This document shows positions 1 through 47,259 of a stretch of 47,259 nucleotides of DNA, in pieces. The stretch covers positions 1 to 47,259 of the forward strand of contig JACQSS010000045.1 in the NCBI GenBank assembly GCA_016211195.1, given 5' to 3'. The stretch comes from Candidatus Woesearchaeota archaeon. GTDB lineage: Archaea > Nanobdellota > Nanobdellia > Woesearchaeales > JAGVYF01. The translations under genes and the position numbers were made by a program. Positions within the stretch are counted from its first letter, which is position 1. Each line of letters starts with the position of its first letter. The notes below the pieces were generated by a model. It was not told where the DNA came from. It ran no database searches and saw nothing but the letters and a program-made list of their open reading frames with translations.

Positions 1-2
1 GG

Positions 3-3000
3 TCAAATGTCACATTCCAGATAGAGCCAAGCGATGGGATTGACTTTGGGTCAATGCAACAGGCAACAGTGTCTGGTGACTGGTCTGCACCGACATCGAG
101 CAGTGAGGCTACCAACTTCACGAGCATCAACGCAGGACAAAACGGGTTATTCAACATCACATGGAGGGACAATGTCGGGCTGTCTGGGTTTATCTTCAGC
201 ATTAACGATTCCGGTGCATTTGTCAACAACTCATTTGTCCGCTTCTCTGGAACCACCAATGTTAGTTCTGTGGCGCATACCATTAACATCACAGTAAGAA
301 ACGGTACAATTATCGGTGTGATGGTCTATGCAAATGACACTAGTAACAATTGGAATGTCACAGAGATCTTCACCTTCTCCATCATGGACCTGGAGTCTAC
401 ATGGAGCAGCAATGCGACTAACTTCACCTTTATCAGCGAAGGAGACAATGGCTTGTTCAATGTCACGTGGACTGATGATGTGGGTCTGTCTGGATTCATC
501 TTCGGCATCAACGACTCGGGGCAGTTTGTCAATAACTCCTTTGTCCGCTTCTCTGGAACACCAAATGTCAGTTCGGTGGCGCATACAGTCAACATCACTG
601 CAATGAATGGAGTAGTCATCGGATGGAGGGTCTATGCGAATGACACCGGCAACAACTGGAACGTCACAAACATCTTCACCTTCTCCATCACGGGGCAGGA
701 GCCGGCATGGAGCAATAATGTTACCAACTTTACTACAATCACTGTGGGGGAAGTGGGCATATTCAATGTCACGTGGACAGACAATATCGGACTCTCTGGC
801 TTCATTTTCAGTAGCAATGATTCTGGGGGGTTTGTCAACCAAAGCTTTGTCAGATTCAGCGGGACTACGAATGTAAGCAGCGTTGCGTATACCATCGCTT
901 CTTCTGCGTTTGGCACTGTCGGCTGGAGGGTATATGCCAATGATACGAGCAATAACTGGAATGCCACTGCTATCTTCACCTTTGGCATTGCTGACAATAC
1001 CCCCCCATTCTGGTTCAATAACGTCACTAACTTCACCGGCGTGAAACAAAATGATACTGTGCTTTTCAACACGACGTGGAGCGATGATACTGGCTTGTCC
1101 GGTTTCATATTCAGCATCAATGATACTGGGGTCTTTGTCAACAGCACATTCCAGCGCTTCAGTGGAACCACAAATCATTCCATTAACATTACCCGCATCA
1201 ATTCGACTCATGGTACGCGGCTGGCATGGCGGTTCTATGCAAACGATACAAGCAATAACTGGAATACGACGCCTGCATTCACGCTCTTTGTCAATGTCCC
1301 GCCAACAGGTAGTGTCCCTGCGCAGACATTCAGGGCACGGGAATCTTTGACCATCGACTTAAATGATTATTTCAGCGACGAAGATGTTGATCATTTGATG
1401 TATACAGTAACGACCACAGGTGGCGTGACCGCATCATTATCGGGATCAGTGGTAACATTCACTGCAGGAGGTGTTGCGACAGACATTGCGACAATTACTG
1501 TAACAGATACCTATTCAACCATTAGCAGACAGACCGACATAACCGTCACGGCTGCGCCTGAGCCGACACCTGCTCCCAGCGGCTTTAGCGGCGGAGGAGA
1601 AAAGGCTGCGCCTGCTCCAACAGCGCCGACGGCAGAAGCAGCACCCGCTGCACCATCTGCGCCAGCAGTCGTGACAGCACCTGAAGCGCAGCCAGTGACA
1701 CAAGCACAACCCGTGCCCGTTATTACACGCATCTCTGTCTCCGGAACCGGTGCGCCTGGCGGCTTCTTCAATATCAGCAAGTATGTCCGGTTGCAACAAC
1801 TACCAGTGAACGCCTCTAATTTCACCAAGTTCCAGAGCATCATCGGCGTTGAACCAATTGCCAACTTCACGGAGATGACGATCGAGTTAGGATACGTTTG
1901 TGCCGGGCCCAGATTCAACGTGTATAAATGTGTCAACTGGAACTTCACTGAAGGCAGATGCAATAATGATACTGAGTGGACTGTCTATAAGCAGCTTGAA
2001 AAAGGGTTACTATATGTGAACATCACGCTTCGCCCACATGATCCGGGCTTAGGTATTGGCCCGTCACCGTATGCACCATACTGCGGAGACAATACCTGCG
2101 ACGAAGGAGAAACCTGTTCGAATTGTGCATTTGATTGTGGACAGTGCAAGGAAGCGCCTGCTGTCACGATAACAAAGAAGAAGGGATGGTTTGAGACACT
2201 GACGGGAGGATTTACCGGTTATGCGGCTGCATGCACCGAGCAATGGGTCTGCGAAGAGTGGGGTGCATATAATGAGACAGGATACCGCAGCAGGATGTGC
2301 ACTGATATGGCCAAGTGCACTCCACCTAAAGTTGAGACGGAATTGTGCGAGTATATGGAAAAAGAAGAAGCACCTCTCTTCGAAGTGAAACCTGTTGTGG
2401 TTGAACGCAAACCAGTAGTCATTGCATTATACTCATTATTGCTTCTTGTGCTTCTTGCTGCAGTGGCGGTGAGCAGCTATCTCCTGTATACCAAGCAGCA
2501 GGCAAAGAAACCAGTTCCCGCGACAGCTGCCGCAATCGTTAAAGGTGTTCTGGCTGGGGAGCATAAAGAGACAATCTTGCGGGAGACCGGAATGAGCCAT
2601 GATGCATTCGAGAAGCAGTACGAGCTTGTCCAGCAGCATATCAACCAGGCAAAGGCATTCATTGCACATGCGCTTGCTGAGGGAAAGAAACCTGTAGACA
2701 TCATGGCTGCTCTCATCAAAAATGGGTGGCCCGAGGTATTTGTGCACCAGCAGATGGCAGAGCACGCGCTGACACAATTGGACGCATTCATCCAAGATGC
2801 AACCAGGAAAGGGTACTCACCTGAGGACATAAAACAGGCACTGCAGAAGAAAGGGTGGCCCAAGGCAAGTTATGCACACCTGCAGCACTATGCAGGTGCA
2901 CAGGAAGCAGTTGTCAACGCGGTAGGAGAAGCAATACGCCGTGGATACAGCCCCGCACAGATTGCAACCTCATTCAGCAACGTAGGCTGGGATGCCTCCT

Positions 3001-3935
3001 ACATTACACGGCTTGCAACGCAAAGCCACGAAAAGGCCATTGCATCCTTGCAGAACCTGATTTGGGGACTGAGCAGAAAGGATGCATTGGACAAATACAA
3101 GCAATACGCATCATCTCTTATTGATGAAGCATTGCACAGTGTGCATAGGATAAAAGAGAGGTGGCTGCAAGAGATAACCGCAGCATTGCTCCGGGGAGTT
3201 GGTCAGACTGTTGCTATGAAGATGCTTGTTGCACAAGGAGTGCCTGATGATACTGCAATGAAAATTGTTGATGAGGCTGCTCGTGCTGCACAAGCTGCGA
3301 GAGAGAACGTCAAATCAGAATTGGCACGAGGCAAACCATTACAGGTCGTGGAGCGGGAATTGGCGTGGCCTGACGAGGTAAAAGAAACGATAATGGAGCC
3401 ATACAAACCAGACAAACTTACTGGATTGTATGAACAGATCTGGCAGCAAGTCATAGCAGGAGAAGTGGACGATAACATACAACAGGCATTCCGTGATGCC
3501 CCACAAAAGGCAGTTACCCGGATGGTCCATGAAGTGCGCGACACAAAAGATCGATTGGTTAAGGAAGGAGTCAGTGCACTTGTCCAGCAAATGCCGAAGG
3601 CAACACTTATGAAATTATTCATTACCCAGAATGTGCCAGAGCACGTCGCTGAAACGCTGTATAAAGAGTGTCTGGCGACGATGCGGGCATTGCAGAGCCG
3701 TGTCAGAGACGAATTCCTGACTGGCAGAATGCCCCCCGACATAAAGGATGCATTGCACGAATGGCCAACAGCAACCATAGAAGTGCTCCTCAGACCATAT
3801 GTCCAACAGATTGAAGGCGTCCGGCACGCCATCGCCAGCTATAGGAAGGACGGTTTTGAAGATAATGACATTGCGCAGTTCCTCAGGACGCGGGGCTATG
3901 ATCCAAGGCTTATCGCGACTATGCTGAAACAGTGA
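3..3935 (+). CDS. Giant sequon-rich surface (S-layer/adhesin-like) type I membrane protein, 5'-partial
   Basis: Frame 3 is open from nt 3, with no stop before the ATG at 54 (upstream residues SNVTFQIEPSDGIDFGS), so the gene starts outside the window. It has four tandem 100-102 aa repeats, with the NFT anchor at aa 21/123/225/325 of the ORF-track protein. I counted 9 N-x-S/T sequons by eye in repeat 1. Downstream are an Ig-like segment, a Pro/Ala linker (about nt 1553-1740) and a Cys-rich region. One TM helix, VVIALYSLLLLVLLAAVAVSSYLLY, lies at nt 2415-2489 and is followed by a 481-aa helical cytoplasmic tail. Confidence 0.85.
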   Translation, partial: SNVTFQIEPSDGIDFGSMQQATVSGDWSAPTSSSEATNFTSINAGQNGLFNITWRDNVGLSGFIFSINDSGAFVNNSFVRFSGTTNVSSVAHTINITVRNGTIIGVMVYANDTSNNWNVTEIFTFSIMDLESTWSSNATNFTFISEGDNGLFNVTWTDDVGLSGFIFGINDSGQFVNNSFVRFSGTPNVSSVAHTVNITAMNGVVIGWRVYANDTGNNWNVTNIFTFSITGQEPAWSNNVTNFTTITVGEVGIFNVTWTDNIGLSGFIFSSNDSGGFVNQSFVRFSGTTNVSSVAYTIASSAFGTVGWRVYANDTSNNWNATAIFTFGIADNTPPFWFNNVTNFTGVKQNDTVLFNTTWSDDTGLSGFIFSINDTGVFVNSTFQRFSGTTNHSINITRINSTHGTRLAWRFYANDTSNNWNTTPAFTLFVNVPPTGSVPAQTFRARESLTIDLNDYFSDEDVDHLMYTVTTTGGVTASLSGSVVTFTAGGVATDIATITVTDTYSTISRQTDITVTAAPEPTPAPSGFSGGGEKAAPAPTAPTAEAAPAAPSAPAVVTAPEAQPVTQAQPVPVITRISVSGTGAPGGFFNISKYVRLQQLPVNASNFTKFQSIIGVEPIANFTEMTIELGYVCAGPRFNVYKCVNWNFTEGRCNNDTEWTVYKQLEKGLLYVNITLRPHDPGLGIGPSPYAPYCGDNTCDEGETCSNCAFDCGQCKEAPAVTITKKKGWFETLTGGFTGYAAACTEQWVCEEWGAYNETGYRSRMCTDMAKCTPPKVETELCEYMEKEEAPLFEVKPVVVERKPVVIALYSLLLLVLLAAVAVSSYLLYTKQQAKKPVPATAAAIVKGVLAGEHKETILRETGMSHDAFEKQYELVQQHINQAKAFIAHALAEGKKPVDIMAALIKNGWPEVFVHQQMAEHALTQLDAFIQDATRKGYSPEDIKQALQKKGWPKASYAHLQHYAGAQEAVVNAVGEAIRRGYSPAQIATSFSNVGWDASYITRLATQSHEKAIASLQNLIWGLSRKDALDKYKQYASSLIDEALHSVHRIKERWLQEITAALLRGVGQTVAMKMLVAQGVPDDTAMKIVDEAARAAQAARENVKSELARGKPLQVVERELAWPDEVKETIMEPYKPDKLTGLYEQIWQQVIAGEVDDNIQQAFRDAPQKAVTRMVHEVRDTKDRLVKEGVSALVQQMPKATLMKLFITQNVPEHVAETLYKECLATMRALQSRVRDEFLTGRMPPDIKDALHEWPTATIEVLLRPYVQQIEGVRHAIASYRKDGFEDNDIAQFLRTRGYDPRLIATMLKQ
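78..1292 (+). repeat. Four in-frame tandem repeats (periods 306, 306, 300 nt) encoding a about 100-aa sequon-dense domain
   Basis: The 20-mer tttgtccgcttctctggaac occurs at 234-253 and again at 540-559, an offset of 306 nt. At protein level the unit ..NFT..G.NGLFN.TW.D.VGLSGFIFSINDSG.FVN.SFVRFSGT.NVSSVA.T.NIT...G..IGW.VYANDTSNNWN.T.IFTF.I recurs four times. Confidence 0.9.
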
Positions 3936-3992
3936 CCATTGTGCCTATGTTGAACTGGATGACTGCAGTTGTTATAATACAATCAAGAAAGA

Positions 3993-4000
3993 TTTAAATA
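3993..4000 (+). promoter_or_regulatory. Archaeal TATA box (TTTAAATA) for the small ORF and cdc48 unit
   Basis: TTTAAATA is centred at about 3996.5. An in-frame ATG at 4025 lies about 28 nt downstream, which fits a leaderless start. The GTG at 4010 is only 10 nt from the box. Confidence 0.5.
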
Positions 4001-4009
4001 GGAGATGTT

Positions 4010-4237
4010 GTGCCTACGCCTTTCATGTACATCCGCATCAAGAGATTCCACCGCGCAAGCGGCGTGAAGGTTTATTATTATGTTGTCGAAGGAGTGCGCG
4101 AGGCAGACAGGACAAAACAGCGCGTCGTGAAATACCTTGGCTCTGTCGAGAGCATTCTGGAGAAAATAGCATTTGCTGACCATATGATGAAACAGCGGAA
4201 AAGATATAAAGTCATATTCAGGGAGGGATACCCATGA
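4010..4237 (+). CDS. Small basic hypothetical protein translationally coupled to cdc48
   Basis: The 75-aa ORF runs from the GTG at 4010, or 70 aa from the ATG at 4025 ([23 protein letters not shown]...KQRVVKYLG). Its stop overlaps the cdc48 ATG (ATGA at 4234-4237). It has no recognised family. The N-terminus weakly recalls the N-terminal segment of IS1634-type transposases; this rests on memory and is low confidence. Confidence 0.5.
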
Positions 4238-6507
4238 CCGAAGAACTGAAATGCAAAGTAGTTGAGGCAGTGCAGGACGATGTCAATAAGGGTATTGTCC
4301 GCATTGATTCTGGATTCATGCAAAAGGTAGGCGTCCGGGCAGGCGACATTGTTGAGCTCGAAGGAGAACGGAAAACGGTCGCAATTGTCGACAGATCGTA
4401 CCCGAGCGATATCGGGCTGTCCATTATCCGCATGGACGGGCTCATCAGGAAAAATGCCCGGACAAGCATTGGCGAGTATGTAAAAGTAAAAAAGGCTGAT
4501 GTTAAAGAAGCAAAGCGTATTATTGTAGCACCGGCCAAGAAGGGAGTCATTGTCCGCGCGTCACCAGCCACATTCAAACACGGTCTCCTCGGGCGGGCTG
4601 TTGTAAAAGGAGACATTGTCTCTCTTGGCGGAACCCGACGACGTAGGACAACGATGACAGAATCACCGTTCTTTGAAGATATATTCAGCATGCTTGATGA
4701 AGAATTTGCCGGGCTTGGCTTTGGCGATATCAAGTTTGTCATCGCAGACACGAATCCAAAGCAAGCGGTCATTATCACTGATGCAACAGAAATTGTGCTG
4801 AACCCAGAGGCCATTGAAGTCAAGGAGGAAGTCATTCCTGAAGTCACCTACGAAGATATTGGCGGCCTTGAGGAAGAAGTCAAGAAAATTCGGGAAATGG
4901 TTGAATTACCATTGAAACACCCGGAAGTGTTTGAACGGTTGGGCATTGAACCGCCTAAAGGTGTCTTGTTACATGGCCCACCCGGTACAGGAAAGACGCT
5001 TCTCGCTAAAGCTGTAGCAAATGAGAGCAATTCTAACTTCCTGCTGATCAATGGTCCCGAGATAATGAGCAAATATTATGGTCAAAGTGAAGAAAATTTA
5101 AGAAAAAAGTTTGAAGAGGCTGAAAAGAATGCGCCGTCCATTATTTTCATTGACGAGATTGATGCGATTGCATCAAAGCGTGAAGAAGTACAGGGCGAAG
5201 TAGAGCGTCGTGTTGTGGCCCAGTTGCTTGCATTGATGGATGGCCTCAAGAGCAGAGGTAAAGTTGTGGTTATCGCTGCGTCGAACAGACCAAATGCCCT
5301 TGACCCGGCATTGCGCAGACCCGGGCGCTTTGATCGCGAGATAGAGATCGGTGTTCCGGGAAAAGAAGGAAGACTAAACATCCTTAAAATCCATACCCGA
5401 AACATGCCTTTGGATAAAACAGTAAACCTCAAGAAGATCGCAGACATCACCCATGGTTTTGTCGGTGCTGATTTGAGCGCGCTTGCAAAAGAAGCTGCAA
5501 TGATTGTCCTGCGCAGGATTCTTCCCGACTTGAAACTGGAGGAAGAAGAGGCGATCCCAAAGGATATGCTCGAGCAGCTAAAGATTACACAGAAAGATTT
5601 CACTGATGCGCTGAAGGTTGTCCGACCAAGCGCCATGCGTGAAGTTTTGGTCGAGATCCCTGCAGTGAAGTGGGAGCATGTCGGCGGCTTGGAGAATGTC
5701 AAGCAGGAGCTTAAAGAAGCGGTGGAGTGGCCACTCAAATTTCCGGATGCATTCAAGCGGCTAGGCGTGAACCCCCCGAAGGGAATACTATTGTACGGGG
5801 CTCCTGGGGTGGGGAAGACACTCCTGGCCAAGGCTATTGCCACGGAAAGTGAAGCAAATTTCATCTCTGTCAAGGGACCGGAACTCCTGTCAAAGTGGGT
5901 AGGTGAGAGCGAAAAAGCTGTGCGGAAAGTCTTTGAGAAAGCACGGCAGACTGCACCGACCATTATCTTCTTTGACGAGATAGATAGCCTTGCACCGCGG
6001 CGGGGAGCAAGCAGCGACTCGCACGTGACAGAGCGTGTTGTCAACCAGTTCCTGACTGAGGTGGATGGGTTGGAAGAGTTACATGATGTTGTTGTCATTG
6101 CAGCGACGAACAGACCAGACATTGTCGACCCGGCATTGTTGCGACCGGGCAGGTTTGACCGCATCATTCTCGTGGACGTGCCAACCAAGGAAGCAAGAAA
6201 AAGGATATTAGAGGTTCACACAAGTGAAATGCCCTTGCAAGGCGTTAATCTGGAAAAAGTCGCAGAGTTGACCGATGGGTACGTCGGCGCTGATCTTGAA
6301 GCAGTCTGCAGGGAGGCTGCAATCCACGCGCTGCGGGGGAATATCAAGGCAAAGGAAATCACGATGGATCATTTCGAAGCTGCGCTGGAGACAGTCGGCC
6401 CTTCAGTAACGCCCGATATTGCCTCAATGTACAAGGACCTGATGAAGCAGTTTAAGGCTGCACGCGCAAAGCAGATGAAAGAAGAGAAACCGCTTTACTT
6501 TGGCTGA
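4234..6507 (+). CDS. cdc48: Cdc48/VCP-like AAA+ ATPase (two AAA domains plus Cdc48-type N domain)
   Basis: Walker A motifs are GPPGTGKT (D1) and GAPGVGKT (D2). Walker B motifs are IIFIDEID and IIFFDEID. Both domains carry the repeated RPGRFDR second-region-of-homology. The 757-aa length is typical of archaeal Cdc48. Confidence 0.95.
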
Positions 6508-7117
6508 ATTGCAGTAACAGTGAGCAGCAGTCGGCCCAGTTGTTGACACGAACAGAAGGAAAACCATTGTGGGCAGCATAGTAGTCGAGTACTCCATCCA
6601 GTGTGTTGTCCCCGTAGGTGAATTGTGTGACATAGCCTGTATTCGAGCGCCGTGAGAACAGGACAGGCAACGTGGTACTCCCCACCATTGCATGGATATG
6701 GTCCGGGTAATCATCCACATGGAAAACACAATGGTGCTCTTTGACGAGCTGATGTTTGTCCTCACCATACAAGACCCGATGAAACAGCAGTGGAAAATTA
6801 TTGTTGACCCATGCATTCGTCTGTGCTTGTAACACTGGAGGTCGTGCTGTGACAATCATCAGTTCATATGCCTGGGTGAGAGTATCCACAAATGAGGAAC
6901 CGTCGATTGGAAGCATATGGAGATATGCCTCTTTCTCGAACATTTTTTTGTAGACATGTTTTATCTGCTCATCTTTCAAGCCGAGAAGCGTGAAGTCATA
7001 ATCTACAACATCCTCTTCCCGCAACGTAAAGGGATAGTTCCTGTTCACTTCATCAAGAAAGGAAGGTAAAAATGAGCAGAGGACACCATCCAGATCAAGA
7101 CTACCCATTGGTTTCAT
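6452..7117 (-). CDS. HAD-superfamily phosphatase, 5'(3')-deoxyribonucleotidase (NT5C)-like
   Basis: HAD motif I is at the N-terminus (SLDLDGVL). IVTAR is a motif II-like Thr, and HVDDYPDH is an acidic motif IV-like site. The 3' end overlaps the cdc48 3' end by 56 nt in convergent orientation. Confidence 0.6.
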
Positions 7118-7141
7118 CGCATGCTGCCTGAAGGCAAAGAG

Positions 7142-7149
7142 TATAAAAA
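7142..7149. promoter_or_regulatory. Bidirectional TATA box (TATAAAAA / TTTTTATA) for divergent leaderless genes
   Basis: The centre is at 7145.5. The minus-strand ATG at 7117 and the plus-strand ATG at 7171 both lie about 26-28 nt away. Confidence 0.55.
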
Positions 7150-7152
7150 CCT

Positions 7153-7407
7153 TTGGAACACAAAGGATGGATGGACATTCTTAGCTATGTGAAGGATAAC
7201 GAACTGCACGTCCACGTTATCCCGGGTGCTGCAAGAAACGACATCCGGAAAGTGGACCAAGGAATCGTCTACATTGCGTTAGCAGCCCCTCCTGAGAAGG
7301 GCAAGGCCAACCGTGAACTCTGCAATTACCTCAAGAAGCTTACGAAGAGACAGGTGCGCATAAAAACAGGTGAGCATGCACGTAATAAAGTCGTTGTTTT
7401 TATGTAG
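7153..7407 (+). CDS. DUF167 / YggU-family (UPF0235) protein
   Basis: The sequence ...LHVHVIPGAARNDI....G.VYIALAAPPEKGKANRELCNYLKKL.....VRIKTGEHARNKVV matches the YggU pattern (P.A.....i.......l.v...APP..G.AN..l..fL). The track start at 7153 is TTG. The ATG at 7171 fits the TATA spacing better. Confidence 0.8.
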   Translation: MEHKGWMDILSYVKDNELHVHVIPGAARNDIRKVDQGIVYIALAAPPEKGKANRELCNYLKKLTKRQVRIKTGEHARNKVVVFM

Positions 7408-7950
7408 TTATTTTATCCCCTTCAGCACCGCTGCAACTTTTTGTTTAAGCTCTTCACCAGAGCCATCGTTCACGAGTGCATAGTCAGCCATGGCCATGCA
7501 TGCATGGACTTGCAGATGGAGCGGATTCTGTTCATCTTCCATTTTCTCAATCGCAAGCCATTCTTCATACGATTTTACATTCCCGACGCGCCCACGGCTA
7601 CGCTCCCGTTCATAACGAACCTTCAGGGGAGCATCAAGGCTGACCAGCACAAATGACGGTAGCTTTCGCAGTTCTGTTACTTCGGCAGGATTCCGGATCG
7701 AGTCAATGACCACGTCACCGGAAGGGAGACGTTTCCTGATAAGGATAGCCAATGCTCCGGGGCCGTCGCGTTCACGGAATTCATTACCGAGGGAAATGAG
7801 ATTTTTGGTCGACGATTCCCATTTCCGCGCAGCAGCTTCTTCCCGCAATGGGTCTGCAAGTGAAACAATGGCAAAGCCGTAGTGTTCCTTCAAAATAGAG
7901 CAGAGGGTTCCTTTACCGCTTGCATTTGTCCCGGCTAGTCCCAGAATCAT
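7408..7950 (-). CDS. P-loop NMP-kinase-like protein (archaeal UPF0200 / dephospho-CoA-kinase-like family)
   Basis: The Walker A motif is GLAGTNASGKGT. The overall pattern (..VSLADPLREEA..., VVIDSIRNPAEV.ELRK, ...RYERERSRGR, ALVNDGS.EEL) resembles archaeal UPF0200 kinases. Its stop abuts the stop of the DUF167 gene (7407/7408). Confidence 0.6.
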   Translation of the reverse strand: MILGLAGTNASGKGTLCSILKEHYGFAIVSLADPLREEAAARKWESSTKNLISLGNEFRERDGPGALAILIRKRLPSGDVVIDSIRNPAEVTELRKLPSFVLVSLDAPLKVRYERERSRGRVGNVKSYEEWLAIEKMEDEQNPLHLQVHACMAMADYALVNDGSGEELKQKVAAVLKGIK

Positions 7951-7973
7951 GGCTCAGCCACAGCAGTCAGATG

Positions 7974-7981
7974 TTTTTATA
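7974..7981 (-). promoter_or_regulatory. TATA box (minus-strand TATAAAAA) for the kinase-like gene
   Basis: The centre at 7977.5 lies about 27 nt upstream of the ATG at 7950, consistent with a leaderless mRNA. Confidence 0.5.
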
Positions 7982-7994
7982 GTTTTGCAAAATG

Positions 7995-8002
7995 ATATAA
8001 AT
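7995..8002 (+). promoter_or_regulatory. TATA box (ATATAAAT) for tmk
   Basis: The centre is at 7998.5. In-frame ATGs at 8020, 8029 and 8035 lie 21-36 nt downstream. Confidence 0.45.
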
Positions 8003-8019
8003 CCGAACACATAGGAATT

Positions 8020-8718
8020 ATGAGGGTGATGGGCATGGAGACGTTAGAAAAAAAGACAGGTAAGATAATCACAATCGACGGGACTGACCGGTCAGGAAAG
8101 CATACACAGGCAGTTCTGCTGTATGAGCGGCTACAGACGGAGGGATACCGGGCAGCACTGCTTGATTTCCCCCAATATCAATCATTCACCGGGGAACCCA
8201 TTACTGCATATCTGAACCTGAGAAAAGAATACCTGTCAGAGTTGGGGGCAAAAATTCCGTCAGTGTTATATGCAGTCGACCGATTTGGTGCAAAGGAGCA
8301 GTTGACAAGATGGCTTGCGCAGAATACAATTATCGTCTTGGACAGGTATGTGGAATCAAACATGGCTTTCCAGAGCGCAAAGCTGCCTCCTGAGGACAGG
8401 GCATCTTTCCTCCAGTGGTTGGAAAGGCTTGAGCATGGCCTCTTGGGATTACCACGTTCAGATGCAGTGGTTTATCTTCATGTCCCGCCACACGTTACAG
8501 AACATCTGGCTGAGCAGGAGCAACGAGAGACAGGAAAACAGAAGGATTTGCACGAAAAAGATTGGGGCTTCCAGAGAAAAGTGGTGGAACAATACCTGCT
8601 GCTTGCTGCTGAAAGGAATTGGCACGTCATTGACTGTGTTAGACATGACCTTTTGTTGTCGCGTGAGCAGATTGCAGAGAAGGTCTGGACAGCTGTCGTG
8701 CCTTGCCTCAGGACGTAA
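8020..8718 (+). CDS. tmk: Thymidylate kinase
   Basis: The P-loop is ITIDGTDRSGKHTQ. The DRY motif is present (VLDRYVESNMAFQ). Length and layout are typical of Tmk. Confidence 0.85.
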   Translation: MRVMGMETLEKKTGKIITIDGTDRSGKHTQAVLLYERLQTEGYRAALLDFPQYQSFTGEPITAYLNLRKEYLSELGAKIPSVLYAVDRFGAKEQLTRWLAQNTIIVLDRYVESNMAFQSAKLPPEDRASFLQWLERLEHGLLGLPRSDAVVYLHVPPHVTEHLAEQEQRETGKQKDLHEKDWGFQRKVVEQYLLLAAERNWHVIDCVRHDLLLSREQIAEKVWTAVVPCLRT

Positions 8719-9178
8719 GTCTTGTTTGTCGCTCCTCGAGCACTTTCGCTGTTGATGGATCAAGCCTTATGATCAGAAGGACAAGAGACGGCATGACAAA
8801 GGTCACATTCCAGACAACAGTACCATCAATTTTTTCAAGCACATAGAGGGTCCGGAGGAGTGTTGTCTTATATTTCCCCTCGAAGAAAGCGGTAGCTGCA
8901 GTTTTTATTGCTAAAAAAGATTGTGTTACTGTCTCCAGAAGAAGTGGCTCAACGCGTTTTGCCGGGTCTCTGTAGACGTCATCTTCCCATGCAGAGAGCA
9001 CAGTGTCATTACCAAACTGCACTGAGAAGACTTTATCTGTTTGTTCATCATAAAATCCAATTTGCTCACAGGTCCCATCTGAATAGAAATAACTGAGAAA
9101 CGCGTGGGGATGCGTTTTCTGCCATGCTGTATAGTTCTTGTTTTTTTGTGCAGCGGTAAGATAGTCAGCAACGTCCAT
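8708..9178 (-). CDS. Hypothetical protein (weak PepSY-like beta-rich pattern)
   Basis: The track ORF extends to 9346, but that extension overlaps taw1 and the shared TATA box. The ATG at 9178 (MDVADYLTAAQ...) sits 26 nt from the TATA centre. The C-terminal ...LEKIDGTVVWNVTF...IIRLDPSTAKVLEE resembles PepSY-type repeats; this is inference. Confidence 0.55.
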   Translation of the reverse strand: MDVADYLTAAQKNKNYTAWQKTHPHAFLSYFYSDGTCEQIGFYDEQTDKVFSVQFGNDTVLSAWEDDVYRDPAKRVEPLLLETVTQSFLAIKTAATAFFEGKYKTTLLRTLYVLEKIDGTVVWNVTFVMPSLVLLIIRLDPSTAKVLEERQTRLTS

Positions 9179-9200
9179 TGCATTGAGAGAAACGTCATGA

Positions 9201-9208
9201 TTTATATA
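9201..9208. promoter_or_regulatory. Bidirectional TATA box (TTTATATA) for the 9178(-) and taw1 9231(+) genes
   Basis: The centre at 9204.5 lies 26.5 nt from both divergent ATGs (9178 and 9231). Confidence 0.6.
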
Positions 9209-9230
9209 TTTCCCGTTTTGCCCATGCGTT

Positions 9231-10175
9231 ATGATTTCGGCGGAGAAAAAGCTTGATTTTGAGCGGCAGGGATACCGTGTTGTGGGAAACCATAGCCTTG
9301 TCAAGGTGTGTGAATGGACCAAGAAAGCCATCAAGGGAGTTGACACATGCTACAAATGCCAGTTTTATGGCATCAATTCATGGCGATGCGTGCAGATGAG
9401 TCCTACGCACCAGTGCGACCACCGCTGCGTCTTTTGCTGGCGTGATACAAAGTATGCCCATCCCACATGGCAGGGTCCTGTTGATGACCCGGTCGACATC
9501 ATCGATGGCTGCATACGAGAACAAGTGAAGTACCTGCAGGGATTTGGCGGAAATCCATTTGTGGACAAGCAGCGGCTGGAGGAAATGAAGAAGCCTATCC
9601 ATTTTGCCATTTCGCTTACCGGCGAGCCAACCATGTACCCACGATTGCCCGAGCTCATTGCAGAATTACGGAGAAAGAAGATCTCCTCGTATCTTGTCAC
9701 GAATGGGACGATTCCGACAATGGTCAAACAGCTGGTAAACAACCAGCCAACACAGCTGTATGTCAGCCTGTACGGTCCGACCAACGAAATTTATCAGAAA
9801 TCGGCGATGCCTATTGCGCATGATTCATGGGAACGCCTGCAGGAGACACTGCAGCTCTTGCCACAGTTCTCGCGCACCGTCATCAGGATGACGCTAACCA
9901 AAGGATATACCATGGTCCATCCGGAACTCTACGCAGAGATGTTCAAGACAGTACGAGCAACATTCTACGAACTCAAGGGGTATATGTGGGTGGGCCATTC
10001 GCGTGAACGTCTGGAAATCAGCAATATGCCCAGCCACCAGGAGATACAGCAGTTTGCTCAGGAGATCATCCGGCATAACCCGGAACTGAAGATTCTCGAC
10101 GAGAAAGAGGCAAGCAGAGTAGTACTTTTGGCTCGGGGAGATTTTGACAGCCGTATTATGTCCTTCACAGTGTAA
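9231..10175 (+). CDS. taw1: tRNA 4-demethylwyosine synthase (radical SAM, Taw1/TYW1)
   Basis: The radical SAM motif is CDHRCVFC. An additional N-terminal Cys cluster is present (VCEW...CYKCQFYGI.SWRCVQMSP). The characteristic YRVVGNHS.VK start and the about 310-aa length fit Taw1. Confidence 0.85.
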   Translation: MISAEKKLDFERQGYRVVGNHSLVKVCEWTKKAIKGVDTCYKCQFYGINSWRCVQMSPTHQCDHRCVFCWRDTKYAHPTWQGPVDDPVDIIDGCIREQVKYLQGFGGNPFVDKQRLEEMKKPIHFAISLTGEPTMYPRLPELIAELRRKKISSYLVTNGTIPTMVKQLVNNQPTQLYVSLYGPTNEIYQKSAMPIAHDSWERLQETLQLLPQFSRTVIRMTLTKGYTMVHPELYAEMFKTVRATFYELKGYMWVGHSRERLEISNMPSHQEIQQFAQEIIRHNPELKILDEKEASRVVLLARGDFDSRIMSFTV

Positions 10176-10749
10176 GCAGCAAGCCATTGTGCCCAGGATT
10201 GACACAGAGCGTTTTTCCCAACACATCCCTTTTTTTGGCCGTCTCATGAAGATGACCAGAGATAGCCAATGTCGGTTTTGCCTTGACAATAAAATCCCTG
10301 TAGGACTTGCTCCCGGCATGGTGCCCATAGATGTAATCCAGTTTCGTCCCATACGGCGGCTGGTGAGTAATGAACACAGTTCGGTCATATTTCTTGCATT
10401 GACGGAGCAATAGATGCATCTTCTGCTCAAATACCCTGTCAACCAGTGCAAAGCCACCACCACCCCAGCCAATAAATAAAGTCCGATCGTGGACATAGCA
10501 CTGCCCGTGCACAAAGTGGAGGGGGCCTTTTATCAAGGACCGTATATCTTCTTCGTCCTCATGATTGCCATGGACGACAAGAACCGGTTTAGATAAGGTT
10601 GTTAAGAATGTCATAACTAACTCAAGATGGTGGCCAAAGACAGAAAGATCCCCCGCTGCGATAATAAGATCAGCACTTTTTGCCTTCTTTTGCAGTTCCT
10701 GCATGGATGATTGTTGGGCGTGCAGGTCAGCAAATGCAAGAATGTTCAT
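10165..10749 (-). CDS. Calcineurin-like metallophosphoesterase
   Basis: Motifs seen are ILAFADLH, AAGDL and VVHGNHED, with downstream GH motifs (ITHQPP, SGHLHE). It overlaps taw1 convergently by 11 nt. Confidence 0.8.
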   Translation of the reverse strand: MNILAFADLHAQQSSMQELQKKAKSADLIIAAGDLSVFGHHLELVMTFLTTLSKPVLVVHGNHEDEEDIRSLIKGPLHFVHGQCYVHDRTLFIGWGGGGFALVDRVFEQKMHLLLRQCKKYDRTVFITHQPPYGTKLDYIYGHHAGSKSYRDFIVKAKPTLAISGHLHETAKKRDVLGKTLCVNPGHNGLLLTL

Positions 10750-10771
10750 CCTTTAGTGAAGGGAGAGGACG

Positions 10772-10779
10772 TTTAAAAA
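10772..10779 (-). promoter_or_regulatory. TATA-like box (minus-strand TTTTTAAA) for the metallophosphoesterase gene
   Basis: The centre at 10775.5 lies 26.5 nt upstream of the ATG at 10749. Confidence 0.45.
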
Positions 10780-10800
10780 GGTATGGTGGGACGAGCATGG

Positions 10801-10847
10801 AAAAATAGCATCGCGTCGTGAACTGCCCCACAGTAAGTTATGGGGCA
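10801..10847 (-). terminator. Hairpin plus T5 tract downstream of gene 10882-11322
   Basis: A 7-bp stem (tgcccca at 10824-10830, tggggca at 10841-10847) encloses a 10-nt loop. On the minus-strand transcript it is followed by TTTTT at 10805-10801. Confidence 0.3.
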
Positions 10848-10881
10848 TTAAACTCAAGGGGAAATAGGGCTCGTCGTTCTG

Positions 10882-11322
10882 CTATTTGCACCGTATGGCC
10901 CCGAGGTCCGCTGGGGGGTTACCAAAATGCTGCGAGCCTTTTTGTGGGAAAATTCTGATGGGACTATCATGAGGGGCTCCTACCCGTAAAACCAATCCGT
11001 CCAATGCTTTTGGAACCACAAGGTTGCCCTTAACAAACCAACCGCCAGAAGAATGTGCCCCCAACTTTTCATCATACAATGTGAAGTTTCCCCAAGTGAG
11101 CGAGACGTTGTAGAGACCTTCGTACTCCTTCGGTGAACTGTGTGCATAGAAACCAAAGAATATCGCTAGCTGCTTTTCCAAGGAGAAATCCTGGTAGACT
11201 TTTATTTGCGGGTGGACCTTCAATCCCGTACGAAGTCTTTCCATAAAAAGAGAATCCTCTTCACTGAGCGCTTCAACATCAAGCAAATAATGGACATCGG
11301 GATAGGTGTATTTTGCTGGCAT
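10882..11322 (-). CDS. Hypothetical protein
   Basis: This is a 146-aa ORF with a GGAGG Shine-Dalgarno about 8 nt upstream of the ATG (cctcc at about 11331-11335). No motif was recognised. Confidence 0.55.
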   Translation of the reverse strand: MPAKYTYPDVHYLLDVEALSEEDSLFMERLRTGLKVHPQIKVYQDFSLEKQLAIFFGFYAHSSPKEYEGLYNVSLTWGNFTLYDEKLGAHSSGGWFVKGNLVVPKALDGLVLRVGAPHDSPIRIFPQKGSQHFGNPPADLGAIRCK

Positions 11323-11384
11323 TTTTGTCCCTCCTTTCTATATCTACACGTTTGGGGTAACCTCGCAAAAAATGGAATTGGAAG

Positions 11385-11392
11385 TATATAAA
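11385..11392 (-). promoter_or_regulatory. TATA box (minus-strand TTTATATA) upstream of gene 10882-11322
   Basis: It lies about 66 nt upstream of the ATG at 11322. That predicts a about 40-nt leader containing the GGAGG SD. Confidence 0.4.
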
Positions 11393-11467
11393 TAGATATC
11401 CTGCTATTGACTAAAAACAGCACGCAGCGATTTGTGGCGGATAAACTTATTGAGACCAACCATATAA

Positions 11468-11995
11468 TTATGTACATATCTTCAACGTCACTTCCAACAT
11501 CCCTGTTGTCGTCGGCAGAAGGTACGTCTGACTGTCGACTTCTGCAGTCGCGGGACAGCCACTTGCTGTTGTCACACCAACTGGTGGCTGTTTCATGGGA
11601 AAGTTAGGGAGAATGGTACCAGCCTGCTTTGCCATCAACTCATACCCCAGCTTCCATTTCCCGACGCTTTCCTTGAGGATATGGTTTTTGAGGACATCAG
11701 TGATATACTGGCATGACAGCTTCCCCTGACAGACCACGCTGCCTCCCTGAATCTGATTTTCAGCGCAGTCAATGAGAAGCTCTTCCAGCTTCGGCTTCTT
11801 AAAAGGGTCGCAGATAATGTCCGATGTTTTTAGCATTGCACTCAGGACATTATTGGCTATCTGCGCACGGTTGAGACGTTCCTTGAGTTTAGCGCTTTCT
11901 CCTGGTGTAGCAAAGCGCAGCAGGAAGAGAAAACCGAGAATGACAAGGACAATAATAATGGCGATGCCCAAAATCTCTGCCTGTCCTCTAGCCAT
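11468..11995 (-). CDS. Type IV pilin-like protein (class III signal peptide)
   Basis: The N-terminus is MARGQAEILGIAIIIVLVILGFLFLL: an R-G-Q motif followed by a about 20-residue hydrophobic helix. It is the last gene of the operon and overlaps the preceding gene by 8 nt. Confidence 0.65.
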   Translation of the reverse strand: MARGQAEILGIAIIIVLVILGFLFLLRFATPGESAKLKERLNRAQIANNVLSAMLKTSDIICDPFKKPKLEELLIDCAENQIQGGSVVCQGKLSCQYITDVLKNHILKESVGKWKLGYELMAKQAGTILPNFPMKQPPVGVTTASGCPATAEVDSQTYLLPTTTGMLEVTLKICT

Positions 11996-12467
11996 AGACG
12001 GTCACCTTCAACACACCAAAGACATATCTATCTTCTTCAGGGACGTAGACCGCAATGGGGGCTTGTGTCATTTCCTTGCTCACGGTCCCGGGCTTTATAT
12101 TCTCATAGAGTTTAACTTTCGTTTGTGGTGGGGGATAGACAAGCTCAATTTCTACAGTACTGTACCCAAGAATGCTGTAATAAAAATTCTTGTCATTCTT
12201 CATGACATCACTGGCTGCTTCAATCTTGGCCTTATCATAGCAATTCTCACGCTGGATGCCATCTTCAGAGCATTGAACTTCGGGCAGGTAAGCGATGCGT
12301 TGGGCAGTTTCTATGGCTGATTTGATACGCTGCTCCCGCACCTCTTCGCTGACCGTTCCCCGTTTGTATTGGACATAAAAAATAATGCCGAGGACAAGCA
12401 GGACTGTGAAAACAAGAAGAACTGCAATGTTTTCCCCCATTTTTATCTGCGCTTTTCTCATTGTCAA
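11988..12467 (-). CDS. Type IV pilin-like protein (class III signal peptide)
   Basis: The N-terminus is MTMRKAQIKMGENIAVLLVFTVLLVLGIIFY. It overlaps the upstream gene by 4 nt (12464-12467). Confidence 0.6.
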   Translation of the reverse strand: MTMRKAQIKMGENIAVLLVFTVLLVLGIIFYVQYKRGTVSEEVREQRIKSAIETAQRIAYLPEVQCSEDGIQRENCYDKAKIEAASDVMKNDKNFYYSILGYSTVEIELVYPPPQTKVKLYENIKPGTVSKEMTQAPIAVYVPEEDRYVFGVLKVTVYG

Positions 12468-13435
12468 TAAATCAGTGGGCAGGATTGCTGCTGGAGTTGC
12501 TGGTTGATTTTCCTCAAGGATTGCACACCTGTTACCTCTCCCCTCATCAATGCACCAAAGTCAGCATTATAGCTACATGTCGGTTTGTCCCGGACATTGC
12601 TTCTCAGGTAGTTCTGCTTTTTCATGTAAATCTGTGCAAGATTCCTGAGCCGTGCTGTTGCCTTGTTCACATTGCATTTATAGGTCTCCAATGAATCACT
12701 GAATATTGCTCCGAAGAGGAGCGCATTGCCTGTCGCAGGAAATGCTTCCTGAGAACCAGCAAAATTTTTCGTCAGAAAGGTGATAGTTGCATCATCTGAC
12801 TTTCCCTCCACGCGGAGGCCACTTATTTTCTTGTTGGCAAATGCTTGAGAGAGTGTTTCAGCTGGGGTATTCGCAAAAATAAATCGTGTCTGGTCGTGGC
12901 CAGTGGGCTTGAATGTACCTAATGAGCCGGGTGGCACCAAAATGCGAGTAATATTTTTGGGAATGCTCTCTTCCAGATATTTATAGAGGGGATCCTGAGC
13001 AAGTGCAACAAAAACATAAAGCACACTGGGGCTTGTGATAGAAATCATATTCGTGACATAGAAGGGGGCATTCCAGTCAAATGACCAGAGCCTCAGGCGC
13101 GTCGTGGTCACTGTTGAAGGGGCAAAAACAATCTTGTTCCGGTAGCTCTTTGCCTGCCCATCAACACTGAAATCTTCACAAGTGAAGTCAAGCTGCACTT
13201 TAGGCAAATCATCTATCGGAAGGAATGTTTTGGGGCTGACCTCAGTACTTGTCAAGAGCAGGTGCAATGTATTTGCGATGTCAATAGAAGCTTCGGCCTT
13301 CGATATCTTAAAGCCTTTAAACGCAAACATAATGAAAATCAGCAAAATGACTGAACCGGCAATAAGAGCAAAGACTAAGTGAAACGGGAGTTCTATCTGA
13401 CCTTTCTTTTTATGTTGTCTCAATACTGGTACCAT
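12464..13435 (-). CDS. Type IV pilin-like protein (class III signal peptide, KGQ-type)
   Basis: The internal ATG at 13435 gives MVPVLRQHKKKGQIELPFHLVFALIAGSVILLIFIMF. KGQIE resembles the EppA-type (DUF361) pilin signal. The longer track ORF to 13504 would overlap the upstream gene by 95 nt. Confidence 0.65.
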   Translation of the reverse strand: MVPVLRQHKKKGQIELPFHLVFALIAGSVILLIFIMFAFKGFKISKAEASIDIANTLHLLLTSTEVSPKTFLPIDDLPKVQLDFTCEDFSVDGQAKSYRNKIVFAPSTVTTTRLRLWSFDWNAPFYVTNMISITSPSVLYVFVALAQDPLYKYLEESIPKNITRILVPPGSLGTFKPTGHDQTRFIFANTPAETLSQAFANKKISGLRVEGKSDDATITFLTKNFAGSQEAFPATGNALLFGAIFSDSLETYKCNVNKATARLRNLAQIYMKKQNYLRSNVRDKPTCSYNADFGALMRGEVTGVQSLRKINQQLQQQSCPLIY

Positions 13436-13910
13436 CGCCTTGTCCGGTGAGGCGCAACACAATTCTGCCCCCTTTTGAGGGGATGCAGCTTGTGCCACCC
13501 TCAAGCTTCACTTTTTTGATCTTCAGGTTTTGCAGTGATGGGAGCAAGAAAACATTGTCTGTTTTTGCGGTGAGTGCATCACAGACAACAGGGCTCGTCT
13601 TTTGATCATAATTTTTTCCGTTGGGCTTGCAGAGTTCGGCGGTATCCTGTCCGGGCGCACGCTGCTCATCGGCGAAGCACACTTTGTCGACACCTTTAGG
13701 GACATCAAATTCTTCTATGCGGACAGACTCATATTGTGACGCGAGTGTTTCTATCTTTGCCTGCAGGCTTTTCTCAAAGCGTACAAGGGCAATTTCCTCT
13801 GCACGATTTTGCAGGCTCGCTATTGCCCGGTATCCATAGAAAAGAATCAGCGCAGTGATAAAGAGCGCAAGGATGTACAGCAAAATTTGGTCCATCATGC
13901 CTTTTTTCAT
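13410..13910 (-). CDS. Pilin-like small secreted/membrane protein
   Basis: The N-terminus is MKKGMMDQILLYILALFITALILFYGY. The ATG lies 2 nt after the stop of the 3037-aa gene, with GAGGT about 5 nt upstream, which indicates translational coupling. Confidence 0.6.
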   Translation of the reverse strand: MKKGMMDQILLYILALFITALILFYGYRAIASLQNRAEEIALVRFEKSLQAKIETLASQYESVRIEEFDVPKGVDKVCFADEQRAPGQDTAELCKPNGKNYDQKTSPVVCDALTAKTDNVFLLPSLQNLKIKKVKLEGGTSCIPSKGGRIVLRLTGQGDGTSIETT

Positions 13911-13912
13911 CG

Positions 13913-16900
13913 TTACCTCAGGTGGAGATGGAACAAGATGTCTGCTATGTCTTCTGCAAGCAGGACGTTTTTCTTCTCCAGCTCCACGAGAATAGTGGAT
14001 GCATCCTCTGTCGTCATTTTCTTGTGGTGGAGCAGATATGCAAGCAGCACTTGCGTGACATGGTAATCAATGCGCTCATTCTTGGGTAATGCGCTGATGA
14101 AATCAATGATGTCCTGTCGCGTGATGGTCTTCTTCTCCTGTAGTTTCTTTATTTCTTCATGGACAGTCTTCCGGATTTCTTCTTTTTCTGTTGCAGACAA
14201 CATCTGTTTGGCGAGATTCTTCTCTGGCTCGACCTTTGGATGGGTTACATTGCGCAATTCCTCGTAGCTTACTGGCTTTGGTTTTTCCCTGTCAACACCA
14301 GACTCTTTCGCCAGTTCATCAAAGATTTTCTCCTTAGGGATGTCTTCCTTGGGCACAGCGATGAGTTTGTGGAACTGCTGCCGCTCGTCCTGCTTGATAA
14401 TCTCGTCAAGGCGTGCAAAGACATCTTCCCTGCCTAACTTCGTGAGCCGGGTGAAGACATCAGTCATAAGCGGCGTCCTTTCAACATATTTCTTCTCCAG
14501 CACCAAGGGAGTCACTTTTTCCTTGACTTCGGCAGTCGGACGTTCTGCCGGCTTTTCAAAGCCAGCAAACAATTTCTTCCGTTCTTCTTCCCGCTGCGCA
14601 AGGCGTTGCCGGATCTCCTCACGCCGCTTCTCCTCGAGGTACTGCTTTTGCTCATCCAGCCGACGCTGGGCTTCGAGTGCCTGCAGATTCTCTGTTGCCA
14701 ATGTTTCGGACGCCCGCTCCACTTTTGGCGGCTCGTAATAATATTTCTTGTACACCAGATAGCCAACGCCGGCTGCAATCAGAAGCAACCCGAAGAAGAG
14801 CAGGACCAACGGCAGCACTTTTGTTGGTTTCTTTGCTTCACAGCCAGTCTCATCAACCAGGATTCCTGCCTCAGTCGCCGGACATTTGTCTGTACTATCA
14901 GGAACGCCATCACCATCTGTGTCCGCCTCTGGCTTGGGACAACCAAAGTTATCCTTGGGCCCGGACTGATCTGGGCACTTGTCCTCCAGATCAGGCACCC
15001 CATCCACATCACGGTCTGCAGCACGCTGGGCGTCGCTGCATCCTTTCGCATCCACAGTCTCACCGGTCAGCGTGTCTGCACAGATATCTGTACTGTCTGG
15101 CACCCCGTCCTGATCAGTGTCCTTGACTTTCTGCACATCAGAACAGCCAATGAACGCCCCATCAACGTCAACAACGTCGCCAGCGGCAGTATTAGCACAT
15201 TTATCAGCCCAATCGGGGATGCTGTCAAGGTCAGCATCAAGGAATGCCAGCTGTTTTGTGACCGGTGCTGTGACGCAGTTCCCCAGTGTATCACAAGCAA
15301 TAACACAAATTGTCTTTGATGCTGAGACTTCAAGAGGGCCAGTGTAAGCAAGAGTAGGCGTACAAGAGGTGTCGCTGGATAAGCCATATTTGATGGTTGA
15401 GGGATCACAACCAGTGTCATCCTTGCAGATGACGCCCACAGATATGCCACGAGGAGTTTGTTTGACATCAATGGATATCTCGGGTGGCTTTGATTCAAGA
15501 CATTGTTGCGATCTGTTCCCATAGACAACAATCGGCTCAGAAATGAGTACCTGGCTCGTCCGATTTAACTTGTTGCGGGCTGCGACCGCAAAGACATAAG
15601 ACTCGCCAACGCTGAAGTTGAGCCGGCTCAGGAAGACTTGTGACGACACACTATTAGTATCTGGAATAATGAACTGTGACCGGTCAACGGTTGCTATGGT
15701 ATAGATGTAACTGTCAATGTCACTCTCATTATCGGCGCCGTTGAATGTCGCAGTCATACTGTACAGCCCAGTCCGTTTATCCGGGCAGCTGGCATTGGAG
15801 ACGGTCAACGCATTAAGGACTGGCGGGGACAGGTCCAGGATGAACGAGTGGGATGCTGTCTTTTCTTGCAGGCGTGCGCCAAAAATATCGGAGAATGATT
15901 TGCATGTTGCGCTCCCGGAATATCGGCCTTCAGGCAGGACGCCCAAATCAAGCGTGTGGTCTTTTTGGTTGCCTTGCATGGGCTGGGTGCCATTGAACGC
16001 ATAGGTGCATTCCGCATCTTTATTTGTTTTTACCTTGACAATGACACGCGCATCACCAATAACAGCCTGTGGCTCTTCAAATGCGACGGTCAACTCTTGA
16101 TCAACCAGCGTAAAGGATATCTGCCGATTCCCTGCCCGATTGCTTGCTGGATCTTCGCAATTCACATTATAGGTGTGCACCCCTGCCTCGACTGTCGGCA
16201 GCGTAATCATCTGCTCATGCGCCAGCTTGTATGTGTTCCGCTTTAATGCATCTTCTGTTGCAAAAAAGGCCATCTGGTCATAATTCGTCGAGGTCTTGCT
16301 GTATTTGCAGACAGTCACTTCATCTGTCTCGACTTTCAATTTTGTCTGTAGAGGCTGCTGGATAATCATCGCTGGATCCGCCACTGCTTTGGTGATCTGC
16401 GGAGCACGGCCATCGACAGTCAACGCAAAAGTAGCAGTCATGTCTTTCAGACCATCATTGCATTTCACATAAAATGGAGTCGCCTGCGTCGCAGAGAACT
16501 GGCTGAATCCCGGGATGCGATGCACAAGTTTCTGTTGGTCAAGACCGGTTTCAGTAAAACGCGTGTAGGCACCAGTTGCAGAGAACGCATAAGAGCACGT
16601 CGCATACCGTGTGGTCGCTACTTCAATGTCTGTCGGGATAGCTGTTGCTGCTCCATGCCGCGGCTTTACAAGGATAATTTCAGTGTCATTTGCCTGTAGC
16701 TGGAACGACAATTCACTGAATGACCGTTGCGCATTGCCGAGAACGTCTTCAGCCTTGATCTGGAACGTGTACTGCCTGTTCACCAGTGGCTGCTGCACCA
16801 TGAAGCGGAATGTCTGATTATCTGTGGTGCTTGATGCAAAGGTCACTGCTGCATTTTCCTTGAGACTAACGGCCAGTATCCGCACCGGCTCATTATAGCT

Positions 16901-19900
16901 GACAGTGAAGACAGGTAGCGGCGTCTTTACCTTGCCATTCTCAAGATCGCTGACCGTGATAACTGGGGGTGATGGTGGCTGCTTATCTGACACGAGTTTT
17001 GCGATAAAGATAATACTGTCGCCGGTTTCCTGATCCTGACCTGTAAAAGTGACAAAATTAGGGACAGTCTCACCATCAATGGACACCAGCCTGATGGGTA
17101 ACGAGAACCTGTTATTAACGAGAGGAACCGGCTGAAGCGTCTCCTTGAAATATTGCAGGCTCAGCACTTTGTTGGCAGTTCCTTCTAACGTCACGCGGTC
17201 ATCATTATCACGGACATGATAGAAGATGTCTTCTCCTACGGTGAATGAGATGACTCTGTCTGCAAGAACCCGCGTTACTTCTATGCCGGGGACGATGTTA
17301 TCTATTTCAATTTCACCAGAGAGCTGCTGGAGATTGTCAACAAGATCACGGAGCGTTACTTGAATTGGGATTTTGACGCCATGCGGAACGTCTGCGGGAA
17401 TAGCGAAATCATACGCGTACAAGTCTTGTGCGGTCCTGCTCATGCCAACGGTTTGTGCTGGGGTCACAAATGTTTCGTTGATGCGATATGCACCTAAAAG
17501 CAATGATGCATTTACATCACCTCGTTCATTTGCCACTCGGGCAATAATACGTATTGTCCGACCCGAACGCGCACGGCGTGGGAAATCAAGGGAAAAAGAT
17601 GGAGATGCTTTATCCACGACAAAGGTAAAGTTCCACTTACCGGGCGCTGCTTGTCCCAGCAGGAATGCCTCGGCCTGCAGACTATATTCTCCATCTGCCA
17701 GAGCCCGCAGTTGGCCACTGAATCCTCGTGGACCGCCAGCAATCGTTGTCTGGTCAATGACATTCTCTGCCAAGGGAAGCTTGATGATGACGTCCTGCGA
17801 AAAGTTGAGATGGACTGCTGCAGGGGTATCTTTCACATACCATTTGTTGTTGACCTTTTTGCCTGAAGGGATAGAGAAGACTGGCGGGTCTGGCGTATTG
17901 GCAACAAAGTAGAACGTGTAGTTATAGTCGAGTTGGTTGCCTGCGGAATCATTTGCCCTGACCATGACATCATAGCGGGGCTGATTGAACGTGTCCCTGT
18001 GGGAAAGGCTCTGCACAACATAGTCCTGATTTTCCGTATCGGAGATCGCCTGTGGCGCCTCAATGAGCCGAACACCGTTGACATAGACCCTGAAGGACTC
18101 TATGCCTGACCCGGCTTTCAATTCCCGAATCTTGACGGTCAAAACTTGACTGGGGTTTCCAATCGTTCCTTCAATCGGGACATAGTCAATGAGTTCTGGC
18201 GGAGTGTAGTCGTAAAAGATGCTATGGACTGGGGTGAATGGTGTCGGATTGAACGGTGTCTGATAGGCATTCAGGCGCAGATAGTTATACGTGTTACTGA
18301 GATTGATGGACCCAGTGAATCGATCAGGTCTTCTTGGTTGGTCAAAGACTGAGATAATCTTGTTGCTGAACACTGGTGCCTCAAGTGCTGGAGAGACATC
18401 AATAAGCGTCGTACCACCGGAACGTTGCACATTTGTTATCCTGTAGAAGTCTTTGTAGGGGGGATAGCTCCGGAAATGACCTCCCGAGGTATCATTGACG
18501 TACAGGAACTCGACAAAGTGGTCCGTGGAAATGGGCAGTTCCTGTCGCAGCTTGACAGAAGTAGCACCCTGCAGCGTGTCAATGTCGATAGTGGGCTGCA
18601 CCAGCACGTGCGTTTCTGGTTCACGATACACGTGGACGAGGCGCTGCTGGTCCGGGAACAAGCCAAGATAATAATTGACGTACATTTCCTGCAGTTTCGT
18701 ATAGCCTGGCATGATGGGCTGCGCACCATTAGTGTAGTAGATGCCACCCTTCAGGTTCATATACGTTGCTATGGGCGGATCAAAGGTAGGAGGGTCCGCA
18801 ATGCGGGTATCAATGCGGAAGTCGCGTCCCTGCGTGATCGCTACACCAGGCACTCTGTTCTGGTCAAATGCACGGATGCCAAACTGGGCGGGAGCATTGA
18901 CATTCCTGATATTGAACAATGCAAGCTGCGCATGCCATTCTGTCTTCTCGATGTTGACAGGATATGGTGGCGTGACATTGAGGAGGCTTACTGTCCCATT
19001 GGGATACGTAAAGAAGAGCTCAGTGATGTTCATCAGGGGTTCTGATGCTGTAATGTTGATGATGTAATTCGGCGGGAAGAGGCGGGTGACAGTCGTAACG
19101 ACATGGGGTGTAGGCAGGATGTCAAGTATCGAGAAGATGAATGACGGCGGGGTTCCATCAATGGATGGGATGACAGTTTGGGCTGGCTCTTTATTCCCCC
19201 CCTTGTCAATGGAATAGAAGGTCAAGGGTGTTGTCGTGTTGAGGATGATAGAACTGCGGTATTCAGTTGTCGCGTTGCAGCCAAGGCCTAGGCAAAAGTA
19301 TGTTTTGGCGCAACCGAATTCCCAATGGAAATTATTTTCCACAAGCTCCGGATCCCTGCATGACAGCTGGAAGCTTGTTTGTCCACGGAGGAATTCCCCG
19401 TTATAGTTAACGGTTGTCCGGGGAGGGACCATGTCCACGGCAAAGCGTATGCTACTGGCATTACCACGGATCTTGTTCATGCGGGGGAAAAAGCATCGCA
19501 CAAAATACACTTTGCTTGTCTGGAGGCCGGGAACAAAGACGCGGCTCGTGTGCTTTATTTTCTCGCCATCGGCAAAGGACACAAATGTAAAGTTCATCCG
19601 CGAAAAGTCATTGGTGCTGTCTGAATATTTGCATGTTGCTGGCTCTGGTGTCCGGACAGACAGCTCAATGTTTTGGTTGAATGCAAGGGTCATATTAGGT
19701 AATGGGTCTGTGACACTCTGATCGCCCCGCACAGTGATGCGCTGCTGACCTGTCTGCAAGTTTCCTGCACGGTCAATGCATTCGAAGGCAAAGACATAGT
19801 CATCGTCCGGCAGTCCTGCATATTGGACAGTATGCTGGGTAATGGGAAGATTTCGCAACCCCGTATTAAGCACTGGCTGCAAAATGGTATTTTCACGCGT

Positions 19901-22900
19901 TAGATTGCCATTGCAGACAACCTGCGGCACAACATTGTCGGTCACGGCCATGGTCACATCAAGGTGTGATGTGAAGTCTCCACTCGGGAGTTCCAGTGAC
20001 GTGATATTAGTCGTCACCGTGACACCGGGTGGGACAGTGTCCACGTAGAAGGTCATGGTCCTGACTGGTTCCAGATTCTTTGCATCGTCTATTGAATAAT
20101 AGGACAGGACGTAATTCCCCGACAAGGTCTGGTCGGTAATGTCATGACTGAAAAGGTTATTCCGTGCCAGTATCGTCGGATAGGTTGCAGTGGCTCCAAT
20201 GCTGTAGAAGGTCTGTATCTTGTCCCGTGCATAGACATTGTCACGGACGGTGAACGGTATCCGGATAGCCCCCGTTGACACTTTAATGGGATTGAATAAC
20301 GTCTGTGGTGGTTCTATGTCACTATTGCAGATGGTGTCTCCGGTTGCACAGTCATCTTGTGTATCAGTGTCTGCATCCTTAATGCACTGGTTCTTTTCTT
20401 CGACCCAGCGGCACTTGCTGATATTGAACAGGTCATCACTCCTGACGAGCAGATTATGTGAACCACCCGATCGGATGGATTGGGTATAGGCCACATCAAC
20501 TTGCACATTTCTGGTCGGTGCGCATTCCCGACGTTCGCGATAGTCTGCGCAGGCAACTGTATTCTTGCCTTTGCAGAAGACACCATTGTAGTGGCATTCT
20601 CCATAGAGTGCACATGCATCAGTATCACATTTTCCGAGGAAAGCATTGAACGGATTGTCACAGCGGCTACAATCCTGTTTCTCCTTTGCTACAGGCCGGC
20701 AGACACCACCACCAAGCTCAGTGAATCTGTTGGGTAACCATTCGCATGGGCCAAGACGACATTTTGCATTGTCGGTATCGCATGCTGTTTTACTCTTGTA
20801 ATCATAACAACTATGCACAAGGGCACAGGCATAATATTTGTCTATTGGCGTACTAGTATAATCGAAGTAACAGACCGGGATATCTTTGCATGGTGTCGGT
20901 ACAGGGCTTAGACCAGTCAGGCTATAGGATGCCCGGGCAGACGGATGCAGTCCAAACGCGCCAAGAGGATCATTGCAGTCATCACACGGGCTCTGGAACG
21001 CACATTTGGTGCTGCCATCACTGAATGGGCCGATGCATGCAAAGCCAGCCGTTTGGGTACAGTTCTCAATCATGCCTTTCCTGTTTTCGGTATCACAGCC
21101 AAAGCGTGCTTTGTCCTGACAGAATTCTGTGGTCCGTTCATAACAATCCTTGTCACCAGACATTTTGCATTGGATGGCAGACTCCTTATCCGTAATAGGA
21201 TTTATCTGCGCCGCATCGTATTTCGCAACAACCTTGTAACAGTAATTGGTGTTGTTAACAATATCCTTGTCATCAAATGTCAGTGTCTGGAGATTAGTGG
21301 CAATCATAGACCAAAGGTCAGGGCGTGTTTTGCATTCATTCTCCGGCTTATCGCACCGAAGCACATAGTAATAGCTGGGGAGACAAACGGAACTGGGTTC
21401 AAGCTTCCAGGTCAGAGCAAGTTGGCGCTGATAGCGTTGAGTGACAATAGGATTAAGGGTGGGGTCTATTGGATTCTGGTTACAGGAGACAGGGCATGTA
21501 CAATTTGCATGAGAACATTGTCCGGGGCATGCAGCGTCAAGTCTAGCTACAGATGGTGGATTTCCCTTGTCACAGTCTTCGTACACGTCGATTTTTCCGT
21601 CGCCGCAGACAAAATCACGTTTGCAGGTGCATGCATTGGGGCGTTCACTGGGAATACAGGCGAATCCGCCACAGCCGACATTGTCTGTTCCGTCGCATTG
21701 CTCATTGCCTTCACGGACATTGTTGCCACAAACCGGTGTGATAGGGATGCATTGGCAGCTTGTCGAATTGCACCGTCCGGAGCACGCAAGATCAAAGCCA
21801 CCCACTTTGTTGTTATTTGCGTCGTACCGCGCATCGCATTGTTCATTGCCCCGCGGCGGGCCATGGATGATAAGGTCACCGCAGGTCACCGGGCACATGC
21901 ATGCATTTGGCCCTGCAGTCCCACACCGGCCCGGACACAAACGGGAATCGCTCCCATCGCATTCCTCAAACTTGCCGTCTTTGTTCGGCAGTTGCGTAAT
22001 GTTGTCTCCGCAGACGCCGCCGGGCTGGCAGGTCGCATCAGTGACACATGCCGGGTCAAGGCAGTCAGTTGCACCATTGCAGTCATTATCAATACCATCG
22101 CTGCATGACTCGGTCGACGGCGTATAGGGGGGAGGTGGGGACCCTGCACGGTTCCTGATATTGCGGCGCAGCACATTACAAGAAGCGTCACATGCATTTG
22201 CATAGCCGTTTTCGTCCTCATCTGCATTGCCAGCATCATTGCACACTTCCTGTGGTGCAGTAACAGCGGGCAAAAACACATTGAAATTCACCACATGACG
22301 GTCAAGCACGACCACACTCCGGTTGATGAATGTCTCGTAACCGGGCTTGGAGACTTGGATCTGGTACGTTGCAGGAGACAATTGCCCGATGCTCCAGCGT
22401 CCATTTTCATCAGTCGTGTTAGACGGTCCATTGAGTATTGTTACTGTCGCATTCGCAAGGGGTGGTGCTGTACCACCGGGTGTGCGACCATAGACGACTC
22501 CTTCAAGAGAATAAGTCGTCACTGGAGCGCATGCTGCTGGGCATTGGTTTTGGGCAGCATGCACTGAATTGGTTGGCCTGCAACAGAAAGGGTTCTGGCT
22601 TGTGGTATTCACCGACCCGCAGGCGCAGCCCAAATAGTTGTCCTGTATCTGGGCACTGCAATCAAGATTTGGACATGCCGGTGGTCCAATACCGCACTTG
22701 CTGTTACAGATGACATTATTGGTCACGCCCGGGAAATGCTGCTGGCCCTGTGCACCGCATTTTACTTTCTCGACGCCGACCGTTGCAGAGCCTGCCTGGC
22801 AGCAGCAGCCCGTTACACAGCGTTGGTCATTAAGACTAGCGCAGGTCTGGCCCCCGGTGAATTGGCCACCAGCTGCTGCGCATTCGCTGCTTGTCTTTGC

Positions 22901-23026
22901 ATCCTGGCAACCACCTGTTGCTGAAATGCAGCACCCAACACTCTGTGCAGTGACCGGCGAAAGAGTAACATAGAGCCCTAGGAGAGACAAACTAAGAAAC
23001 AACAATAAGAAAAGCTTCTGCTTCAT
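13913..23026 (-). CDS. Giant (3037 aa) Cys-rich, Ca-binding-repeat surface adhesin-like type I membrane protein
   Basis: The signal peptide is MKQKLFLLLFLSLSLLGLYVTLSPVTAQS. A CarboxypepD_reg-like domain follows (YSLEGVVYG...ENGRWSIGQLSPATYQIQVSKPGYE). There are four CG(D/N)x6-10E(E/Q/D)CD repeats of the Myxococcus Cys-rich type, an Fn3-like domain and many Ig-like modules. Thrombospondin-type-3-like repeats (DTDQDGVPDSTDIC, DRDVDGVPDLEDKC, DTDGDGVPDSTDKC) lie at about nt 14850-15260. The TM helix VLPLVLLFFGLLLIAAGVGYLVY is at nt 14750-14818, followed by a 278-aa charged cytoplasmic tail. Confidence 0.9.
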   Translation of the reverse strand: MKQKLFLLLFLSLSLLGLYVTLSPVTAQSVGCCISATGGCQDAKTSSECAAAGGQFTGGQTCASLNDQRCVTGCCCQAGSATVGVEKVKCGAQGQQHFPGVTNNVICNSKCGIGPPACPNLDCSAQIQDNYLGCACGSVNTTSQNPFCCRPTNSVHAAQNQCPAACAPVTTYSLEGVVYGRTPGGTAPPLANATVTILNGPSNTTDENGRWSIGQLSPATYQIQVSKPGYETFINRSVVVLDRHVVNFNVFLPAVTAPQEVCNDAGNADEDENGYANACDASCNVLRRNIRNRAGSPPPPYTPSTESCSDGIDNDCNGATDCLDPACVTDATCQPGGVCGDNITQLPNKDGKFEECDGSDSRLCPGRCGTAGPNACMCPVTCGDLIIHGPPRGNEQCDARYDANNNKVGGFDLACSGRCNSTSCQCIPITPVCGNNVREGNEQCDGTDNVGCGGFACIPSERPNACTCKRDFVCGDGKIDVYEDCDKGNPPSVARLDAACPGQCSHANCTCPVSCNQNPIDPTLNPIVTQRYQRQLALTWKLEPSSVCLPSYYYVLRCDKPENECKTRPDLWSMIATNLQTLTFDDKDIVNNTNYCYKVVAKYDAAQINPITDKESAIQCKMSGDKDCYERTTEFCQDKARFGCDTENRKGMIENCTQTAGFACIGPFSDGSTKCAFQSPCDDCNDPLGAFGLHPSARASYSLTGLSPVPTPCKDIPVCYFDYTSTPIDKYYACALVHSCYDYKSKTACDTDNAKCRLGPCEWLPNRFTELGGGVCRPVAKEKQDCSRCDNPFNAFLGKCDTDACALYGECHYNGVFCKGKNTVACADYRERRECAPTRNVQVDVAYTQSIRSGGSHNLLVRSDDLFNISKCRWVEEKNQCIKDADTDTQDDCATGDTICNSDIEPPQTLFNPIKVSTGAIRIPFTVRDNVYARDKIQTFYSIGATATYPTILARNNLFSHDITDQTLSGNYVLSYYSIDDAKNLEPVRTMTFYVDTVPPGVTVTTNITSLELPSGDFTSHLDVTMAVTDNVVPQVVCNGNLTRENTILQPVLNTGLRNLPITQHTVQYAGLPDDDYVFAFECIDRAGNLQTGQQRITVRGDQSVTDPLPNMTLAFNQNIELSVRTPEPATCKYSDSTNDFSRMNFTFVSFADGEKIKHTSRVFVPGLQTSKVYFVRCFFPRMNKIRGNASSIRFAVDMVPPRTTVNYNGEFLRGQTSFQLSCRDPELVENNFHWEFGCAKTYFCLGLGCNATTEYRSSIILNTTTPLTFYSIDKGGNKEPAQTVIPSIDGTPPSFIFSILDILPTPHVVTTVTRLFPPNYIINITASEPLMNITELFFTYPNGTVSLLNVTPPYPVNIEKTEWHAQLALFNIRNVNAPAQFGIRAFDQNRVPGVAITQGRDFRIDTRIADPPTFDPPIATYMNLKGGIYYTNGAQPIMPGYTKLQEMYVNYYLGLFPDQQRLVHVYREPETHVLVQPTIDIDTLQGATSVKLRQELPISTDHFVEFLYVNDTSGGHFRSYPPYKDFYRITNVQRSGGTTLIDVSPALEAPVFSNKIISVFDQPRRPDRFTGSINLSNTYNYLRLNAYQTPFNPTPFTPVHSIFYDYTPPELIDYVPIEGTIGNPSQVLTVKIRELKAGSGIESFRVYVNGVRLIEAPQAISDTENQDYVVQSLSHRDTFNQPRYDVMVRANDSAGNQLDYNYTFYFVANTPDPPVFSIPSGKKVNNKWYVKDTPAAVHLNFSQDVIIKLPLAENVIDQTTIAGGPRGFSGQLRALADGEYSLQAEAFLLGQAAPGKWNFTFVVDKASPSFSLDFPRRARSGRTIRIIARVANERGDVNASLLLGAYRINETFVTPAQTVGMSRTAQDLYAYDFAIPADVPHGVKIPIQVTLRDLVDNLQQLSGEIEIDNIVPGIEVTRVLADRVISFTVGEDIFYHVRDNDDRVTLEGTANKVLSLQYFKETLQPVPLVNNRFSLPIRLVSIDGETVPNFVTFTGQDQETGDSIIFIAKLVSDKQPPSPPVITVSDLENGKVKTPLPVFTVSYNEPVRILAVSLKENAAVTFASSTTDNQTFRFMVQQPLVNRQYTFQIKAEDVLGNAQRSFSELSFQLQANDTEIILVKPRHGAATAIPTDIEVATTRYATCSYAFSATGAYTRFTETGLDQQKLVHRIPGFSQFSATQATPFYVKCNDGLKDMTATFALTVDGRAPQITKAVADPAMIIQQPLQTKLKVETDEVTVCKYSKTSTNYDQMAFFATEDALKRNTYKLAHEQMITLPTVEAGVHTYNVNCEDPASNRAGNRQISFTLVDQELTVAFEEPQAVIGDARVIVKVKTNKDAECTYAFNGTQPMQGNQKDHTLDLGVLPEGRYSGSATCKSFSDIFGARLQEKTASHSFILDLSPPVLNALTVSNASCPDKRTGLYSMTATFNGADNESDIDSYIYTIATVDRSQFIIPDTNSVSSQVFLSRLNFSVGESYVFAVAARNKLNRTSQVLISEPIVVYGNRSQQCLESKPPEISIDVKQTPRGISVGVICKDDTGCDPSTIKYGLSSDTSCTPTLAYTGPLEVSASKTICVIACDTLGNCVTAPVTKQLAFLDADLDSIPDWADKCANTAAGDVVDVDGAFIGCSDVQKVKDTDQDGVPDSTDICADTLTGETVDAKGCSDAQRAADRDVDGVPDLEDKCPDQSGPKDNFGCPKPEADTDGDGVPDSTDKCPATEAGILVDETGCEAKKPTKVLPLVLLFFGLLLIAAGVGYLVYKKYYYEPPKVERASETLATENLQALEAQRRLDEQKQYLEEKRREEIRQRLAQREEERKKLFAGFEKPAERPTAEVKEKVTPLVLEKKYVERTPLMTDVFTRLTKLGREDVFARLDEIIKQDERQQFHKLIAVPKEDIPKEKIFDELAKESGVDREKPKPVSYEELRNVTHPKVEPEKNLAKQMLSATEKEEIRKTVHEEIKKLQEKKTITRQDIIDFISALPKNERIDYHVTQVLLAYLLHHKKMTTEDASTILVELEKKNVLLAEDIADILFHLHLR

Positions 23027-23082
23027 CTCCTCACCATGCCTTTTTTCTCGACGCTAAACCGGAGAAGTCAAAAGCATGAGGG

Positions 23083-23090
23083 TATTTAAA
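23083..23090 (-). promoter_or_regulatory. Internal TATA box (minus-strand TTTAAATA) ahead of the 3037-aa gene
   Basis: It sits in the 80-nt gap between genes. This is the same 8-mer as at 31857-31864. GGTGAGGAG lies immediately upstream of the ATG at 23026. Confidence 0.45.
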
Positions 23091-23105
23091 GCTATTGGTG
23101 AGTCC

Positions 23106-25634
23106 TTATGATTTCTGGCACTGGTCAGTACAGAAGCGCCCATCACGGGTGTCAACTGTTCCGGGAGCAACGCCATTACATTCTATAGTGGTGCATTGGC
23201 ATTCATCAGCATAGGTACATCCACCAGCACCATCACATCGTGCTTTACAGACAAGGAACTCATTTCCTGTATTTGTGTCGTACGTATTCGGCGCACCCCG
23301 TGCACTAGCGGGCCTGAGATTTGTATTGCAGAACCCAGTTGCGGTAGGGTCCTTCATGAACGTCTTTTCAAGCGTGTCGCCGGGCTTGTAGGGGAAGCAG
23401 CCGCTGGTCCCTTTGTCAAAACAATTGTCTTTTGTCACGCCCGCCGGACCAAAACAGCGCTCAGTCTGCCCCTGTGCAAGGTCATCTCTGCATGCCTCTT
23501 TGAACGTAATGGTATAGTCAGCCAGCCCCCCACAGATATTTCCTCGATTGCCGGAGCATCGTTGCGCAAAAGAGAGTTCGTAGATGTCATTTTCATCCTG
23601 AGGAGTTGGCGAATTGACTGTCATCGTCGGCTGCTGGCTGAACGGGTTGACAGCACCACTGACATCCACCTGCACGGCGTGGACTGCCTTAGACGAGTCA
23701 AAGCCGGGCAGATTTGGGCTACAGATAAGTTTTTGTGTGCCATAACAGACTTTGCTTGGCGGGCTGTAGCTCCCCCAATTCTCGACACGCTGACCCATTG
23801 CCACTTTCTGTCCCTCATAAGGGTCACCTTCACAACAGACATGCGGTGCATAAAATGAGTCTCCCTTTGTGAAGGGATACGGGGGATTAGCATCGGGGTT
23901 TGACGGATCATAATTCTGGACGCCAGTCTGCGACGCATTCGCGTCCCAATGGGGGAGACACTGAAAGACTTTAAGTTTGTCAAAGTCGAACTCGAACTGA
24001 CCCCCTTTGAACTTGACACGGTCGCCCGCAGCGGTAAACGGTTGAAGACGAATGGTCGCAATGGACGGATTTGGTGGCATAATAAATTGTGGCCGGTCCG
24101 TTTTATAGACTTGATAGGGTTGCTGGCCAAACTGGCTGAACAATCTCCATTCGAATTCCTTCCCGCAGTCCCAAAAGATACAACGCACGATTGCTTCGAG
24201 GACAAAGGGGTCTTCAATGGACGCAAGGTTTGGTGGCAGGTCATGATAGATGCTCTTCCCCGTGAGGTTAAAATAGGGCTTGTCCCGGACAAAGACAGTG
24301 ACGTCTTGATAATCTGTCATATTCTGCCTGTCAGAGACACTAACGCGAACGACATGCCTGCCGATGTCTGTATGCGTCATAAAGATGCTCGCATTGCGTA
24401 ACGTCTGCTGATATAGGGCAGATTGTGTCCAGTTGCGCACAGTCTCTGGTCTTCGTTGGACGCATTGCTGAGGATTTGTCCGGAGATACGGGCAGTTTTC
24501 ATCAAAATGCTCGGCATAGTCTTCCTGCCAGAAGCCATATGAGTAGTGCACGGGTGCTTCTTCGTCAGGGTCGATGCCCGACGGATGGAGCTTGAGCTCA
24601 TTGTTCTCTTCAACCAGAATATCGTACTCAAAGAAGGTAGGACCTGTTTCGTGAATCCATTCAAGTGCCGGAATACGGTTTTCACGGCTGAACTGGAAGA
24701 GATAGGGCTTACCATCAAGGTTAGAGAGAGTATCAGATAATGCAAGAATGTCATCAAAGACCTGCCCTTTGCACGTGGGGCACGCATTTTGCACTTTGTG
24801 CAAGACAAAACCCCCCTTGAACTCGGGCAGAGAGGAACCATCTTTCAACGGATCGAAGTAGGGATTGACACTATCCTGCTTGATGAGTGCCTTGGCAAAC
24901 TCATGGATTGCTTTCAATCGGACAGGAACTTTTATTGAAGAGGTGAACAGGTCTGTCTGTCGTTTTTTGTCTGCTGTTGCAAAGGCAATGGGATACTCCA
25001 TGCTACTGGTCACGTCAGTATTGCCAATGGTGATATTTGCCAGCAAGGGGGCAATGGCGTGTGCCTCTCCCGGCAGTGAAGTAAAATTAATGCATGTTAT
25101 TGTCTGGTTAACAACATACGCAGTCAGTTGTTGCTGGAGTGACGTGGCTATTTCATAGCTTTCACACGGACGATAGAAGGCTGTCGCATTGAGGCGATTC
25201 GGACCTGAAGGATCACAGAGACCGTGCAGTTGGTCCCGGCCATAATAGGGAAAATCCATCTTATCCAACCTCCCAGCATAGGGATAGGCAGGAACCGGTG
25301 CCGGTGGATAGGTGGGGGAATACGGCGGTTCACGCAGGCCATACGCAACGGGGTTGTTGAAGAAGAGGAGTGTGGCATCTTCCCGCCGGAGCAACGGCAG
25401 ATAGCCGCCATGAAGTCCAATTTTAGTGAGCCCATCCTTTGTGCTCTTCTCAAGACAAGATTGGATAAGTGATTTGATAACCAGATATGTTTCAGTATGC
25501 GCAGCGCTGGTTTCTGTCTCCTTCGCTGTCTGCTCCTTGACTGAGGACGCAACGAACAAGAGGAAGAGGACACTGATTGCAAAGACAATTCCAAGAAGCA
25601 CAAAGAGTGTCAACTGTGCGCGTTTCGCGTTCAT
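23106..25634 (-). CDS. Large (842 aa) pilin-like protein with class III signal and Cys-rich C-terminus
   Basis: The N-terminus is MNAKRAQLTLFVLLGIVFAISVLFLLFV. It matches the KRGQLTLFSILGIMLLLFV start of gene 45869-46639, and the following ...IKSLIQSC.. / ..IKAFVDSC.. segment is shared. The ATG overlaps the stop of the 2062-aa gene by 4 nt. Confidence 0.75.
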   Translation of the reverse strand: MNAKRAQLTLFVLLGIVFAISVLFLLFVASSVKEQTAKETETSAAHTETYLVIKSLIQSCLEKSTKDGLTKIGLHGGYLPLLRREDATLLFFNNPVAYGLREPPYSPTYPPAPVPAYPYAGRLDKMDFPYYGRDQLHGLCDPSGPNRLNATAFYRPCESYEIATSLQQQLTAYVVNQTITCINFTSLPGEAHAIAPLLANITIGNTDVTSSMEYPIAFATADKKRQTDLFTSSIKVPVRLKAIHEFAKALIKQDSVNPYFDPLKDGSSLPEFKGGFVLHKVQNACPTCKGQVFDDILALSDTLSNLDGKPYLFQFSRENRIPALEWIHETGPTFFEYDILVEENNELKLHPSGIDPDEEAPVHYSYGFWQEDYAEHFDENCPYLRTNPQQCVQRRPETVRNWTQSALYQQTLRNASIFMTHTDIGRHVVRVSVSDRQNMTDYQDVTVFVRDKPYFNLTGKSIYHDLPPNLASIEDPFVLEAIVRCIFWDCGKEFEWRLFSQFGQQPYQVYKTDRPQFIMPPNPSIATIRLQPFTAAGDRVKFKGGQFEFDFDKLKVFQCLPHWDANASQTGVQNYDPSNPDANPPYPFTKGDSFYAPHVCCEGDPYEGQKVAMGQRVENWGSYSPPSKVCYGTQKLICSPNLPGFDSSKAVHAVQVDVSGAVNPFSQQPTMTVNSPTPQDENDIYELSFAQRCSGNRGNICGGLADYTITFKEACRDDLAQGQTERCFGPAGVTKDNCFDKGTSGCFPYKPGDTLEKTFMKDPTATGFCNTNLRPASARGAPNTYDTNTGNEFLVCKARCDGAGGCTYADECQCTTIECNGVAPGTVDTRDGRFCTDQCQKS

Positions 25635-28600
25635 TGGACAACAGGGAGAAGGGGATTTGCTTCTGTCAACCGGACAGTGACAGGGAAGGGCACGCGCAAT
25701 TGACGATTATATTCATCAGTGCATTGGACATAATAGGTGTAAGGTGACAGATAGACATTCTGGCAAATATTGCGGGCGCAGTAGTTCGGGTTCTGGGACA
25801 CTGCAGCACGGCACATGGCCCCCCGGAAGCTGCTGATAATAGCATCGCATTTGGTGATGTCACGCGCCTGGATGGCCAACTTGAAATTGGTATCATCAGG
25901 GTCAGTTGTTGGTACGTTTTGGCCATTTTTGATGGGGAGATAGTTCTCATTGAATTCTTTATTGCAGCTATCTTTCTCCTGGAGATTAATAACATTGGAA
26001 CATCTGTTCGTTGTCGTACCAACGCTGACACATGCCCAATACCGTGCATTGGTAGAAGTCCGTATTTCAGTCGGATTCTCAGGAGGTCCGATAATCTCAA
26101 ATCCGCTTGCATCATTGGCGCAGGTGGCTAATTGTACATCTGTTTTGGGCTTCAATGACAATGGTGTCCGGTGAGCCCGTCGGTCTCCAGAGAGCATCAC
26201 TTGGCCGTTTGTCAGCCCGCCAACATCGGACACAGCCACGCACGTCGCAATTCTTGAGGTGTTGACATGGAGCTCAAAAGATAAGGAATTCAATCTCTCG
26301 TCGGATGCCGGAGAAAAGTCCACCACATTAATCCGGATATTGTCATATGTAAACTCAAGCCGGTACGACTCCTGCATGGCATTGCCAAAGGAGTCCTTGC
26401 ACCGGAGATAGAGAGTGTTTGCTCCAATGGCAGCATTGATGACTCCCGTGTGGATGAGAGCCGCTCCATCAGCAGTTGAGCTCATTTCATCAAATGGCTT
26501 GTCCTCTGGTCCATACTTGCACGTTGCTGCTTTGTCTGTGGTCATATTCAAAATGGTATTCACAATGACTATTGTCCCATTTGCCGGGAATGTTGTCATA
26601 ATCCGAGGACCTGCAGGAATGAGTGGTTCTGCATCATCACCGTCCTGGATGCCGTCATTGTCTGTATCCTGATTTTTCGGGTCTGTGTGTTTAATGTATT
26701 CGTCCTTATTTTTCAGTCGGTCATTGTCCAGATCGCCATCTCCATCTGCAGCATTCTTTGGATTGAACCCGTAATAAAGTTCCCAACCATCCCCCATGAG
26801 ATCTCCGTCTGTGTCTTCTTTAATGGGATTCGTGCGGTGCGTATTGATTTCAGTCAGGTCATTCATCTCAGTGGTCTTGAAACTATCTCCGTCTGTGTCT
26901 GCCAATGTCGCATTGGTGATGAAACCCATTGTGCCCTTTATCTCCTCCGGATCCAGTATCCCGTCCTTATCCGTATCCCGGTCTATGGGACTGGTGTGAT
27001 GAGTGTTGGCTTCTTCACCATCAGATAAGCTGTCCTGATCGCAATCTGTCACAAACTGGCATCCTTTTGGCTCAATCCGGTCGAGCAGGCCATCATTATC
27101 ATCATCATCATCAATGCACATTAGGTCAGTGGGTGAGCTACAATCTGCTTTGAAGCCAGTGCTGGAATCTTTCGCCTGTCTGCCCGGCAGGAAATCGTCT
27201 GGTTTCCCGTCCCCATCATTGTCATGGGCTACTGCTTTGTCTGTCGGGAATTGATCGAGATTATTCGGAACGCCATCCTTGTCGGAATCCAATTCGCACA
27301 GGTCCCCAAATCCATCACGGTCATTGTCTTCCTGACCAGGATTTGCAATCAGCCGGCAATTGTCGTCACATCCTGTTGTCTGCCCGGGGGTGCATGGATG
27401 GTTCCCTTCTATAAAGTCGCTGTCGCCTGAGTCAGGGACATTATCACCATCATCATCAGCATCACATCCATCTGGTGTTCCATCCCTATCTGCATCCACG
27501 ACACGGTGTGTGAAGTCATTGATACAGATAGTCCGTGACACCGTTGATGCTTTGCCATTAAGTCCGATTGTCAGTAATCCAATTTTGTGGAAGCCTTCCT
27601 TGCGTTTGAACAGCACATTGACGTCCTGTTCAACAAGATTGCGTCCGAATACTTCACCTTTGACGTCTGTCCCTAATTGGTCAAGGTCCCAATAATACGA
27701 TTGGACAGAAGGATCTTCCTGAGCACGCAAGGTGAACTTTGTGGTTGTTGACAGCTTTTCCCCTTCCTGCGGCACGAGCATGACTGCTAATGGTCGACTA
27801 CCGCTGATCTCCTTCTGGAAGAGCCGTGACTTGGCTGTTGCATCAAGCCAGACCATAAACCCGGCCTGTTCAAAGGAGGTCACAATATATGTGGGCAATT
27901 CCTGCTCCGCTGCCAGTGTCGGCGTACATTGCAGAACCGAGAATGTGCTGACGCCTTGCACTTTGCTGCAGATATCAACAGTGAAGTTGAAGAAGTTGAC
28001 ATTCAGATAGGGTTTGGTGAATTCAACAACCTCTTCGACACCAAGGATGGACCGTGGCTTGTTATGCGCAAGGTAGATGCGGTTGAACTGCCGTAGGCTC
28101 TTGAGGAAATCTCCCTGCAACTGTCCTAGTGTCCCAATGGCTTCCTGCCTGACTGGTCTAATGACACGCATGATAACGTCAACGATTGTTTGGATGGGGT
28201 GGCTAAAGAACTGCCAAAACAAGGCTTTCCCATCCAAGGGACCAATTCCGTCAATGCCAAATTCTGTATACAGTGCAAGGCCCGTGACATTGTTATACCA
28301 TAACCGGTTATCACCGGACTTGCATTGATGGAACAAACCGTCATCATCAGTCCCGTCTGCACACGTTTCAATAGTAGGTGCCTGATGTGCATTGAGAATA
28401 GTGATGAATTTACCCATGTTCGCGGTGTGGGGGGTATTCAATGATGTTCCGATGAGCGAGCGTTCTGCAGTGCCTTCCTTATAGCGCAGCACACAGAAGT
28501 TATTTGCACCAGCATCATTTGCAAGGAAAGACAATGCAGGTTCATATTCAACATGGTTGAGCGCTTGTGCATATTCGTCACAGAAGAGAACATAATCATC

Positions 28601-31600
28601 GGCTGACTTTGCCTGAGCAACAGCCAGCATTTTCATAGCCAGATACTTGGTGCGTGTTGTCCAGTTTCCGTCTTCACAATAGGAGTCAGCTTCGATATAG
28701 CCCGTATCAACACATCGCCGGCCATTCCAGCATTGACTGTTGCTGAGGCAGTAGCCCTGCGCCGTTGCATCGCCTTGTGACCTATTGTCCGGTCGTTCCT
28801 TGTAATAGGTTTGTTTCCATGTGGCGACTGCACCTTTTGCTGAGACCGTTACCTTCCCCTTTGGCGTTGTGCTGTCAAGACCAATGGAGAACTGGCCGGG
28901 TGCGTCGAATGTTTTCTCAACTGAATGGCCCCCATCAACTTCTATGTCAAAGAAGCTGCTGACCAGCCGCCTCTTTGCGGTGTCTGCATTATCCCATTTG
29001 ATACGGTCTCCAGGCTCAATAGCCACGTCACGCGGGGTGAATGCACTGCCTTTTATCTGGACGGAAATTGTCTTTCCTTCCCGAACTGGCAATGTAGCCA
29101 TACACACGTACTGGTCAAAGGGATTGCCACGCCGGAAACCGAAATGCTTGGTGAATGCTGGCGTGAACAAGCCGTAGGTCGTCTGCTGCGCCGGACCGTT
29201 GAGGGACAAGGTCTCCGGAACGCCTTCAACACAGGACAGGCCATTCCAGCAATAATTACTAGGACAGCATCCCTGCTCAAAGAATGCTGCATCAGTCGTA
29301 TTGTAGAAAAGCGTCAATTCAGCAAGCGTTGTCTGGGGAACGCTGCCACCTGTGTCTCTGTCTGCGGCGCTGAATTTTGCACCTGCCTCGTCGCTCCATT
29401 CACCCACTGCAATCGGGGCTTTCTTATACGAACAGAAGAATTTCCCTTTCACTGTACAGAATGGGGCATTCTGGACGATTGGTTTCTTGTTGAATGCTTT
29501 CGTGTCGCACCCATAGAACGTACTATTGAAGAACAGGACCTGTAACGGGATGTTATCAGCACGCACTTGTGCAAGCTCAGAACCCGGTTGCCTTCCCGGT
29601 GTATACGGAATCTGGATGGGTTGCACTGTCCCACGTTCAACAAAGCGGAGGTCATAAATGTCCGGGTGCAGATTAGCGACCTGTGGCCGGCCGCTTCCGG
29701 GAACGGGATACTCACATGAATGTGTCGTACAGAATTCAGTCTGCAACTGGCCGCCTGCAGTGAATTCAACATTACCTACCCTAAAATTGCTGGCAATCCG
29801 GTTTCCAAGCCAGCAACCAGCCTGGGAATCAGCATAGTACTCGGGACTATCCCGTGTGCTGTCATCACCACAGCACTGCTCCCCTGTCCAACCATACCCG
29901 GGTGTCTTGTCACAGGCAGTTTTTCCTGCAGGGATATCATCACCACCCGGCGCATTGTAGTCAAGATCATCTATCCACAAGTTCGGAAGATTGGTGGGAT
30001 GATAGAATGAACCAGAACAGTATTTTGTCTGGCCCCCAGTGAGGAAGACACGATCAATACCTATTGCGTTATAGACGCGTTGATTCTTGAACGTGAAAAT
30101 ATTGCCAAATGACTTGGCATCGCCCTCCTTGGAGAGGAATACAACGCCTTCAATGTTCCTGAGGTTACTGGTACAATCGCTTAAGGGGATGCTGACGTGC
30201 ATCCATTTATTGAGACTATGGCCATTGCCGACATAATCCTTTGCCGGCAGCCTGCAGAGGACACATTTTCCCTTGTACTTGTCACTGGCAGTGCACTGTG
30301 TGCCACCAACAAGGGCAATATCAAGGATGTAACTGTTTGGTACATTGATAAAGAAGTCAAGCGAACTGTAACGACTCCAGTCATTGATTTCGTGTTCTGC
30401 TTTGTTGCTTGTCTTTGCCGGAGAACTGTCGATAAAGAGCGGCTGCGAATAATACGCGTCAGTACCAATCTGCTCGTCTGCTGCACCGACACGCTGCACA
30501 AAAGTCTTGACACAATTTTTTCCTGCGGGACATGGGGTACCATCTGCAACATTAAAGTCTGAAATGCTTGTTAATGGTTCTCCAACAGTACGCAATTTTG
30601 GCGGCGGATTATCGCAGGCAACCCCATTACAGCATTCTGCAAATGCACCTTTATTGTCTTCATTATAGCAGATGAACCGTGCTGCCTTGTCCTTGTTTTT
30701 CAGGGTGCGCGTGACCTGTGTGCATTTCTCTTCCCCTTCCTTGTCATCACAGCCCTGATCAAGCCCGTCTCCGCAAGGGTCAAATGCATTGGGATGAATA
30801 CTGGCATCATTATCATTGCAGTCATTATCTTTGGTGAACCCATCGCCGTCCTGATCATCTGGTGTTGGCACAGTGCGGTTGACGCTGGGCAGGAAGTCGT
30901 CAATGTCATTTCCTTTACTCCCCCCGCCTTGTGTTCCACCAAGAGAGAACTCCGGTTCTGTCGTGGGCAAGCCGAGGCGCTGCGTGGAACTCAGCAGTCG
31001 GGCAGTGGACGGCGCTGCAAGCCCCTGGCCATCGGCAGTCTTACAGAGCCACCATTGTTCTGTATTTGAGACAACATCATAGAAATGCGTTGTTTTGCCA
31101 CCATCAATGCCGCGGTCCATGGTGAATATTTTGTATGGGATGGCAGTCTTACTTGCGGATTCAGAGACGGTAGCTTTCAGCCATTCCCACTCCCCATCCA
31201 GACCGGCTTTGTTCCTTGTGCAAAGGTCAACATCCGCGTATGTGGTCCCTGCATCTGACTTTGTTCCTGATGGTTTTCCGCCAACACGGTTATCGAAGTT
31301 TCCGCAACATTTATTCCTGCTTGGAGCGCTGGTCAGAAAGACTTTATCGGCGCGAGTGAAATCTGTTTTCTTATCAGGCTGCCCGTCGACATTATCGTCA
31401 ATGCTGGTGACACATCGTTTAGGATGGACTTCTGGAGAATAATAGGGGAAACGACAGGAAAGCCATTGTGCACCGGATGTGCACGCTTTTCCCACAAGGT
31501 TTTCGCAATCGCCACATGCAAGCGGTGGGGGTGAATTGAAGCCACCCGGTCCATCACTCAAGACCGCATAATAATCATCAGGTAATGCACATGCATCTTT

Positions 31601-31813
31601 CAGCACACCTTTGTTATCGAGGCAGCTGGCCTGACACGTCACAACAGTCGCTGTTTTTGAGCCGGGATTTGCCTGTGAAATGCCAACAGGTTCCCCATCA
31701 TCAGTTGTTTTCAGGATTTCTATTTTGCATGTTGACGGGTCAAGGGATTGGGCTGATAATGGGAACGCCAGAAGGAGAAAAACAACTGCACACACCAGCA
31801 AGCTTCTTTTCAT
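25631..31813 (-). CDS. Giant (about 2060 aa) secreted Cys-rich Ca-binding-repeat protein, no membrane anchor
   Basis: The track start at 31819 is TTG. The ATG at 31813 gives [23 protein letters not shown], with GGGG 6 nt upstream. It has a MopE-like putative metal-binding Cys motif ([25 protein letters not shown]). A canonical thrombospondin type 3 repeat ([26 protein letters not shown]) and many DxDxDG repeats occupy about nt 26620-27520. The C-terminus has Ig-like Cys-pair modules and no C-terminal TM. Confidence 0.9.
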   Translation of the reverse strand: [2060 protein letters not shown]

Positions 31814-31856
31814 TGACAACCCCTTTTAAGTAGACGTGAAAAAGAGGGTTGGCCGC

Positions 31857-31864
31857 TATTTAAA
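31857..31864 (-). promoter_or_regulatory. TATA box (minus-strand TTTAAATA), likely promoter of the 20-kb surface operon
   Basis: The centre at 31860.5 lies about 47 nt upstream of the ATG at 31813. The predicted leader of about 20 nt carries a GGGG SD. Confidence 0.5.
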
Positions 31865-31963
31865 GTTTGTGGTCGGGGAAATGGCTCATCCGGAAAGAGG
31901 AGTGCATCATTTTTCTGAGGCAAAAAGCAAACGTTTTTGAGCTGCCTGCCGTTGTCCGGCTGC

Positions 31964-32641
31964 ATGACCCATGTCGTGTTTCGGGACGATGATGTTGATG
32001 AGGTGAGTGATCAATTTCTTGCGTATCGTGACCTTATGAAAAAGTATGAGATGCCTGTTACCTATGCGGTCATTCCGGGAAGGACCAGTCCATCAAGTGC
32101 TCAGAAACTTAAGTCATTGAAAACAGCGAAAGATGTTTTTGTCCAGCACGGCTGGATGCATACGAATCATGGGACAGACACACAAAAGGCGGAGTTTGGA
32201 ATGCGCGAACCTGAAATAGAACAGCAGGAAATTCTTGCGGGGTATGCAAAAATGAAGGACCTTTTCGCAGATGATTTCCTGCCTGTTTTTGTGCCACCAT
32301 ATCATGCATATACACAGCACACATGGCATGCTGCACAGGAAGCGGGCTGCAAAGGATTCTCAGCAAAAAAAGGGCAGCCTGTCTGGGCAGGAATGAGGTC
32401 CCTCCCTGCGCATATTCTTTTTGATATCTATCGGGATGGGAAGCATTCATTTCTATCTGCACAAACAGCACTGCGGCAGTTCCTCTTTCTAAGAAAGCGG
32501 CCATTTGTCATCTTCCTGACGCATCACAAAAATATTGATTCATATGAACGTACCGAGCTGGAAAAGGTACTCCGGTTCCTCAGTCAGCTAAAGATGCGGG
32601 GTAAGGTGACGTTCTGTTCATTTGGAGACTTATTGCAATGA
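31964..32641 (+). CDS. Putative polysaccharide deacetylase-like protein
   Basis: The ATG at 31964 gives MTHVVFRDDDVDE... followed by ...YAVIPG... and HGWMHTNHG. An Asp-rich motif plus a His pair recalls divergent carbohydrate-esterase or deacetylase folds. The stop overlaps the next ATG (ATGA at 32638-32641). The family assignment is tentative. Confidence 0.45.
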   Translation: MTHVVFRDDDVDEVSDQFLAYRDLMKKYEMPVTYAVIPGRTSPSSAQKLKSLKTAKDVFVQHGWMHTNHGTDTQKAEFGMREPEIEQQEILAGYAKMKDLFADDFLPVFVPPYHAYTQHTWHAAQEAGCKGFSAKKGQPVWAGMRSLPAHILFDIYRDGKHSFLSAQTALRQFLFLRKRPFVIFLTHHKNIDSYERTELEKVLRFLSQLKMRGKVTFCSFGDLLQ

Positions 32642-33591
32642 AAATCATTAATCTTACTTTGGAAGTGACAAACAGGTGCAATATGCGCTGTGCCATGTGC
32701 GGCATCTGGGAAGAGAAGCAGAAAAAGGAGCTTTCAGTCAAGGAAGTTTCAACTTTATTTCATCATCCGCAGATCACGTACCCGGTTGGCTCCGTCTCAT
32801 TGACTGGGGGTGAGGTTTTCCTGCACTCAAAACTGGATACGCTCTATCGATATCTGTATCTGATGAAACGCCAAAAGAAAGTTGCAGCGATTGACATCGT
32901 GACCAGCGGCTATCTGACCGAGCAGATACTTGGCTTCCTTGAAAGAAACAAGGAATATCTCTGGGGGCTGGAGATGGACATCAGTCTTGACGGGCTCGAA
33001 GAAAAACACACTATGCAGCGTGGCTGGCCTGATGCATGGGCACGTACATGGAGGACTATTGATGCAATCAAGGCATTGTATCCATCGGTGAGGATAACAG
33101 CAAAATATACTATCAACGCATTAAACATCGATGATATTATGCCGGTTTACACGTTGTGCATGCAACGGGGCATTGCATTTCTCCCGAAATTCGTCGAGCA
33201 GGGGACAACTGCGTACTATCATCGCGTGCCAAAGCAGCATTCGCTTTTCATGATGACTGAAGAGAAACGGACCAAAGCGCTTGCCATTATCCAAGAGATT
33301 GCCTGCAAGGAAAAGGACAAGAAGCGCGCTGCACTCCTCAAGGAGCTGGTTGCATTGAAGGGCATGAAGGAAAATGTCACCACCTGCGGAACACCAGAAC
33401 AATCGCTATTCGTGACAGCGGATGGTTCTGTGCATGCCTGCATTTACATGCAGCCGATAGGGAATGTGTTTTCTCCTTTGGTCTTAGAAAATGCATGTCA
33501 CGCGGAACAGGTCGCTCGCGGTAGGGGCGGCACTTGCCCGAAATGTATCGCATATCACGGCTATCTCAGGAGCTGGAACTGTAGAAATTAA
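32638..33591 (+). CDS. Radical SAM enzyme with SPASM/twitch-like C-terminal Cys motifs
   Basis: The radical SAM CxxxCxxC motif is CNMRCAMC. C-terminal motifs are CGTPEQSLFVTADGSVHACIYMQPIGNV and GGTCPKC. Confidence 0.8.
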   Translation: MKIINLTLEVTNRCNMRCAMCGIWEEKQKKELSVKEVSTLFHHPQITYPVGSVSLTGGEVFLHSKLDTLYRYLYLMKRQKKVAAIDIVTSGYLTEQILGFLERNKEYLWGLEMDISLDGLEEKHTMQRGWPDAWARTWRTIDAIKALYPSVRITAKYTINALNIDDIMPVYTLCMQRGIAFLPKFVEQGTTAYYHRVPKQHSLFMMTEEKRTKALAIIQEIACKEKDKKRAALLKELVALKGMKENVTTCGTPEQSLFVTADGSVHACIYMQPIGNVFSPLVLENACHAEQVARGRGGTCPKCIAYHGYLRSWNCRN

Positions 33592-34648
33592 TGATGGCAT
33601 TGCAGACGACATCAACGTCTTTGGTATCCATCAATGGATAGAGTGGTAGAATAAGGGCTTCTCGTGTGTATCGTTCGGCCTGCGGAAATTGCTGGCTTGC
33701 GGTGTACGACGAAAAGAGTGGTATGCGGTGCAGCGGCAGGTATGGTTCTTTACAAATGATACCCTCTTTGGCCAAAGAAGCCATCAGCTCGTCTCGTCGA
33801 GGAGCATAGACGAGGTAAGACTGGCGAATGGACTGAGTACCGGGAGGGTCCCTGATAAGAGTAATGGGTGTCTGTGCCAAATGCGCTTCATACCGGGTAC
33901 GACACTCGTGCTTACGCTTTTCAATGAGGGATGCAACTTTCACCTTGACGTGCAGGGTTGCCATGTCACCATAGGACATCTTGCCCGGCGTCCTGTTGCA
34001 TTGGAGCACAGACGGATGTGCCTGCTCGATAGACAACATGGAGTGGATGCGTTCCCGATCCTCCTTGTGTTTGTATACTAATGCCCCACCTGTTCCTACA
34101 GAGGCGATTGTCTTGAACGGGTCAAACGAAAATGCCCCATATGTTCCGAATGAGCCCACCATGACACTACCTACCCGCGTTCCGTGTGCCTGACAACAAT
34201 CCTCTATCACTGAAACCCCTTTTTTTATGAGGACATCAAGAGCTGCGGCATGGCCATACATGTGAACGGGAATAATGCACCGCGTCTTTTCAGTGATGGT
34301 TACTTGTTGCTCATCGATGGTACAATCATCCTTGATATCAACAAAGCGAGGCAGAGCCCCGCAGGCCAGGATGGCTGCGATTGTAGATGGCCATGAGAGG
34401 ACGGGGAGGATAACGTCGTCGCCTACGCCAATTCCCACAAGCCGGCATGCGAGATACAGGGCAGTTGTCCCTGAATCAACAAATGTACACAGAGGTGTGC
34501 CAACATATTTAGCAAAAGCAGATTCCACATCCCGTTTATACGAAAAGAGCTGCTCAATGCGGCCCAAGGCATAGAGTGCACGGAACTCTTTCTCGATAAG
34601 CGGATAGAGCAGGCGATTGACTCGCATATCATCATGCGCTATCACCAT
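33566..34648 (-). CDS. DegT/DnrJ/EryC1/StrS-family PLP-dependent sugar aminotransferase
   Basis: Motifs seen are ...FAKYVGTPLCTFVDSGTTALYLA..., ...DDVILPVLSWPSTI..., IPVHMYGH, VIEDCCQAHG and SFDPFKTI (the putative PLP-Lys). Confidence 0.85.
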   Translation of the reverse strand: MVIAHDDMRVNRLLYPLIEKEFRALYALGRIEQLFSYKRDVESAFAKYVGTPLCTFVDSGTTALYLACRLVGIGVGDDVILPVLSWPSTIAAILACGALPRFVDIKDDCTIDEQQVTITEKTRCIIPVHMYGHAAALDVLIKKGVSVIEDCCQAHGTRVGSVMVGSFGTYGAFSFDPFKTIASVGTGGALVYKHKEDRERIHSMLSIEQAHPSVLQCNRTPGKMSYGDMATLHVKVKVASLIEKRKHECRTRYEAHLAQTPITLIRDPPGTQSIRQSYLVYAPRRDELMASLAKEGIICKEPYLPLHRIPLFSSYTASQQFPQAERYTREALILPLYPLMDTKDVDVVCNAIINFYSSSS

Positions 34649-35772
34649 CTAATCGCCTGTGCTGTGTTTTTTATCCCATCGAAACAATTCTCAGGGAGCT
34701 GCTTGGGGTGTAGTTGTAGGGCTTTCCGCAGGGCTACAGCAAGTGATGGTGTTGTGAGCTGCTCATAGCTGTGTGTCACGCTAAAGCCGAGTTGTTCTGC
34801 CATGAACGCCCGGTATCGTTGTTCCAGATAAAAGTTATTATTCTCTTTCTCCCGGGGGACAAGGACGCTGGGGGTTCCACAATAGAGCAACTGTACCACC
34901 GTCCCATACCCAGCCATGTTGATGCACGCGCGGGCAGATGCAAACAGGCCAGAAAGGCTTGCAACATGAGGATGAAGTTGCACATGGTAACAATTTGCCA
35001 GCTTGGTAAAGAGATGTAGTTCTGCTGGAGATGAAGCTGGCCCGGGCACACAGACGAACCTGTAGTCGGGAAATTGAGACGCAAGCTGGAGGCCGTATGC
35101 GATCAGCTTCGGGTAGATGACGCCACCTCCCCGCGACAGGAGAATCATGGGTTCACGGTTGGTTTTCTTGAGTGTGGATGGGAGGACATAACCAGTAAAT
35201 AAGAGAATATCATATTTTTTGAAAAAGGTGTTATACCATGCTGCAGTGGATGAAAGACCTTCTTTCTCAAGAAACACCTGCAAGAAATGAAGATCATACT
35301 CCTTAGGGGTATGAACGAACAACCGGTCAAACAGGGGAATCCATTGCTCTACTTTATGGATCGGCGTGCTGACGACCGGGTAGCCAATACTTGCATACAG
35401 TTTGACACCCTTTCTCTTGAGCCAGTGGAGAATGGGTAGCAGCTCAGGTGCACAGTCTTCACGACCAAAGGGGAAGTATTCTGTCATGAAAATATCGGGT
35501 GCAAAGCGTGTCAGTGCATCATACATCGTTTGTATTCTTTCTTTTACCTGCACTGTCGTGGGCTGCTGCATCGCCCCCCTGAAGACTTGCTTGGAATAAA
35601 AGGGGTAGGGAAGATTGATGACGGGAAATGGGCTCAGAGCAGACAACGGCTTGCCCCCTTGTAGGAAAAGAAAATCAATGTGTGAAAGTGCATGAAGTCC
35701 TTCTGCCAATGCAAAGACCCTTGTCGTATGACCAAGTGTCTCACAATGGGTGAAGTAGAATGCAAGACGCAT
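34642..35772 (-). CDS. Glycosyltransferase, GT28/MurG-like (COG4671-like)
   Basis: The N-terminus has ETLGHTTR (a GxGHxxR-like motif). The C-terminus has MAGYGTVVQLLYCGTPSVLVPRE......EQRYRA. It overlaps degT by 7 nt. Confidence 0.65.
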   Translation of the reverse strand: MRLAFYFTHCETLGHTTRVFALAEGLHALSHIDFLFLQGGKPLSALSPFPVINLPYPFYSKQVFRGAMQQPTTVQVKERIQTMYDALTRFAPDIFMTEYFPFGREDCAPELLPILHWLKRKGVKLYASIGYPVVSTPIHKVEQWIPLFDRLFVHTPKEYDLHFLQVFLEKEGLSSTAAWYNTFFKKYDILLFTGYVLPSTLKKTNREPMILLSRGGGVIYPKLIAYGLQLASQFPDYRFVCVPGPASSPAELHLFTKLANCYHVQLHPHVASLSGLFASARACINMAGYGTVVQLLYCGTPSVLVPREKENNNFYLEQRYRAFMAEQLGFSVTHSYEQLTTPSLAVALRKALQLHPKQLPENCFDGIKNTAQAIRW

Positions 35773-35793
35773 ACGGTGCAGCTCGGATAAAGC

Positions 35794-35801
35794 TATTTAA
35801 A
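35794..35801. promoter_or_regulatory. Bidirectional TATA box (TATTTAAA / TTTAAATA)
   Basis: The centre is at 35797.5. The minus-strand ATG at 35772 is 25.5 nt away. The plus-strand in-frame ATG at 35824 (MEGYIK...) is 26.5 nt away, whereas the ATG at 35806 is only 5 nt from the box. Confidence 0.6.
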
Positions 35802-35805
35802 GGTA

Positions 35806-36939
35806 ATGGCACTTGGCGGCCAGATGGAGGGTTATATCAAGGCATTATTGCAGGCATTTCCTGAATATGATGTCGGCGACTGGGCACACGTTCCTGTCAC
35901 GACTCGTCAGAAGATTGAACAATGGACATTCAGACAATGCAAAGACAAACCCGTCCTTATCTCGATGACGAGTGGCAGCTCAGGCACGCCTGCTACGATT
36001 TTCCATTCGGCTGCGTCTGTTCAGGCGAAAATTGAACGTGCCCAGCACCTCTTTGCACCGCTTTTTCAGGATAATGACCATGTTTTTTATAACCTTCTTG
36101 GCAGGTTCTGCATCACGAAAAAAACCGCAGAGCTTGCATTCCTCGGCTTGGGGAAATTATGCATCTCATTTGGGATTCCTTCAGAGAAAAATGCCAAGGC
36201 AATTCTTCATGCAACTGGGATGCGGCAGCCGGATGGGCTGCTTGCGACAACAGGGGGGCTGTCATCATTGCTTGAGCTGAAGATTCCTATCACAACAAAA
36301 TATGCTTTTGTGGGTGGGTCGTTGGGAACGAAAGAGTTCACAGAATGGGTCATCACATCACTCCAGTGCAGATACATCAATACCTATGCCTGCAATGAGT
36401 TTGGTGTCATTGCCGCTGATATTGGCGGAGACGGATTAGTCGCCGGAAGCAACATTTTCCTTGAGGTGTTGACTGAACAACAGGAAATCAAAGAAGAAGG
36501 TGTCGGGAAATTGCTTGTAACGGACTACACAAATTACGCGATGCCTTTTATCCGGTACGTGTTGGGTGATAAGGTTGAACTGAGAAAGAAGAATGGACAT
36601 GTCTGCATTACGGTGCTTGGGCGCAATGACCAATTTATCAATTTCGATCAAGTGCTTGTCTCATTGCCCTCACTCCTCGAGACCGTCAAGAATCTCCTGG
36701 GGCATGAGAAATTTTATGTCGCGATCTCACATGAGCAAAAGACGCTTTTTGATTGTGCGAAGGTCCATATCCCAGTCGGAGATGAACAGAAAGAAGGTGT
36801 CCTCAGAGAGCGCGTTCATGCATTGATAGGCAGGACCCCAAAAATAATCGTCACAGAGAAATTTTTTCGGGCGCAAAATGGGAAGTATCTCCAGTTCTTT
36901 GACCTGCGCAAGGCACCTGCACAGGGAGCCCATTGGTAG
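35806..36939 (+). CDS. Adenylate-forming enzyme, coenzyme F390 synthetase / phenylacetate-CoA ligase (PaaK/CapK)-like
   Basis: The AMP-binding P-loop is SMTSGSSGTPATIFHS, and the about 370-aa length fits. The likely true start is the ATG at 35824, based on promoter spacing. Confidence 0.7.
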   Translation: MALGGQMEGYIKALLQAFPEYDVGDWAHVPVTTRQKIEQWTFRQCKDKPVLISMTSGSSGTPATIFHSAASVQAKIERAQHLFAPLFQDNDHVFYNLLGRFCITKKTAELAFLGLGKLCISFGIPSEKNAKAILHATGMRQPDGLLATTGGLSSLLELKIPITTKYAFVGGSLGTKEFTEWVITSLQCRYINTYACNEFGVIAADIGGDGLVAGSNIFLEVLTEQQEIKEEGVGKLLVTDYTNYAMPFIRYVLGDKVELRKKNGHVCITVLGRNDQFINFDQVLVSLPSLLETVKNLLGHEKFYVAISHEQKTLFDCAKVHIPVGDEQKEGVLRERVHALIGRTPKIIVTEKFFRAQNGKYLQFFDLRKAPAQGAHW

Positions 36940-37798
36940 GGAGATACACCGTATATGTCCTCGTCTGCTTTGCCCAGTGCTCCTTATAGTGTCCATAACC
37001 GGTGTCAAAATTGATTTCATACTCTTCTGGCAACTGGAAAAGGTACTGGAGCGAGAAATAAACAAGTGCCTTTCCGGGACTGAGCACCTCCGCACTCGGG
37101 TCATAGACCATGGAAAAGAGATTGAGCCGCTGGCCCATCCGCACCCAGATAATAGCCCCCAGAGAAGCTCCATCCCGTTGCAGCTCGAATGCAAAAATAT
37201 CATGTGGTCTTGTTTTCAGGAGCAGATAGACGTATGTCATCAGTTCTTTGCTGTTGTAAAATGACGGCCCAAAACGCGCCCGATGCATGACAAAAAAGTC
37301 GCCCATCCTGGCCGATACGTGGGTGACTGGGACGCATGAGAGCTGTACCCATTTGTTCTTTCTTCGTCGTAGTTCCTTTCTCCAGCCCGGCCCGAGTCCT
37401 TGAAGGTAAGATGAGAAATCCTGCATAGAAGGTTTGACAAAAAAGTATTCTGTAGAGAGGATATTGGTGTGATTGGGTAGCTGCTGCTGGCCAGCAAGAC
37501 AGAAAGAATAGTGAGTATTACCAAGCGCCCCATCAAGATGGGCAGGCTCATCCCCAAGAAAGCCATCGCCTAACAGGAAGTCGCTGAGTGCTTGAAAGTA
37601 TGGCCCCTTTTTTTCCATGACCAGGAGAAAACCCTGCTCAAATGTAAGAACGTAGGGTTGTGCATGCGCTGAGAAAACGTGATTGAATGCAGTAAGTGTG
37701 TCCAGAAAAAAAAGTGTTTTCCAGTGCTTCGCTGTCTTTACCTTCTCGAGGAGACTAGACAAGACGGGGCTGGTGGGTGTCAAGAGTGACACTTGCAT
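36851..37798 (-). CDS. GNAT-fold acyltransferase, CelD / BioF2-like / FemAB-like (Acetyltransf_6-like)
   Basis: The C-terminal ...FELQRDGASLGAIIWVRMGQRLNLFSMVYDP....SPGKALVYFSLQY.......INFDTGYG.YKEHWA matches the CelD/FemAB-like pattern. The ATG lies 2 nt after the peptide gene stop. The 3' end overlaps the ligase gene by 89 nt in convergent orientation. Confidence 0.65.
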   Translation of the reverse strand: MQVSLLTPTSPVLSSLLEKVKTAKHWKTLFFLDTLTAFNHVFSAHAQPYVLTFEQGFLLVMEKKGPYFQALSDFLLGDGFLGDEPAHLDGALGNTHYSFCLAGQQQLPNHTNILSTEYFFVKPSMQDFSSYLQGLGPGWRKELRRRKNKWVQLSCVPVTHVSARMGDFFVMHRARFGPSFYNSKELMTYVYLLLKTRPHDIFAFELQRDGASLGAIIWVRMGQRLNLFSMVYDPSAEVLSPGKALVYFSLQYLFQLPEEYEINFDTGYGHYKEHWAKQTRTYTVYLPTNGLPVQVPCAGQRTGDTSHFAPEKISL

Positions 37799-37800
37799 GG

Positions 37801-38043
37801 TCAGCAGCCATCCTGGTGCTGGCTATGGTGGCTATGGGAACCGACTGCATTGGGGTCAACATAATTCAGAGAGAGAGAATTGGAATGAGGTGTGCTATCT
37901 ATGTGGTGTGCAGACACACTCGTGGACAAGCCCACTAATGTCCCTAATGCAACGCCCGCTTTGAGAATATTTTTTTTTGTCATTGTCCCTTTTTCATCAC
38001 GGACAAAGGCACCAAGGTCACGCTTTATCTTGGGAAGATCCAT
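37801..38043 (-). CDS. 80-aa His/Ser-rich putative precursor peptide (HxsA-like) with signal-like segment
   Basis: The sequence is MDLPKIKRDLGAFVRDEKGTMTKKNILKAGVALGTLVGLSTSVSA|HHIDSTPHSNSLSLNYVDPNAVGSHSHHSQHQDGC. The hydrophobic h-region ends in SVSA. The core is rich in His and Ser, with a single Cys as the last residue. It lies immediately downstream of a rSAM/SPASM gene and has its own TATA box. Confidence 0.6.
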   Translation of the reverse strand: MDLPKIKRDLGAFVRDEKGTMTKKNILKAGVALGTLVGLSTSVSAHHIDSTPHSNSLSLNYVDPNAVGSHSHHSQHQDGC

Positions 38044-38065
38044 GGTTATACAGAGTCATACTGTG

Positions 38066-38073
38066 TATATAAA
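38066..38073 (-). promoter_or_regulatory. TATA box (minus-strand TTTATATA) dedicated to the 80-aa peptide gene
   Basis: The centre at 38069.5 lies 26.5 nt upstream of the ATG at 38043, consistent with a leaderless mRNA. The box sits directly next to the rSAM stop codon (38076-38078). Confidence 0.55.
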
Positions 38074-38075
38074 GA

Positions 38076-39554
38076 TTACTTGTGGCAGCTTTTCGGCTCG
38101 GTGGGATGGGGTAACTGGGGAAGGGAAACCCAGCCCATGAAGATGGGCAAAGCCTTCGGGTCTGACACGATTTTCTCAAAGAGCCAGCTGAACTGTGCGA
38201 AGTAGATTTTATGGCGCATGGACTCTTTCATCTTCGGGAGGATATTGCCTTGCTCAGACACATTGAGGACTGGACACGTCCCACACCATGGCAAATATGC
38301 ACAGGTCTTACAGGTATAGTTATCAAGGATTGACGCCGCAATCGTGGACAACAAGGTATCAGACGCCATCATGTCCGTGTACTGATCTTTCATGACATGG
38401 CCGAGCTTGAAGAGATCTTCACCCAGCATTCTGCCCTCATCGCACGTGTACACACTACCATCATATTCGTATGCGATTTGTGTTCTGCCTGCGCCGCAAG
38501 GGGACATGAGCTCTGTATAGAAGGGATCCTGCTTTTTCAGAATTTTAGTAAGCATGGTTGCCAGCAACCGCTCTTTGATGGGGACACCTTTTTTATTGAG
38601 TTCAAGGATATAATCAGCAGCCGCTTGCCAGAAGGAGATAAATTCTTCAGCAGTATATCCAATCTCTTTCCACCTTGTGACAGCAATACCAAGGTAGTTT
38701 AGTGGCCGCAAATGGATTTCAGGCAAATGATGGGCAACATACTCGTCAACAATCTCCTTTGGATAGGGAAGCGACTGTTTGGTAATGGTGGGGAGTGCAC
38801 CAATGGGATGTGTACGACTGCGCAATGTCCCTTCGTGCTGGATGGCTCTTATCCATTTGGTCACCAGATGGTGCGTTGCCTGCTCACCACGCAATGGACG
38901 GTTTCTGTCATGCACCACAGCCGGCCCATCGAGTGAGGTACAAATTGAAACCTGATTGTCCATGAGAAACTGTATTTTATCGTCTGTCATGAGGCTGAGG
39001 TTGGTCACCGCAGTGATGCGGAGATCTTTCTTTTCTAATTCATTTAATTTACGGGCATTCTCGATAATGAATTGGACAATGGGCCAGTTGAGGAGGCATT
39101 CGCCTCCCTGAAACTCAATAGTAACAGCCTTGCTTGGCGTGCGGAAGACATTCTCGAGCACTTTGATTGCTGTCTCCCGTGTCATATCGACACCTTTGGC
39201 TATGGGTGCGCTGGTATGGCAGTATGAGCAATTGAAGTTGCACCGTGACGTGACAGAGATAATGTGGAGACTTGGTCCATTGAGCATATTGGCATTAATG
39301 CTCCGATAATTGCGCACAATCTCCTTCAGGTTCTCATCTGTCGCCACAAGACCTGCCCGGGCGAGTGTCATGTATAAAGGAGACGCAACATCGACGGTTC
39401 TTCTTTGCACATGGGCATATTCGTCCGCGTCCAGCAGAACCCATGACCCATACCGTGTGGTCAAAAGATATTTGTGCTTAATGGGGAGGACATTGTACGG
39501 CAGCAACCCTTTAATATCAGTGACTTGCATGGGACCGCACCTCTGCAAGAACAT
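38076..39554 (-). CDS. Radical SAM/SPASM peptide-maturase-like enzyme (HxsB/anSME-like)
   Basis: The radical SAM motif is CNFNCSYC. SPASM motifs are CGAGRTQIAYEYDGSVYTCDE and CKTCAYLPWCGTCPV. An N-terminal about 95-aa pre-domain (LLPYNVLPIKHKYLLTTRYGSWVLLDADEYAHV) is typical of peptide-modifying rSAMs. An alternative ATG is at 39530. Confidence 0.85.
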   Translation of the reverse strand: MFLQRCGPMQVTDIKGLLPYNVLPIKHKYLLTTRYGSWVLLDADEYAHVQRRTVDVASPLYMTLARAGLVATDENLKEIVRNYRSINANMLNGPSLHIISVTSRCNFNCSYCHTSAPIAKGVDMTRETAIKVLENVFRTPSKAVTIEFQGGECLLNWPIVQFIIENARKLNELEKKDLRITAVTNLSLMTDDKIQFLMDNQVSICTSLDGPAVVHDRNRPLRGEQATHHLVTKWIRAIQHEGTLRSRTHPIGALPTITKQSLPYPKEIVDEYVAHHLPEIHLRPLNYLGIAVTRWKEIGYTAEEFISFWQAAADYILELNKKGVPIKERLLATMLTKILKKQDPFYTELMSPCGAGRTQIAYEYDGSVYTCDEGRMLGEDLFKLGHVMKDQYTDMMASDTLLSTIAASILDNYTCKTCAYLPWCGTCPVLNVSEQGNILPKMKESMRHKIYFAQFSWLFEKIVSDPKALPIFMGWVSLPQLPHPTEPKSCHK

Positions 39555-39738
39555 AATTTATAAATTCCCGCGCGACCTTTTTTTCAGTATCGGGGTACGT
39601 CAGGACAATATAATCTCCATCCTCATCAGTGACTGTATGCAAAAATGCTGCATACATTTCTATGCAGGCAAGGAGAATCTCTTTGGGGTACAATGTTTTG
39701 TGAAACTTACTGCTGCTCATCTTTGATTTCCTGAACAA
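39517..39738 (-). CDS. Small HxsD-like protein (paralogue of the N-terminal half of 39707-40123)
   Basis: ...TLYPKEILLACIEMYAAFLHTVTDEDGDYIVLTYPD...AREFINYVL aligns by eye with ATYSLTTLYAAAYAFLDRAYVHLDKKDNAFVATLYPK...AKAFLAELV of the upstream gene. It overlaps both neighbours. Confidence 0.5.
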   Translation of the reverse strand: MFRKSKMSSSKFHKTLYPKEILLACIEMYAAFLHTVTDEDGDYIVLTYPDTEKKVAREFINYVLAEVRSHASH

Positions 39739-40123
39739 GCTGTTGCAGTTCAGGGTCCTTCTCTAGTTCAGTGAGCAGTTGTTTGATTTCTTCCTGTTCA
39801 GCTTTTTCTGCAAGCGCGGGATCGGTGGAGAAGAATGCACGTTCCACGAGCAGCTTCGTGGTTTCCTGCGTTTTTTCCAATTGTGCAAAATAATACCCCT
39901 GGTTGACCAGTTCTGCAAGGAACGCTTTTGCAAGGGTCGTGAAATCCTGTGCCTGCTTGGGATAGAGCGTCGCAACGAATGCATTATCTTTCTTGTCAAG
40001 ATGGACATACGCCCTGTCTAGGAATGCATAGGCCGCCGCATAAAGTGTTGTAAGCGAATATGTTGCTTCCGGCAGGAGCAGAGAGACTGCCTGCTCTGCT
40101 TCGTTGATAGTGATTCCCCCCAT
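39707..40123 (-). CDS. HxsD-like protein with acidic coiled C-terminus
   Basis: The 138-aa protein carries the motif FLAELVNQGYYFAQLEKTQETTKLLVERAFF. This loosely recalls the LLNDYxLRE signature that names the HxsD family (TIGR03976), a recollection I have not searched. It has its own TATA box at 40147-40154. Confidence 0.55.
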   Translation of the reverse strand: MGGITINEAEQAVSLLLPEATYSLTTLYAAAYAFLDRAYVHLDKKDNAFVATLYPKQAQDFTTLAKAFLAELVNQGYYFAQLEKTQETTKLLVERAFFSTDPALAEKAEQEEIKQLLTELEKDPELQQLVQEIKDEQQ

Positions 40124-40145
40124 GCATCCATAGGGACGGACTGAA

Positions 40146-41051
40146 TTATATAAAACTTGTTATGAGTGAGAGAAAAATACCATGCGAAACGATGGTAAGC
40201 AACACACCGAAAAATAAGCAAGGGGCAAAAGGGATCTTGTCATAGACGAGTGCAGGCTGATCAATAAGCCGAGCATCTTGCGCAGTGATCATAGCACCTT
40301 TCTTAAGCGAGGAAATGTCTTCTGCGAGAATATCACCATCATGCGGACGTTTGCGGGTAGCGAATGAGTTTGCATGGGTGGCAATGTATTGTGTTATCGC
40401 GAGAAGCAAGAATGTGTAGAGCAGGAAATGAAACCAGAATGAGAATGTTCGTAGTGTTGTGTCGGTGACGAGACGATAAACAATCAAAAGCGCTTGCACC
40501 CAAAACCCAAAAGGAAGTGTTGCAAAGACTGAAGACAGCGCCAGCAGCAGAAGGAACTGCAACACCGTGTTTGATACAAGCAATGCTGGCAGCCATGCGA
40601 GTGCAAAGACACTGAGCGCAGCATTGGCAAGAGCATGGACTGGGAAACGATGACGGAATAACGGAAGGCTGGTGAGCAGCGCAATAGGAATGAAGGTATT
40701 CATTAAAAGGACGAGCGCAGGAAAATAAGGGACATAGCCACGCTGATAGACAGAAACGGGAACCAGGAGGGCGTAGGTGATGAAAAGCTTTGCATCGCCA
40801 CCATACCACCATTTTTTCTTCCACAATGCAAGTGCGACAATAATTGACACGAGCAGATTAGAAGATGTGGTATAAACAAACGAGAAATTCAATTTCTCTG
40901 TCGTGAGAATGAAAATCGTATAGACCAGCAAGGCGATGAAAAAGACAGGTGTTACCAGTTGATTAGGAATGATCTGTTTTCGGGAGTCGTAGAATGAAGA
41001 AGCGATTCCCAGAAAGAGGATGAGGGGAAGAGTAACTGTAAGGGGGTCCAT
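40146..41051 (-). CDS. Type IV prepilin / preflagellin peptidase (A24 family, EppA/PibD/FlaK-like)
   Basis: The ATG at 41051 gives MDPLTVTLPLILFLG.... The first catalytic Asp context is SFYDSRKQIIPN and the second is WWYGGDAKLF. It is polytopic, with the conserved C-terminal IPFAP motif. The track extension to 41210 overlaps the upstream gene. Confidence 0.8.
   Translation of the reverse strand: MDPLTVTLPLILFLGIASSFYDSRKQIIPNQLVTPVFFIALLVYTIFILTTEKLNFSFVYTTSSNLLVSIIVALALWKKKWWYGGDAKLFITYALLVPVSVYQRGYVPYFPALVLLMNTFIPIALLTSLPLFRHRFPVHALANAALSVFALAWLPALLVSNTVLQFLLLLALSSVFATLPFGFWVQALLIVYRLVTDTTLRTFSFWFHFLLYTFLLLAITQYIATHANSFATRKRPHDGDILAEDISSLKKGAMITAQDARLIDQPALVYDKIPFAPCLFFGVLLTIVSHGIFLSLITSFI
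40147..40154 (-). promoter_or_regulatory. TATA box (minus-strand TTTATATA) at the head of the rSAM-peptide module
   Basis: The centre at 40150.5 lies 27.5 nt upstream of the ATG at 40123. The box overlaps the stop codon of the peptidase gene. Confidence 0.5.
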
Positions 41052-41073
41052 GCGGTGCAGAATGTGCAGAAGA

Positions 41074-42615
41074 TTATGTACTTTTCGCAAGCAGCTGCTG
41101 TTGACTTGTGGACAGGGAACGGACTGGTGCTGCACCAGACTCTTCAAGAATTTTGCCGGTGGGAGTTTTGACTTTGGTGTACAACCCTTCTGGAGAGAGA
41201 ATATATTCATAGGCGGCGTCCTTCACCTTATAGCGTTGCTTTATTCTGACCGCAAGGTCGTACACAACATGACTATCCCCTTTGGCCAGTGAGCGGATAG
41301 CGAGGGGGAAGAAACCACGTTCACCCAACAAGAGAATATCCTCCTTTCCCCGCGCAAGGATAATGTAATCCGCCTGACCGCGGGCGCCAATGGACAGATC
41401 AATTGCATTTTTAAGCAATGAAGAAAGTGCACCCTGACCAAAGGTGAGCCCCGCCGTAGGGGGCGAAAATGTCGCGTGGCCGGTCAGCATCGGTCGCCTA
41501 TCTTCGACAGGCTGCAGGACCACGCCTGTCTGGGGGGAGAAAAGGCGGGTGTTCGTCTCGTAAACACCTTGCACGTATCGTGTCACCCCGGGTGCAAGCC
41601 AGAGCAGGAGGGATGATGCATCGAGTGTCAGCGCACCGTTCACTTCGGCAACAGAAACGATGGTCTCACCAACTGGATCGATAATGAAAAGACCATAATG
41701 ATTCCGAACACCACGCTTTGTCTGTGAGAGCGTATAGAGATTAGTGCCTTGACCATTAAGAACATCGATTGTGCTCGCACGTGTGATAACTGTGTCGGTT
41801 CCCTTGTTCAGTGCTGCGGGAACCTGGGTTGTTGTTCCGTCAAGCGAACTAATGGTCGTGCCCTTGTCAGTGAATTGGAACCCAGCAGATGGAGTGGCCT
41901 TTGCATCTGCGACGTTTTTTGCAGCTTCTCGTCCCGCTGCGCTTTGCGTTAATGGGAGACATGGCCCCAGGCAGCACATGCTGTTTTGCGAACTATCTGC
42001 AGTGACTATTTGCTCTGCACATGAATTCTTCAGCAGACTGCATTTTGTCCCGCCAATGGCGCTGCATAGAACAGCTTTCTCACGTTCCGGGGGAGGCGGA
42101 GCAGCTTGGGGGGTGCTTGGCGTTTCCGGAACAGGTTTTAATGCACCCATAAGCGCGGCAACGCCTTGTAGGAGTCCACCAAGACTAGCTAATGACTGAG
42201 ACATGTCCTGTTGTGGTCGCTGCCGGCCACCACCCAGCTGTTCTTGTGGTGGTGACCTGATATCAGCCCCTTGTTGCATTGCCATTTCGGGTGAACCGAC
42301 TTGCTCCGCGGGCTGGCCATCTGCTTCGACGACATCACCCAACCGGTCCTGTGTCCCGGGACCACGGACATCCATTTTCTTTTCTGCCAGCGCTTCCCGC
42401 ACGTCAGGATCTTTTAGTTCCTTTTCCTGCGACAATTTATCACATGCGCCGCAATCGCTCCCCTCGCTGCATGCACCTTCTGGGCAGGATGCGATGTCCT
42501 GCTGGATTTCTTCGGGTGTGTCCTCTAGCTCAGCGTCTTCGCCTTCCTGTGGAGTGTCTCCCCATGAGAGCATTGCACCGAACAAAAGGAAAATCAGAAA
42601 GAAACTAACCCTCAT
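41074..42615 (-). CDS. Secreted protein of unknown family, paralogue 1
   Basis: The ATG at 42615 gives MRVSFFLIFLLFGAMLSWG, with GAGGA 7 nt upstream. It has an acidic and Pro/Gln-rich variable region, the LGGLLQGVAALM motif and a Cys motif. A about 300-aa C-terminal domain is shared with 42605-44662 and 46671-47258. Confidence 0.8.
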   Translation of the reverse strand: MRVSFFLIFLLFGAMLSWGDTPQEGEDAELEDTPEEIQQDIASCPEGACSEGSDCGACDKLSQEKELKDPDVREALAEKKMDVRGPGTQDRLGDVVEADGQPAEQVGSPEMAMQQGADIRSPPQEQLGGGRQRPQQDMSQSLASLGGLLQGVAALMGALKPVPETPSTPQAAPPPPEREKAVLCSAIGGTKCSLLKNSCAEQIVTADSSQNSMCCLGPCLPLTQSAAGREAAKNVADAKATPSAGFQFTDKGTTISSLDGTTTQVPAALNKGTDTVITRASTIDVLNGQGTNLYTLSQTKRGVRNHYGLFIIDPVGETIVSVAEVNGALTLDASSLLLWLAPGVTRYVQGVYETNTRLFSPQTGVVLQPVEDRRPMLTGHATFSPPTAGLTFGQGALSSLLKNAIDLSIGARGQADYIILARGKEDILLLGERGFFPLAIRSLAKGDSHVVYDLAVRIKQRYKVKDAAYEYILSPEGLYTKVKTPTGKILEESGAAPVRSLSTSQQQLLAKST

Positions 42616-44662
42616 ATAAAATCCTCTTTTGCTTGGAGGAGAGGGCTTCCTTGTGCAAAGGGATTGATCCAGAGTCTTCAATGATTTTCCCGTTCTGGGC
42701 TTTTACTTTCGTTGTCGTCTCGCGAAGGACTTTGTACTCGTATTGCCTATCTTTGATCTGGTACTTCTTCTGCACAGCAACGTTGCGCTCATAGATAATA
42801 CGTGTGCTCCCTTTGGCGAGGTTACGGATGAACAACGGGAAAAAACCGATATTACCCAGTAAATCAACATCCTGGAACCCCTTTGCGTGGATAATAACGT
42901 CTACATCGCCGCGTGCCGCAAGTGACGCATCGATGGCGTTCCTAAGCAGGTCGGACAATCGCCCATGGCCAAATGTCATACCTGCAGTGGGAAAGGAGAA
43001 TTCATGGGCAAATTGCCCCGTTGGTGTACCGGCCCCTTGATGCTGCGTTGCCTTTATCCAGAGACCATACTGTGCAGCATAGACATAACTATCGGTCTCG
43101 TACTCGTCCCGATTAGCATTGTACACTGTTGTGCCGGGCAGCTGCCAGAGGAAGATGCCTGTCGGGTCGGCAGTGGTCGCACCATCTTCTTCTCCAACAG
43201 AAATTTTCTGTATCCCCGTTCGATCAAGAATAAAGATGCCATAGAAGTCTTCGACACCACGTTGTGTGTTCTTTAATGTGTACAAATTTGTCGCTTTACC
43301 GTTAGTCACGAAGATTTTATCATCGGTAGGAGTTACTTTATCTGCGGCTTGATTGAGCAATGTCATATCCTGTTTTGTTGAGCCATCAAGGGACGTTATT
43401 TTCTCTCCTTGTGTTCCTGACAGCTTGAAGGCAAGTTGGGACGCATCTGCGGCCTTTGCCTGTTGAATATCTTGTTGAGCATTCTGTCCTTGTGCTGTTG
43501 CGGTAAGCTGTTTACATGCGGTTTCACAGCAAACAGTGCCAACACCAGTATCAGCGGTGACGACTTGTTGGTCACACGCATTCCGTGGGCATTTGATTGC
43601 GCACGCGGCTATTTGCTTCCCTGTCTCGGGTGGAGTGTTGACGTCTTTTTGTTGGTCCTGTTTTTGATCCTGCTTGCCGGCCTGCATCAGTGCGGCAACA
43701 CCTTGCAGTAGTCCTCCCAACCCACTTAACATTTGGCTGGGGTCACCACCTTTCCCTTCCTGGCCACCAGGCTGACCGCCTTCGCCGCCTTGACCGCCCG
43801 CTTGTTGACCACCCTCTCCACCACCGGCTCCGCCACCACCTTGGCCACCACCTTCACCGCCACCAGCGCCGCCAGAGCCCGCACCTTCTCCGCCTCCGGC
43901 ACCGCCTTCTCCTCCACCAGCCGGGCCACCACTGTCACCACTGCCTGCACCACCGCCCGTGCTTTGCGGTTGCGTTCCTCCGGGAGGTCCACCACCGCCA
44001 GTGGGTGTGGTGGGGCCTGTTGATGAGGGATTATTGGTAGCAGTGTTACTGAATAGTACATCCCTGTTTTGTTGGATAAACTCAGAGTTTCGTGTAAATT
44101 TGTATTTCTCGTTGTTGGCAGCGAGATTTTTTTTCAAGTCTCCAATCTCTTCCTGATTCCACTGACCTTTTTGTAAATCAAGTTTATCCACGACTTTTTG
44201 GTCAAGTTTCCCGTCCTTCACGAATTTATTTACTTTGTCTTTGGGTAATTCATTTACCTTGTCAGGTTTCTCTTTCAGGGCATCAGCTGCTTCTTGAGTG
44301 TCAGGGTAATTTTTAGCAGAGAGACTATCTTTCTGAAGATTCTTCGCAACGTCCTTCATTTTTTCTGGGTTTTTTTCAATGGACTTCATTTGCCCCTGAT
44401 CAAGTGTGTTCATGGCTTTGGGATCTGCTTTGGCCGTATTCCATACATCTGGCTTTTGCATCGTAGCTGGGTCTATGTTTTGCATGGTGTTTGAGGCCTT
44501 GATCTGCTGTATAGCCTGATCAGAATTCGTAATGGGCGTACCGCCAGCTGCCGCTGCAGCACCCCACACAAGACTAGTCAGAAGACAGAAAACAGTAATT
44601 GTAGCAAGCCATTTCATTCGTTCAGGCAAGGAATCCCCATCAGCAAGCTGTGGATTGCCCAT
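42605..44662 (-). CDS. Secreted protein of unknown family, paralogue 2 (Lys-rich and Gly/Glu-rich variable regions)
   Basis: The hydrophobic N-terminus is KWLATITVFCLLTSLVWGAAAAAG. GGAGGTGA lies directly upstream of the ATG at 44662. It shares with paralogue 1 the LGGLLQGVAALM motif, a Cys motif (CAIKCPRNACDQQVVTADTGVGTVCCETAC) and the C-terminal domain (YGIFILD...FLWQLPGTTVY...FSFPTAGMTFGHG.LS.LL.NAID.S..ARG..D.II.A.G..D..LLG..GFFPL.IR.LAKG). Confidence 0.85.
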   Translation of the reverse strand: MGNPQLADGDSLPERMKWLATITVFCLLTSLVWGAAAAAGGTPITNSDQAIQQIKASNTMQNIDPATMQKPDVWNTAKADPKAMNTLDQGQMKSIEKNPEKMKDVAKNLQKDSLSAKNYPDTQEAADALKEKPDKVNELPKDKVNKFVKDGKLDQKVVDKLDLQKGQWNQEEIGDLKKNLAANNEKYKFTRNSEFIQQNRDVLFSNTATNNPSSTGPTTPTGGGGPPGGTQPQSTGGGAGSGDSGGPAGGGEGGAGGGEGAGSGGAGGGEGGGQGGGGAGGGEGGQQAGGQGGEGGQPGGQEGKGGDPSQMLSGLGGLLQGVAALMQAGKQDQKQDQQKDVNTPPETGKQIAACAIKCPRNACDQQVVTADTGVGTVCCETACKQLTATAQGQNAQQDIQQAKAADASQLAFKLSGTQGEKITSLDGSTKQDMTLLNQAADKVTPTDDKIFVTNGKATNLYTLKNTQRGVEDFYGIFILDRTGIQKISVGEEDGATTADPTGIFLWQLPGTTVYNANRDEYETDSYVYAAQYGLWIKATQHQGAGTPTGQFAHEFSFPTAGMTFGHGRLSDLLRNAIDASLAARGDVDVIIHAKGFQDVDLLGNIGFFPLFIRNLAKGSTRIIYERNVAVQKKYQIKDRQYEYKVLRETTTKVKAQNGKIIEDSGSIPLHKEALSSKQKRILYEG
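43738..44025 (-). repeat. Gly/Glu-rich low-complexity coding tract (GGxGGGEGG-type)
   Basis: It encodes TGGGGPPGGTQPQSTGGGAGSGDSGGPAGGGEGGAGGGEGAGSGGAGGGEGGGQGGGGAGGGEGGQQAGGQGGEGGQPGGQEGKGG. The locally GC-rich ggt/ggc/gcc codon runs generate spurious ORFs in other frames. Confidence 0.85.
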
Positions 44663-44698
44663 TCACCTCCACTGGACACTAGACACATGCGCGTGAGC

Positions 44699-44706
44699 TA
44701 TATAAA
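44699..44706. promoter_or_regulatory. TATA box (TATATAAA / TTTATATA) between paralogue 2 and tnpB
   Basis: The centre is at 44702.5. The tnpB ATG at 44730 is 27.5 nt away, consistent with a leaderless mRNA. On the minus strand it predicts a about 14-nt leader carrying GGAGGTGA before the ATG at 44662. Confidence 0.5.
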
Positions 44707-45868
44707 TTGTTTTCTGTCATCCGATCATTATGATTGTAAGGGCAACTGCCAAAATCAGGATTGAAGCTAGAACTGAACTGTACAAAACGGTCTCCATTTA
44801 TCAAAAAGCAATGCAACATTGCATTGATCTTGGTTGGGAGAAAAATATTCATAACAATATCAAGCTGCACCCTTTCGTTTATCAGCATCTCCGCTCCATT
44901 GGATTGCCTGCACAATTGGCTGTTTCTTGCATCAAGCAATCCTGCGGAATGCTGAAGAAAGCGAAAAGCAAACCCATTGTTAAAAGAACTGCAATACGAT
45001 ACAATTTCCCAAGAAGCGCAACCCTGAAGGGGACTCTTTTGAACATCCTCACGGTCAAGGGAAGAATCAGGATTCCATTTGAAGTCCCTACTTGTTATCA
45101 GGAATATTTCACCTGGAACATGACTAAATCCCTGTTGTCCATTGACAGGAAAGGTCGCTGCTTCTTTCTGTTCTGTTTTTGCAAAGAAGTCAACGTCAAT
45201 GCTCCGGACAAGCAACTGATGCTGGGTATTGATCTCGGGATAAATAATCTGGCAGTCACCTCCGATGGAACATTCTATCGAAGCGGGCACGTTAAATCTA
45301 TCAAAAGGAGATTCCAATATCTGCGTGATAAACTCCAAGCCAAAGGCACAAGATCTGCAAAGAGACTTCTTAAAAAAGTTTCTGGCAGAGAAAAACGGTT
45401 TATGGTTTGGGTTAATCACAACATCAGCAAGAGAATCATTGAGAAGCGGCCATCTGAGATTGTGATGGAAAACCTCAAAGGAATCCGTAAATGCAACAGG
45501 GGAAAAAGAATAAACAGATGGATAAGTAATTGGAGCTTCCATCAGCTTCAGAACTTTATCCAATACAAAGCTGAAAGAAAAGGTATTCGGTTCAGGAAGG
45601 TTAAGCCAGATTATACTTCCCAGCTCTGTTCCCGATGTGGCACCCTTGGACATCGGAAAGGAGCAAGCTTTGTTTGCAAATGCGGATTCAGGCTCAATGC
45701 TGATTTGAACGCAAGTAGAAATCTCGCTTTTCCCATGCTGGAACTGCGACAGGCAGCTGTAAACCTGCCGTACATGACGTGCAATGAGACTAGCACATCT
45801 TCGTTTTCCGTTTGATGATTGTTGGTTAAGCATAGTCAAAGCCCTGCGACTTGATGTGGTCAGGTAGT
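44707..45868 (+). mobile_element. tnpB-only IS200/IS605-type (IS1341-like) element; boundaries not resolved
   Basis: tnpB is the only plus-strand gene in a minus-strand surface-gene array. There is no tnpA in the window. The flanks to neighbouring genes are only 67 nt (5') and 53 nt (3'). No terminal hairpins could be identified by eye. Confidence 0.5.
44730..45815 (+). CDS. tnpB: TnpB (IS200/IS605-family OrfB, RuvC-like RNA-guided nuclease)
   Basis: RuvC-I is LGIDLGINNLAVTSDG and RuvC-II is IVMENLKGI. The zinc finger is CSRCGTLGHRKGASFVCKCG. RuvC-III is NADLNASRNL. At 361 aa, all catalytic motifs look intact. Confidence 0.9.
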   Translation: MIVRATAKIRIEARTELYKTVSIYQKAMQHCIDLGWEKNIHNNIKLHPFVYQHLRSIGLPAQLAVSCIKQSCGMLKKAKSKPIVKRTAIRYNFPRSATLKGTLLNILTVKGRIRIPFEVPTCYQEYFTWNMTKSLLSIDRKGRCFFLFCFCKEVNVNAPDKQLMLGIDLGINNLAVTSDGTFYRSGHVKSIKRRFQYLRDKLQAKGTRSAKRLLKKVSGREKRFMVWVNHNISKRIIEKRPSEIVMENLKGIRKCNRGKRINRWISNWSFHQLQNFIQYKAERKGIRFRKVKPDYTSQLCSRCGTLGHRKGASFVCKCGFRLNADLNASRNLAFPMLELRQAAVNLPYMTCNETSTSSFSV

Positions 45869-46639
45869 TTACTGCACTTTCACCGCAAACTGGAAGATGT
45901 AAGGTTCTCCAAGCAGATCATATTTCGTATCAATGAGCCGATAAATAAGAGTTTGGTCTACCTCTGCATAAGCAGTGGCATTGTAATCATGGTTAGTCAC
46001 TTCAGTCAAATAATCCCAATGGATGAGCGTTGGGTCAGCCTGTTTCTGAGCGACAATATCATTGGTAATGCGGACCATATCCTTAAGACGTGACGGGACA
46101 CGGGTGCTGAATTCGGGCCCGACAAGACTCTTTTTCCCTTCACGCAAGACAGTAACGGGATAGGTTACTGCGAAGACCACTTCTGTATCCAGCATCGTCA
46201 CTTTTGCCTTGGGCTGCTTATCATTTATCTGCACGCCAGCGAACTGTGTGAATCCACCGAGACATTTCCGCAGTTTGCTTTCCACATACCTGCCCAATGT
46301 ACCCTGCACGAAGTCGGGTGTTAGGAAAAACGCCTTGTCAAGCTCATAGAGATAAGGGATTTTATACCGTGTATCATACGAAAAGAATGTCGGATATGCG
46401 GGCGGTTCTACATCTCCACCGACAAACCCAAAGAAAAACAATGCCATTCGTGCAGTTTGCGCAACGCAGGAGTCCACAAATGCCTTGATTGGCTGATCTG
46501 CAGCAGTCTCAATAAGCTGTTCTCGTGCCTGTTCTGTTGGCTTCTCTTTGAGCACCACATATGCAAAGAAATACAACGCGACAAACAAGAGCAACATAAT
46601 ACCAAGGATAGAAAACAGAGTCAGCTGTCCTCTTTTCAT
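45869..46639 (-). CDS. Type IV pilin-like protein (class III signal peptide)
   Basis: The N-terminus MKRGQLTLFSILGIMLLLFVALYFF is a close match to the N-terminus of the 842-aa protein. Its TATA box is 26.5 nt upstream. Confidence 0.7.
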   Translation of the reverse strand: MKRGQLTLFSILGIMLLLFVALYFFAYVVLKEKPTEQAREQLIETAADQPIKAFVDSCVAQTARMALFFFGFVGGDVEPPAYPTFFSYDTRYKIPYLYELDKAFFLTPDFVQGTLGRYVESKLRKCLGGFTQFAGVQINDKQPKAKVTMLDTEVVFAVTYPVTVLREGKKSLVGPEFSTRVPSRLKDMVRITNDIVAQKQADPTLIHWDYLTEVTNHDYNATAYAEVDQTLIYRLIDTKYDLLGEPYIFQFAVKVQ

Positions 46640-46661
46640 GCAGAAAAAAAGGGCTTGTTGC

Positions 46662-46669
46662 TATATAAA
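46662..46669 (-). promoter_or_regulatory. TATA box (minus-strand TTTATATA) for the pilin-like gene 45869-46639
   Basis: The centre at 46665.5 lies 26.5 nt upstream of the ATG at 46639. It is directly adjacent to the stop (46671) of the upstream paralogue. Confidence 0.55.
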
Positions 46670-46670
46670 C

Positions 46671-47258
46671 TTATTGCTCAAGCAACCGACGGGCGGTAGG
46701 AGACAGTTCCTTGACAGGCGTCGCATCTGTGTCCTGGATAGCCCTATTCTGGAAAAAGATTTTGGTCCCGCTTACTGCATAGGTTTGGGTTTTGTCACTC
46801 AAAAGATAGGATTGCGTGACACGACTCTTTGGCAAAATGACAACGGAACTGTGGCCAGAGAGTTCACTGTTCCGTACAGCGTAAGGGATAACACCCTTCC
46901 CGATAAGTTCGGCATCATAAGATCCAGCACTCGTTAAGGTCCATACCCCATCATTGTACGAGGCATCAACACCATTATCAGGAGTCTCTTTTTTCTGCAG
47001 ACTGAATCTCACATGGGGCGTTGTCACCGCAGCCCCCGTGATGGGAGGTATTTTCTTTTCTATTGGTTTGAGGACAAGACCAGACTCATAATGGTAAAGA
47101 GTGGTATCTATTTCATAGGAGTCTGTGTCACTATGATAGGTTGTTGTCCCGGGCGCAAGCCAGAATAGCGTTCCATATCCGTCGATAACGGCAGCTCCTG
47201 TCTTTTCTGCAACAGAAATTTTTGTTGTGCCTTGGTGATCAATGAAAAAGATGCCATA
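46671..47258 (-). CDS. Secreted protein of unknown family, paralogue 3 (3' part; N-terminus outside window)
   Basis: The minus-strand frame is open from the window edge. My translation is YGIFFIDHQGTTKISVAEKTGAAVIDGYGTLFWLAPGTTTYHSDTDSYEIDTTLYHYESGLVLKPIEKKIPPITGAAVTTPHVRF.... It aligns with YGLFIIDPVGETIVSVAE...LLWLAPGVTRY of paralogue 1 and YGIFILDRTGIQKISVGE...FLWQLPGTTVY of paralogue 2. Confidence 0.8.
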   Translation of the reverse strand, partial: YGIFFIDHQGTTKISVAEKTGAAVIDGYGTLFWLAPGTTTYHSDTDSYEIDTTLYHYESGLVLKPIEKKIPPITGAAVTTPHVRFSLQKKETPDNGVDASYNDGVWTLTSAGSYDAELIGKGVIPYAVRNSELSGHSSVVILPKSRVTQSYLLSDKTQTYAVSGTKIFFQNRAIQDTDATPVKELSPTARRLLEQ

Positions 47259-47259
47259 A

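What the first reader, a model, noticed from the sequence alone, without database searches (positions are those of the whole stretch)
11468..31864. 20-kb eight-gene operon couples two giant Cys-rich Ca-binding surface proteins to five class-III-signal (pilin-like) proteins
All eight minus-strand genes are joined by overlaps or tiny gaps: 25631/25634 (4-nt overlap), 13910/13913 (2-nt gap with SD), 13410-13435, 12464-12467 and 11988-11995. The only real gap (23027-23105) carries a second TTTAAATA box. Five products start with [KR]-[GA]-[QM] followed by a about 20-residue hydrophobic helix: KRAQLTLF.., KKGMMDQIL.., KKGQIELPF.., RKAQIKMGENIAV.. and RGQAEILG... That is the architecture of archaeal type IV pilin or EppA-type substrates. 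The first gene product (about 2060 aa) has a Sec-type signal but no anchor. The 3037-aa product has a C-terminal TM helix and a 278-aa cytoplasmic tail. A plausible reading is a dedicated adhesive fibre or tethered-adhesin apparatus, in which minor-pilin-like subunits present or hold an anchorless giant adhesin. No assembly ATPase (PilB/ArlI-like) or platform protein (PilC/ArlJ-like) is in the window. I know of no described system with this gene order.
Basis: partly seen in the sequence, partly recalled or inferred. Interest (0 to 1): 0.8.

Follow-up and report, generated by a model that had tools for sequence, protein, structure and literature searches.

The report
Woesearchaeal pilin-like genes with giant adhesins
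This is a seven-gene cell-surface cluster from a tiny DPANN (Woesearchaeota) archaeon that joins five pilin-like proteins to two giant calcium-binding adhesin-like proteins; it is conserved across the lineage, carries no annotation, and is a good candidate for how these uncultured cells attach to others.

Summary
The observation largely holds, but there are seven minus-strand genes, not eight. They have two TATA-like promoters, one serving G1-G2 and one serving G3-G7. The two giants (2060 and 3037 aa) are Cys-rich and carry thrombospondin-type Ca-binding repeats.

Five products start with [KR]-[GA]-Q (Met in G4) followed by a hydrophobic helix. This is the processing motif of EppA-type archaeal prepilins (Methanococcus Epd pilins: RAQI, KGQV, KGQI). 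Across 23-86 homologues per family the motif is K-K-[G/A/S]-Q, with Gln 100% conserved in three families.

AlphaFold2 gives G7 a confident pilin-like lollipop (pLDDT 90.6).

The order G2-giant-G4-G5-G6-G7 recurs in about 90 Woesearchaeota/Nanoarchaeota loci. It is usually followed by tandem small candidate major pilins, which this window lacks. The G5 family alone has 1653 representative clusters and no Pfam model.

No pilus ATPase or platform gene is linked in the window or in any related locus.

Best reading: an Epd-like type IV filament minor-pilin and adhesin module, assembled by machinery encoded elsewhere. It is a new variant of a known kind.

The parts
31857..31864 (-). TATA-like box (TTTAAATA) 44-51 nt upstream of the G1 start
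   Evidence: TTTAWATA occurs only 10 times in the window, and nine of the ten lie 29-70 nt upstream of gene starts.
25631..31813 (-). G1: a 2060-aa secreted giant without an anchor. It has a Sec-type signal, 3.6% Cys, thrombospondin type 3 Ca-binding repeats and a MopE-type motif.
   Evidence: The family is conserved in 21 loci.
23106..25634 (-). G2: an 842-aa class-III-signal protein (MNAKRA|QLTLF...). It has a long N-terminal helix, an alpha/beta domain, Ig-like beta domains and a Cys-rich C-terminus.
   Evidence: Gln at +1 is 100% conserved, Thr at +3 82% and Phe at +5 82% in 23 homologues.
23083..23090 (-). Second TATA-like box, in the 79-nt G2-G3 gap; a GGTGAGGAG Shine-Dalgarno-like motif precedes the G3 ATG
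13913..23026 (-). G3: a 3037-aa giant. It has a Sec signal, an N-terminal 'GCC' Cys-rich region, CarboxypepD_reg and Big_13 domains, TSP3 repeats, a C-terminal transmembrane helix (about 2733-2761) and a charged cytoplasmic tail of about 276 aa. It carries 38 N-glycosylation sequons against 23 expected.
   Evidence: The family is found in 46 loci and is split into two genes in L009 and L010.
13410..13910 (-). G4: a 166-aa class-III-type protein (MKKG|MMDQIL...)
   Evidence: The family consensus is K-K-[A/G]-Q..GQ.F (n=58).
12464..13435 (-). G5: a 323-aa class-III-type protein (..KKKG|QIELPF...)
   Evidence: There are 1653 representative clusters at E<=1e-3, with no Pfam or PDB match.
11988..12461 (-). 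G6: a 157-aa class-III-type protein (MRKA|QIKMGE...); an alternative TTG start lies at 12467
   Evidence: Gln at +1 is 100% and Glu at +6 98% conserved (n=69).
11468..11995 (-). G7: a 175-aa class-III-type protein (MARG|QAEILG...) with six Cys (five of the positions conserved across the family); the predicted fold is a pilin-like lollipop
   Evidence: Gln at +1, Glu at +3 and Gly at +6 are 100% conserved (n=62-64). AlphaFold2 pLDDT is 90.6.
40146..41210 (-). A24-family prepilin peptidase (354 aa, six hydrophobic segments). It is the candidate processing enzyme and lies 8.3 kb upstream of the cluster.
   Evidence: Peptidase_A24 at 32.5 bits against a cut-off of 26.5. By eye, the sequence shows YDSRKQIIPN and YGGDAKL motifs that resemble the two catalytic Asp motifs. 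The orthologue in L011 is the divergent neighbour of the cluster.
45869..46639 (-). A sixth class-III-type protein (256 aa, MKRG|QLTLF...), paralogous to the N-terminal 320 aa of G2
   Evidence: BLASTP E 6e-12. It has its own TTTATATA box 23-30 nt upstream.

Best explanation
The cluster encodes the non-motor part of an Epd-like (EppA-type) archaeal type IV filament system in a Woesearchaeota-type DPANN archaeon.

Proposed mechanism:
1. G2, G4, G5, G6 and G7 are made as prepilins with 4-12-residue basic leaders.
2. They insert in the membrane through their hydrophobic N-terminal helix and are cut after [KR]-[G/A] by the A24 peptidase encoded at 40146-41210, leaving Gln at the new N-terminus (Met in G4).
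3. The four small proteins, always in the order G4-G5-G6-G7, act as a minor-pilin set that forms a tip or priming complex through their N-terminal helices.
4. G2 is a large pilin-like subunit that carries Ig-like and Cys-rich domains.
5. The co-conserved giants G1 (secreted, no anchor) and G3 (membrane-anchored, with a cytoplasmic tail) are Ca-stabilised, disulphide-rich adhesin modules that this complex displays or tethers. This parallels bacterial minor pilins with PilY1.
6. The filament body would be built from small major pilins (about 85 aa) that follow G7 in most relatives but are not in this window. Assembly would use an ATPase and platform encoded elsewhere.

Shown: the motifs, the conservation, the synteny, the presence of the peptidase gene and the predicted G7 fold.
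Inferred: cleavage, filament formation, any pilin-giant contact, and a role in adhesion.
For: 1. Motif. [KR]-[GA]-Q lies directly before a roughly 20-residue hydrophobic segment in G2, G5, G6, G7 and the 256-aa paralogue; G4 has Met at +1. Family-wide profiles give K-K-[G/A/S]-Q, with Gln 100% in G2 (n=23), G6 (n=69) and G7 (n=62), 74% in G4 and 33% in G5. Conserved acidic residues follow: Glu at +3 in G7 (100%) and G5 (80%), and Glu at +6 in G6 (98%).
2. Match to known sites. The motif has the same form as the EppA processing sites of EpdA-E (RAQI, KGQV, KGQV, KGQL, KGQI), where Gln at +1 is required (PMC4371748).
3. Pattern of similarity. The families align with each other only over the N-terminal 30 or so residues, as pilins do.
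4. Fold. AlphaFold2 of G7 with a 54-sequence alignment gives pLDDT 90.6: helices 3-29 and 31-56, then two helices and a four-stranded sheet. G2 has a helix at 3-74, but the model is weak.
5. Peptidase. An A24 peptidase scores above the Pfam cut-off in the window. In L011 an A24 + Arc_PepC + PMT_2 fusion sits directly next to the cluster.
6. Synteny. G5 is followed directly by G6 in 64/74 loci. G7 lies within three genes in 61/65. G4 precedes G5 in 56/80. A giant precedes G4-G5 in 31/63. G2 lies upstream of the giant in 13/19. Tandem small class-III genes follow G7 in 36/47 (examples).
7. The giants are conserved families, not passengers, and carry TSP3 Ca-binding repeats.
8. Literature precedent. 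At least five minor pilins, two large adhesin-like proteins and small major pilins encoded elsewhere are described for archaeal clade 1. Pilin loci without ATPase or TadC are also known (PMC4858521). System 1 is reported in DPANN (10.64898/2026.04.22.720090).
Against: - No match to any pilin family in Pfam or NCBIfam at E<=1, or among 100 G5-family members.
- No PDB match by profile.
- Foldseek with the confident G7 model returns no hit at E<=1e-3 and no pilin in the top 50.
- The G7 head is alpha/beta. From my own knowledge, the solved archaeal pilins have all-beta Ig-like heads.
- No T2SSE-type ATPase or TadC-like protein in the window or within 10 kb in about 100 related loci.
- One preprint states that type IV pilus components are missing in DPANN genomes (10.1101/2020.05.14.094862).
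- The A24 peptidase is adjacent to an HxsD-HxsB-HxsA-like module in both loci that have it, so it may serve that module. It is linked to the cluster in only 1 of about 90 other loci.
- G4, G5 and G6 were not modelled, and the G2 model is poor (pLDDT 60.8).
- No contact between pilin-like proteins and giants was tested.
Confidence: 0.6

Rival explanations
1. Envelope-scaffold reading. The cluster builds the cell envelope rather than a filament. G3 is an S-layer-like or stalk protein anchored by its C-terminal helix, and G1 is an outer canopy protein. The class-III-type proteins are processed membrane-proximal subunits that anchor or organise this layer. Sulfolobus bindosome proteins similarly carry class III signals without forming a classical pilus.
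For: - G3 has a signal peptide, a C-terminal transmembrane anchor and more N-glycosylation sequons than expected (38 against 23).
- Glycan-synthesis genes (deacetylase, DegT aminotransferase, GT28-like glycosyltransferase, acyl ligase) lie between the cluster and the peptidase.
- The cluster appears once in each locus examined, in a conserved housekeeping neighbourhood (Metallophos, TYW1, Tmk) across distant relatives. This fits a core envelope component.
- It is never linked to an assembly ATPase.
- Makarova et al. annotate the large C-terminally anchored proteins of archaeal pilus loci as 'S-layer-like' (PMC4858521).
Against: - G3 homologues range from about 1000 to more than 4700 aa and are split or fused between lineages. 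This is more typical of modular adhesins than of a lattice protein.
- A cytoplasmic tail of 139-283 aa is, from my own knowledge, not typical of S-layer proteins.
- Conserved Gln at +1 and Glu at +3 or +6 in the helix N-terminus, and tandem small pilin genes next to G7 in most relatives, point to filament-type assembly.
Confidence: 0.2
2. Pseudopilus reading. The small proteins form a short type-II-secretion-like piston or priming complex: four minor subunits, one of them about 330 aa as with GspK, plus a major subunit encoded elsewhere. Its job would be to export or release the giant proteins G1 and G3 through the envelope, not to adhere.
For: - A fixed set of four small subunits, with one of about 320-360 aa, always follows the giant.
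- G1 has no anchor and must be released or held by something.
Against: - G1 and G3 have ordinary Sec signals, and from established knowledge archaea have no outer membrane to cross.
- No ATPase or platform is linked.
- No similarity to Gsp pseudopilins was found: the only GspG hit is a chance-level match in another protein.
- The size parallel with GspK is recalled from memory and was not tested.
Confidence: 0.1
3. Plain signal-anchor reading. The five proteins are ordinary type II membrane proteins with an uncleaved N-terminal anchor. The [KR]-[GA]-Q motif only reflects the positive-inside rule, and the peptidase in the window serves other substrates such as the HxsA-like peptide.
For: - No pilin-family match was found.
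- By the strict FlaFind pattern as I recall it, only G2 and the 256-aa paralogue pass, because G4-G7 have a charged residue at +3 or +5.
- The peptidase is genetically tied to the Hxs-like genes.
Against: - A 100% conserved Gln directly after a small residue, and invariant Glu and Gly inside the start of the helix, across sequences that share about 25% identity, are not explained by topology rules.
- The same motif recurs in six unrelated families encoded side by side.
- The motif equals experimentally verified EppA sites (PMC4371748).
Confidence: 0.1

Closest known systems
Epd pilus of Methanococcus maripaludis (archaeal type IV filament 'clade 1' / 'System 1'; EppA-processed pilins)
   Same: - The processing motif has the same form: [KR]-[GA]|Q-[IVL], with a conserved Gln at +1 (PMC4371748).
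- Several minor pilins are encoded together.
- Large adhesin-like proteins sit in the locus.
- Small major pilins, with tandem paralogues, are often encoded elsewhere (PMC4858521).
- System 1 is reported in DPANN (10.64898/2026.04.22.720090).
   Different: - No sequence similarity beyond the signal region, and no Class_IIIsignal Pfam hit.
- The acidic residue is at +3 or +6 rather than +5.
- The giants carry TSP3, CarboxypepD_reg and Big_13 domains, not DUF2341.
- No ATPase (EpdL) or platform (EpdJ/K) is in the locus here or in any relative examined.
- G3 has a transmembrane anchor and a cytoplasmic tail.
Pyrobaculum/Thermoproteus type IV pilus loci (clade 4G) described by Makarova, Koonin and Albers 2016
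   Same: - Two large proteins, one with a C-terminal transmembrane domain ('S-layer-like') and one with a signal peptide only ('adhesin or minor pilin').
- Several small minor pilins.
- Components rich in conserved cysteines (PMC4858521).
   Different: - Those loci include the ATPase, TadC and a MinD-like ATPase.
- The lineage is Thermoproteota.
- No homology to those families was tested or detected here.
Bacterial minor pilins with the PilY1 tip adhesin (P. aeruginosa FimU-PilVWXE/PilY1)
   Same: - A set of four or five minor pilins is co-encoded with a large Sec-secreted, non-pilin adhesin.
- From established knowledge, PilY1 binds Ca, and the minor pilins prime assembly and display it at the tip (cited in PMC4858521 as Nguyen et al. 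2015).
   Different: - This is an analogy only. No PilY1 or DUF2341 domain was found.
- The domain of life differs, and there are two giants rather than one.
- No interaction was tested.
Sulfolobus bindosome (class III signal peptides on non-pilin surface proteins)
   Same: Large proteins with class-III-type signals (G2 at 842 aa, homologues up to 1065 aa) show that the signal is used on more than simple pilins.
   Different: Bindosome subunits are substrate-binding proteins, and no such domain was found here. The bindosome has its own linked ATPase and platform.

Membership tests
Archaeal type IV pilin-like protein with class III (EppA-type) signal peptide | A short basic leader ending in [KR]-[G/A], then Gln at +1, then a hydrophobic segment of about 20 residues at the extreme N-terminus | tested here: met
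   All five cluster proteins and the 256-aa paralogue fit, except that G4 has Met at +1 in this window; Gln is at +1 in 74% of its family. Reference sites come from PMC4371748 Table 1.
Archaeal type IV pilin-like protein with class III (EppA-type) signal peptide | Cleavage by an A24-family prepilin peptidase | not testable with these tools
   The gene is present (Peptidase_A24, 32.5 bits against a 26.5 cut-off; the Asp motifs were seen by eye). Cleavage itself cannot be shown.
Archaeal type IV pilin-like protein with class III (EppA-type) signal peptide | Lollipop structure: an N-terminal alpha-helix of about 50 residues followed by a globular head with a beta-sheet | tested here: met
   For G7 only: AlphaFold2 pLDDT 90.6, helices 3-29 and 31-56, then two helices and four strands. 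G2 has a helix at 3-74 but the model is poor. G4, G5 and G6 were not modelled.
Archaeal type IV pilin-like protein with class III (EppA-type) signal peptide | Detectable sequence or fold similarity to a known pilin family | tested here: not met
   Pfam and NCBIfam at E<=1 gave no pilin family. The same held for 100 G5-family members. PDB profile searches found nothing. Foldseek with G7 gave no hit at E<=1e-3.
Type IV filament system (complete) | A PilB/ArlI-type assembly ATPase and a PilC/TadC-type platform protein | tested here: not met
   Absent from the window and from the flanks (up to 10 kb each side) of about 100 related loci. Presence elsewhere in the genome could not be tested.
Type IV filament system (complete) | A small, abundant major pilin | tested here: inconclusive
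   None in the window. Tandem class-III genes of 80-130 aa follow G7 in 36/47 related loci. Abundance is unknown.
PilY1 / DUF2341-type pilus tip adhesin | A PilY1 C-terminal propeller or a DUF2341 domain | tested here: not met
   Pfam on G1 and G3 found only TSP_3, MopE, CarboxypepD_reg, Big_13 and CHB_HEX_C_1.
Thrombospondin type 3 Ca-binding repeat proteins | DxDxDGxxD-type repeats that match TSP_3 | tested here: met
   G1 scores 28.6 bits on TSP_3 against a cut-off of 25 and has six DxDxDGxxD motifs. G3 has three such motifs. PDB matches include COMP, thrombospondin-2 and an OmpA-family protein with TSP3-like repeats, 5wtl.
Archaeal S-layer-type protein | A signal peptide, a C-terminal membrane anchor, heavy N-glycosylation, and the ability to form a lattice | tested here: inconclusive
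   G3 has the signal, the anchor and a sequon excess. Lattice formation and abundance are not testable. Size variation and the cytoplasmic tail argue against.

The most novel reading that the evidence does not exclude
This is the lineage-defining attachment organelle of Woesearchaeota. In this reading a pilin-helix bundle (G2, G4-G7), never genetically linked to a pilus motor, would be permanently coupled to two giant Ca- and disulphide-stabilised adhesins. One of these, G3, spans the membrane and reaches the cytoplasm through a conserved tail. The structure would then be a trans-envelope tether or conduit to the host cell rather than a conventional extendable pilus, and might assemble without a dedicated type IV ATPase.
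Probability: 0.15. Interest if true: 0.85.

Novelty: new variant of a known kind. Interest (0 to 1): 0.55.

Why it matters
No Woesearchaeota isolate turned up in my searches, so how these abundant DPANN archaea hold on to other cells remains unknown. One survey even states that type IV pilus components are missing from DPANN genomes (10.1101/2020.05.14.094862).

This cluster shows that the lineage carries a deeply conserved set of EppA-type pilin-like families with no Pfam or NCBIfam model. G5 alone has 1653 representative clusters at 50% identity. These families are hard-wired to giant adhesin-like proteins.

The finding gives concrete gene targets for annotation (new Pfam or arCOG families), for metaproteomics, for cryo-ET interpretation, and for testing how minor pilins present large adhesins in archaea.

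Tried and rejected
- Pfam and NCBIfam on all five small proteins and on neighbours found no pilin family.
- Foldseek with G7 against the PDB returned only low-TM ribosomal uS3-like hits. With G2 it returned only generic tandem Ig or cadherin hits, from a weak model.
- PDB profile searches with the G2 and G5 families found nothing.
- hhalign between families aligned only the N-terminal helix, so the families are not detectably paralogous in their heads.
- I tried to walk further along contig L019 to look for an ATPase.
- Recurrent neighbours of about 610 aa and about 300 aa looked like candidate ATPase and platform genes. From reading the sequences, without a domain search, they resemble a Ser/Thr kinase and a PhoU/AbrB-like protein, and others resemble PEP carboxykinase and an aminotransferase.
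- All P-loop proteins in the flanks look like SRP, Tmk, MCM, MinD/ParA or RadA types, judged from their Walker-A context by eye.
- I considered the arCOG01314 'novel secretion system' of Makarova 2015 (PMC5898192). It was rejected because its vWA, MoxR and GldG-like components are absent here.
- Literature searches for a description of this cluster in Woesearchaeota or DPANN found none. That is not proof of absence.
- Cluster-member look-ups gave no organism names beyond 'Candidatus Woesearchaeota'.

Full report
**What is in the window**

The region 11468-31864 holds seven co-directional minus-strand genes, not eight:
- G1, 25631-31813, 2060 aa
- G2, 23106-25634, 842 aa
- G3, 13913-23026, 3037 aa
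- G4, 13410-13910, 166 aa
- G5, 12464-13435, 323 aa
- G6, 11988-12461, 157 aa (or a TTG start at 12467)
- G7, 11468-11995, 175 aa

The single 79-nt gap carries TTTAAATA at 23083-23090, and a second copy sits at 31857-31864. TTTAWATA occurs only ten times in the whole window. Nine of the ten lie 29-70 nt upstream of a gene start, so these are real archaeal promoter boxes. The cluster therefore more likely forms two transcription units, G1-G2 and G3-G7.

Cdc48, TYW1 and other neighbours show an archaeal host. Related loci come from Candidatus Woesearchaeota and 'Nanoarchaeota' MAGs.

**The giants**

G1 has a Sec-type signal and no other hydrophobic segment. G3 has a signal, a transmembrane helix at about 2733-2761 and a tail of about 276 aa rich in Glu, Lys and Leu. 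Both contain 3.6-3.8% Cys.

G1 matches Pfam TSP_3 and MopE above their cut-offs and has six DxDxDGxxD motifs. G3 has CarboxypepD_reg, Big_13 and three TSP3-type motifs. PDB sequence matches are to COMP, thrombospondin-2 and an OmpA-family protein with TSP3-like repeats, 5wtl. 'Cys-rich Ca-binding surface proteins' is therefore a fair description.

Both giants are conserved families, not passengers. G3 relatives occur in 46 fetched loci and G1 relatives in 21. G3 relatives keep an N-terminal 'GCC' motif just after the signal peptide, the C-terminal anchor and a cytoplasmic tail of 139-283 aa. In L009 and L010 the N-terminal and C-terminal halves are separate genes.

**The five pilin-like proteins**

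A scan of all ORFs for [KR]-[GA] followed by a hydrophobic 20-mer finds the five cluster proteins and one more real gene. That gene is a 256-aa protein at 45869-46639 (MKRGQLTLF...), which is homologous to the first 320 residues of G2.

None of these proteins matches any Pfam or NCBIfam family. Their relatives tell a clear story. Profiles built from 23-86 independent homologues per family give K-K-[G/A/S]-Q directly before the helix in every family:

| Family | Gln at +1 | Other conserved positions |
|---|---|---|
| G2 | 100% | Thr +3 82%, Phe +5 82% |
| G4 | 74% | Phe 93% further into the helix |
| G5 | 33% | Glu +3 80% |
| G6 | 100% | Glu +6 98% |
| G7 | 100% | Glu +3 100%, Gly +6 100% |

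The form [KR]-[GA]|Q-[IVL] is the same as the processing sites tabulated for the M. maripaludis Epd pilins: RAQI, KGQV, KGQV, KGQL and KGQI. Those pilins are cut by the dedicated peptidase EppA, which requires Gln at +1 (PMC4371748).

Between families only the first 30 or so residues align, which is the usual situation for pilins.

AlphaFold2 on G7 with a 54-sequence alignment gives pLDDT 90.6. The model has a helix from residue 3 to 56, kinked at 30, followed by two helices and a four-stranded sheet. Topologically this is a pilin lollipop. Foldseek finds no PDB match at E<=1e-3, so the head is not a recognisable known pilin head.

G2 models poorly (pLDDT 60.8). It shows a 70-residue N-terminal helix, an alpha/beta domain and Ig-like domains.

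**The peptidase, and a complication**

The window encodes an A24-family peptidase at 40146-41210 (32.5 bits against a cut-off of 26.5).

It sits next to an HxsD-like gene, HxsB (422.8 bits against a 370 cut-off) and an 80-aa His/Ser-rich HxsA3-like ORF with its own TATA box. The same four genes occur in locus L011. There the peptidase is fused to Arc_PepC and PMT_2 domains and is the divergent neighbour of the pilin cluster.

So the peptidase is present and is once directly linked to the cluster. It is equally tied to an HXS-like module, which in bacteria is an antiphage system (PMC13128918). It is found next to the cluster in only one of about 90 other loci.

**Conservation**

- G5 has only six word-indexed relatives, but an exhaustive profile search finds 1653 representative clusters at E<=1e-3. 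All are about 320-360 aa and match full length. None has a Pfam hit.
- G7 has 57 relatives. The only names given are 'hypothetical protein, Candidatus Woesearchaeota'.
- Individual look-ups show the same order in close and distant genomes. Examples are 2050-838-3055-181-335-158-190 aa and 993-1212-989-159-352-164-170 aa, plus a 1.0-Mb contig with 378-2008-168-327-151-167 aa followed by the same Metallophos, TYW1 and Tmk genes as in the window.
- A census of 86 non-duplicate loci gives the following:

| Arrangement | Loci |
|---|---|
| G5 directly followed by G6 | 64/74 |
| G7 within three genes after G5 | 61/65 |
| G4 directly before G5 | 56/80 |
| A giant before G4-G5 | 31/63 |
| G2 upstream of the giant | 13/19 |

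In 36 of 47 loci with enough downstream sequence, G7 is followed by one to four tandem genes of 80-130 aa. These have the N-terminus KKAQGISLNVIIIAAIAL... and a small Cys-rich tail, and further class-III-type proteins follow them. They look like major pilins. The window has none.

**What is missing**

No PilB/ArlI-type ATPase and no TadC-type platform protein is present in the window or within 10 kb in any of about 100 loci. Candidates by size or by P-loop looked like housekeeping proteins when the sequences were read; no domain search was run on them.

Pilin loci that lack the motor are known in archaea, and the ATPase/TadC module is said to evolve independently of the pilin sets (PMC4858521). 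One groundwater study states that type IV pilus components are missing from DPANN genomes. A recent census reports several systems in DPANN. I could not scan a whole genome, so this stays open.

**Interpretation**

The best-supported reading (confidence 0.6) is an Epd-like, EppA-type type IV filament module. In it, G4-G7 are a fixed minor-pilin set and G2 is a large pilin-like subunit. G1 and G3 are the adhesin-like cargo or anchor. The major pilins and the motor are encoded elsewhere.

The motif, conservation, synteny, peptidase gene and G7 fold are shown. Cleavage, filament formation, pilin-giant contact and adhesion are inferred.

Rivals:
- An envelope or S-layer scaffold, confidence 0.2. 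It is supported by the G3 anchor, the sequon excess, the nearby glycan genes and the housekeeping context.
- A secretion pseudopilus, confidence 0.1.
- Plain uncleaved signal anchors, confidence 0.1. The invariant Gln, Glu and Gly positions argue against this.

**Comparison with known systems and novelty**

The closest known systems are:
- the M. maripaludis Epd pilus (clade 1 / System 1);
- the Pyrobaculum/Thermoproteus clade 4G loci, with two large proteins and Cys-rich minor pilins;
- by analogy only, bacterial minor pilins with PilY1.

The cluster works like these. It fails the tests of sequence or fold similarity to known pilins, and it has no motor in cis. I therefore file it as a new variant of a known kind, made of families that are widespread and unannotated.

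I found no paper that describes it.

Interest is moderate to high (0.55). It is not a new principle, but it is a concrete, lineage-wide candidate for the cell-contact apparatus of an uncultured major archaeal group.

Noticed in passing
window 37801-41210 (minus strand): An archaeal HXS-like module sits next to the prepilin peptidase. It comprises A24 (40146-41210), an HxsD-like gene (39707-40123; 38.9 bits, below the cut-off of 50), HxsB (38076-39554; 422.8 bits against 370) and an unannotated 80-aa His/Ser-rich ORF (37801-38043; HxsA3-like, E 9e-7, with its own TTTATATA box 23-30 nt upstream). No HxsC is adjacent. The same four genes occur in L011 at 2144-7246. In bacteria HXS is an antiphage system in which HxsA is N-terminally processed (PMC13128918). 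The link to an A24 peptidase may mean that this peptidase processes HxsA here.
   Followed up: partly
L019 12601-13557 and 16216-16479; L020 12467-13024; L009 22322-22830; L011 after 19311: Tandem genes of 80-130 aa follow G7 in 36/47 related loci. They have the N-terminus KKAQGISLNVIIIAAIAL... and a six-Cys, defensin-like tail, and more class-III-type proteins follow them. They are candidate major pilins. They are absent from the window and have no Pfam match.
   Followed up: partly
window 41074-42681 and 42605-44662 (minus strand): Two paralogous secreted proteins (535 and 685 aa) share 42% identity over their C-terminal 345 residues. The larger one has a long Gly-rich low-complexity stretch. 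Neither has a Pfam or NCBIfam match. They lie between the peptidase and the sixth pilin-like gene.
   Followed up: partly
window 44730-45815 (+): A TnpB-family RNA-guided endonuclease gene (NF040570, 171.7 bits) is inserted among the surface-protein genes. The 386-aa ORF on the opposite strand is probably spurious.
   Followed up: partly
window 31937-37798: A block of glycan or modification genes lies between the cluster and the peptidase: a polysaccharide deacetylase-like protein, a radical SAM protein, a DegT/PseC-like aminotransferase, a GT28-like glycosyltransferase, an AMP-dependent ligase-like protein and a GNAT/FemAB-like protein. The first four are also upstream of the cluster in GCA_023264635.1 (L006). 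They may modify the surface proteins.
   Followed up: partly
window 54-3935 (+): A 1293-aa ORF with no Pfam or NCBIfam match lies upstream of Cdc48.
   Followed up: no
L013 (CAYHWM010000052.1): A contig labelled 'uncultured Methanosarcinales archaeon' carries the typical G2-giant-G4-G5 arrangement of Woesearchaeota. This suggests a mis-binned or mislabelled contig.
   Followed up: no
L024, L025, L028, L050, L052, L080, L082, L086, L088: In one subset of relatives, G5-G6-G7 plus small pilins has no giant directly upstream (and mostly no G4). Instead it follows housekeeping-looking genes on the opposite strand that, by eye, resemble PEP carboxykinase and an aminotransferase. The small-subunit module can therefore be separated from the giants.
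   Followed up: partly
window 10882-11322 (minus strand): A 146-aa ORF directly downstream of G7 has its own TATA-like box at 11392, no signal peptide and no family match. It is absent at this position in relatives, where Metallophos follows G7 directly, so it is not part of the cluster.
   Followed up: partly

What the first reader, a model, noticed from the sequence alone, without database searches (positions are those of the whole stretch)
36851..40154. His-Xaa-Ser-system-like radical SAM peptide-maturation module inside an archaeal surface/pilus operon
A TATA box at 40147-40154 heads a compact minus-strand unit. It comprises two paralogous small proteins (138 aa and 73 aa) that resemble HxsD and a 492-aa radical SAM enzyme. 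That enzyme has CNFNCSYC plus full SPASM Cys motifs and a peptide-maturase-style N-terminal pre-domain. Next come an 80-aa protein with a signal-like segment and a His/Ser-rich tail (AHHIDSTPHSNSLS...GSHSHHSQHQDGC) and a CelD/FemAB-like GNAT starting 2 nt after the peptide stop. The content recalls the bacterial His-Xaa-Ser (HxsABCD) system, whose chemistry and function are, to my knowledge, still unknown. It differs in three ways: only one adjacent rSAM, duplicated HxsD-like genes, and an added acyltransferase. It is co-oriented with a prepilin peptidase and secreted paralogues, so it may represent an undescribed RiPP-like or exported-peptide modification system.
Basis: partly seen in the sequence, partly recalled or inferred. 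Interest (0 to 1): 0.8.

Follow-up and report, generated by a model that had tools for sequence, protein, structure and literature searches.

The report
Archaeal His-Xaa-Ser peptide-maturation variant
This archaeal gene cluster is a stripped-down, re-equipped relative of the bacterial HXS system, which was recently shown to block phage DNA entry. It makes and modifies a small exported histidine-rich peptide, and it belongs to a large unstudied branch of that system found mostly in ultra-small archaea and bacteria.

Summary

- **Radical SAM enzyme.** It passes NCBI's HxsB equivalog cutoff (423 bits against 370).
- **73-aa protein.** It passes the HxsD-like model.
- **138-aa protein.** It carries Pfam HxsD and is a profile-level paralogue of the 73-aa protein.
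- **80-aa ORF.** It aligns end to end with HxsA3 but below cutoff. It is conserved under purifying selection, with dN/dS about 0.05-0.11.
- **HxsC.** None is present.

The "function unknown" premise is outdated. Canonical HxsABCD is an anti-phage DNA-entry barrier (Li et al. 2026).

Across 84 non-redundant related loci from DPANN archaea, CPR bacteria, Omnitrophota, Planctomycetes and others, the core is HxsD – HxsD-like – HxsB – mini-HxsA. The mini-HxsA has a conserved 30-aa N-terminal leader, a hydrophobic segment, a His/Ser core and a C-terminal Tyr, Trp or Cys. A distinct A24 peptidase subfamily accompanies the cassette in 34 loci. A GT28-type glycosyltransferase, extra radical SAM enzymes and a Cys-rich anchored protein also recur.

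The GNAT is confined to this clade (three genomes) and sits where the Cys-rich protein sits elsewhere.

Verdict: a new variant of a known kind. Its chemistry and biological role are untested.

The parts
40147..40154 (-). Archaeal TATA box (TTTATATA) for the hxsD-hxsD'-hxsB transcription unit. It overlaps the stop codon of the A24 gene.
   Evidence: exact match; 6 copies in the window against 0.42 expected; it lies 24-31 nt upstream of the ATG at 40123, a spacing that fits a leaderless transcript.
39707..40123 (-). HxsD-family protein, 138 aa. Has a beta-beta-alpha-beta-beta core followed by long helices.
   Evidence: TIGR03976 gives E 8.3e-10 at 38.9 bits, below the 50 cutoff. Precomputed Pfam PF27806 HxsD. 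Homologues found in 76 of 84 loci. AF2 model pLDDT 79. No significant PDB fold match.
39517..39738 (-). HxsD-like protein (HxsD_rel). 73 aa from the TTG start, probably 67 aa from the ATG at 39720.
   Evidence: NF038315 scores 51 bits against a 41 cutoff. hhalign against the 138-aa family gives probability 97.7% and E 2.4e-12. Homologues found in 55 of 84 loci.
38076..39554 (-). HxsB radical SAM/SPASM maturase. 492-aa ORF; probably 484 aa from the ATG at 39530.
   Evidence: TIGR03978 scores 422.8 bits against a 370 cutoff. More than 4000 homologues, many already named HxsB in DPANN and CPR genomes. 36% identical to a proteobacterial plasmid HxsB. Nearest solved structure is CteB, 5wgg.
38066..38073 (-). 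Second TATA box (TTTATATA), giving the precursor peptide and GNAT genes their own promoter.
   Evidence: it starts 2 nt after the HxsB stop codon and lies 23-30 nt upstream of the peptide ATG at 38043.
37801..38043 (-). HxsA3/A4-type mini-precursor, 80 aa.
- Leader: aa 1-30 (LPKIKRDLGAFVRDEKGTMTKKNILKAG).
- Hydrophobic segment: aa 31-45, ending in V-S-A.
- His/Ser core: aa 46-80 (HHIDSTPHSNSLSLNYVDPNAVGSHSHHSQHQDGC).
   Evidence: NF038309 HxsA3 gives E 8.9e-7 at 28.6 bits, below the 65 cutoff, aligned over positions 2-77 of 81. Orthologues are 66-76% identical. dN/dS is 0.05-0.11. Family alignment of 62 peptides. 46 of 54 family members end in Y, W, C or F.
36851..37798 (-). GNAT-superfamily protein (Acetyltransf_6), 315 aa. 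Probably translationally coupled to the peptide gene and specific to this lineage.
   Evidence: Pfam PF13480 scores 26.5 bits against a 22 cutoff. Only 3 members in 5.8 billion proteins, 49-51% identical. The AF2 model is poor (pLDDT 54) and gives only GNAT-fold matches. Its 3' end overlaps the convergent AMP-ligase gene by 89 nt.
40146..41051 (-). A24 (prepilin-type) aspartyl peptidase of an Hxs-associated subfamily. About 301 aa from Met54 of the 354-aa ORF that runs to 41210.
   Evidence: Pfam Peptidase_A24 at 32.5 bits. Full-length subfamily matches in 34 of 84 loci, and directly upstream of HxsD in 14 of 23 archaeal loci. D75 and G138-D139 are invariant in 33 of 33 sequences.
34642..35772 (-). 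GT28-type (MurG-like) glycosyltransferase. Candidate accessory that travels with the cassette across domains.
   Evidence: Pfam Glyco_tran_28_C. Orthologues occur next to Hxs cassettes in 11 loci, including Planctomycetes and Omnitrophota, at 25-35% identity over the full length.
31937..36939 (.). Neighbouring sugar/acyl block. Linkage to the Hxs module is inferred from synteny only.
- Polysaccharide deacetylase: 31937-32641 (+).
- 317-aa radical SAM enzyme: 32638-33591 (+).
- DegT aminotransferase: 33566-34648 (-).
- GT28: 34642-35772 (-).
- AMP-dependent ligase: 35806-36939 (+).
   Evidence: Pfam and NCBIfam hits. The same set is syntenic in L001 and L004, and in L006 at 50% HxsB identity. 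The radical SAM enzyme is not HxsC: 35 bits against a 268 cutoff.

Best explanation
This is an HxsB-only variant of the His-Xaa-Ser peptide-maturation system, of the HxsA3/A4 type, in a DPANN-like archaeon.

**Shown**
- Two archaeal promoters drive two units: (i) hxsD, hxsD-like and hxsB, and (ii) the 80-aa precursor plus a GNAT.
- The precursor has three parts.
  - A leader that is highly conserved across archaea and bacteria: LPxIKKxLxxFxxDE(E/K)GxIxKKxxxKxG.
  - A hydrophobic segment of about 15 aa ending in an AxA-type site (V-S-A).
  - A 35-aa His/Ser-rich core ending in Cys.

**Inferred**
1. In the cytoplasm the HxsD and HxsD-like pair acts as a chaperone-like adaptor. It presents the precursor to HxsB, probably through the conserved leader.
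2. HxsB uses its radical SAM cluster and two SPASM clusters to install a covalent modification in the His/Ser core. The invariant motifs HSNSLS and HSHH, and the C-terminal Cys/Tyr/Trp, are the likely sites.
3. The hydrophobic segment then inserts the precursor in the membrane, N-terminus inside and C-terminus outside.
4. The leader is removed in one of two ways. Either the adjacent dedicated A24 peptidase cuts at K-A-G|V on the cytoplasmic face, or signal peptidase I cuts at V-S-A|H on the outer face.
5. The result is a cell-envelope, membrane-anchored or released, modified His-rich peptide.
6. The co-transcribed GNAT may add an acyl or aminoacyl group in this clade.

**Biological role**
- By analogy with E. 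coli HXS, the peptide would be an envelope-level barrier to virus entry. I put this at about 0.3.
- Its recurrent placement in type IV pilin loci and next to a travelling glycosyltransferase fits a surface or pilus-associated role equally well.
For: **Family assignment**
- HxsB passes the equivalog cutoff.
- HxsD_rel passes its cutoff, and the 138-aa protein carries Pfam HxsD.
- The two small proteins are homologous at profile level.
- The peptide aligns over the full length of HxsA3, and relatives hit HxsA3 or HxsA4.

**Conservation**
- The cassette is syntenic in three close relatives.
- In 84 loci (one species-representative genome each, plus the close relatives), HxsD occurs in 76, HxsD-like in 55 and mini-HxsA in 67.
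- The peptide is under purifying selection.
- The leader motif and small-residue sites are conserved in 62 aligned peptides.
- A C-terminal Y, W, C or F occurs in 46 of 54 peptides against a 14% background.

**A24 peptidase**
- The subfamily is present in 34 of 84 loci. Catalytic Asp residues are invariant and conservation spans the full length.
- Gly at the putative -1 position is found in 24 of 28 A24-linked loci against 17 of 32 others.

**Transcription.** Two TATA boxes sit at leaderless spacing.

Against: - No chemistry or processing was observed. Everything after gene identity is inference.
- The peptide scores below the curated HxsA3 cutoff and contains only one strict H-x-S triplet.
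- HxsC, which forms the HxsC-HxsD core complex in E. coli, is absent. The division of labour must therefore differ.
- The core has no Lys or Arg and three Asp. The electrostatic DNA-binding model proposed for E. coli HxsA does not transfer well.
- The K-A-G|V site does not match this genome's own pilin signal, [KR][GA]|Q. The A24 enzyme may therefore serve the six pilin-like proteins in the window instead.
- The A24 gene appears to be co-transcribed with the upstream secreted paralogues rather than with hxsD.
- The Gly enrichment at the putative -1 position is not corrected for phylogeny.
Confidence: 0.7

Rival explanations
1. **Pilus-linked product.** The precursor is a type IV pilin-like substrate. 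The dedicated A24 peptidase removes the 30-aa leader at K-x-G. The hydrophobic helix then anchors the modified His/Ser tail in the membrane, or feeds it into a type IV filament, where it serves adhesion, host interaction or metal binding rather than virus defence.
For: - The A24 subfamily is directly upstream of HxsD in 14 of 23 archaeal loci, and present in 8 of 11 Omnitrophota and 3 of 6 Planctomycetes loci.
- Most Omnitrophota and Planctomycetes loci that carry the A24 enzyme have no pilin gene within 8 kb.
- L025 has both a subfamily A24 and a generic A24.
- The window holds six pilin-like proteins.
- Saccharibacteria loci carry PilB, PilC and pilins next to the cassette.
- The putative -1 position is a small residue and is enriched for Gly when the A24 enzyme is linked.
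Against: - The leader is about 30 aa and its site is K-Phi-G, not [KR][GA]|Q as in this genome's pilins.
- The hydrophobic stretch is short, about 15 aa.
- It is followed by a well-conserved [AVS]-x-[AG] signal peptidase I-type site.
- Only 3 of 18 CPR loci have the A24 subfamily nearby.
Confidence: 0.25
2. **Secreted natural product.** The module makes a diffusible RiPP. Signal peptidase I releases the 35-aa modified His-rich core, which acts as a metallophore, metal buffer or antimicrobial. It has no role in virus exclusion or pili.
For: - The architecture is RiPP-like: a leader, a core, and a SPASM maturase with an N-terminal pre-domain. HxsB's nearest relatives outside the Hxs families are RiPP maturases such as PapB, nif11-type, CcpM and SCIFF.
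- The peptide gene has its own strong promoter.
- The core is His-rich (7 His in 35 aa) with a terminal Cys.
- An AxA-type site is conserved.
Against: - The only experimentally studied Hxs system yields a cell-bound protein effector, not a diffusible compound (PMC13128918).
- No transporter or peptidase-containing ABC exporter lies in the conserved neighbourhood.
- A conserved Cys-rich membrane-anchored partner in other lineages suggests a cell-surface assembly.
Confidence: 0.2
3. **The GNAT is not an Hxs component.** It belongs functionally to the adjacent amino-sugar and acyl block (AMP ligase, GT28, DegT, radical SAM enzyme, deacetylase). There it N-acylates a sugar, and it merely shares a transcript with the peptide.
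For: - The GNAT is found in only 3 genomes, whereas the cassette is widespread.
- L006 has the same sugar block but no GNAT.
- It evolves faster than its neighbours: 49-51% identity against 71-72% for HxsB.
- DegT, an acyltransferase and a ligase together form a classic N-acyl amino-sugar logic (established knowledge of DegT/GNAT sugar pathways).
Against: - Its start codon lies 2 nt after the peptide stop, behind the peptide's own TATA box.
- It occupies exactly the slot held elsewhere by the conserved Cys-rich partner.
- Acetyltransf_6 and FemAB-like enzymes commonly act on peptides. Some full-length fold matches are to aminoacyl-tRNA-dependent peptide synthases, although the model is weak.
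Confidence: 0.35
4. **Chance.** The 80-aa ORF is a spurious ORF next to an orphan SPASM enzyme, and the Hxs resemblance is a compositional artefact.
For: - The peptide's HMM score is below the curated cutoff.
- His/Ser-rich sequence is of low complexity.
Against: - dN/dS is 0.05-0.11 with saturated synonymous sites.
- The non-repetitive leader is conserved across two domains of life.
- 60 representative clusters match it.
- It has its own TATA box.
Confidence: 0.02

Closest known systems
Canonical HxsABCD (HXS) system of Pseudomonadota. Haft & Basu families TIGR03976-TIGR03979; anti-phage function shown by Li et al., Nat Commun 2026 (PMC13128918).
   Same: - An HxsB equivalog is present (passes cutoff; 33-36% identical to plasmid HxsB).
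- An HxsD-family partner is present.
- The substrate is His/Ser-rich, has an export signal and is encoded next to the enzymes.
- The C-terminal aromatic residue is shared with a short proteobacterial HxsA that ends in SSSY.
   Different: - There is no HxsC.
- There are two HxsD-type proteins instead of one.
- The substrate is an 80-aa mini-protein without a peptidoglycan-binding domain.
- It has a conserved 30-aa leader ahead of the hydrophobic segment, where the canonical HxsA has a plain Sec signal.
- Its H-x-S repeats are degenerate and it has no basic residues.
- An A24 peptidase, a GT28 and a GNAT accompany it.
- The host is an archaeon. Li et al. report that 99.7% of HXS systems are in Pseudomonadota.
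NCBIfam variant Hxs families: HxsA3 (NF038309), HxsA4 (NF038313), HxsD_rel (NF038315) and HxsC4 (NF038332).
   Same: - The 73-aa protein is an HxsD_rel member by cutoff.
- The peptide and its relatives align over the full length of HxsA3 or HxsA4.
- One Omnitrophota locus has an HxsC4-like enzyme.
   Different: - The window peptide (28.6 bits) and most DPANN and CPR relatives fall below the curated cutoffs. Only 1 of the 10 relatives tested, plus the window peptide, passes.
- No paper in the searched library describes these variants, their leader, or their A24, GT28 or Cys-rich partners.
Radical SAM/SPASM RiPP maturases with leader-guided substrates. Examples: CteB/SCIFF, PapB ranthipeptides, three-residue cyclophane (triceptide) enzymes, and MftC acting on a C-terminal Tyr.
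   Same: - A SPASM enzyme with an N-terminal pre-domain. The nearest solved structure is CteB.
- A leader plus core peptide.
- Short repeated aromatic-x-polar motifs and a conserved C-terminal Tyr, Trp or Cys, which recall triceptide and mycofactocin logic. This comparison rests on my knowledge of those families and was not tested.
   Different: - Scores to all of these families are far below their cutoffs, at most 122 bits.
- The accessory protein is HxsD, not an RRE. No significant fold match was found, and the weak top hits are type III secretion chaperones, Rpb11 and Pcc1.
- The product is probably retained at the envelope.
Class III (type IV pilin-like) signal peptides and A24 prepilin peptidases (PilD, FlaK, PibD, EppA, TadV).
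   Same: - The adjacent enzyme has the two catalytic Asp residues and the C-terminal PF(A/G)P-like motif of the A24 family.
- The precursor has a charged leader, then a small residue, then a hydrophobic helix.
- The F-x-x-D-E-x-G stretch of the leader resembles the Flp prepilin leader. This is a recalled resemblance and was not tested.
   Different: - The leader is long and its junction is K-Phi-G|V rather than [KR][GA]|Q.
- About 10 polar residues separate the DE-x-G stretch from the hydrophobic segment.
- The Pfam Flp family does not hit the peptide.

Membership tests
His-Xaa-Ser system (HxsABCD) | An HxsB radical SAM/SPASM maturase that meets the TIGR03978 equivalog cutoff. | tested here: met
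   Scores 422.8 bits against a 370 cutoff, covering residues 18-476 and model positions 2-466 of 466.
His-Xaa-Ser system (HxsABCD) | A second, paired radical SAM enzyme HxsC (TIGR03977) next to HxsB. | tested here: not met
   - The only other radical SAM enzyme near the module (32638-33591) scores 35 bits against a 267.9 cutoff. A TYW1-type enzyme lies far away at 9231-10175.
- phmmer with a canonical HxsC finds nothing in the window or in L001, L003 or L004.
His-Xaa-Ser system (HxsABCD) | A small HxsD protein (TIGR03976 / Pfam PF27806). | tested here: met
   - The 138-aa protein carries a precomputed PF27806 hit.
- Its TIGR03976 match gives E 8e-10 but 38.9 bits, below the 50 cutoff.
- The 73-aa protein passes NF038315.
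- The two families are homologous at 97.7% hhalign probability.
His-Xaa-Ser system (HxsABCD) | An HxsA substrate with tandem His-Xaa-Ser repeats (TIGR03979). | tested here: not met
   - There is no TIGR03979 hit.
- Only one strict H-x-S triplet is present in the 80-aa peptide.
- There is no peptidoglycan-binding domain.
HxsA3/HxsA4-type variant Hxs system (NCBIfam NF038309, NF038313, NF038315) | A short precursor that matches the HxsA3 or HxsA4 model above cutoff. | tested here: inconclusive
   - The peptide scores 28.6 bits against a 65 cutoff, but aligns over positions 2-77 of 81 at E 9e-7.
- Relatives score 20-57 bits on HxsA3, and one passes the HxsA4 cutoff.
- The leader motif is shared by 62 aligned peptides.
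HxsA3/HxsA4-type variant Hxs system (NCBIfam NF038309, NF038313, NF038315) | An HxsD-like protein (NF038315) encoded directly upstream of HxsB. | tested here: met
   Scores 51 bits against a 41 cutoff, and overlaps the HxsB start by 14 nt.
Anti-phage defence system (HXS sensu Li et al. 2026) | Confers resistance to virus infection by blocking genome entry. | not testable with these tools
   - There are no specific PADLOC-DB v2.0.0 (2023) hits.
- The neighbourhood consists of surface, pilin and glycan genes rather than a recognisable defence island.
- The host is uncultivated.
RiPP with an RRE-dependent radical SAM maturase | The accessory protein has an RRE (winged-helix, PqqD-like) fold. | tested here: not met
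   - The HxsD138 model (pLDDT 79) is beta-beta-alpha-beta-beta followed by long helices.
- No PDB match reaches E <= 0.001. The best weak hits are type III secretion chaperones, Rpb11 and Pcc1.
- The N-terminal pre-domain of HxsB itself was not modelled.
Anaerobic sulfatase maturase or cofactor maturase | Best match, above cutoff, to anSME, PqqE, MftC or similar. | tested here: not met
   anSME TIGR03942 scores 89 bits against a 349 cutoff. All non-Hxs families score 122 bits or less.
Type IV pilin-like (class III signal peptide) substrate of an A24 peptidase | A short basic leader ending in [KR][GA], immediately followed by a hydrophobic helix of about 20 aa. | tested here: inconclusive
   - The window peptide has a 30-aa leader, the junction K28-A29-G30|V31, and 15 hydrophobic residues.
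- The genome's own pilin-like proteins use [KR][GA]|Q.
- Gly at the putative -1 position is enriched in A24-linked loci, p = 0.011 uncorrected.
GNAT superfamily, Acetyltransf_6 (CelD/FemAB-like) | A Pfam PF13480 match above the gathering score, and a GNAT fold. | tested here: met
   - Scores 26.5 bits against a 22 cutoff over residues 139-270.
- Foldseek hits are all GNATs, but the model is poor at pLDDT 54.
- The donor and acceptor substrates are unknown.

The most novel reading that the evidence does not exclude
The window samples an undescribed extended Hxs-type system that has spread across domains.

**Components**
- A leader-bearing mini-HxsA.
- HxsB.
- An HxsD and HxsD-like pair.
- A dedicated A24-family leader peptidase.
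- A travelling GT28 glycosyltransferase.
- Extra radical SAM enzymes.
- A Cys-rich anchored partner, replaced here by a GNAT.

**Proposed reading**
- The system is widespread in ultra-small episymbionts: DPANN archaea, CPR bacteria and Omnitrophota.
- It builds a radical-SAM-modified, possibly glycosylated, His-rich peptide on the cell envelope or on type IV filaments.
- That peptide acts in virus exclusion or host attachment.
- The A24 aspartyl protease would then be a RiPP leader peptidase, a role not known for that family.
Probability: 0.3. Interest if true: 0.75.

Novelty: new variant of a known kind. Interest (0 to 1): 0.55.

Why it matters
The HXS system has only just been given a function, blocking phage DNA entry. 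It was reported as almost exclusive to Pseudomonadota, because the survey was anchored on the long HxsA protein. This window points the other way.

- **Scale.** HxsB has more than 4000 relatives in the protein database (E ≤ 1e-20, among the 8000 candidates scored). The best-matching named ones come from DPANN archaea, CPR bacteria, Omnitrophota, Planctomycetes and Myxococcota. In the 84 loci examined it works without canonical HxsC on a very different substrate: a mini-protein with a conserved leader.
- **New partners.** It keeps company with proteins never linked to Hxs: a distinct A24 peptidase subfamily, a GT28 glycosyltransferase, extra radical SAM enzymes and a Cys-rich anchored protein.
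- **Tractable chemistry.** The precursors are short and soluble-sized, at 70-130 aa. E. coli HxsA is insoluble and its +8 Da modification remains unresolved, so these peptides may be easier substrates for solving what HxsB does.
- **Biology of small symbionts.** If the branch is functional, it could reveal an envelope-level antiviral or host-interaction device in organisms whose surface biology is largely unknown.
- **Annotation.** The curated HxsA3 and HxsA4 cutoffs miss most of these precursors.

Tried and rejected
- **RRE-like fold for HxsD.** The model is decent (pLDDT 79) but has no significant PDB match and is not a winged helix. Rejected.
- **BLASTP paralogy of the two small proteins.** Not detectable (E 0.028). 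Only the profile-profile comparison shows it.
- **HxsC elsewhere in the window.** The 317-aa radical SAM enzyme is generic, and phmmer with a canonical HxsC finds nothing.
- **GNAT as a general system component.** It occurs in only 3 genomes. The ~260-315-aa ORFs in the same slot in other loci have no GNAT signature and turn out to be a Cys-rich anchored family. That family has no homologue in the window.
- **GNAT function from structure.** The alignment has only 3 sequences and the model is poor (pLDDT 54), so only the superfamily can be assigned. Sequence search of the PDB found nothing.
- **PADLOC.** Only generic radical SAM similarity to viperins.
- **Viral contigs.** 18 IMG/VR loci carry HxsB relatives at 25-35% identity. 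None is close to the window enzyme, and their type and context were not examined.
- **Taxon of the window.**
  - An archaeal origin is inferred from CDC48, TYW1, the TATA boxes and the class III pilin signals.
- **L003 peptide.** It appears on the opposite strand as a 192-aa ORF. The contig end repeats the HxsB 3' end in inverted orientation. I treated this as an assembly artefact and did not use it.
- **Sigma-70 promoter scan.** Not run, because it does not apply to archaea.

Full report
**1. Observation**

The five minus-strand ORFs are exactly as described.
- 138 aa: 39707-40123.
- 73 aa: 39517-39738, from a TTG start. An ATG at 39720 gives the 65-67-aa product that gene callers chose in relatives.
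- 492 aa: 38076-39554.
- 80 aa: 37801-38043.
- 315 aa: 36851-37798.

The GNAT ATG follows the peptide's TGA after two bases. The radical SAM enzyme has CNFNCSYC and a full set of SPASM cysteines. The cluster cysteines are invariant in 28 homologues.

TTTATATA lies at 40147-40154(-), 24-31 nt upstream of the first ATG.
- The octamer occurs six times in the window against 0.42 expected.
- Each of the six copies lies 23-63 nt upstream of an ORF start, so it is this genome's TATA box and the transcripts are probably leaderless.
- The module is therefore two transcription units: hxsD-hxsD'-hxsB, and peptide-GNAT.
- The A24 gene has only 22 nt between it and the upstream 535-aa gene. It probably belongs to that upstream unit.

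**2. What the parts are**

NCBIfam results:
- The radical SAM enzyme is HxsB: TIGR03978 at 422.8 bits against a 370 cutoff, over the full length. The next families, PapB and nif11-type maturases, reach 122 bits or less. Anaerobic sulfatase maturase reaches 89.
- The 73-aa protein passes HxsD_rel: NF038315 at 51 bits against 41.
- The 138-aa protein hits HxsD (TIGR03976, E 8e-10) but below cutoff. It carries the newer Pfam HxsD family PF27806.
- The 80-aa protein aligns over positions 2-77 of the 81-position HxsA3 model (NF038309) at E 9e-7, but scores only 28.6 bits against a 65 cutoff.

BLASTP does not relate the two small proteins. A profile-profile comparison of their families does, at 97.7% probability and E 2.4e-12.

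The GNAT is Pfam Acetyltransf_6.

There is no HxsC. Near the module the only other radical SAM enzyme is at 32638-33591, and it is generic. The window's remaining radical SAM enzyme is a TYW1 type far away at 9231-10175. A canonical HxsC finds nothing in the window or in its close relatives.

The window is archaeal. It encodes CDC48 and TYW1, uses TATA boxes, and holds six proteins with [KR][GA]|Q class III signal peptides. The nearest named HxsB homologues come from Woesearchaeota and Nanoarchaeota.

**3. Relatives**

HxsB has more than 4000 homologues at E <= 1e-20 among the 8000 candidates scored.

Three close relatives (71-75% identical) are syntenic. The gene order is A24, HxsD, HxsD-like, HxsB, an 82-85-aa peptide, GNAT, AMP ligase, GT28, DegT, a radical SAM enzyme, a deacetylase, then a giant protein. 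The peptide is 66-76% identical among them. Synonymous sites are saturated and dN/dS is about 0.05-0.11.

A scan of one genome per species returned 80 further loci with HxsB at 39-50% identity. They come from DPANN archaea, Patescibacteria, Omnitrophota, Planctomycetes, Myxococcota and others.

I searched all six-frame ORFs of these loci with profiles built from the window proteins. I also clustered the neighbourhood genes without prior labels. Counts in 84 non-redundant loci:

| Component | Loci |
|---|---|
| HxsD | 76 |
| HxsD-like | 55 |
| Mini-HxsA | 67 |
| A24 peptidase subfamily | 34 |
| At least one extra radical SAM gene (145 genes in all) | 65 |
| GT28-type glycosyltransferase | 11 |
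| DegT | 8 |
| AMP ligase | 6 |
| GNAT (the window and two relatives) | 3 |

- The GNAT has no other homologue among 5.8 billion proteins.
- In most other loci the slot after the peptide gene holds a 255-315-aa protein with an N-terminal anchor and 10-18 cysteines. These form one family across archaea, Omnitrophota, Planctomycetes and CPR. The window has no member.
- Some of the extra radical SAM enzymes are HxsC-like or HxsC4-like. Others are PapB-like, or belong to B12-binding or methylthiotransferase-like classes.

**4. The peptide family**

An alignment of 62 peptides shows four features.
- A leader conserved across both domains: (K)[LF]PxIKKx[IL]xxF[LIV]xx[DE]E[EK]Gx[IVM][ST]K[KE]xxxKxG.
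- A hydrophobic segment of 15-20 aa.
- A small-x-small site such as VSA|HH, AAA|HS or SAA|CSH.
- A His/Ser core.

In CPR bacteria the core is (SHG)n, with up to about 40 repeats.

In the archaeal group it is shorter and degenerate. It has H[ST]N[ST]L[ST] and G-x-HSHH-x-x-H motifs. The window peptide has only one strict H-x-S triplet.

46 of 54 peptides end in Tyr, Trp, Cys or Phe, against a 14% background. Among database representatives the figure is 39 of 53.

A proteobacterial plasmid system with HxsC has a 91-aa HxsA. That HxsA has a plain Sec signal, (HxS)n repeats and a C-terminal SSSY. The terminal aromatic residue is therefore shared, while the long leader is specific to the variant.

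Relatives' peptides hit HxsA3 or HxsA4, mostly below cutoff.

A single-sequence search of 1.84 billion representatives finds 60 clusters, nearly all 72-130 aa.

**5. The A24 peptidase**

- The neighbours form a subfamily that aligns over all 301 profile positions.
- Asp75 and Gly138-Asp139 are invariant in 33 of 33 sequences, and the C-terminal F-A-x-x-x-F-x-G motif is conserved.
- It sits directly upstream of HxsD in 14 of 23 archaeal loci. It is also present in 8 of 11 Omnitrophota and 3 of 6 Planctomycetes loci, usually paired with a radical SAM gene on the opposite strand.
- One archaeal locus has both a subfamily member (228 bits) and a generic A24 (30 bits).

Two readings are possible.
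- **(a) It removes the precursor's leader at K-x-G|hydrophobic.** The -1 residue is always small. It is Gly in 24 of 28 A24-linked loci against 17 of 32 others (p = 0.011, not corrected for phylogeny).
- **(b) It serves neighbouring pilins.**
  - The window has six pilin-like proteins with [KR][GA]|Q signals.
  - Pilin genes lie near the cassette in many archaeal loci.
  - Several Saccharibacteria loci carry PilB, PilC and pilins.

The well-conserved AxA-type site after the hydrophobic segment argues that signal peptidase I could release the core without any A24 step. I cannot decide between these readings computationally.

**6. Other structure evidence**

- The HxsD138 model (pLDDT 79) is beta-beta-alpha-beta-beta followed by long helices.
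- It has no significant PDB neighbour. The weak top hits are type III secretion chaperones, Rpb11 and Pcc1.
- It is not an RRE. A chaperone or adaptor role is plausible and fits the HxsC-HxsD complex reported in E. coli.
- The GNAT model is poor (pLDDT 54) and supports only superfamily membership.

**7. Comparison with what is known**

Li et al. (Nat Commun 2026, PMC13128918) report the following for E. coli HxsABCD.
- The system blocks phage DNA entry.
- HxsA carries a peptidoglycan-binding domain and basic HxS repeats that bind DNA.
- 99.7% of systems are in Pseudomonadota.

The window system shares HxsB and HxsD and the logic of an exported His/Ser substrate. It differs in several ways.
- It lacks HxsC.
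- It has two HxsD-type proteins.
- Its substrate is a mini-protein with a leader, without a peptidoglycan domain and without basic residues: three Asp and no Lys or Arg in the core.
- It has different partners.

No paper in the searched library mentions HxsA3, HxsA4 or archaeal or CPR Hxs systems. NCBIfam models show that curators knew variants exist.

**8. Mechanism and confidence**

| Claim | Confidence |
|---|---|
| This is an Hxs-family maturation module acting on the 80-aa precursor | about 0.9 |
| The full chain: chaperone-assisted HxsB modification in the cytoplasm, membrane insertion, leader removal, and an envelope-located modified peptide | about 0.7 |
| Antiviral role | about 0.3 |
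| Pilus or surface-associated role | about 0.25 |
| Diffusible RiPP or metallophore | about 0.2 |
| The GNAT acts on the peptide rather than on a sugar | roughly even |

**9. Verdict**

Its novelty claim needs trimming: the core is a database-recognised variant of a system that now has a known function. What is new is the anatomy of that variant and its wide spread outside Pseudomonadota. The new elements are the conserved leader, the C-terminal aromatic or Cys residue, the dedicated A24 subfamily, the travelling GT28, the Cys-rich partner, and the clade-specific GNAT replacement. I class it as a new variant of a known kind, with interest 0.55.

Noticed in passing
window 9201-9208(+), 11385-11392(-), 38066-38073(-), 40147-40154(-), 44699-44706(-), 46662-46669(-): TTTATATA occurs six times against 0.42 expected, each time 23-63 nt upstream of an ORF start. 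It looks like this genome's TATA box, and most transcripts are probably leaderless.
   Followed up: partly
window 11468-11995(-), 11988-12467(-), 12464-13504(-), 13410-13910(-), 23106-25634(-), 45869-46639(-): Six proteins begin with archaeal class III (type IV pilin-like) signals of the form [KR][GA]|Q followed by a hydrophobic helix. Examples are MARGQAEILGIAIIIV and MKRGQLTLFSILGIM. None has a Pfam hit. They flank giant secreted proteins, so the window looks like a pilus or surface-filament locus.
   Followed up: partly
window 13913-23026(-), 25631-31819(-), 54-3935(+): Giant ORFs of 3037, 2062 and 1293 aa. The first two have Sec-type signal peptides and Cys-rich N-termini. The 1293-aa protein has no Pfam hit; the other two were not scanned. 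Proteins of this kind are typical of DPANN surface proteins.
   Followed up: no
window 44730-45815(+): A TnpB-like gene (OrfB_IS605 plus the Cas12f1-like TNB domain). It lies between the 685-aa secreted-protein gene and a pilin-like gene, on the opposite strand to both.
   Followed up: partly
window 41074-42681(-) and 42605-44662(-): Two paralogous secreted proteins of 535 and 685 aa, directly upstream of the A24 gene and probably co-transcribed with it.
- Each has a Sec signal, a low-complexity Gly/Pro/Gln region and a shared C-terminal domain.
- Neither has a Pfam hit.
- The family is seen only in the window and three close relatives.
   Followed up: no
L003 9466-10206: The contig end repeats the 3' end of HxsB in inverted orientation and places the peptide gene on the opposite strand as a 192-aa ORF. 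This is most likely a hairpin-type assembly artefact.
   Followed up: partly
L042 9374-17380; also L021, L024, L028, L032, L037, L038, L056, L075: Several CPR loci carry runs of up to seven or eight additional ~300-aa radical SAM genes directly after HxsB. In L042 the run ends with the A24 subfamily peptidase, and no mini-HxsA was detected there.
   Followed up: no
L026 3311-4825, L052 10661-12226, L037 10488-11276: Some CPR precursors are much longer, at 262-521 aa. They have the same leader, 22-41 HxS triplets, and an extra C-terminal domain. Some have Cys interspersed in the repeats, as in SCHxSH.
   Followed up: no
L087-L104 (IMG/VR contigs): HxsB relatives at 25-35% identity occur on 18 viral or prophage contigs. 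Their type and gene context were not examined.
   Followed up: no
window 36851-36939: The window's GNAT ORF runs about 25 aa past the end of its two orthologues. It overlaps the convergent AMP-ligase gene by 89 nt, so the stop codon has probably shifted in this genome.
   Followed up: no

What the first reader, a model, noticed from the sequence alone, without database searches (positions are those of the whole stretch)
37801..38073. Candidate precursor peptide has its own leaderless promoter and a twin-lysine Tat-like signal
A perfect TTTATATA box lies 26.5 nt upstream of the ATG at 38043, squeezed between the rSAM stop codon and the peptide gene. A separate strong promoter for the substrate gene is a common feature of RiPP clusters. 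The peptide has a about 20-aa charged N-terminal segment (MDLPKIKRDLGAFVRDEKG) that could serve as a leader. Next comes T-K-K-N-I-L-K-AGVALGTLVGLSTSVSA, which parallels the Tat consensus S/T-R-R-x-F-L-K with KK in place of RR. A 35-aa His/Ser/Asn-rich core follows, ending in a lone Cys. Only one strict H-x-S triplet (HHS) is present, so it is His/Ser-rich rather than a clean HxS repeat.
Basis: seen in the sequence. Interest (0 to 1): 0.65.

Follow-up and report, generated by a model that had tools for sequence, protein, structure and literature searches.

The report
Archaeal HxsA precursor with own promoter
This small gene in a tiny DPANN archaeon encodes the histidine-rich substrate peptide of a His-Xaa-Ser radical-SAM system; it very probably has its own consensus leaderless promoter and an ordinary Sec-type export signal behind a long conserved leader, not a Tat signal.

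Summary
The sequence facts are correct. An 80-aa ORF lies at 37801-38043 (-). TTTATATA at 38073-38066 starts 30 nt before its ATG, 2 nt after the HxsB stop.

The promoter reading is supported by computation only. Position -30 is this genome's modal TATA-to-ATG distance. The site scores 18.85 bits on the genome's own promoter matrix, rank 21 of 1129 genes, and 0 of 20,000 random sites reach it. One ortholog keeps TTTATATA at -30 although synonymous sites are saturated. Of 30 related precursor genes, 25 have a TATA box directly upstream. Such promoters are a genome-wide habit, so this is not a RiPP hallmark.

The peptide is a divergent HxsA3/A4-like precursor with one HxS triplet. It has a conserved 29-aa leader, a short hydrophobic region ending VSA|HH (signal peptidase I type), and a 35-aa His-rich core with conserved His and Asn positions.

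The Tat reading fails. The second Lys is Glu, Gln or Asp in relatives, no TatC was found in the genome or its close kin, and KK is not RR.

The cassette differs from the published bacterial HXS antiphage system. It has no HxsC, has two HxsD paralogues, and carries a dedicated A24 peptidase that is syntenic in 16 of 17 DPANN loci. This scan had already noted such A24-bearing HXS variants on other DNA.

The parts
38066..38073 (-). TATA box TTTATATA of the peptide gene; first T is 30 nt before the ATG
   Evidence: sequence.: -30 is the genome-wide mode; matrix score 18.85 bits, rank 21 of 1129; the same box at -30 in ortholog contigs L061-L066.
38074..38080 (-). BRE-like stretch AGTAATC. The hxsB stop codon TAA (38078-38076) supplies the conserved A(-4) and A(-3).
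   Evidence: the genome consensus upstream of TATA has A at -3 in 84 of 103 sites and A at -4 in 54 of 103. The window matches both, and also T at +19 (64 of 103).
37801..38043 (-). hxsA-like precursor gene, 80 aa plus TGA stop; predicted leaderless mRNA starting at or next to A38043
   Evidence: NF038309 HxsA3, E 8.9e-7, 28.6 bits (below the cut-off of 65); orthologs at 73-76% identity; pN/pS 0.21-0.26 with pS about 0.8.
37954..38043 (-). Leader or n-region, residues 1-30 (MDLPKIKRDLGAFVRDEKGTMTKKNILKAG), ending at near-invariant G30
   Evidence: F13, E17 and K23 invariant; P4, K7, G19 and G30 conserved in at least 90%; a leader HMM finds 30 relatives, nearly all directly downstream of hxsB.
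37909..37953 (-). Hydrophobic h/c region, residues 31-45 (VALGTLVGLSTSVSA), with a VSA|HH signal-peptidase-I-type site
   Evidence: small-x-Ala motif at the end of the hydrophobic region in most of the relatives inspected by eye. The h-region is about 13-20 uncharged residues with 10-residue hydropathy (KD10) about 2; archaeal signal peptidase I is present in the genome.
37804..37908 (-). His-rich core, residues 46-80 (HHIDS...HQDGC)
   Evidence: H53, N55, H70, H73 and H76 conserved in at least 90% of 20 relatives; no Lys or Arg, net charge -3.
38076..39554 (-). hxsB, radical SAM/SPASM maturase (492 aa)
   Evidence: TIGR03978, 422.8 bits against a cut-off of 370. Radical_SAM plus SPASM domains.
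39517..39738 (-). HxsD-like small protein (73 aa)
   Evidence: NF038315, 51 bits against a cut-off of 41.
39707..40123 (-). HxsD-type protein (138 aa)
   Evidence: TIGR03976, 38.9 bits (cut-off 50); homologs upstream of hxsB in relatives.
40147..40154 (-). TATA box of hxsD, at -31 and inside the 3' end of the A24 gene; promoter of the enzyme genes
   Evidence: perfect TTTAWAWA at -31 for gene 39707-40123, spacer 22 nt.
40146..41210 (-). A24-family (prepilin-peptidase-like) membrane aspartyl peptidase linked to the hxs genes (354 aa); candidate leader protease
   Evidence: PF01478, E 1.2e-7; both Asp motifs present (FYDSRKQIIPN, WYGGDAKL). A24-hxsD-hxsB-hxsA on one strand in 16 of 17 DPANN loci; a second, canonical A24 gene lies elsewhere (contig C55).
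36851..37798 (-). GNAT (Acetyltransf_6) gene starting 2 nt after the peptide stop; probably co-transcribed from the peptide promoter
   Evidence: PF13480; conserved with the same 2-nt junction only in the congener G143.

Best explanation
Identity. The ORF is a real gene for a divergent, repeat-poor HxsA-type precursor. It belongs to a His-Xaa-Ser radical-SAM cassette of a DPANN (Woesearchaeota/Nanoarchaeota-type) archaeon. Gene order on the minus strand is: A24 peptidase | TATA | hxsD, hxsD-like, hxsB | TATA | hxsA, GNAT.

Expression (inferred from sequence statistics and conservation). TBP/TFB bind the consensus BRE/TATA at 38080-38066. Transcription then starts at or within a nucleotide or so of A38043. 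This gives a leaderless mRNA with no Shine-Dalgarno sequence, which lets the cell make the substrate in excess of, and independently from, the enzymes driven by the hxsD promoter.

Peptide anatomy (shown by alignment). There are three parts:
- a conserved, net-positive leader of about 29 aa (xPKIKKxxxxFxxxExGxxxKxxxxKxG);
- a short hydrophobic stretch ending in small-x-Ala (VSA|HH);
- a 35-aa His-rich core with conserved H53-x-N55, H70, H73 and H76.

Maturation and export (inferred by analogy with the bacterial HXS system and RiPP logic). HxsD-type proteins and HxsB bind the leader and modify the core in the cytoplasm. The hydrophobic segment then takes the peptide through Sec. Signal peptidase I releases the core outside the cell. 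The cassette's own A24 peptidase probably handles the leader at the K-x-G junction.

The KK pair is part of the conserved leader, not a Tat motif.
For: Family and context:
- HxsB is over its curated cut-off, HxsD-like is over its cut-off, and the peptide hits HxsA3 along its full length.
- Relatives with the same leader pass the HxsA4 cut-off (88.4 and 59.4 against 55).
- HxsB over cut-off is found in 88 of 401 genomes of the order.
- Small ORFs with the same three-part build lie 4-112 nt downstream of hxsB in most loci.

Coding: pN/pS is 0.21-0.26 with saturated pS.

Archaeal identity: TBP is present in 28 of 30 relatives, including the congener. Archaeal signal peptidase I is over its cut-off in the genome. 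Carriers are named Woesearchaeota, Nanoarchaeota or Micrarchaeota MAGs.

Promoter:
- Sharp genome-wide TATA peak at -30.
- All informative consensus positions are matched.
- 98th percentile of genes; 0 of 20,000 random sites equal it.
- TTTATATA at exactly -30 in ortholog contigs whose spacer is otherwise unrelated.
- 25 of 30 hxsA genes have a TATA box with at most 1 mismatch just upstream. Thirteen are at -33..-27, mostly without a Shine-Dalgarno sequence. Twelve are at -50..-36, and 7 of those have AGAGG near -10.

Signal:
- Small-x-Ala motif in most relatives inspected by eye.
- The h-region is shorter and less hydrophobic than in the window's own class-III pilin-like proteins.

Not Tat.

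A24 link.

Bacterial precedent for an exported, N-terminally processed, radical-SAM-matured HxsA: PMC13128918.
Against: - There is no transcript evidence.
- The congener G143 has a 16-nt insertion and only imperfect boxes (TTTAATAA at -48, AAATAAATAT near -31). The exact promoter is therefore not fixed even within the genus.
- The peptide is below every HxsA curated cut-off and has one HxS triplet.
- No HxsC or HxsC4 was found in the 90.7%-complete genome, although HxsC-HxsD is the proposed catalytic core in E. coli.
- No SignalP-type predictor was available. The signal-peptidase site rests on rules and conservation.
- TBP and TFB were not found in this assembly itself, presumably because they are unassembled.
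Confidence: 0.75

Rival explanations
1. The hydrophobic segment belongs to a class-III (prepilin-like) signal. The cassette's A24 peptidase cuts after the invariant Gly30 (LKAG|VALG...) on the cytoplasmic face. The His-rich peptide then stays attached to the membrane or to a filament through its N-terminal hydrophobic segment instead of being released by signal peptidase I. This partly overlaps the main reading, because both cuts could occur.
For: - A24-hxsD-hxsB-hxsA is on one strand in 16 of 17 DPANN loci with enough upstream DNA, including a Micrarchaeota complete genome, and in 10 of 19 further loci.
- The genome has a separate canonical A24 gene on contig C55, so the linked one is a specialised paralogue.
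- G30 is conserved in at least 90% of relatives, and in most of them Lys sits at -3 at the boundary between the n-region and the hydrophobic region.
- Both catalytic Asp motifs are intact.
- Earlier notes of this scan report the same protease in HXS-like clusters of other lineages.
Against: - The junction is K-x-G, not the usual [KR]-[GA].
- The n-region is about 29 aa, against 3-10 aa in the window's own pilin-like proteins.
- The h-region is only about 13-20 uncharged residues with 10-residue hydropathy (KD10) about 2.0-2.4. The pilin-like proteins have 19-27 residues and 3.2-4.0.
- A conserved small-x-Ala site follows the h-region.
- A24 also accompanies a second DPANN subtype that has no leader-type hxsA next to hxsB.
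Confidence: 0.3
2. The TTTATATA is only A/T-rich spacer. hxsA is expressed solely by read-through from the hxsD promoter as the fourth gene of an operon.
For: - The spacer is only 32 nt and the genes are on one strand with no obvious terminator between them.
- The congener does not keep the perfect box.
- No RNA data are available.
Against: - The box sits at the exact genome-wide modal distance, matches the flanking consensus positions, and ranks in the top 2% of genes.
- It is identical at -30 in an ortholog with saturated synonymous divergence.
- There is no Shine-Dalgarno sequence before the ATG. An internal cistron would therefore be poorly initiated, whereas family members whose TATA box lies farther upstream do carry AGAGG.
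Confidence: 0.1
3. The peptide carries a Tat-type signal (T-K-K-N-I-L-K plus the hydrophobic stretch) and is exported folded or cofactor-loaded by the Tat pathway, possibly from the start at 37983.
For: There is a formal resemblance of TKKNILK to S/T-R-R-x-F-L-K, followed by an uncharged stretch and an AxA-type site.
Against: - K24 is Glu, Gln, Asp or Lys in relatives; only K23 is invariant.
- No TatC was found in the genome, its congener, or the two other genomes of its family, and only in 3 of 30 relatives.
- Established knowledge: Arg-Arg to Lys-Lys replacement is the classical way to block Tat export.
- M21 aligns with Ile, and residues 1-20 are the most conserved part of the family, so the 37983 start is unlikely.
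Confidence: 0.03

Closest known systems
Bacterial HXS antiphage system, HxsD-HxsB-HxsC-HxsA (Haft's TIGR03976-03979; Li et al., Nat Commun 2026, PMC13128918)
   Same: - HxsB is over its curated cut-off and HxsD-type proteins lie upstream.
- A His-rich, exported substrate is encoded last on the same strand.
- The substrate has an N-terminal export signal and is N-terminally processed.
   Different: - The host is archaeal (DPANN). The paper reports 99.7% of systems in Pseudomonadota and does not mention archaea.
- No HxsC is present.
- There are two HxsD paralogues.
- A dedicated A24 peptidase is part of the cassette.
- The substrate is 80 aa rather than 214 aa, with no peptidoglycan-binding domain and one HxS triplet instead of five.
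- The core has no Lys or Arg (net -3), so the proposed electrostatic DNA binding does not transfer.
- Antiviral function is untested.
NCBIfam HxsA3 (NF038309) and HxsA4 (NF038313) short His-Xaa-Ser repeat proteins, with HxsD_rel (NF038315) and HxsC4 (NF038332)
   Same: - Full-length alignment to the HxsA3 profile (residues 3-77 to positions 2-77 of 81).
- Relatives sharing the leader pass the HxsA4 cut-off.
- The HxsD-like neighbour passes the NF038315 cut-off.
   Different: - The window peptide scores 28.6 bits against a cut-off of 65 and has no HxsA4 hit.
- The HGSHGS repeat array is reduced to SHSHHSQH.
- The peptide ends in Cys instead of Ser-Trp or Ser-Tyr.
- No HxsC4 is found in this genome.
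Archaeal leaderless TBP/TFB promoters (BRE plus TATA centred about 26-27 nt before the start site, as known from haloarchaea and Sulfolobales)
   Same: - The TATA centre is 26.5 nt before the ATG.
- A purine-rich BRE-like AA lies 3-4 nt upstream.
- There is no Shine-Dalgarno sequence.
- The same geometry is seen genome-wide.
   Different: - The geometry is only predicted here.
- The box sits 2 nt behind the preceding gene's stop codon, and in relatives it lies inside the hxsB coding end.
Sec signal peptides cleaved by signal peptidase I, and RiPP leader peptides
   Same: - Positive n-region, short h-region and a small-x-Ala site.
- A conserved N-terminal recognition sequence lies next to a radical SAM/SPASM maturase.
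   Different: Both functions appear fused in one 45-aa presequence. The n-region of about 29 aa is far longer than in ordinary signal peptides.

Membership tests
HxsA-type His-Xaa-Ser repeat proteins (TIGR03979, NF038296, NF038309, NF038313) | Score at or above the curated cut-off of one of the HxsA models | tested here: not met
   the only hit is NF038309 at 28.6 bits (cut-off 65), E 8.9e-7. Relatives L041 (88.4) and L011 (59.4) pass the HxsA4 cut-off of 55.
HxsA-type His-Xaa-Ser repeat proteins (TIGR03979, NF038296, NF038309, NF038313) | Several His-Xaa-Ser repeats in the C-terminal part | tested here: not met
   One strict HxS (H72-H73-S74). Relatives have 0-22. The His positions H53, H70, H73 and H76 are nevertheless conserved.
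HxsA-type His-Xaa-Ser repeat proteins (TIGR03979, NF038296, NF038309, NF038313) | Encoded next to HxsB and HxsD | tested here: met
   HxsB 422.8 bits (cut-off 370) ends 32 nt upstream. HxsD-like (51 against 41) and HxsD (38.9 against 50) lie further upstream on the same strand.
HxsA-type His-Xaa-Ser repeat proteins (TIGR03979, NF038296, NF038309, NF038313) | Homology to accepted members through the shared N-terminal leader | tested here: met
   the leader HMM gives E 4e-21 for the window peptide, and one alignment joins it to peptides that pass the HxsA4 cut-off.
HXS antiphage system (Li et al. 2026) | Four components HxsD, HxsB, HxsC and HxsA | tested here: not met
   no HxsC over the cut-off in the 90.7%-complete genome. 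The best hit (66 bits) belongs to an AAA-linked cassette elsewhere.
HXS antiphage system (Li et al. 2026) | [quoted passage not shown] | tested here: not met
   The 80-aa peptide has no Pfam domain. The core has no Lys or Arg.
HXS antiphage system (Li et al. 2026) | Protection against virus infection | not testable with these tools
   This needs an experiment, and the organism is uncultured.
Tat (twin-arginine) signal peptides | Arg-Arg in an S/T-R-R-x-F-L-K motif, conserved among orthologs | tested here: not met
   The window has K23-K24. K24 is E, Q, D or K in 17 of 20 aligned relatives.
Tat (twin-arginine) signal peptides | A TatC translocase in the genome | tested here: not met
   no PF00902 match in G000, in congener G143, or in family members G013 and G215. 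The control search finds it in 11 of 14 reference genomes.
Archaeal leaderless promoter | TATA box centred about 26-27 nt before the start codon, with BRE-like purines upstream and no Shine-Dalgarno sequence | tested here: met
Archaeal leaderless promoter | Mapped primary 5' end at the start codon | not testable with these tools
Sec / signal peptidase I signal peptide | Positive n-region, h-region of about 7-15 hydrophobic residues, and small residues at -3 and -1 | tested here: met
   The n-region has net charge +4. The h-region is VALGTLVGL and the site is V-S-A|H. The motif recurs in most relatives. Signal peptidase I is present. No trained predictor was run.
Class III (prepilin-type) signal peptide | Short n-region ending [KR]-[GA], followed by a hydrophobic helix of at least about 20 aa | tested here: not met
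   The n-region is 28-30 aa, the junction is K-A-G, and only about 17-20 uncharged residues follow. The window's own pilin-like proteins fit the rule.
Class III (prepilin-type) signal peptide | A cognate A24 peptidase | tested here: met
   a specialised A24 paralogue is syntenic with the cassette.

The most novel reading that the evidence does not exclude
In DPANN archaea the HXS system has been rebuilt as A24 peptidase - HxsD - HxsD' - HxsB - short HxsA. The conserved 29-aa RiPP leader sits in front of a Sec signal peptide. The dedicated prepilin-peptidase-like intramembrane protease removes that leader at the invariant K-x-G junction. Leader removal and export of a radical-SAM-modified peptide would then be coupled at the membrane, which is a route not described for RiPPs. 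The acidic, His-rich product would act at the surface of these ectosymbiotic cells, in metal capture or virus exclusion. The separate leaderless promoter would set substrate-to-enzyme stoichiometry.
Probability: 0.25. Interest if true: 0.7.

Novelty: new variant of a known kind. Interest (0 to 1): 0.45.

Why it matters
The HXS system has only just been shown to be an antiphage defence in E. coli, and the paper describes it as essentially proteobacterial. Here a recognisable relative sits in about a fifth of the genomes sampled from a DPANN archaeal order (88 of 401). It has a different part list: no HxsC, an extra HxsD, and its own A24 protease. Its substrates are much shorter and non-basic.

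The window peptide is the most repeat-poor member seen here, yet it keeps the leader and a handful of His and Asn positions. That narrows down which residues matter to the enzyme.

The promoter result is useful mainly for annotation. It fixes the start codon, and it shows that this genome runs on compact leaderless promoters tucked behind, or inside, the preceding gene. It also shows that the precursor is expressed independently of its enzymes across the family.

It also removes a misleading Tat annotation.

Tried and rejected
- Domain assignment from the genome itself: TBP, TFIIB and sigma-70 Pfam searches in the own assembly were all negative, and no SSU rRNA was found. Archaeal identity rests instead on relatives, archaeal signal peptidase I, promoter geometry and record titles.
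- HxsC: it was sought in the genome. The best hit, on contig C72, is a 303-aa radical-SAM enzyme behind an AAA ATPase, not HxsC. The window's second radical-SAM gene (32638-33591) is MoaA-like or generic.
- The first search for related loci attempt with the 20-sequence alignment failed for lack of a conserved stretch. It was repeated with 7 closer sequences.
- The first look-up of encoding contigs attempt failed and was repeated.
- The start at 37983 was rejected. M21 aligns with Ile and residues 1-20 are conserved.
- Plus-strand ORFs overlapping the region (37683-37964, 37777-37938, 37892-38140) have no support. The conservation pattern fits the minus-strand frame.
- The GNAT gene as a conserved member of the cassette was rejected. 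It is found only in the congener, and ortholog contigs L061-L063 have a convergent gene there.
- The separate promoter as a RiPP hallmark was rejected as an inference, because the arrangement is common genome-wide.
- dS could not be estimated because synonymous sites are saturated. Only pN/pS is reported.
Full report
**What is in the sequence**

On the minus strand, the 492-aa radical-SAM gene (38076-39554) ends with TAA at 38078-38076. Two bases later comes TTTATATA (38073-38066). Twenty-two further bases later comes the ATG at 38043 of an 80-codon ORF that ends with TGA at 37803-37801. The peptide sequence, the second in-frame ATG at 37983 (M21), the T-K-K-N-I-L-K stretch, the 35-residue His/Ser/Asn-rich tail, the single strict H-x-S triplet and the lone terminal Cys are all as described. 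Two bases after the stop, a 315-aa GNAT (Acetyltransf_6) gene starts at 37798.

**What organism**

- The window is contig C30 of a 1.11-Mb assembly with 76 contigs, 48.7% G+C and 90.7% completeness.
- Searches for TBP, TFIIB, sigma-70 and SSU rRNA in the assembly itself were all negative.
- TBP is present in 28 of 30 relatives, including the same-genus genome G143.
- An archaeal-type signal peptidase I scores over its cut-off in the genome.
- Genomes that carry the same peptide family are titled Woesearchaeota, Nanoarchaeota, Nanobdellota or Micrarchaeota MAGs.
- Earlier notes of this scan also call the genome a Woesearchaeota-type DPANN archaeon.
- I treat it as a DPANN archaeon whose TBP and TFB genes are simply unassembled.

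**The gene context is a His-Xaa-Ser (Hxs) cassette**

- The radical-SAM protein is HxsB: TIGR03978, 422.8 bits against a cut-off of 370.
- The 73-aa ORF 39517-39738 is 'HxsD-like': NF038315, 51 against 41.
- The 138-aa ORF 39707-40123 hits HxsD: TIGR03976, 38.9 against 50.
- The 80-aa peptide aligns end to end with HxsA3 (NF038309; residues 3-77 to profile positions 2-77 of 81). The score is only 28.6 bits against a cut-off of 65.
- No HxsC was found. The best hit to TIGR03977 in the genome (66 bits, contig C72) is a 303-aa enzyme behind an AAA ATPase.
- Upstream of hxsD lies a 354-aa Peptidase_A24 protein at 40146-41210.

**The peptide is a real, conserved gene**

- The 5.8-billion-protein collection holds one close homolog: P0002, 80 aa, 73% identity, from six ENA metagenome contigs.
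- The congener G143 has an 82-aa ortholog.
- Against both, synonymous sites are saturated (pS 0.81-0.86) while pN/pS is 0.21-0.26. The leader is the most constrained part, at 0.15-0.19.
- HxsB over its cut-off occurs in 88 of 401 sampled genomes of the same order.
- In the fetched loci, an HMM of the first 48 residues finds 30 peptides. Nearly all lie on the same strand 4-112 nt after hxsB.
- The peptides share a three-part build.
  - First, a charged leader: (I/L)PK(I/L)KKK(I)xxFLxxEEGKISKExL(L)KxG.
  - Second, a short hydrophobic stretch that ends in small-x-Ala.
  - Third, a His-rich core, usually with HGSHGS-type repeats and ending Ser-Trp, Ser-Tyr or Cys.
- In a 20-sequence alignment, F13, E17 and K23 are invariant. 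P4, K7, G19, G30, H53, N55, H70, H73 and H76 are conserved in at least 90%.
- Two relatives pass the NCBIfam HxsA4 cut-off (88.4 and 59.4 against 55). The family is therefore already modelled by NCBI, and the window peptide is a divergent, repeat-poor member of it.
- The terminal Cys is conserved only in the three closest orthologs.

**Start codon**

M21 aligns with the Ile of 'GKISK' in relatives, and residues 1-20 are the best conserved part. The start at 38043 stands and 37983 is rejected.

**The promoter**

- Genome-wide, TTTAWATA peaks sharply 30 nt before crude gene starts: 28 genes at -30, 9 at -31 and 6 at -29, against 0-4 at other offsets.
- Of 113 genomic TTTATATA copies, 24 lie exactly 30 nt before a start codon of an ORF of at least 50 aa.
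- Aligning 103 such sites gives a consensus of A at -4 (54 of 103) and A at -3 (84 of 103), then two free bases, then TTTAWAWA, then T at +19 (64 of 103). The window site matches every one of these. The hxsB stop codon TAA supplies the two BRE-like A's.
- On a matrix built without the site, it scores 18.85 bits. That is rank 21 of 1129 crude genes, and it is reached by none of 20,000 random positions.
- The ortholog contigs L061-L066 have TTTATATA at exactly -30. They also have AA at -4/-3 and T at +19, although the 22-nt spacer is otherwise unrelated.
- The congener differs. A 16-nt insertion leaves TTTAATAA at -48 and AAATAAATAT near -31.
- Across 30 hxsA-type genes, 25 have a box with at most one mismatch directly upstream.
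  - Thirteen are at -33..-27, and 11 of these have no Shine-Dalgarno-like sequence.
  - Twelve are at -50..-36, and 7 of these have AGAGG about 10 nt before the ATG.
- In many relatives the box lies inside the last codons of hxsB (…EKFIK = …TTTATAAA…).
- So an independent promoter for the precursor is a conserved property of the family, realised either as a leaderless or as a short-leader design.
- Before the window's ATG there is no Shine-Dalgarno sequence. Translation from a read-through hxsB-hxsA transcript should therefore be poor.
- All of this is inference from sequence.

**How special the promoter is**

It is not very special. In this genome, same-strand neighbours separated by 10-60 nt have a perfect TTTAWAWA at -33..-27 in 15% of cases, and a box with at most one mismatch in 41.5%. 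At control offsets the figures are 0.5-1% and 2-3.6%. A spacer of 31-34 nt holding 'stop, two bases, TATA, 22 bases, ATG' recurs many times. hxsD itself has a perfect box at -31 (40154-40147), inside the end of the A24 gene. The separate promoter is real but is the genome's normal way of building genes, so it is not a RiPP signature. Because the GNAT gene starts 2 nt after the peptide stop, the promoter probably serves both genes. That junction is conserved only in the congener.

**The 'Tat-like' signal**

- T22-K-K-N-I-L-K28 corresponds to S-K-E-x-L-L-K in relatives.
- K23 is invariant, but K24 is Glu, Gln, Asp or Lys.
- No TatC was found in the genome, its congener or the two other genomes of its family. 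It was found in only 3 of 30 relatives, while the control search detects it in 11 of 14 reference genomes.
- From established knowledge, replacing Arg-Arg by Lys-Lys is the standard way to block Tat export. A twin lysine therefore argues against a Tat signal, not for one.
- The reading is rejected.

**What the hydrophobic segment is**

- After the near-invariant G30 come about 13-20 uncharged residues of moderate hydrophobicity. The best 10-residue Kyte-Doolittle mean is about 2.0-2.4.
- These are followed in most of the relatives inspected by a small-x-Ala motif: VSA|H, VNA|G, AKA|D, VKA|D, VIA|D and so on.
- The n-region has a median length of 29 aa and a median net charge of +5. In the window it is 28 aa and +4.
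- The window's own class-III pilin-like proteins look different. They have 3-10-aa n-regions ending (K/R)G, then 19-27 uncharged residues with means of 3.2-4.0.
- The best fit is a Sec-type signal peptide cleaved by signal peptidase I after A45. Its n-region has been extended into a conserved maturase-recognition leader.
- No trained predictor was available, so this rests on rules and conservation.

**The A24 peptidase**

- With 5 kb of flank, 16 of 17 DPANN loci show A24 - hxsD - hxsB - hxsA on one strand. One of them is the complete Ca. Fermentimicrarchaeum limneticum genome.
- Ten of 19 further loci with at least 3 kb upstream do as well.
- The genome has a second, better-scoring A24 gene on contig C55. 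The hxs-linked protein does not even hit it by tblastn at 1e-4.
- Both catalytic Asp motifs are present in the linked protein.
- The linked protease is therefore a specialised, conserved component. Its most obvious substrate is the HxsA presequence, perhaps at the K-x-G junction. This is inferred, not shown, and is listed as a rival or extension.
- A second DPANN subtype (A24 - hxsD - hxsD' - hxsB - HxsC4-like enzyme) lacks a leader-type hxsA right after hxsB.
- This scan has already reported prepilin-peptidase-like proteases in expanded HXS-like clusters of CPR bacteria, Elusimicrobia, Omnitrophota and a DPANN archaeon. One of those reports was later marked 'part of it fell'.

**Comparison with what is known**

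Li et al. (Nat Commun 2026, PMC13128918) showed that the E. coli HxsD-B-C-A system blocks phage DNA entry.

- That HxsA is N-terminally processed and gains +8 Da on an SHRSS motif, in a manner that depends on HxsB, HxsC and HxsD. It then acts in the periplasm.
- They report 99.7% of systems in Pseudomonadota and do not mention archaea.

The window shares HxsB, HxsD-type proteins and an exported, N-terminally processed His-rich substrate. It differs in several ways.

- It lacks HxsC.
- It has two HxsD paralogues and an A24 protease.
- Its substrate has no peptidoglycan-binding domain and a core without any Lys or Arg. Net charge is -3, and 0 to -9 in relatives.

The proposed electrostatic DNA trap therefore does not carry over, and metal binding or another surface role is at least as likely. 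The function of the mature peptide is open. An antiviral role is analogy only.

**Verdict**

- The promoter and leader ideas are supported computationally.
- The Tat idea is refuted.
- The 'RiPP-typical promoter' inference is weakened by the genome-wide pattern.
- The object is a new variant of a known kind. It is an archaeal, HxsC-less, A24-linked HXS cassette with a degenerate short precursor, of a type this scan has met before on other DNA.

Noticed in passing
window 40146-41210 (-), and loci L069-L094: A specialised Peptidase_A24 paralogue (354 aa, both Asp motifs intact, no NCBIfam hit) precedes hxsD-hxsB-hxsA on the same strand in 16 of 17 DPANN loci. The genome's canonical prepilin peptidase is elsewhere, at G000 C55:1277-1609.
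   Followed up: partly
whole genome G000; examples C3:3158-7369, C45:3673-5829, C59: A recurrent compact gene junction of 'stop codon, about 2 nt, TTTAWAWA, 22 nt, ATG', with spacers of 31-34 nt. Of same-strand gene pairs with 10-60 nt spacers, 41.5% carry a TATA box at -33..-27. The genome seems to be built largely of leaderless units with their own promoters. The promoter consensus also has a conserved T 11 nt before the ATG.
   Followed up: partly
loci L031, L011, L035, L028, L026, L033, L052, L014 (3' end of hxsB): In many relatives the hxsA TATA box is encoded inside the last codons of hxsB (…W-V-x-x-E-K-F-I-K… = …TTTATAAA…). A conserved protein C-terminus and a promoter element therefore share the same bases.
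   Followed up: no
loci L042, L044-L047, L049, L054 (same order): A second DPANN hxs subtype has A24 (in some loci), hxsD, hxsD', hxsB, then directly a radical-SAM enzyme of about 320 aa (MxRVDIKTGYxCNNxCxFCVQA…) resembling HxsC4, then a membrane protein of about 370 aa. No leader-type hxsA follows hxsB, and its substrate was not identified.
   Followed up: no
window 36851-37798 (-): A GNAT/Acetyltransf_6 (FemAB-like) gene starts 2 nt after the peptide stop (TGAccATG). The same junction occurs in congener G143 (TGAgcATG). It gives a weak hit to arginyltransferase. It might add a residue or acyl group to the peptide, or it might belong to the neighbouring glycan genes (PaaK-like ligase, GT28, DegT aminotransferase, radical SAM, polysaccharide deacetylase at 31937-36939).
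   Followed up: partly
loci L032 (2886-3185 and 4031-4333) and L018 (3002-3385 and 3467-3826): Some relatives carry two tandem hxsA paralogues with near-identical leaders and promoters but different cores.
   Followed up: no
G000 whole assembly: TBP, TFIIB and SSU rRNA were not found in this 90.7%-complete assembly, although 28 of 30 relatives have TBP. The core transcription genes appear to lie in the unassembled part.
   Followed up: partly
record titles of L072, L074, L075, L078, L080, L084, L087, L096: Several public MAGs carrying this DPANN-type cassette are titled 'uncultured Methanosarcinales archaeon', 'Parcubacteria group bacterium' or 'Elusimicrobia sp.'. These are either mislabelled bins or real occurrences outside DPANN.
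   Followed up: no
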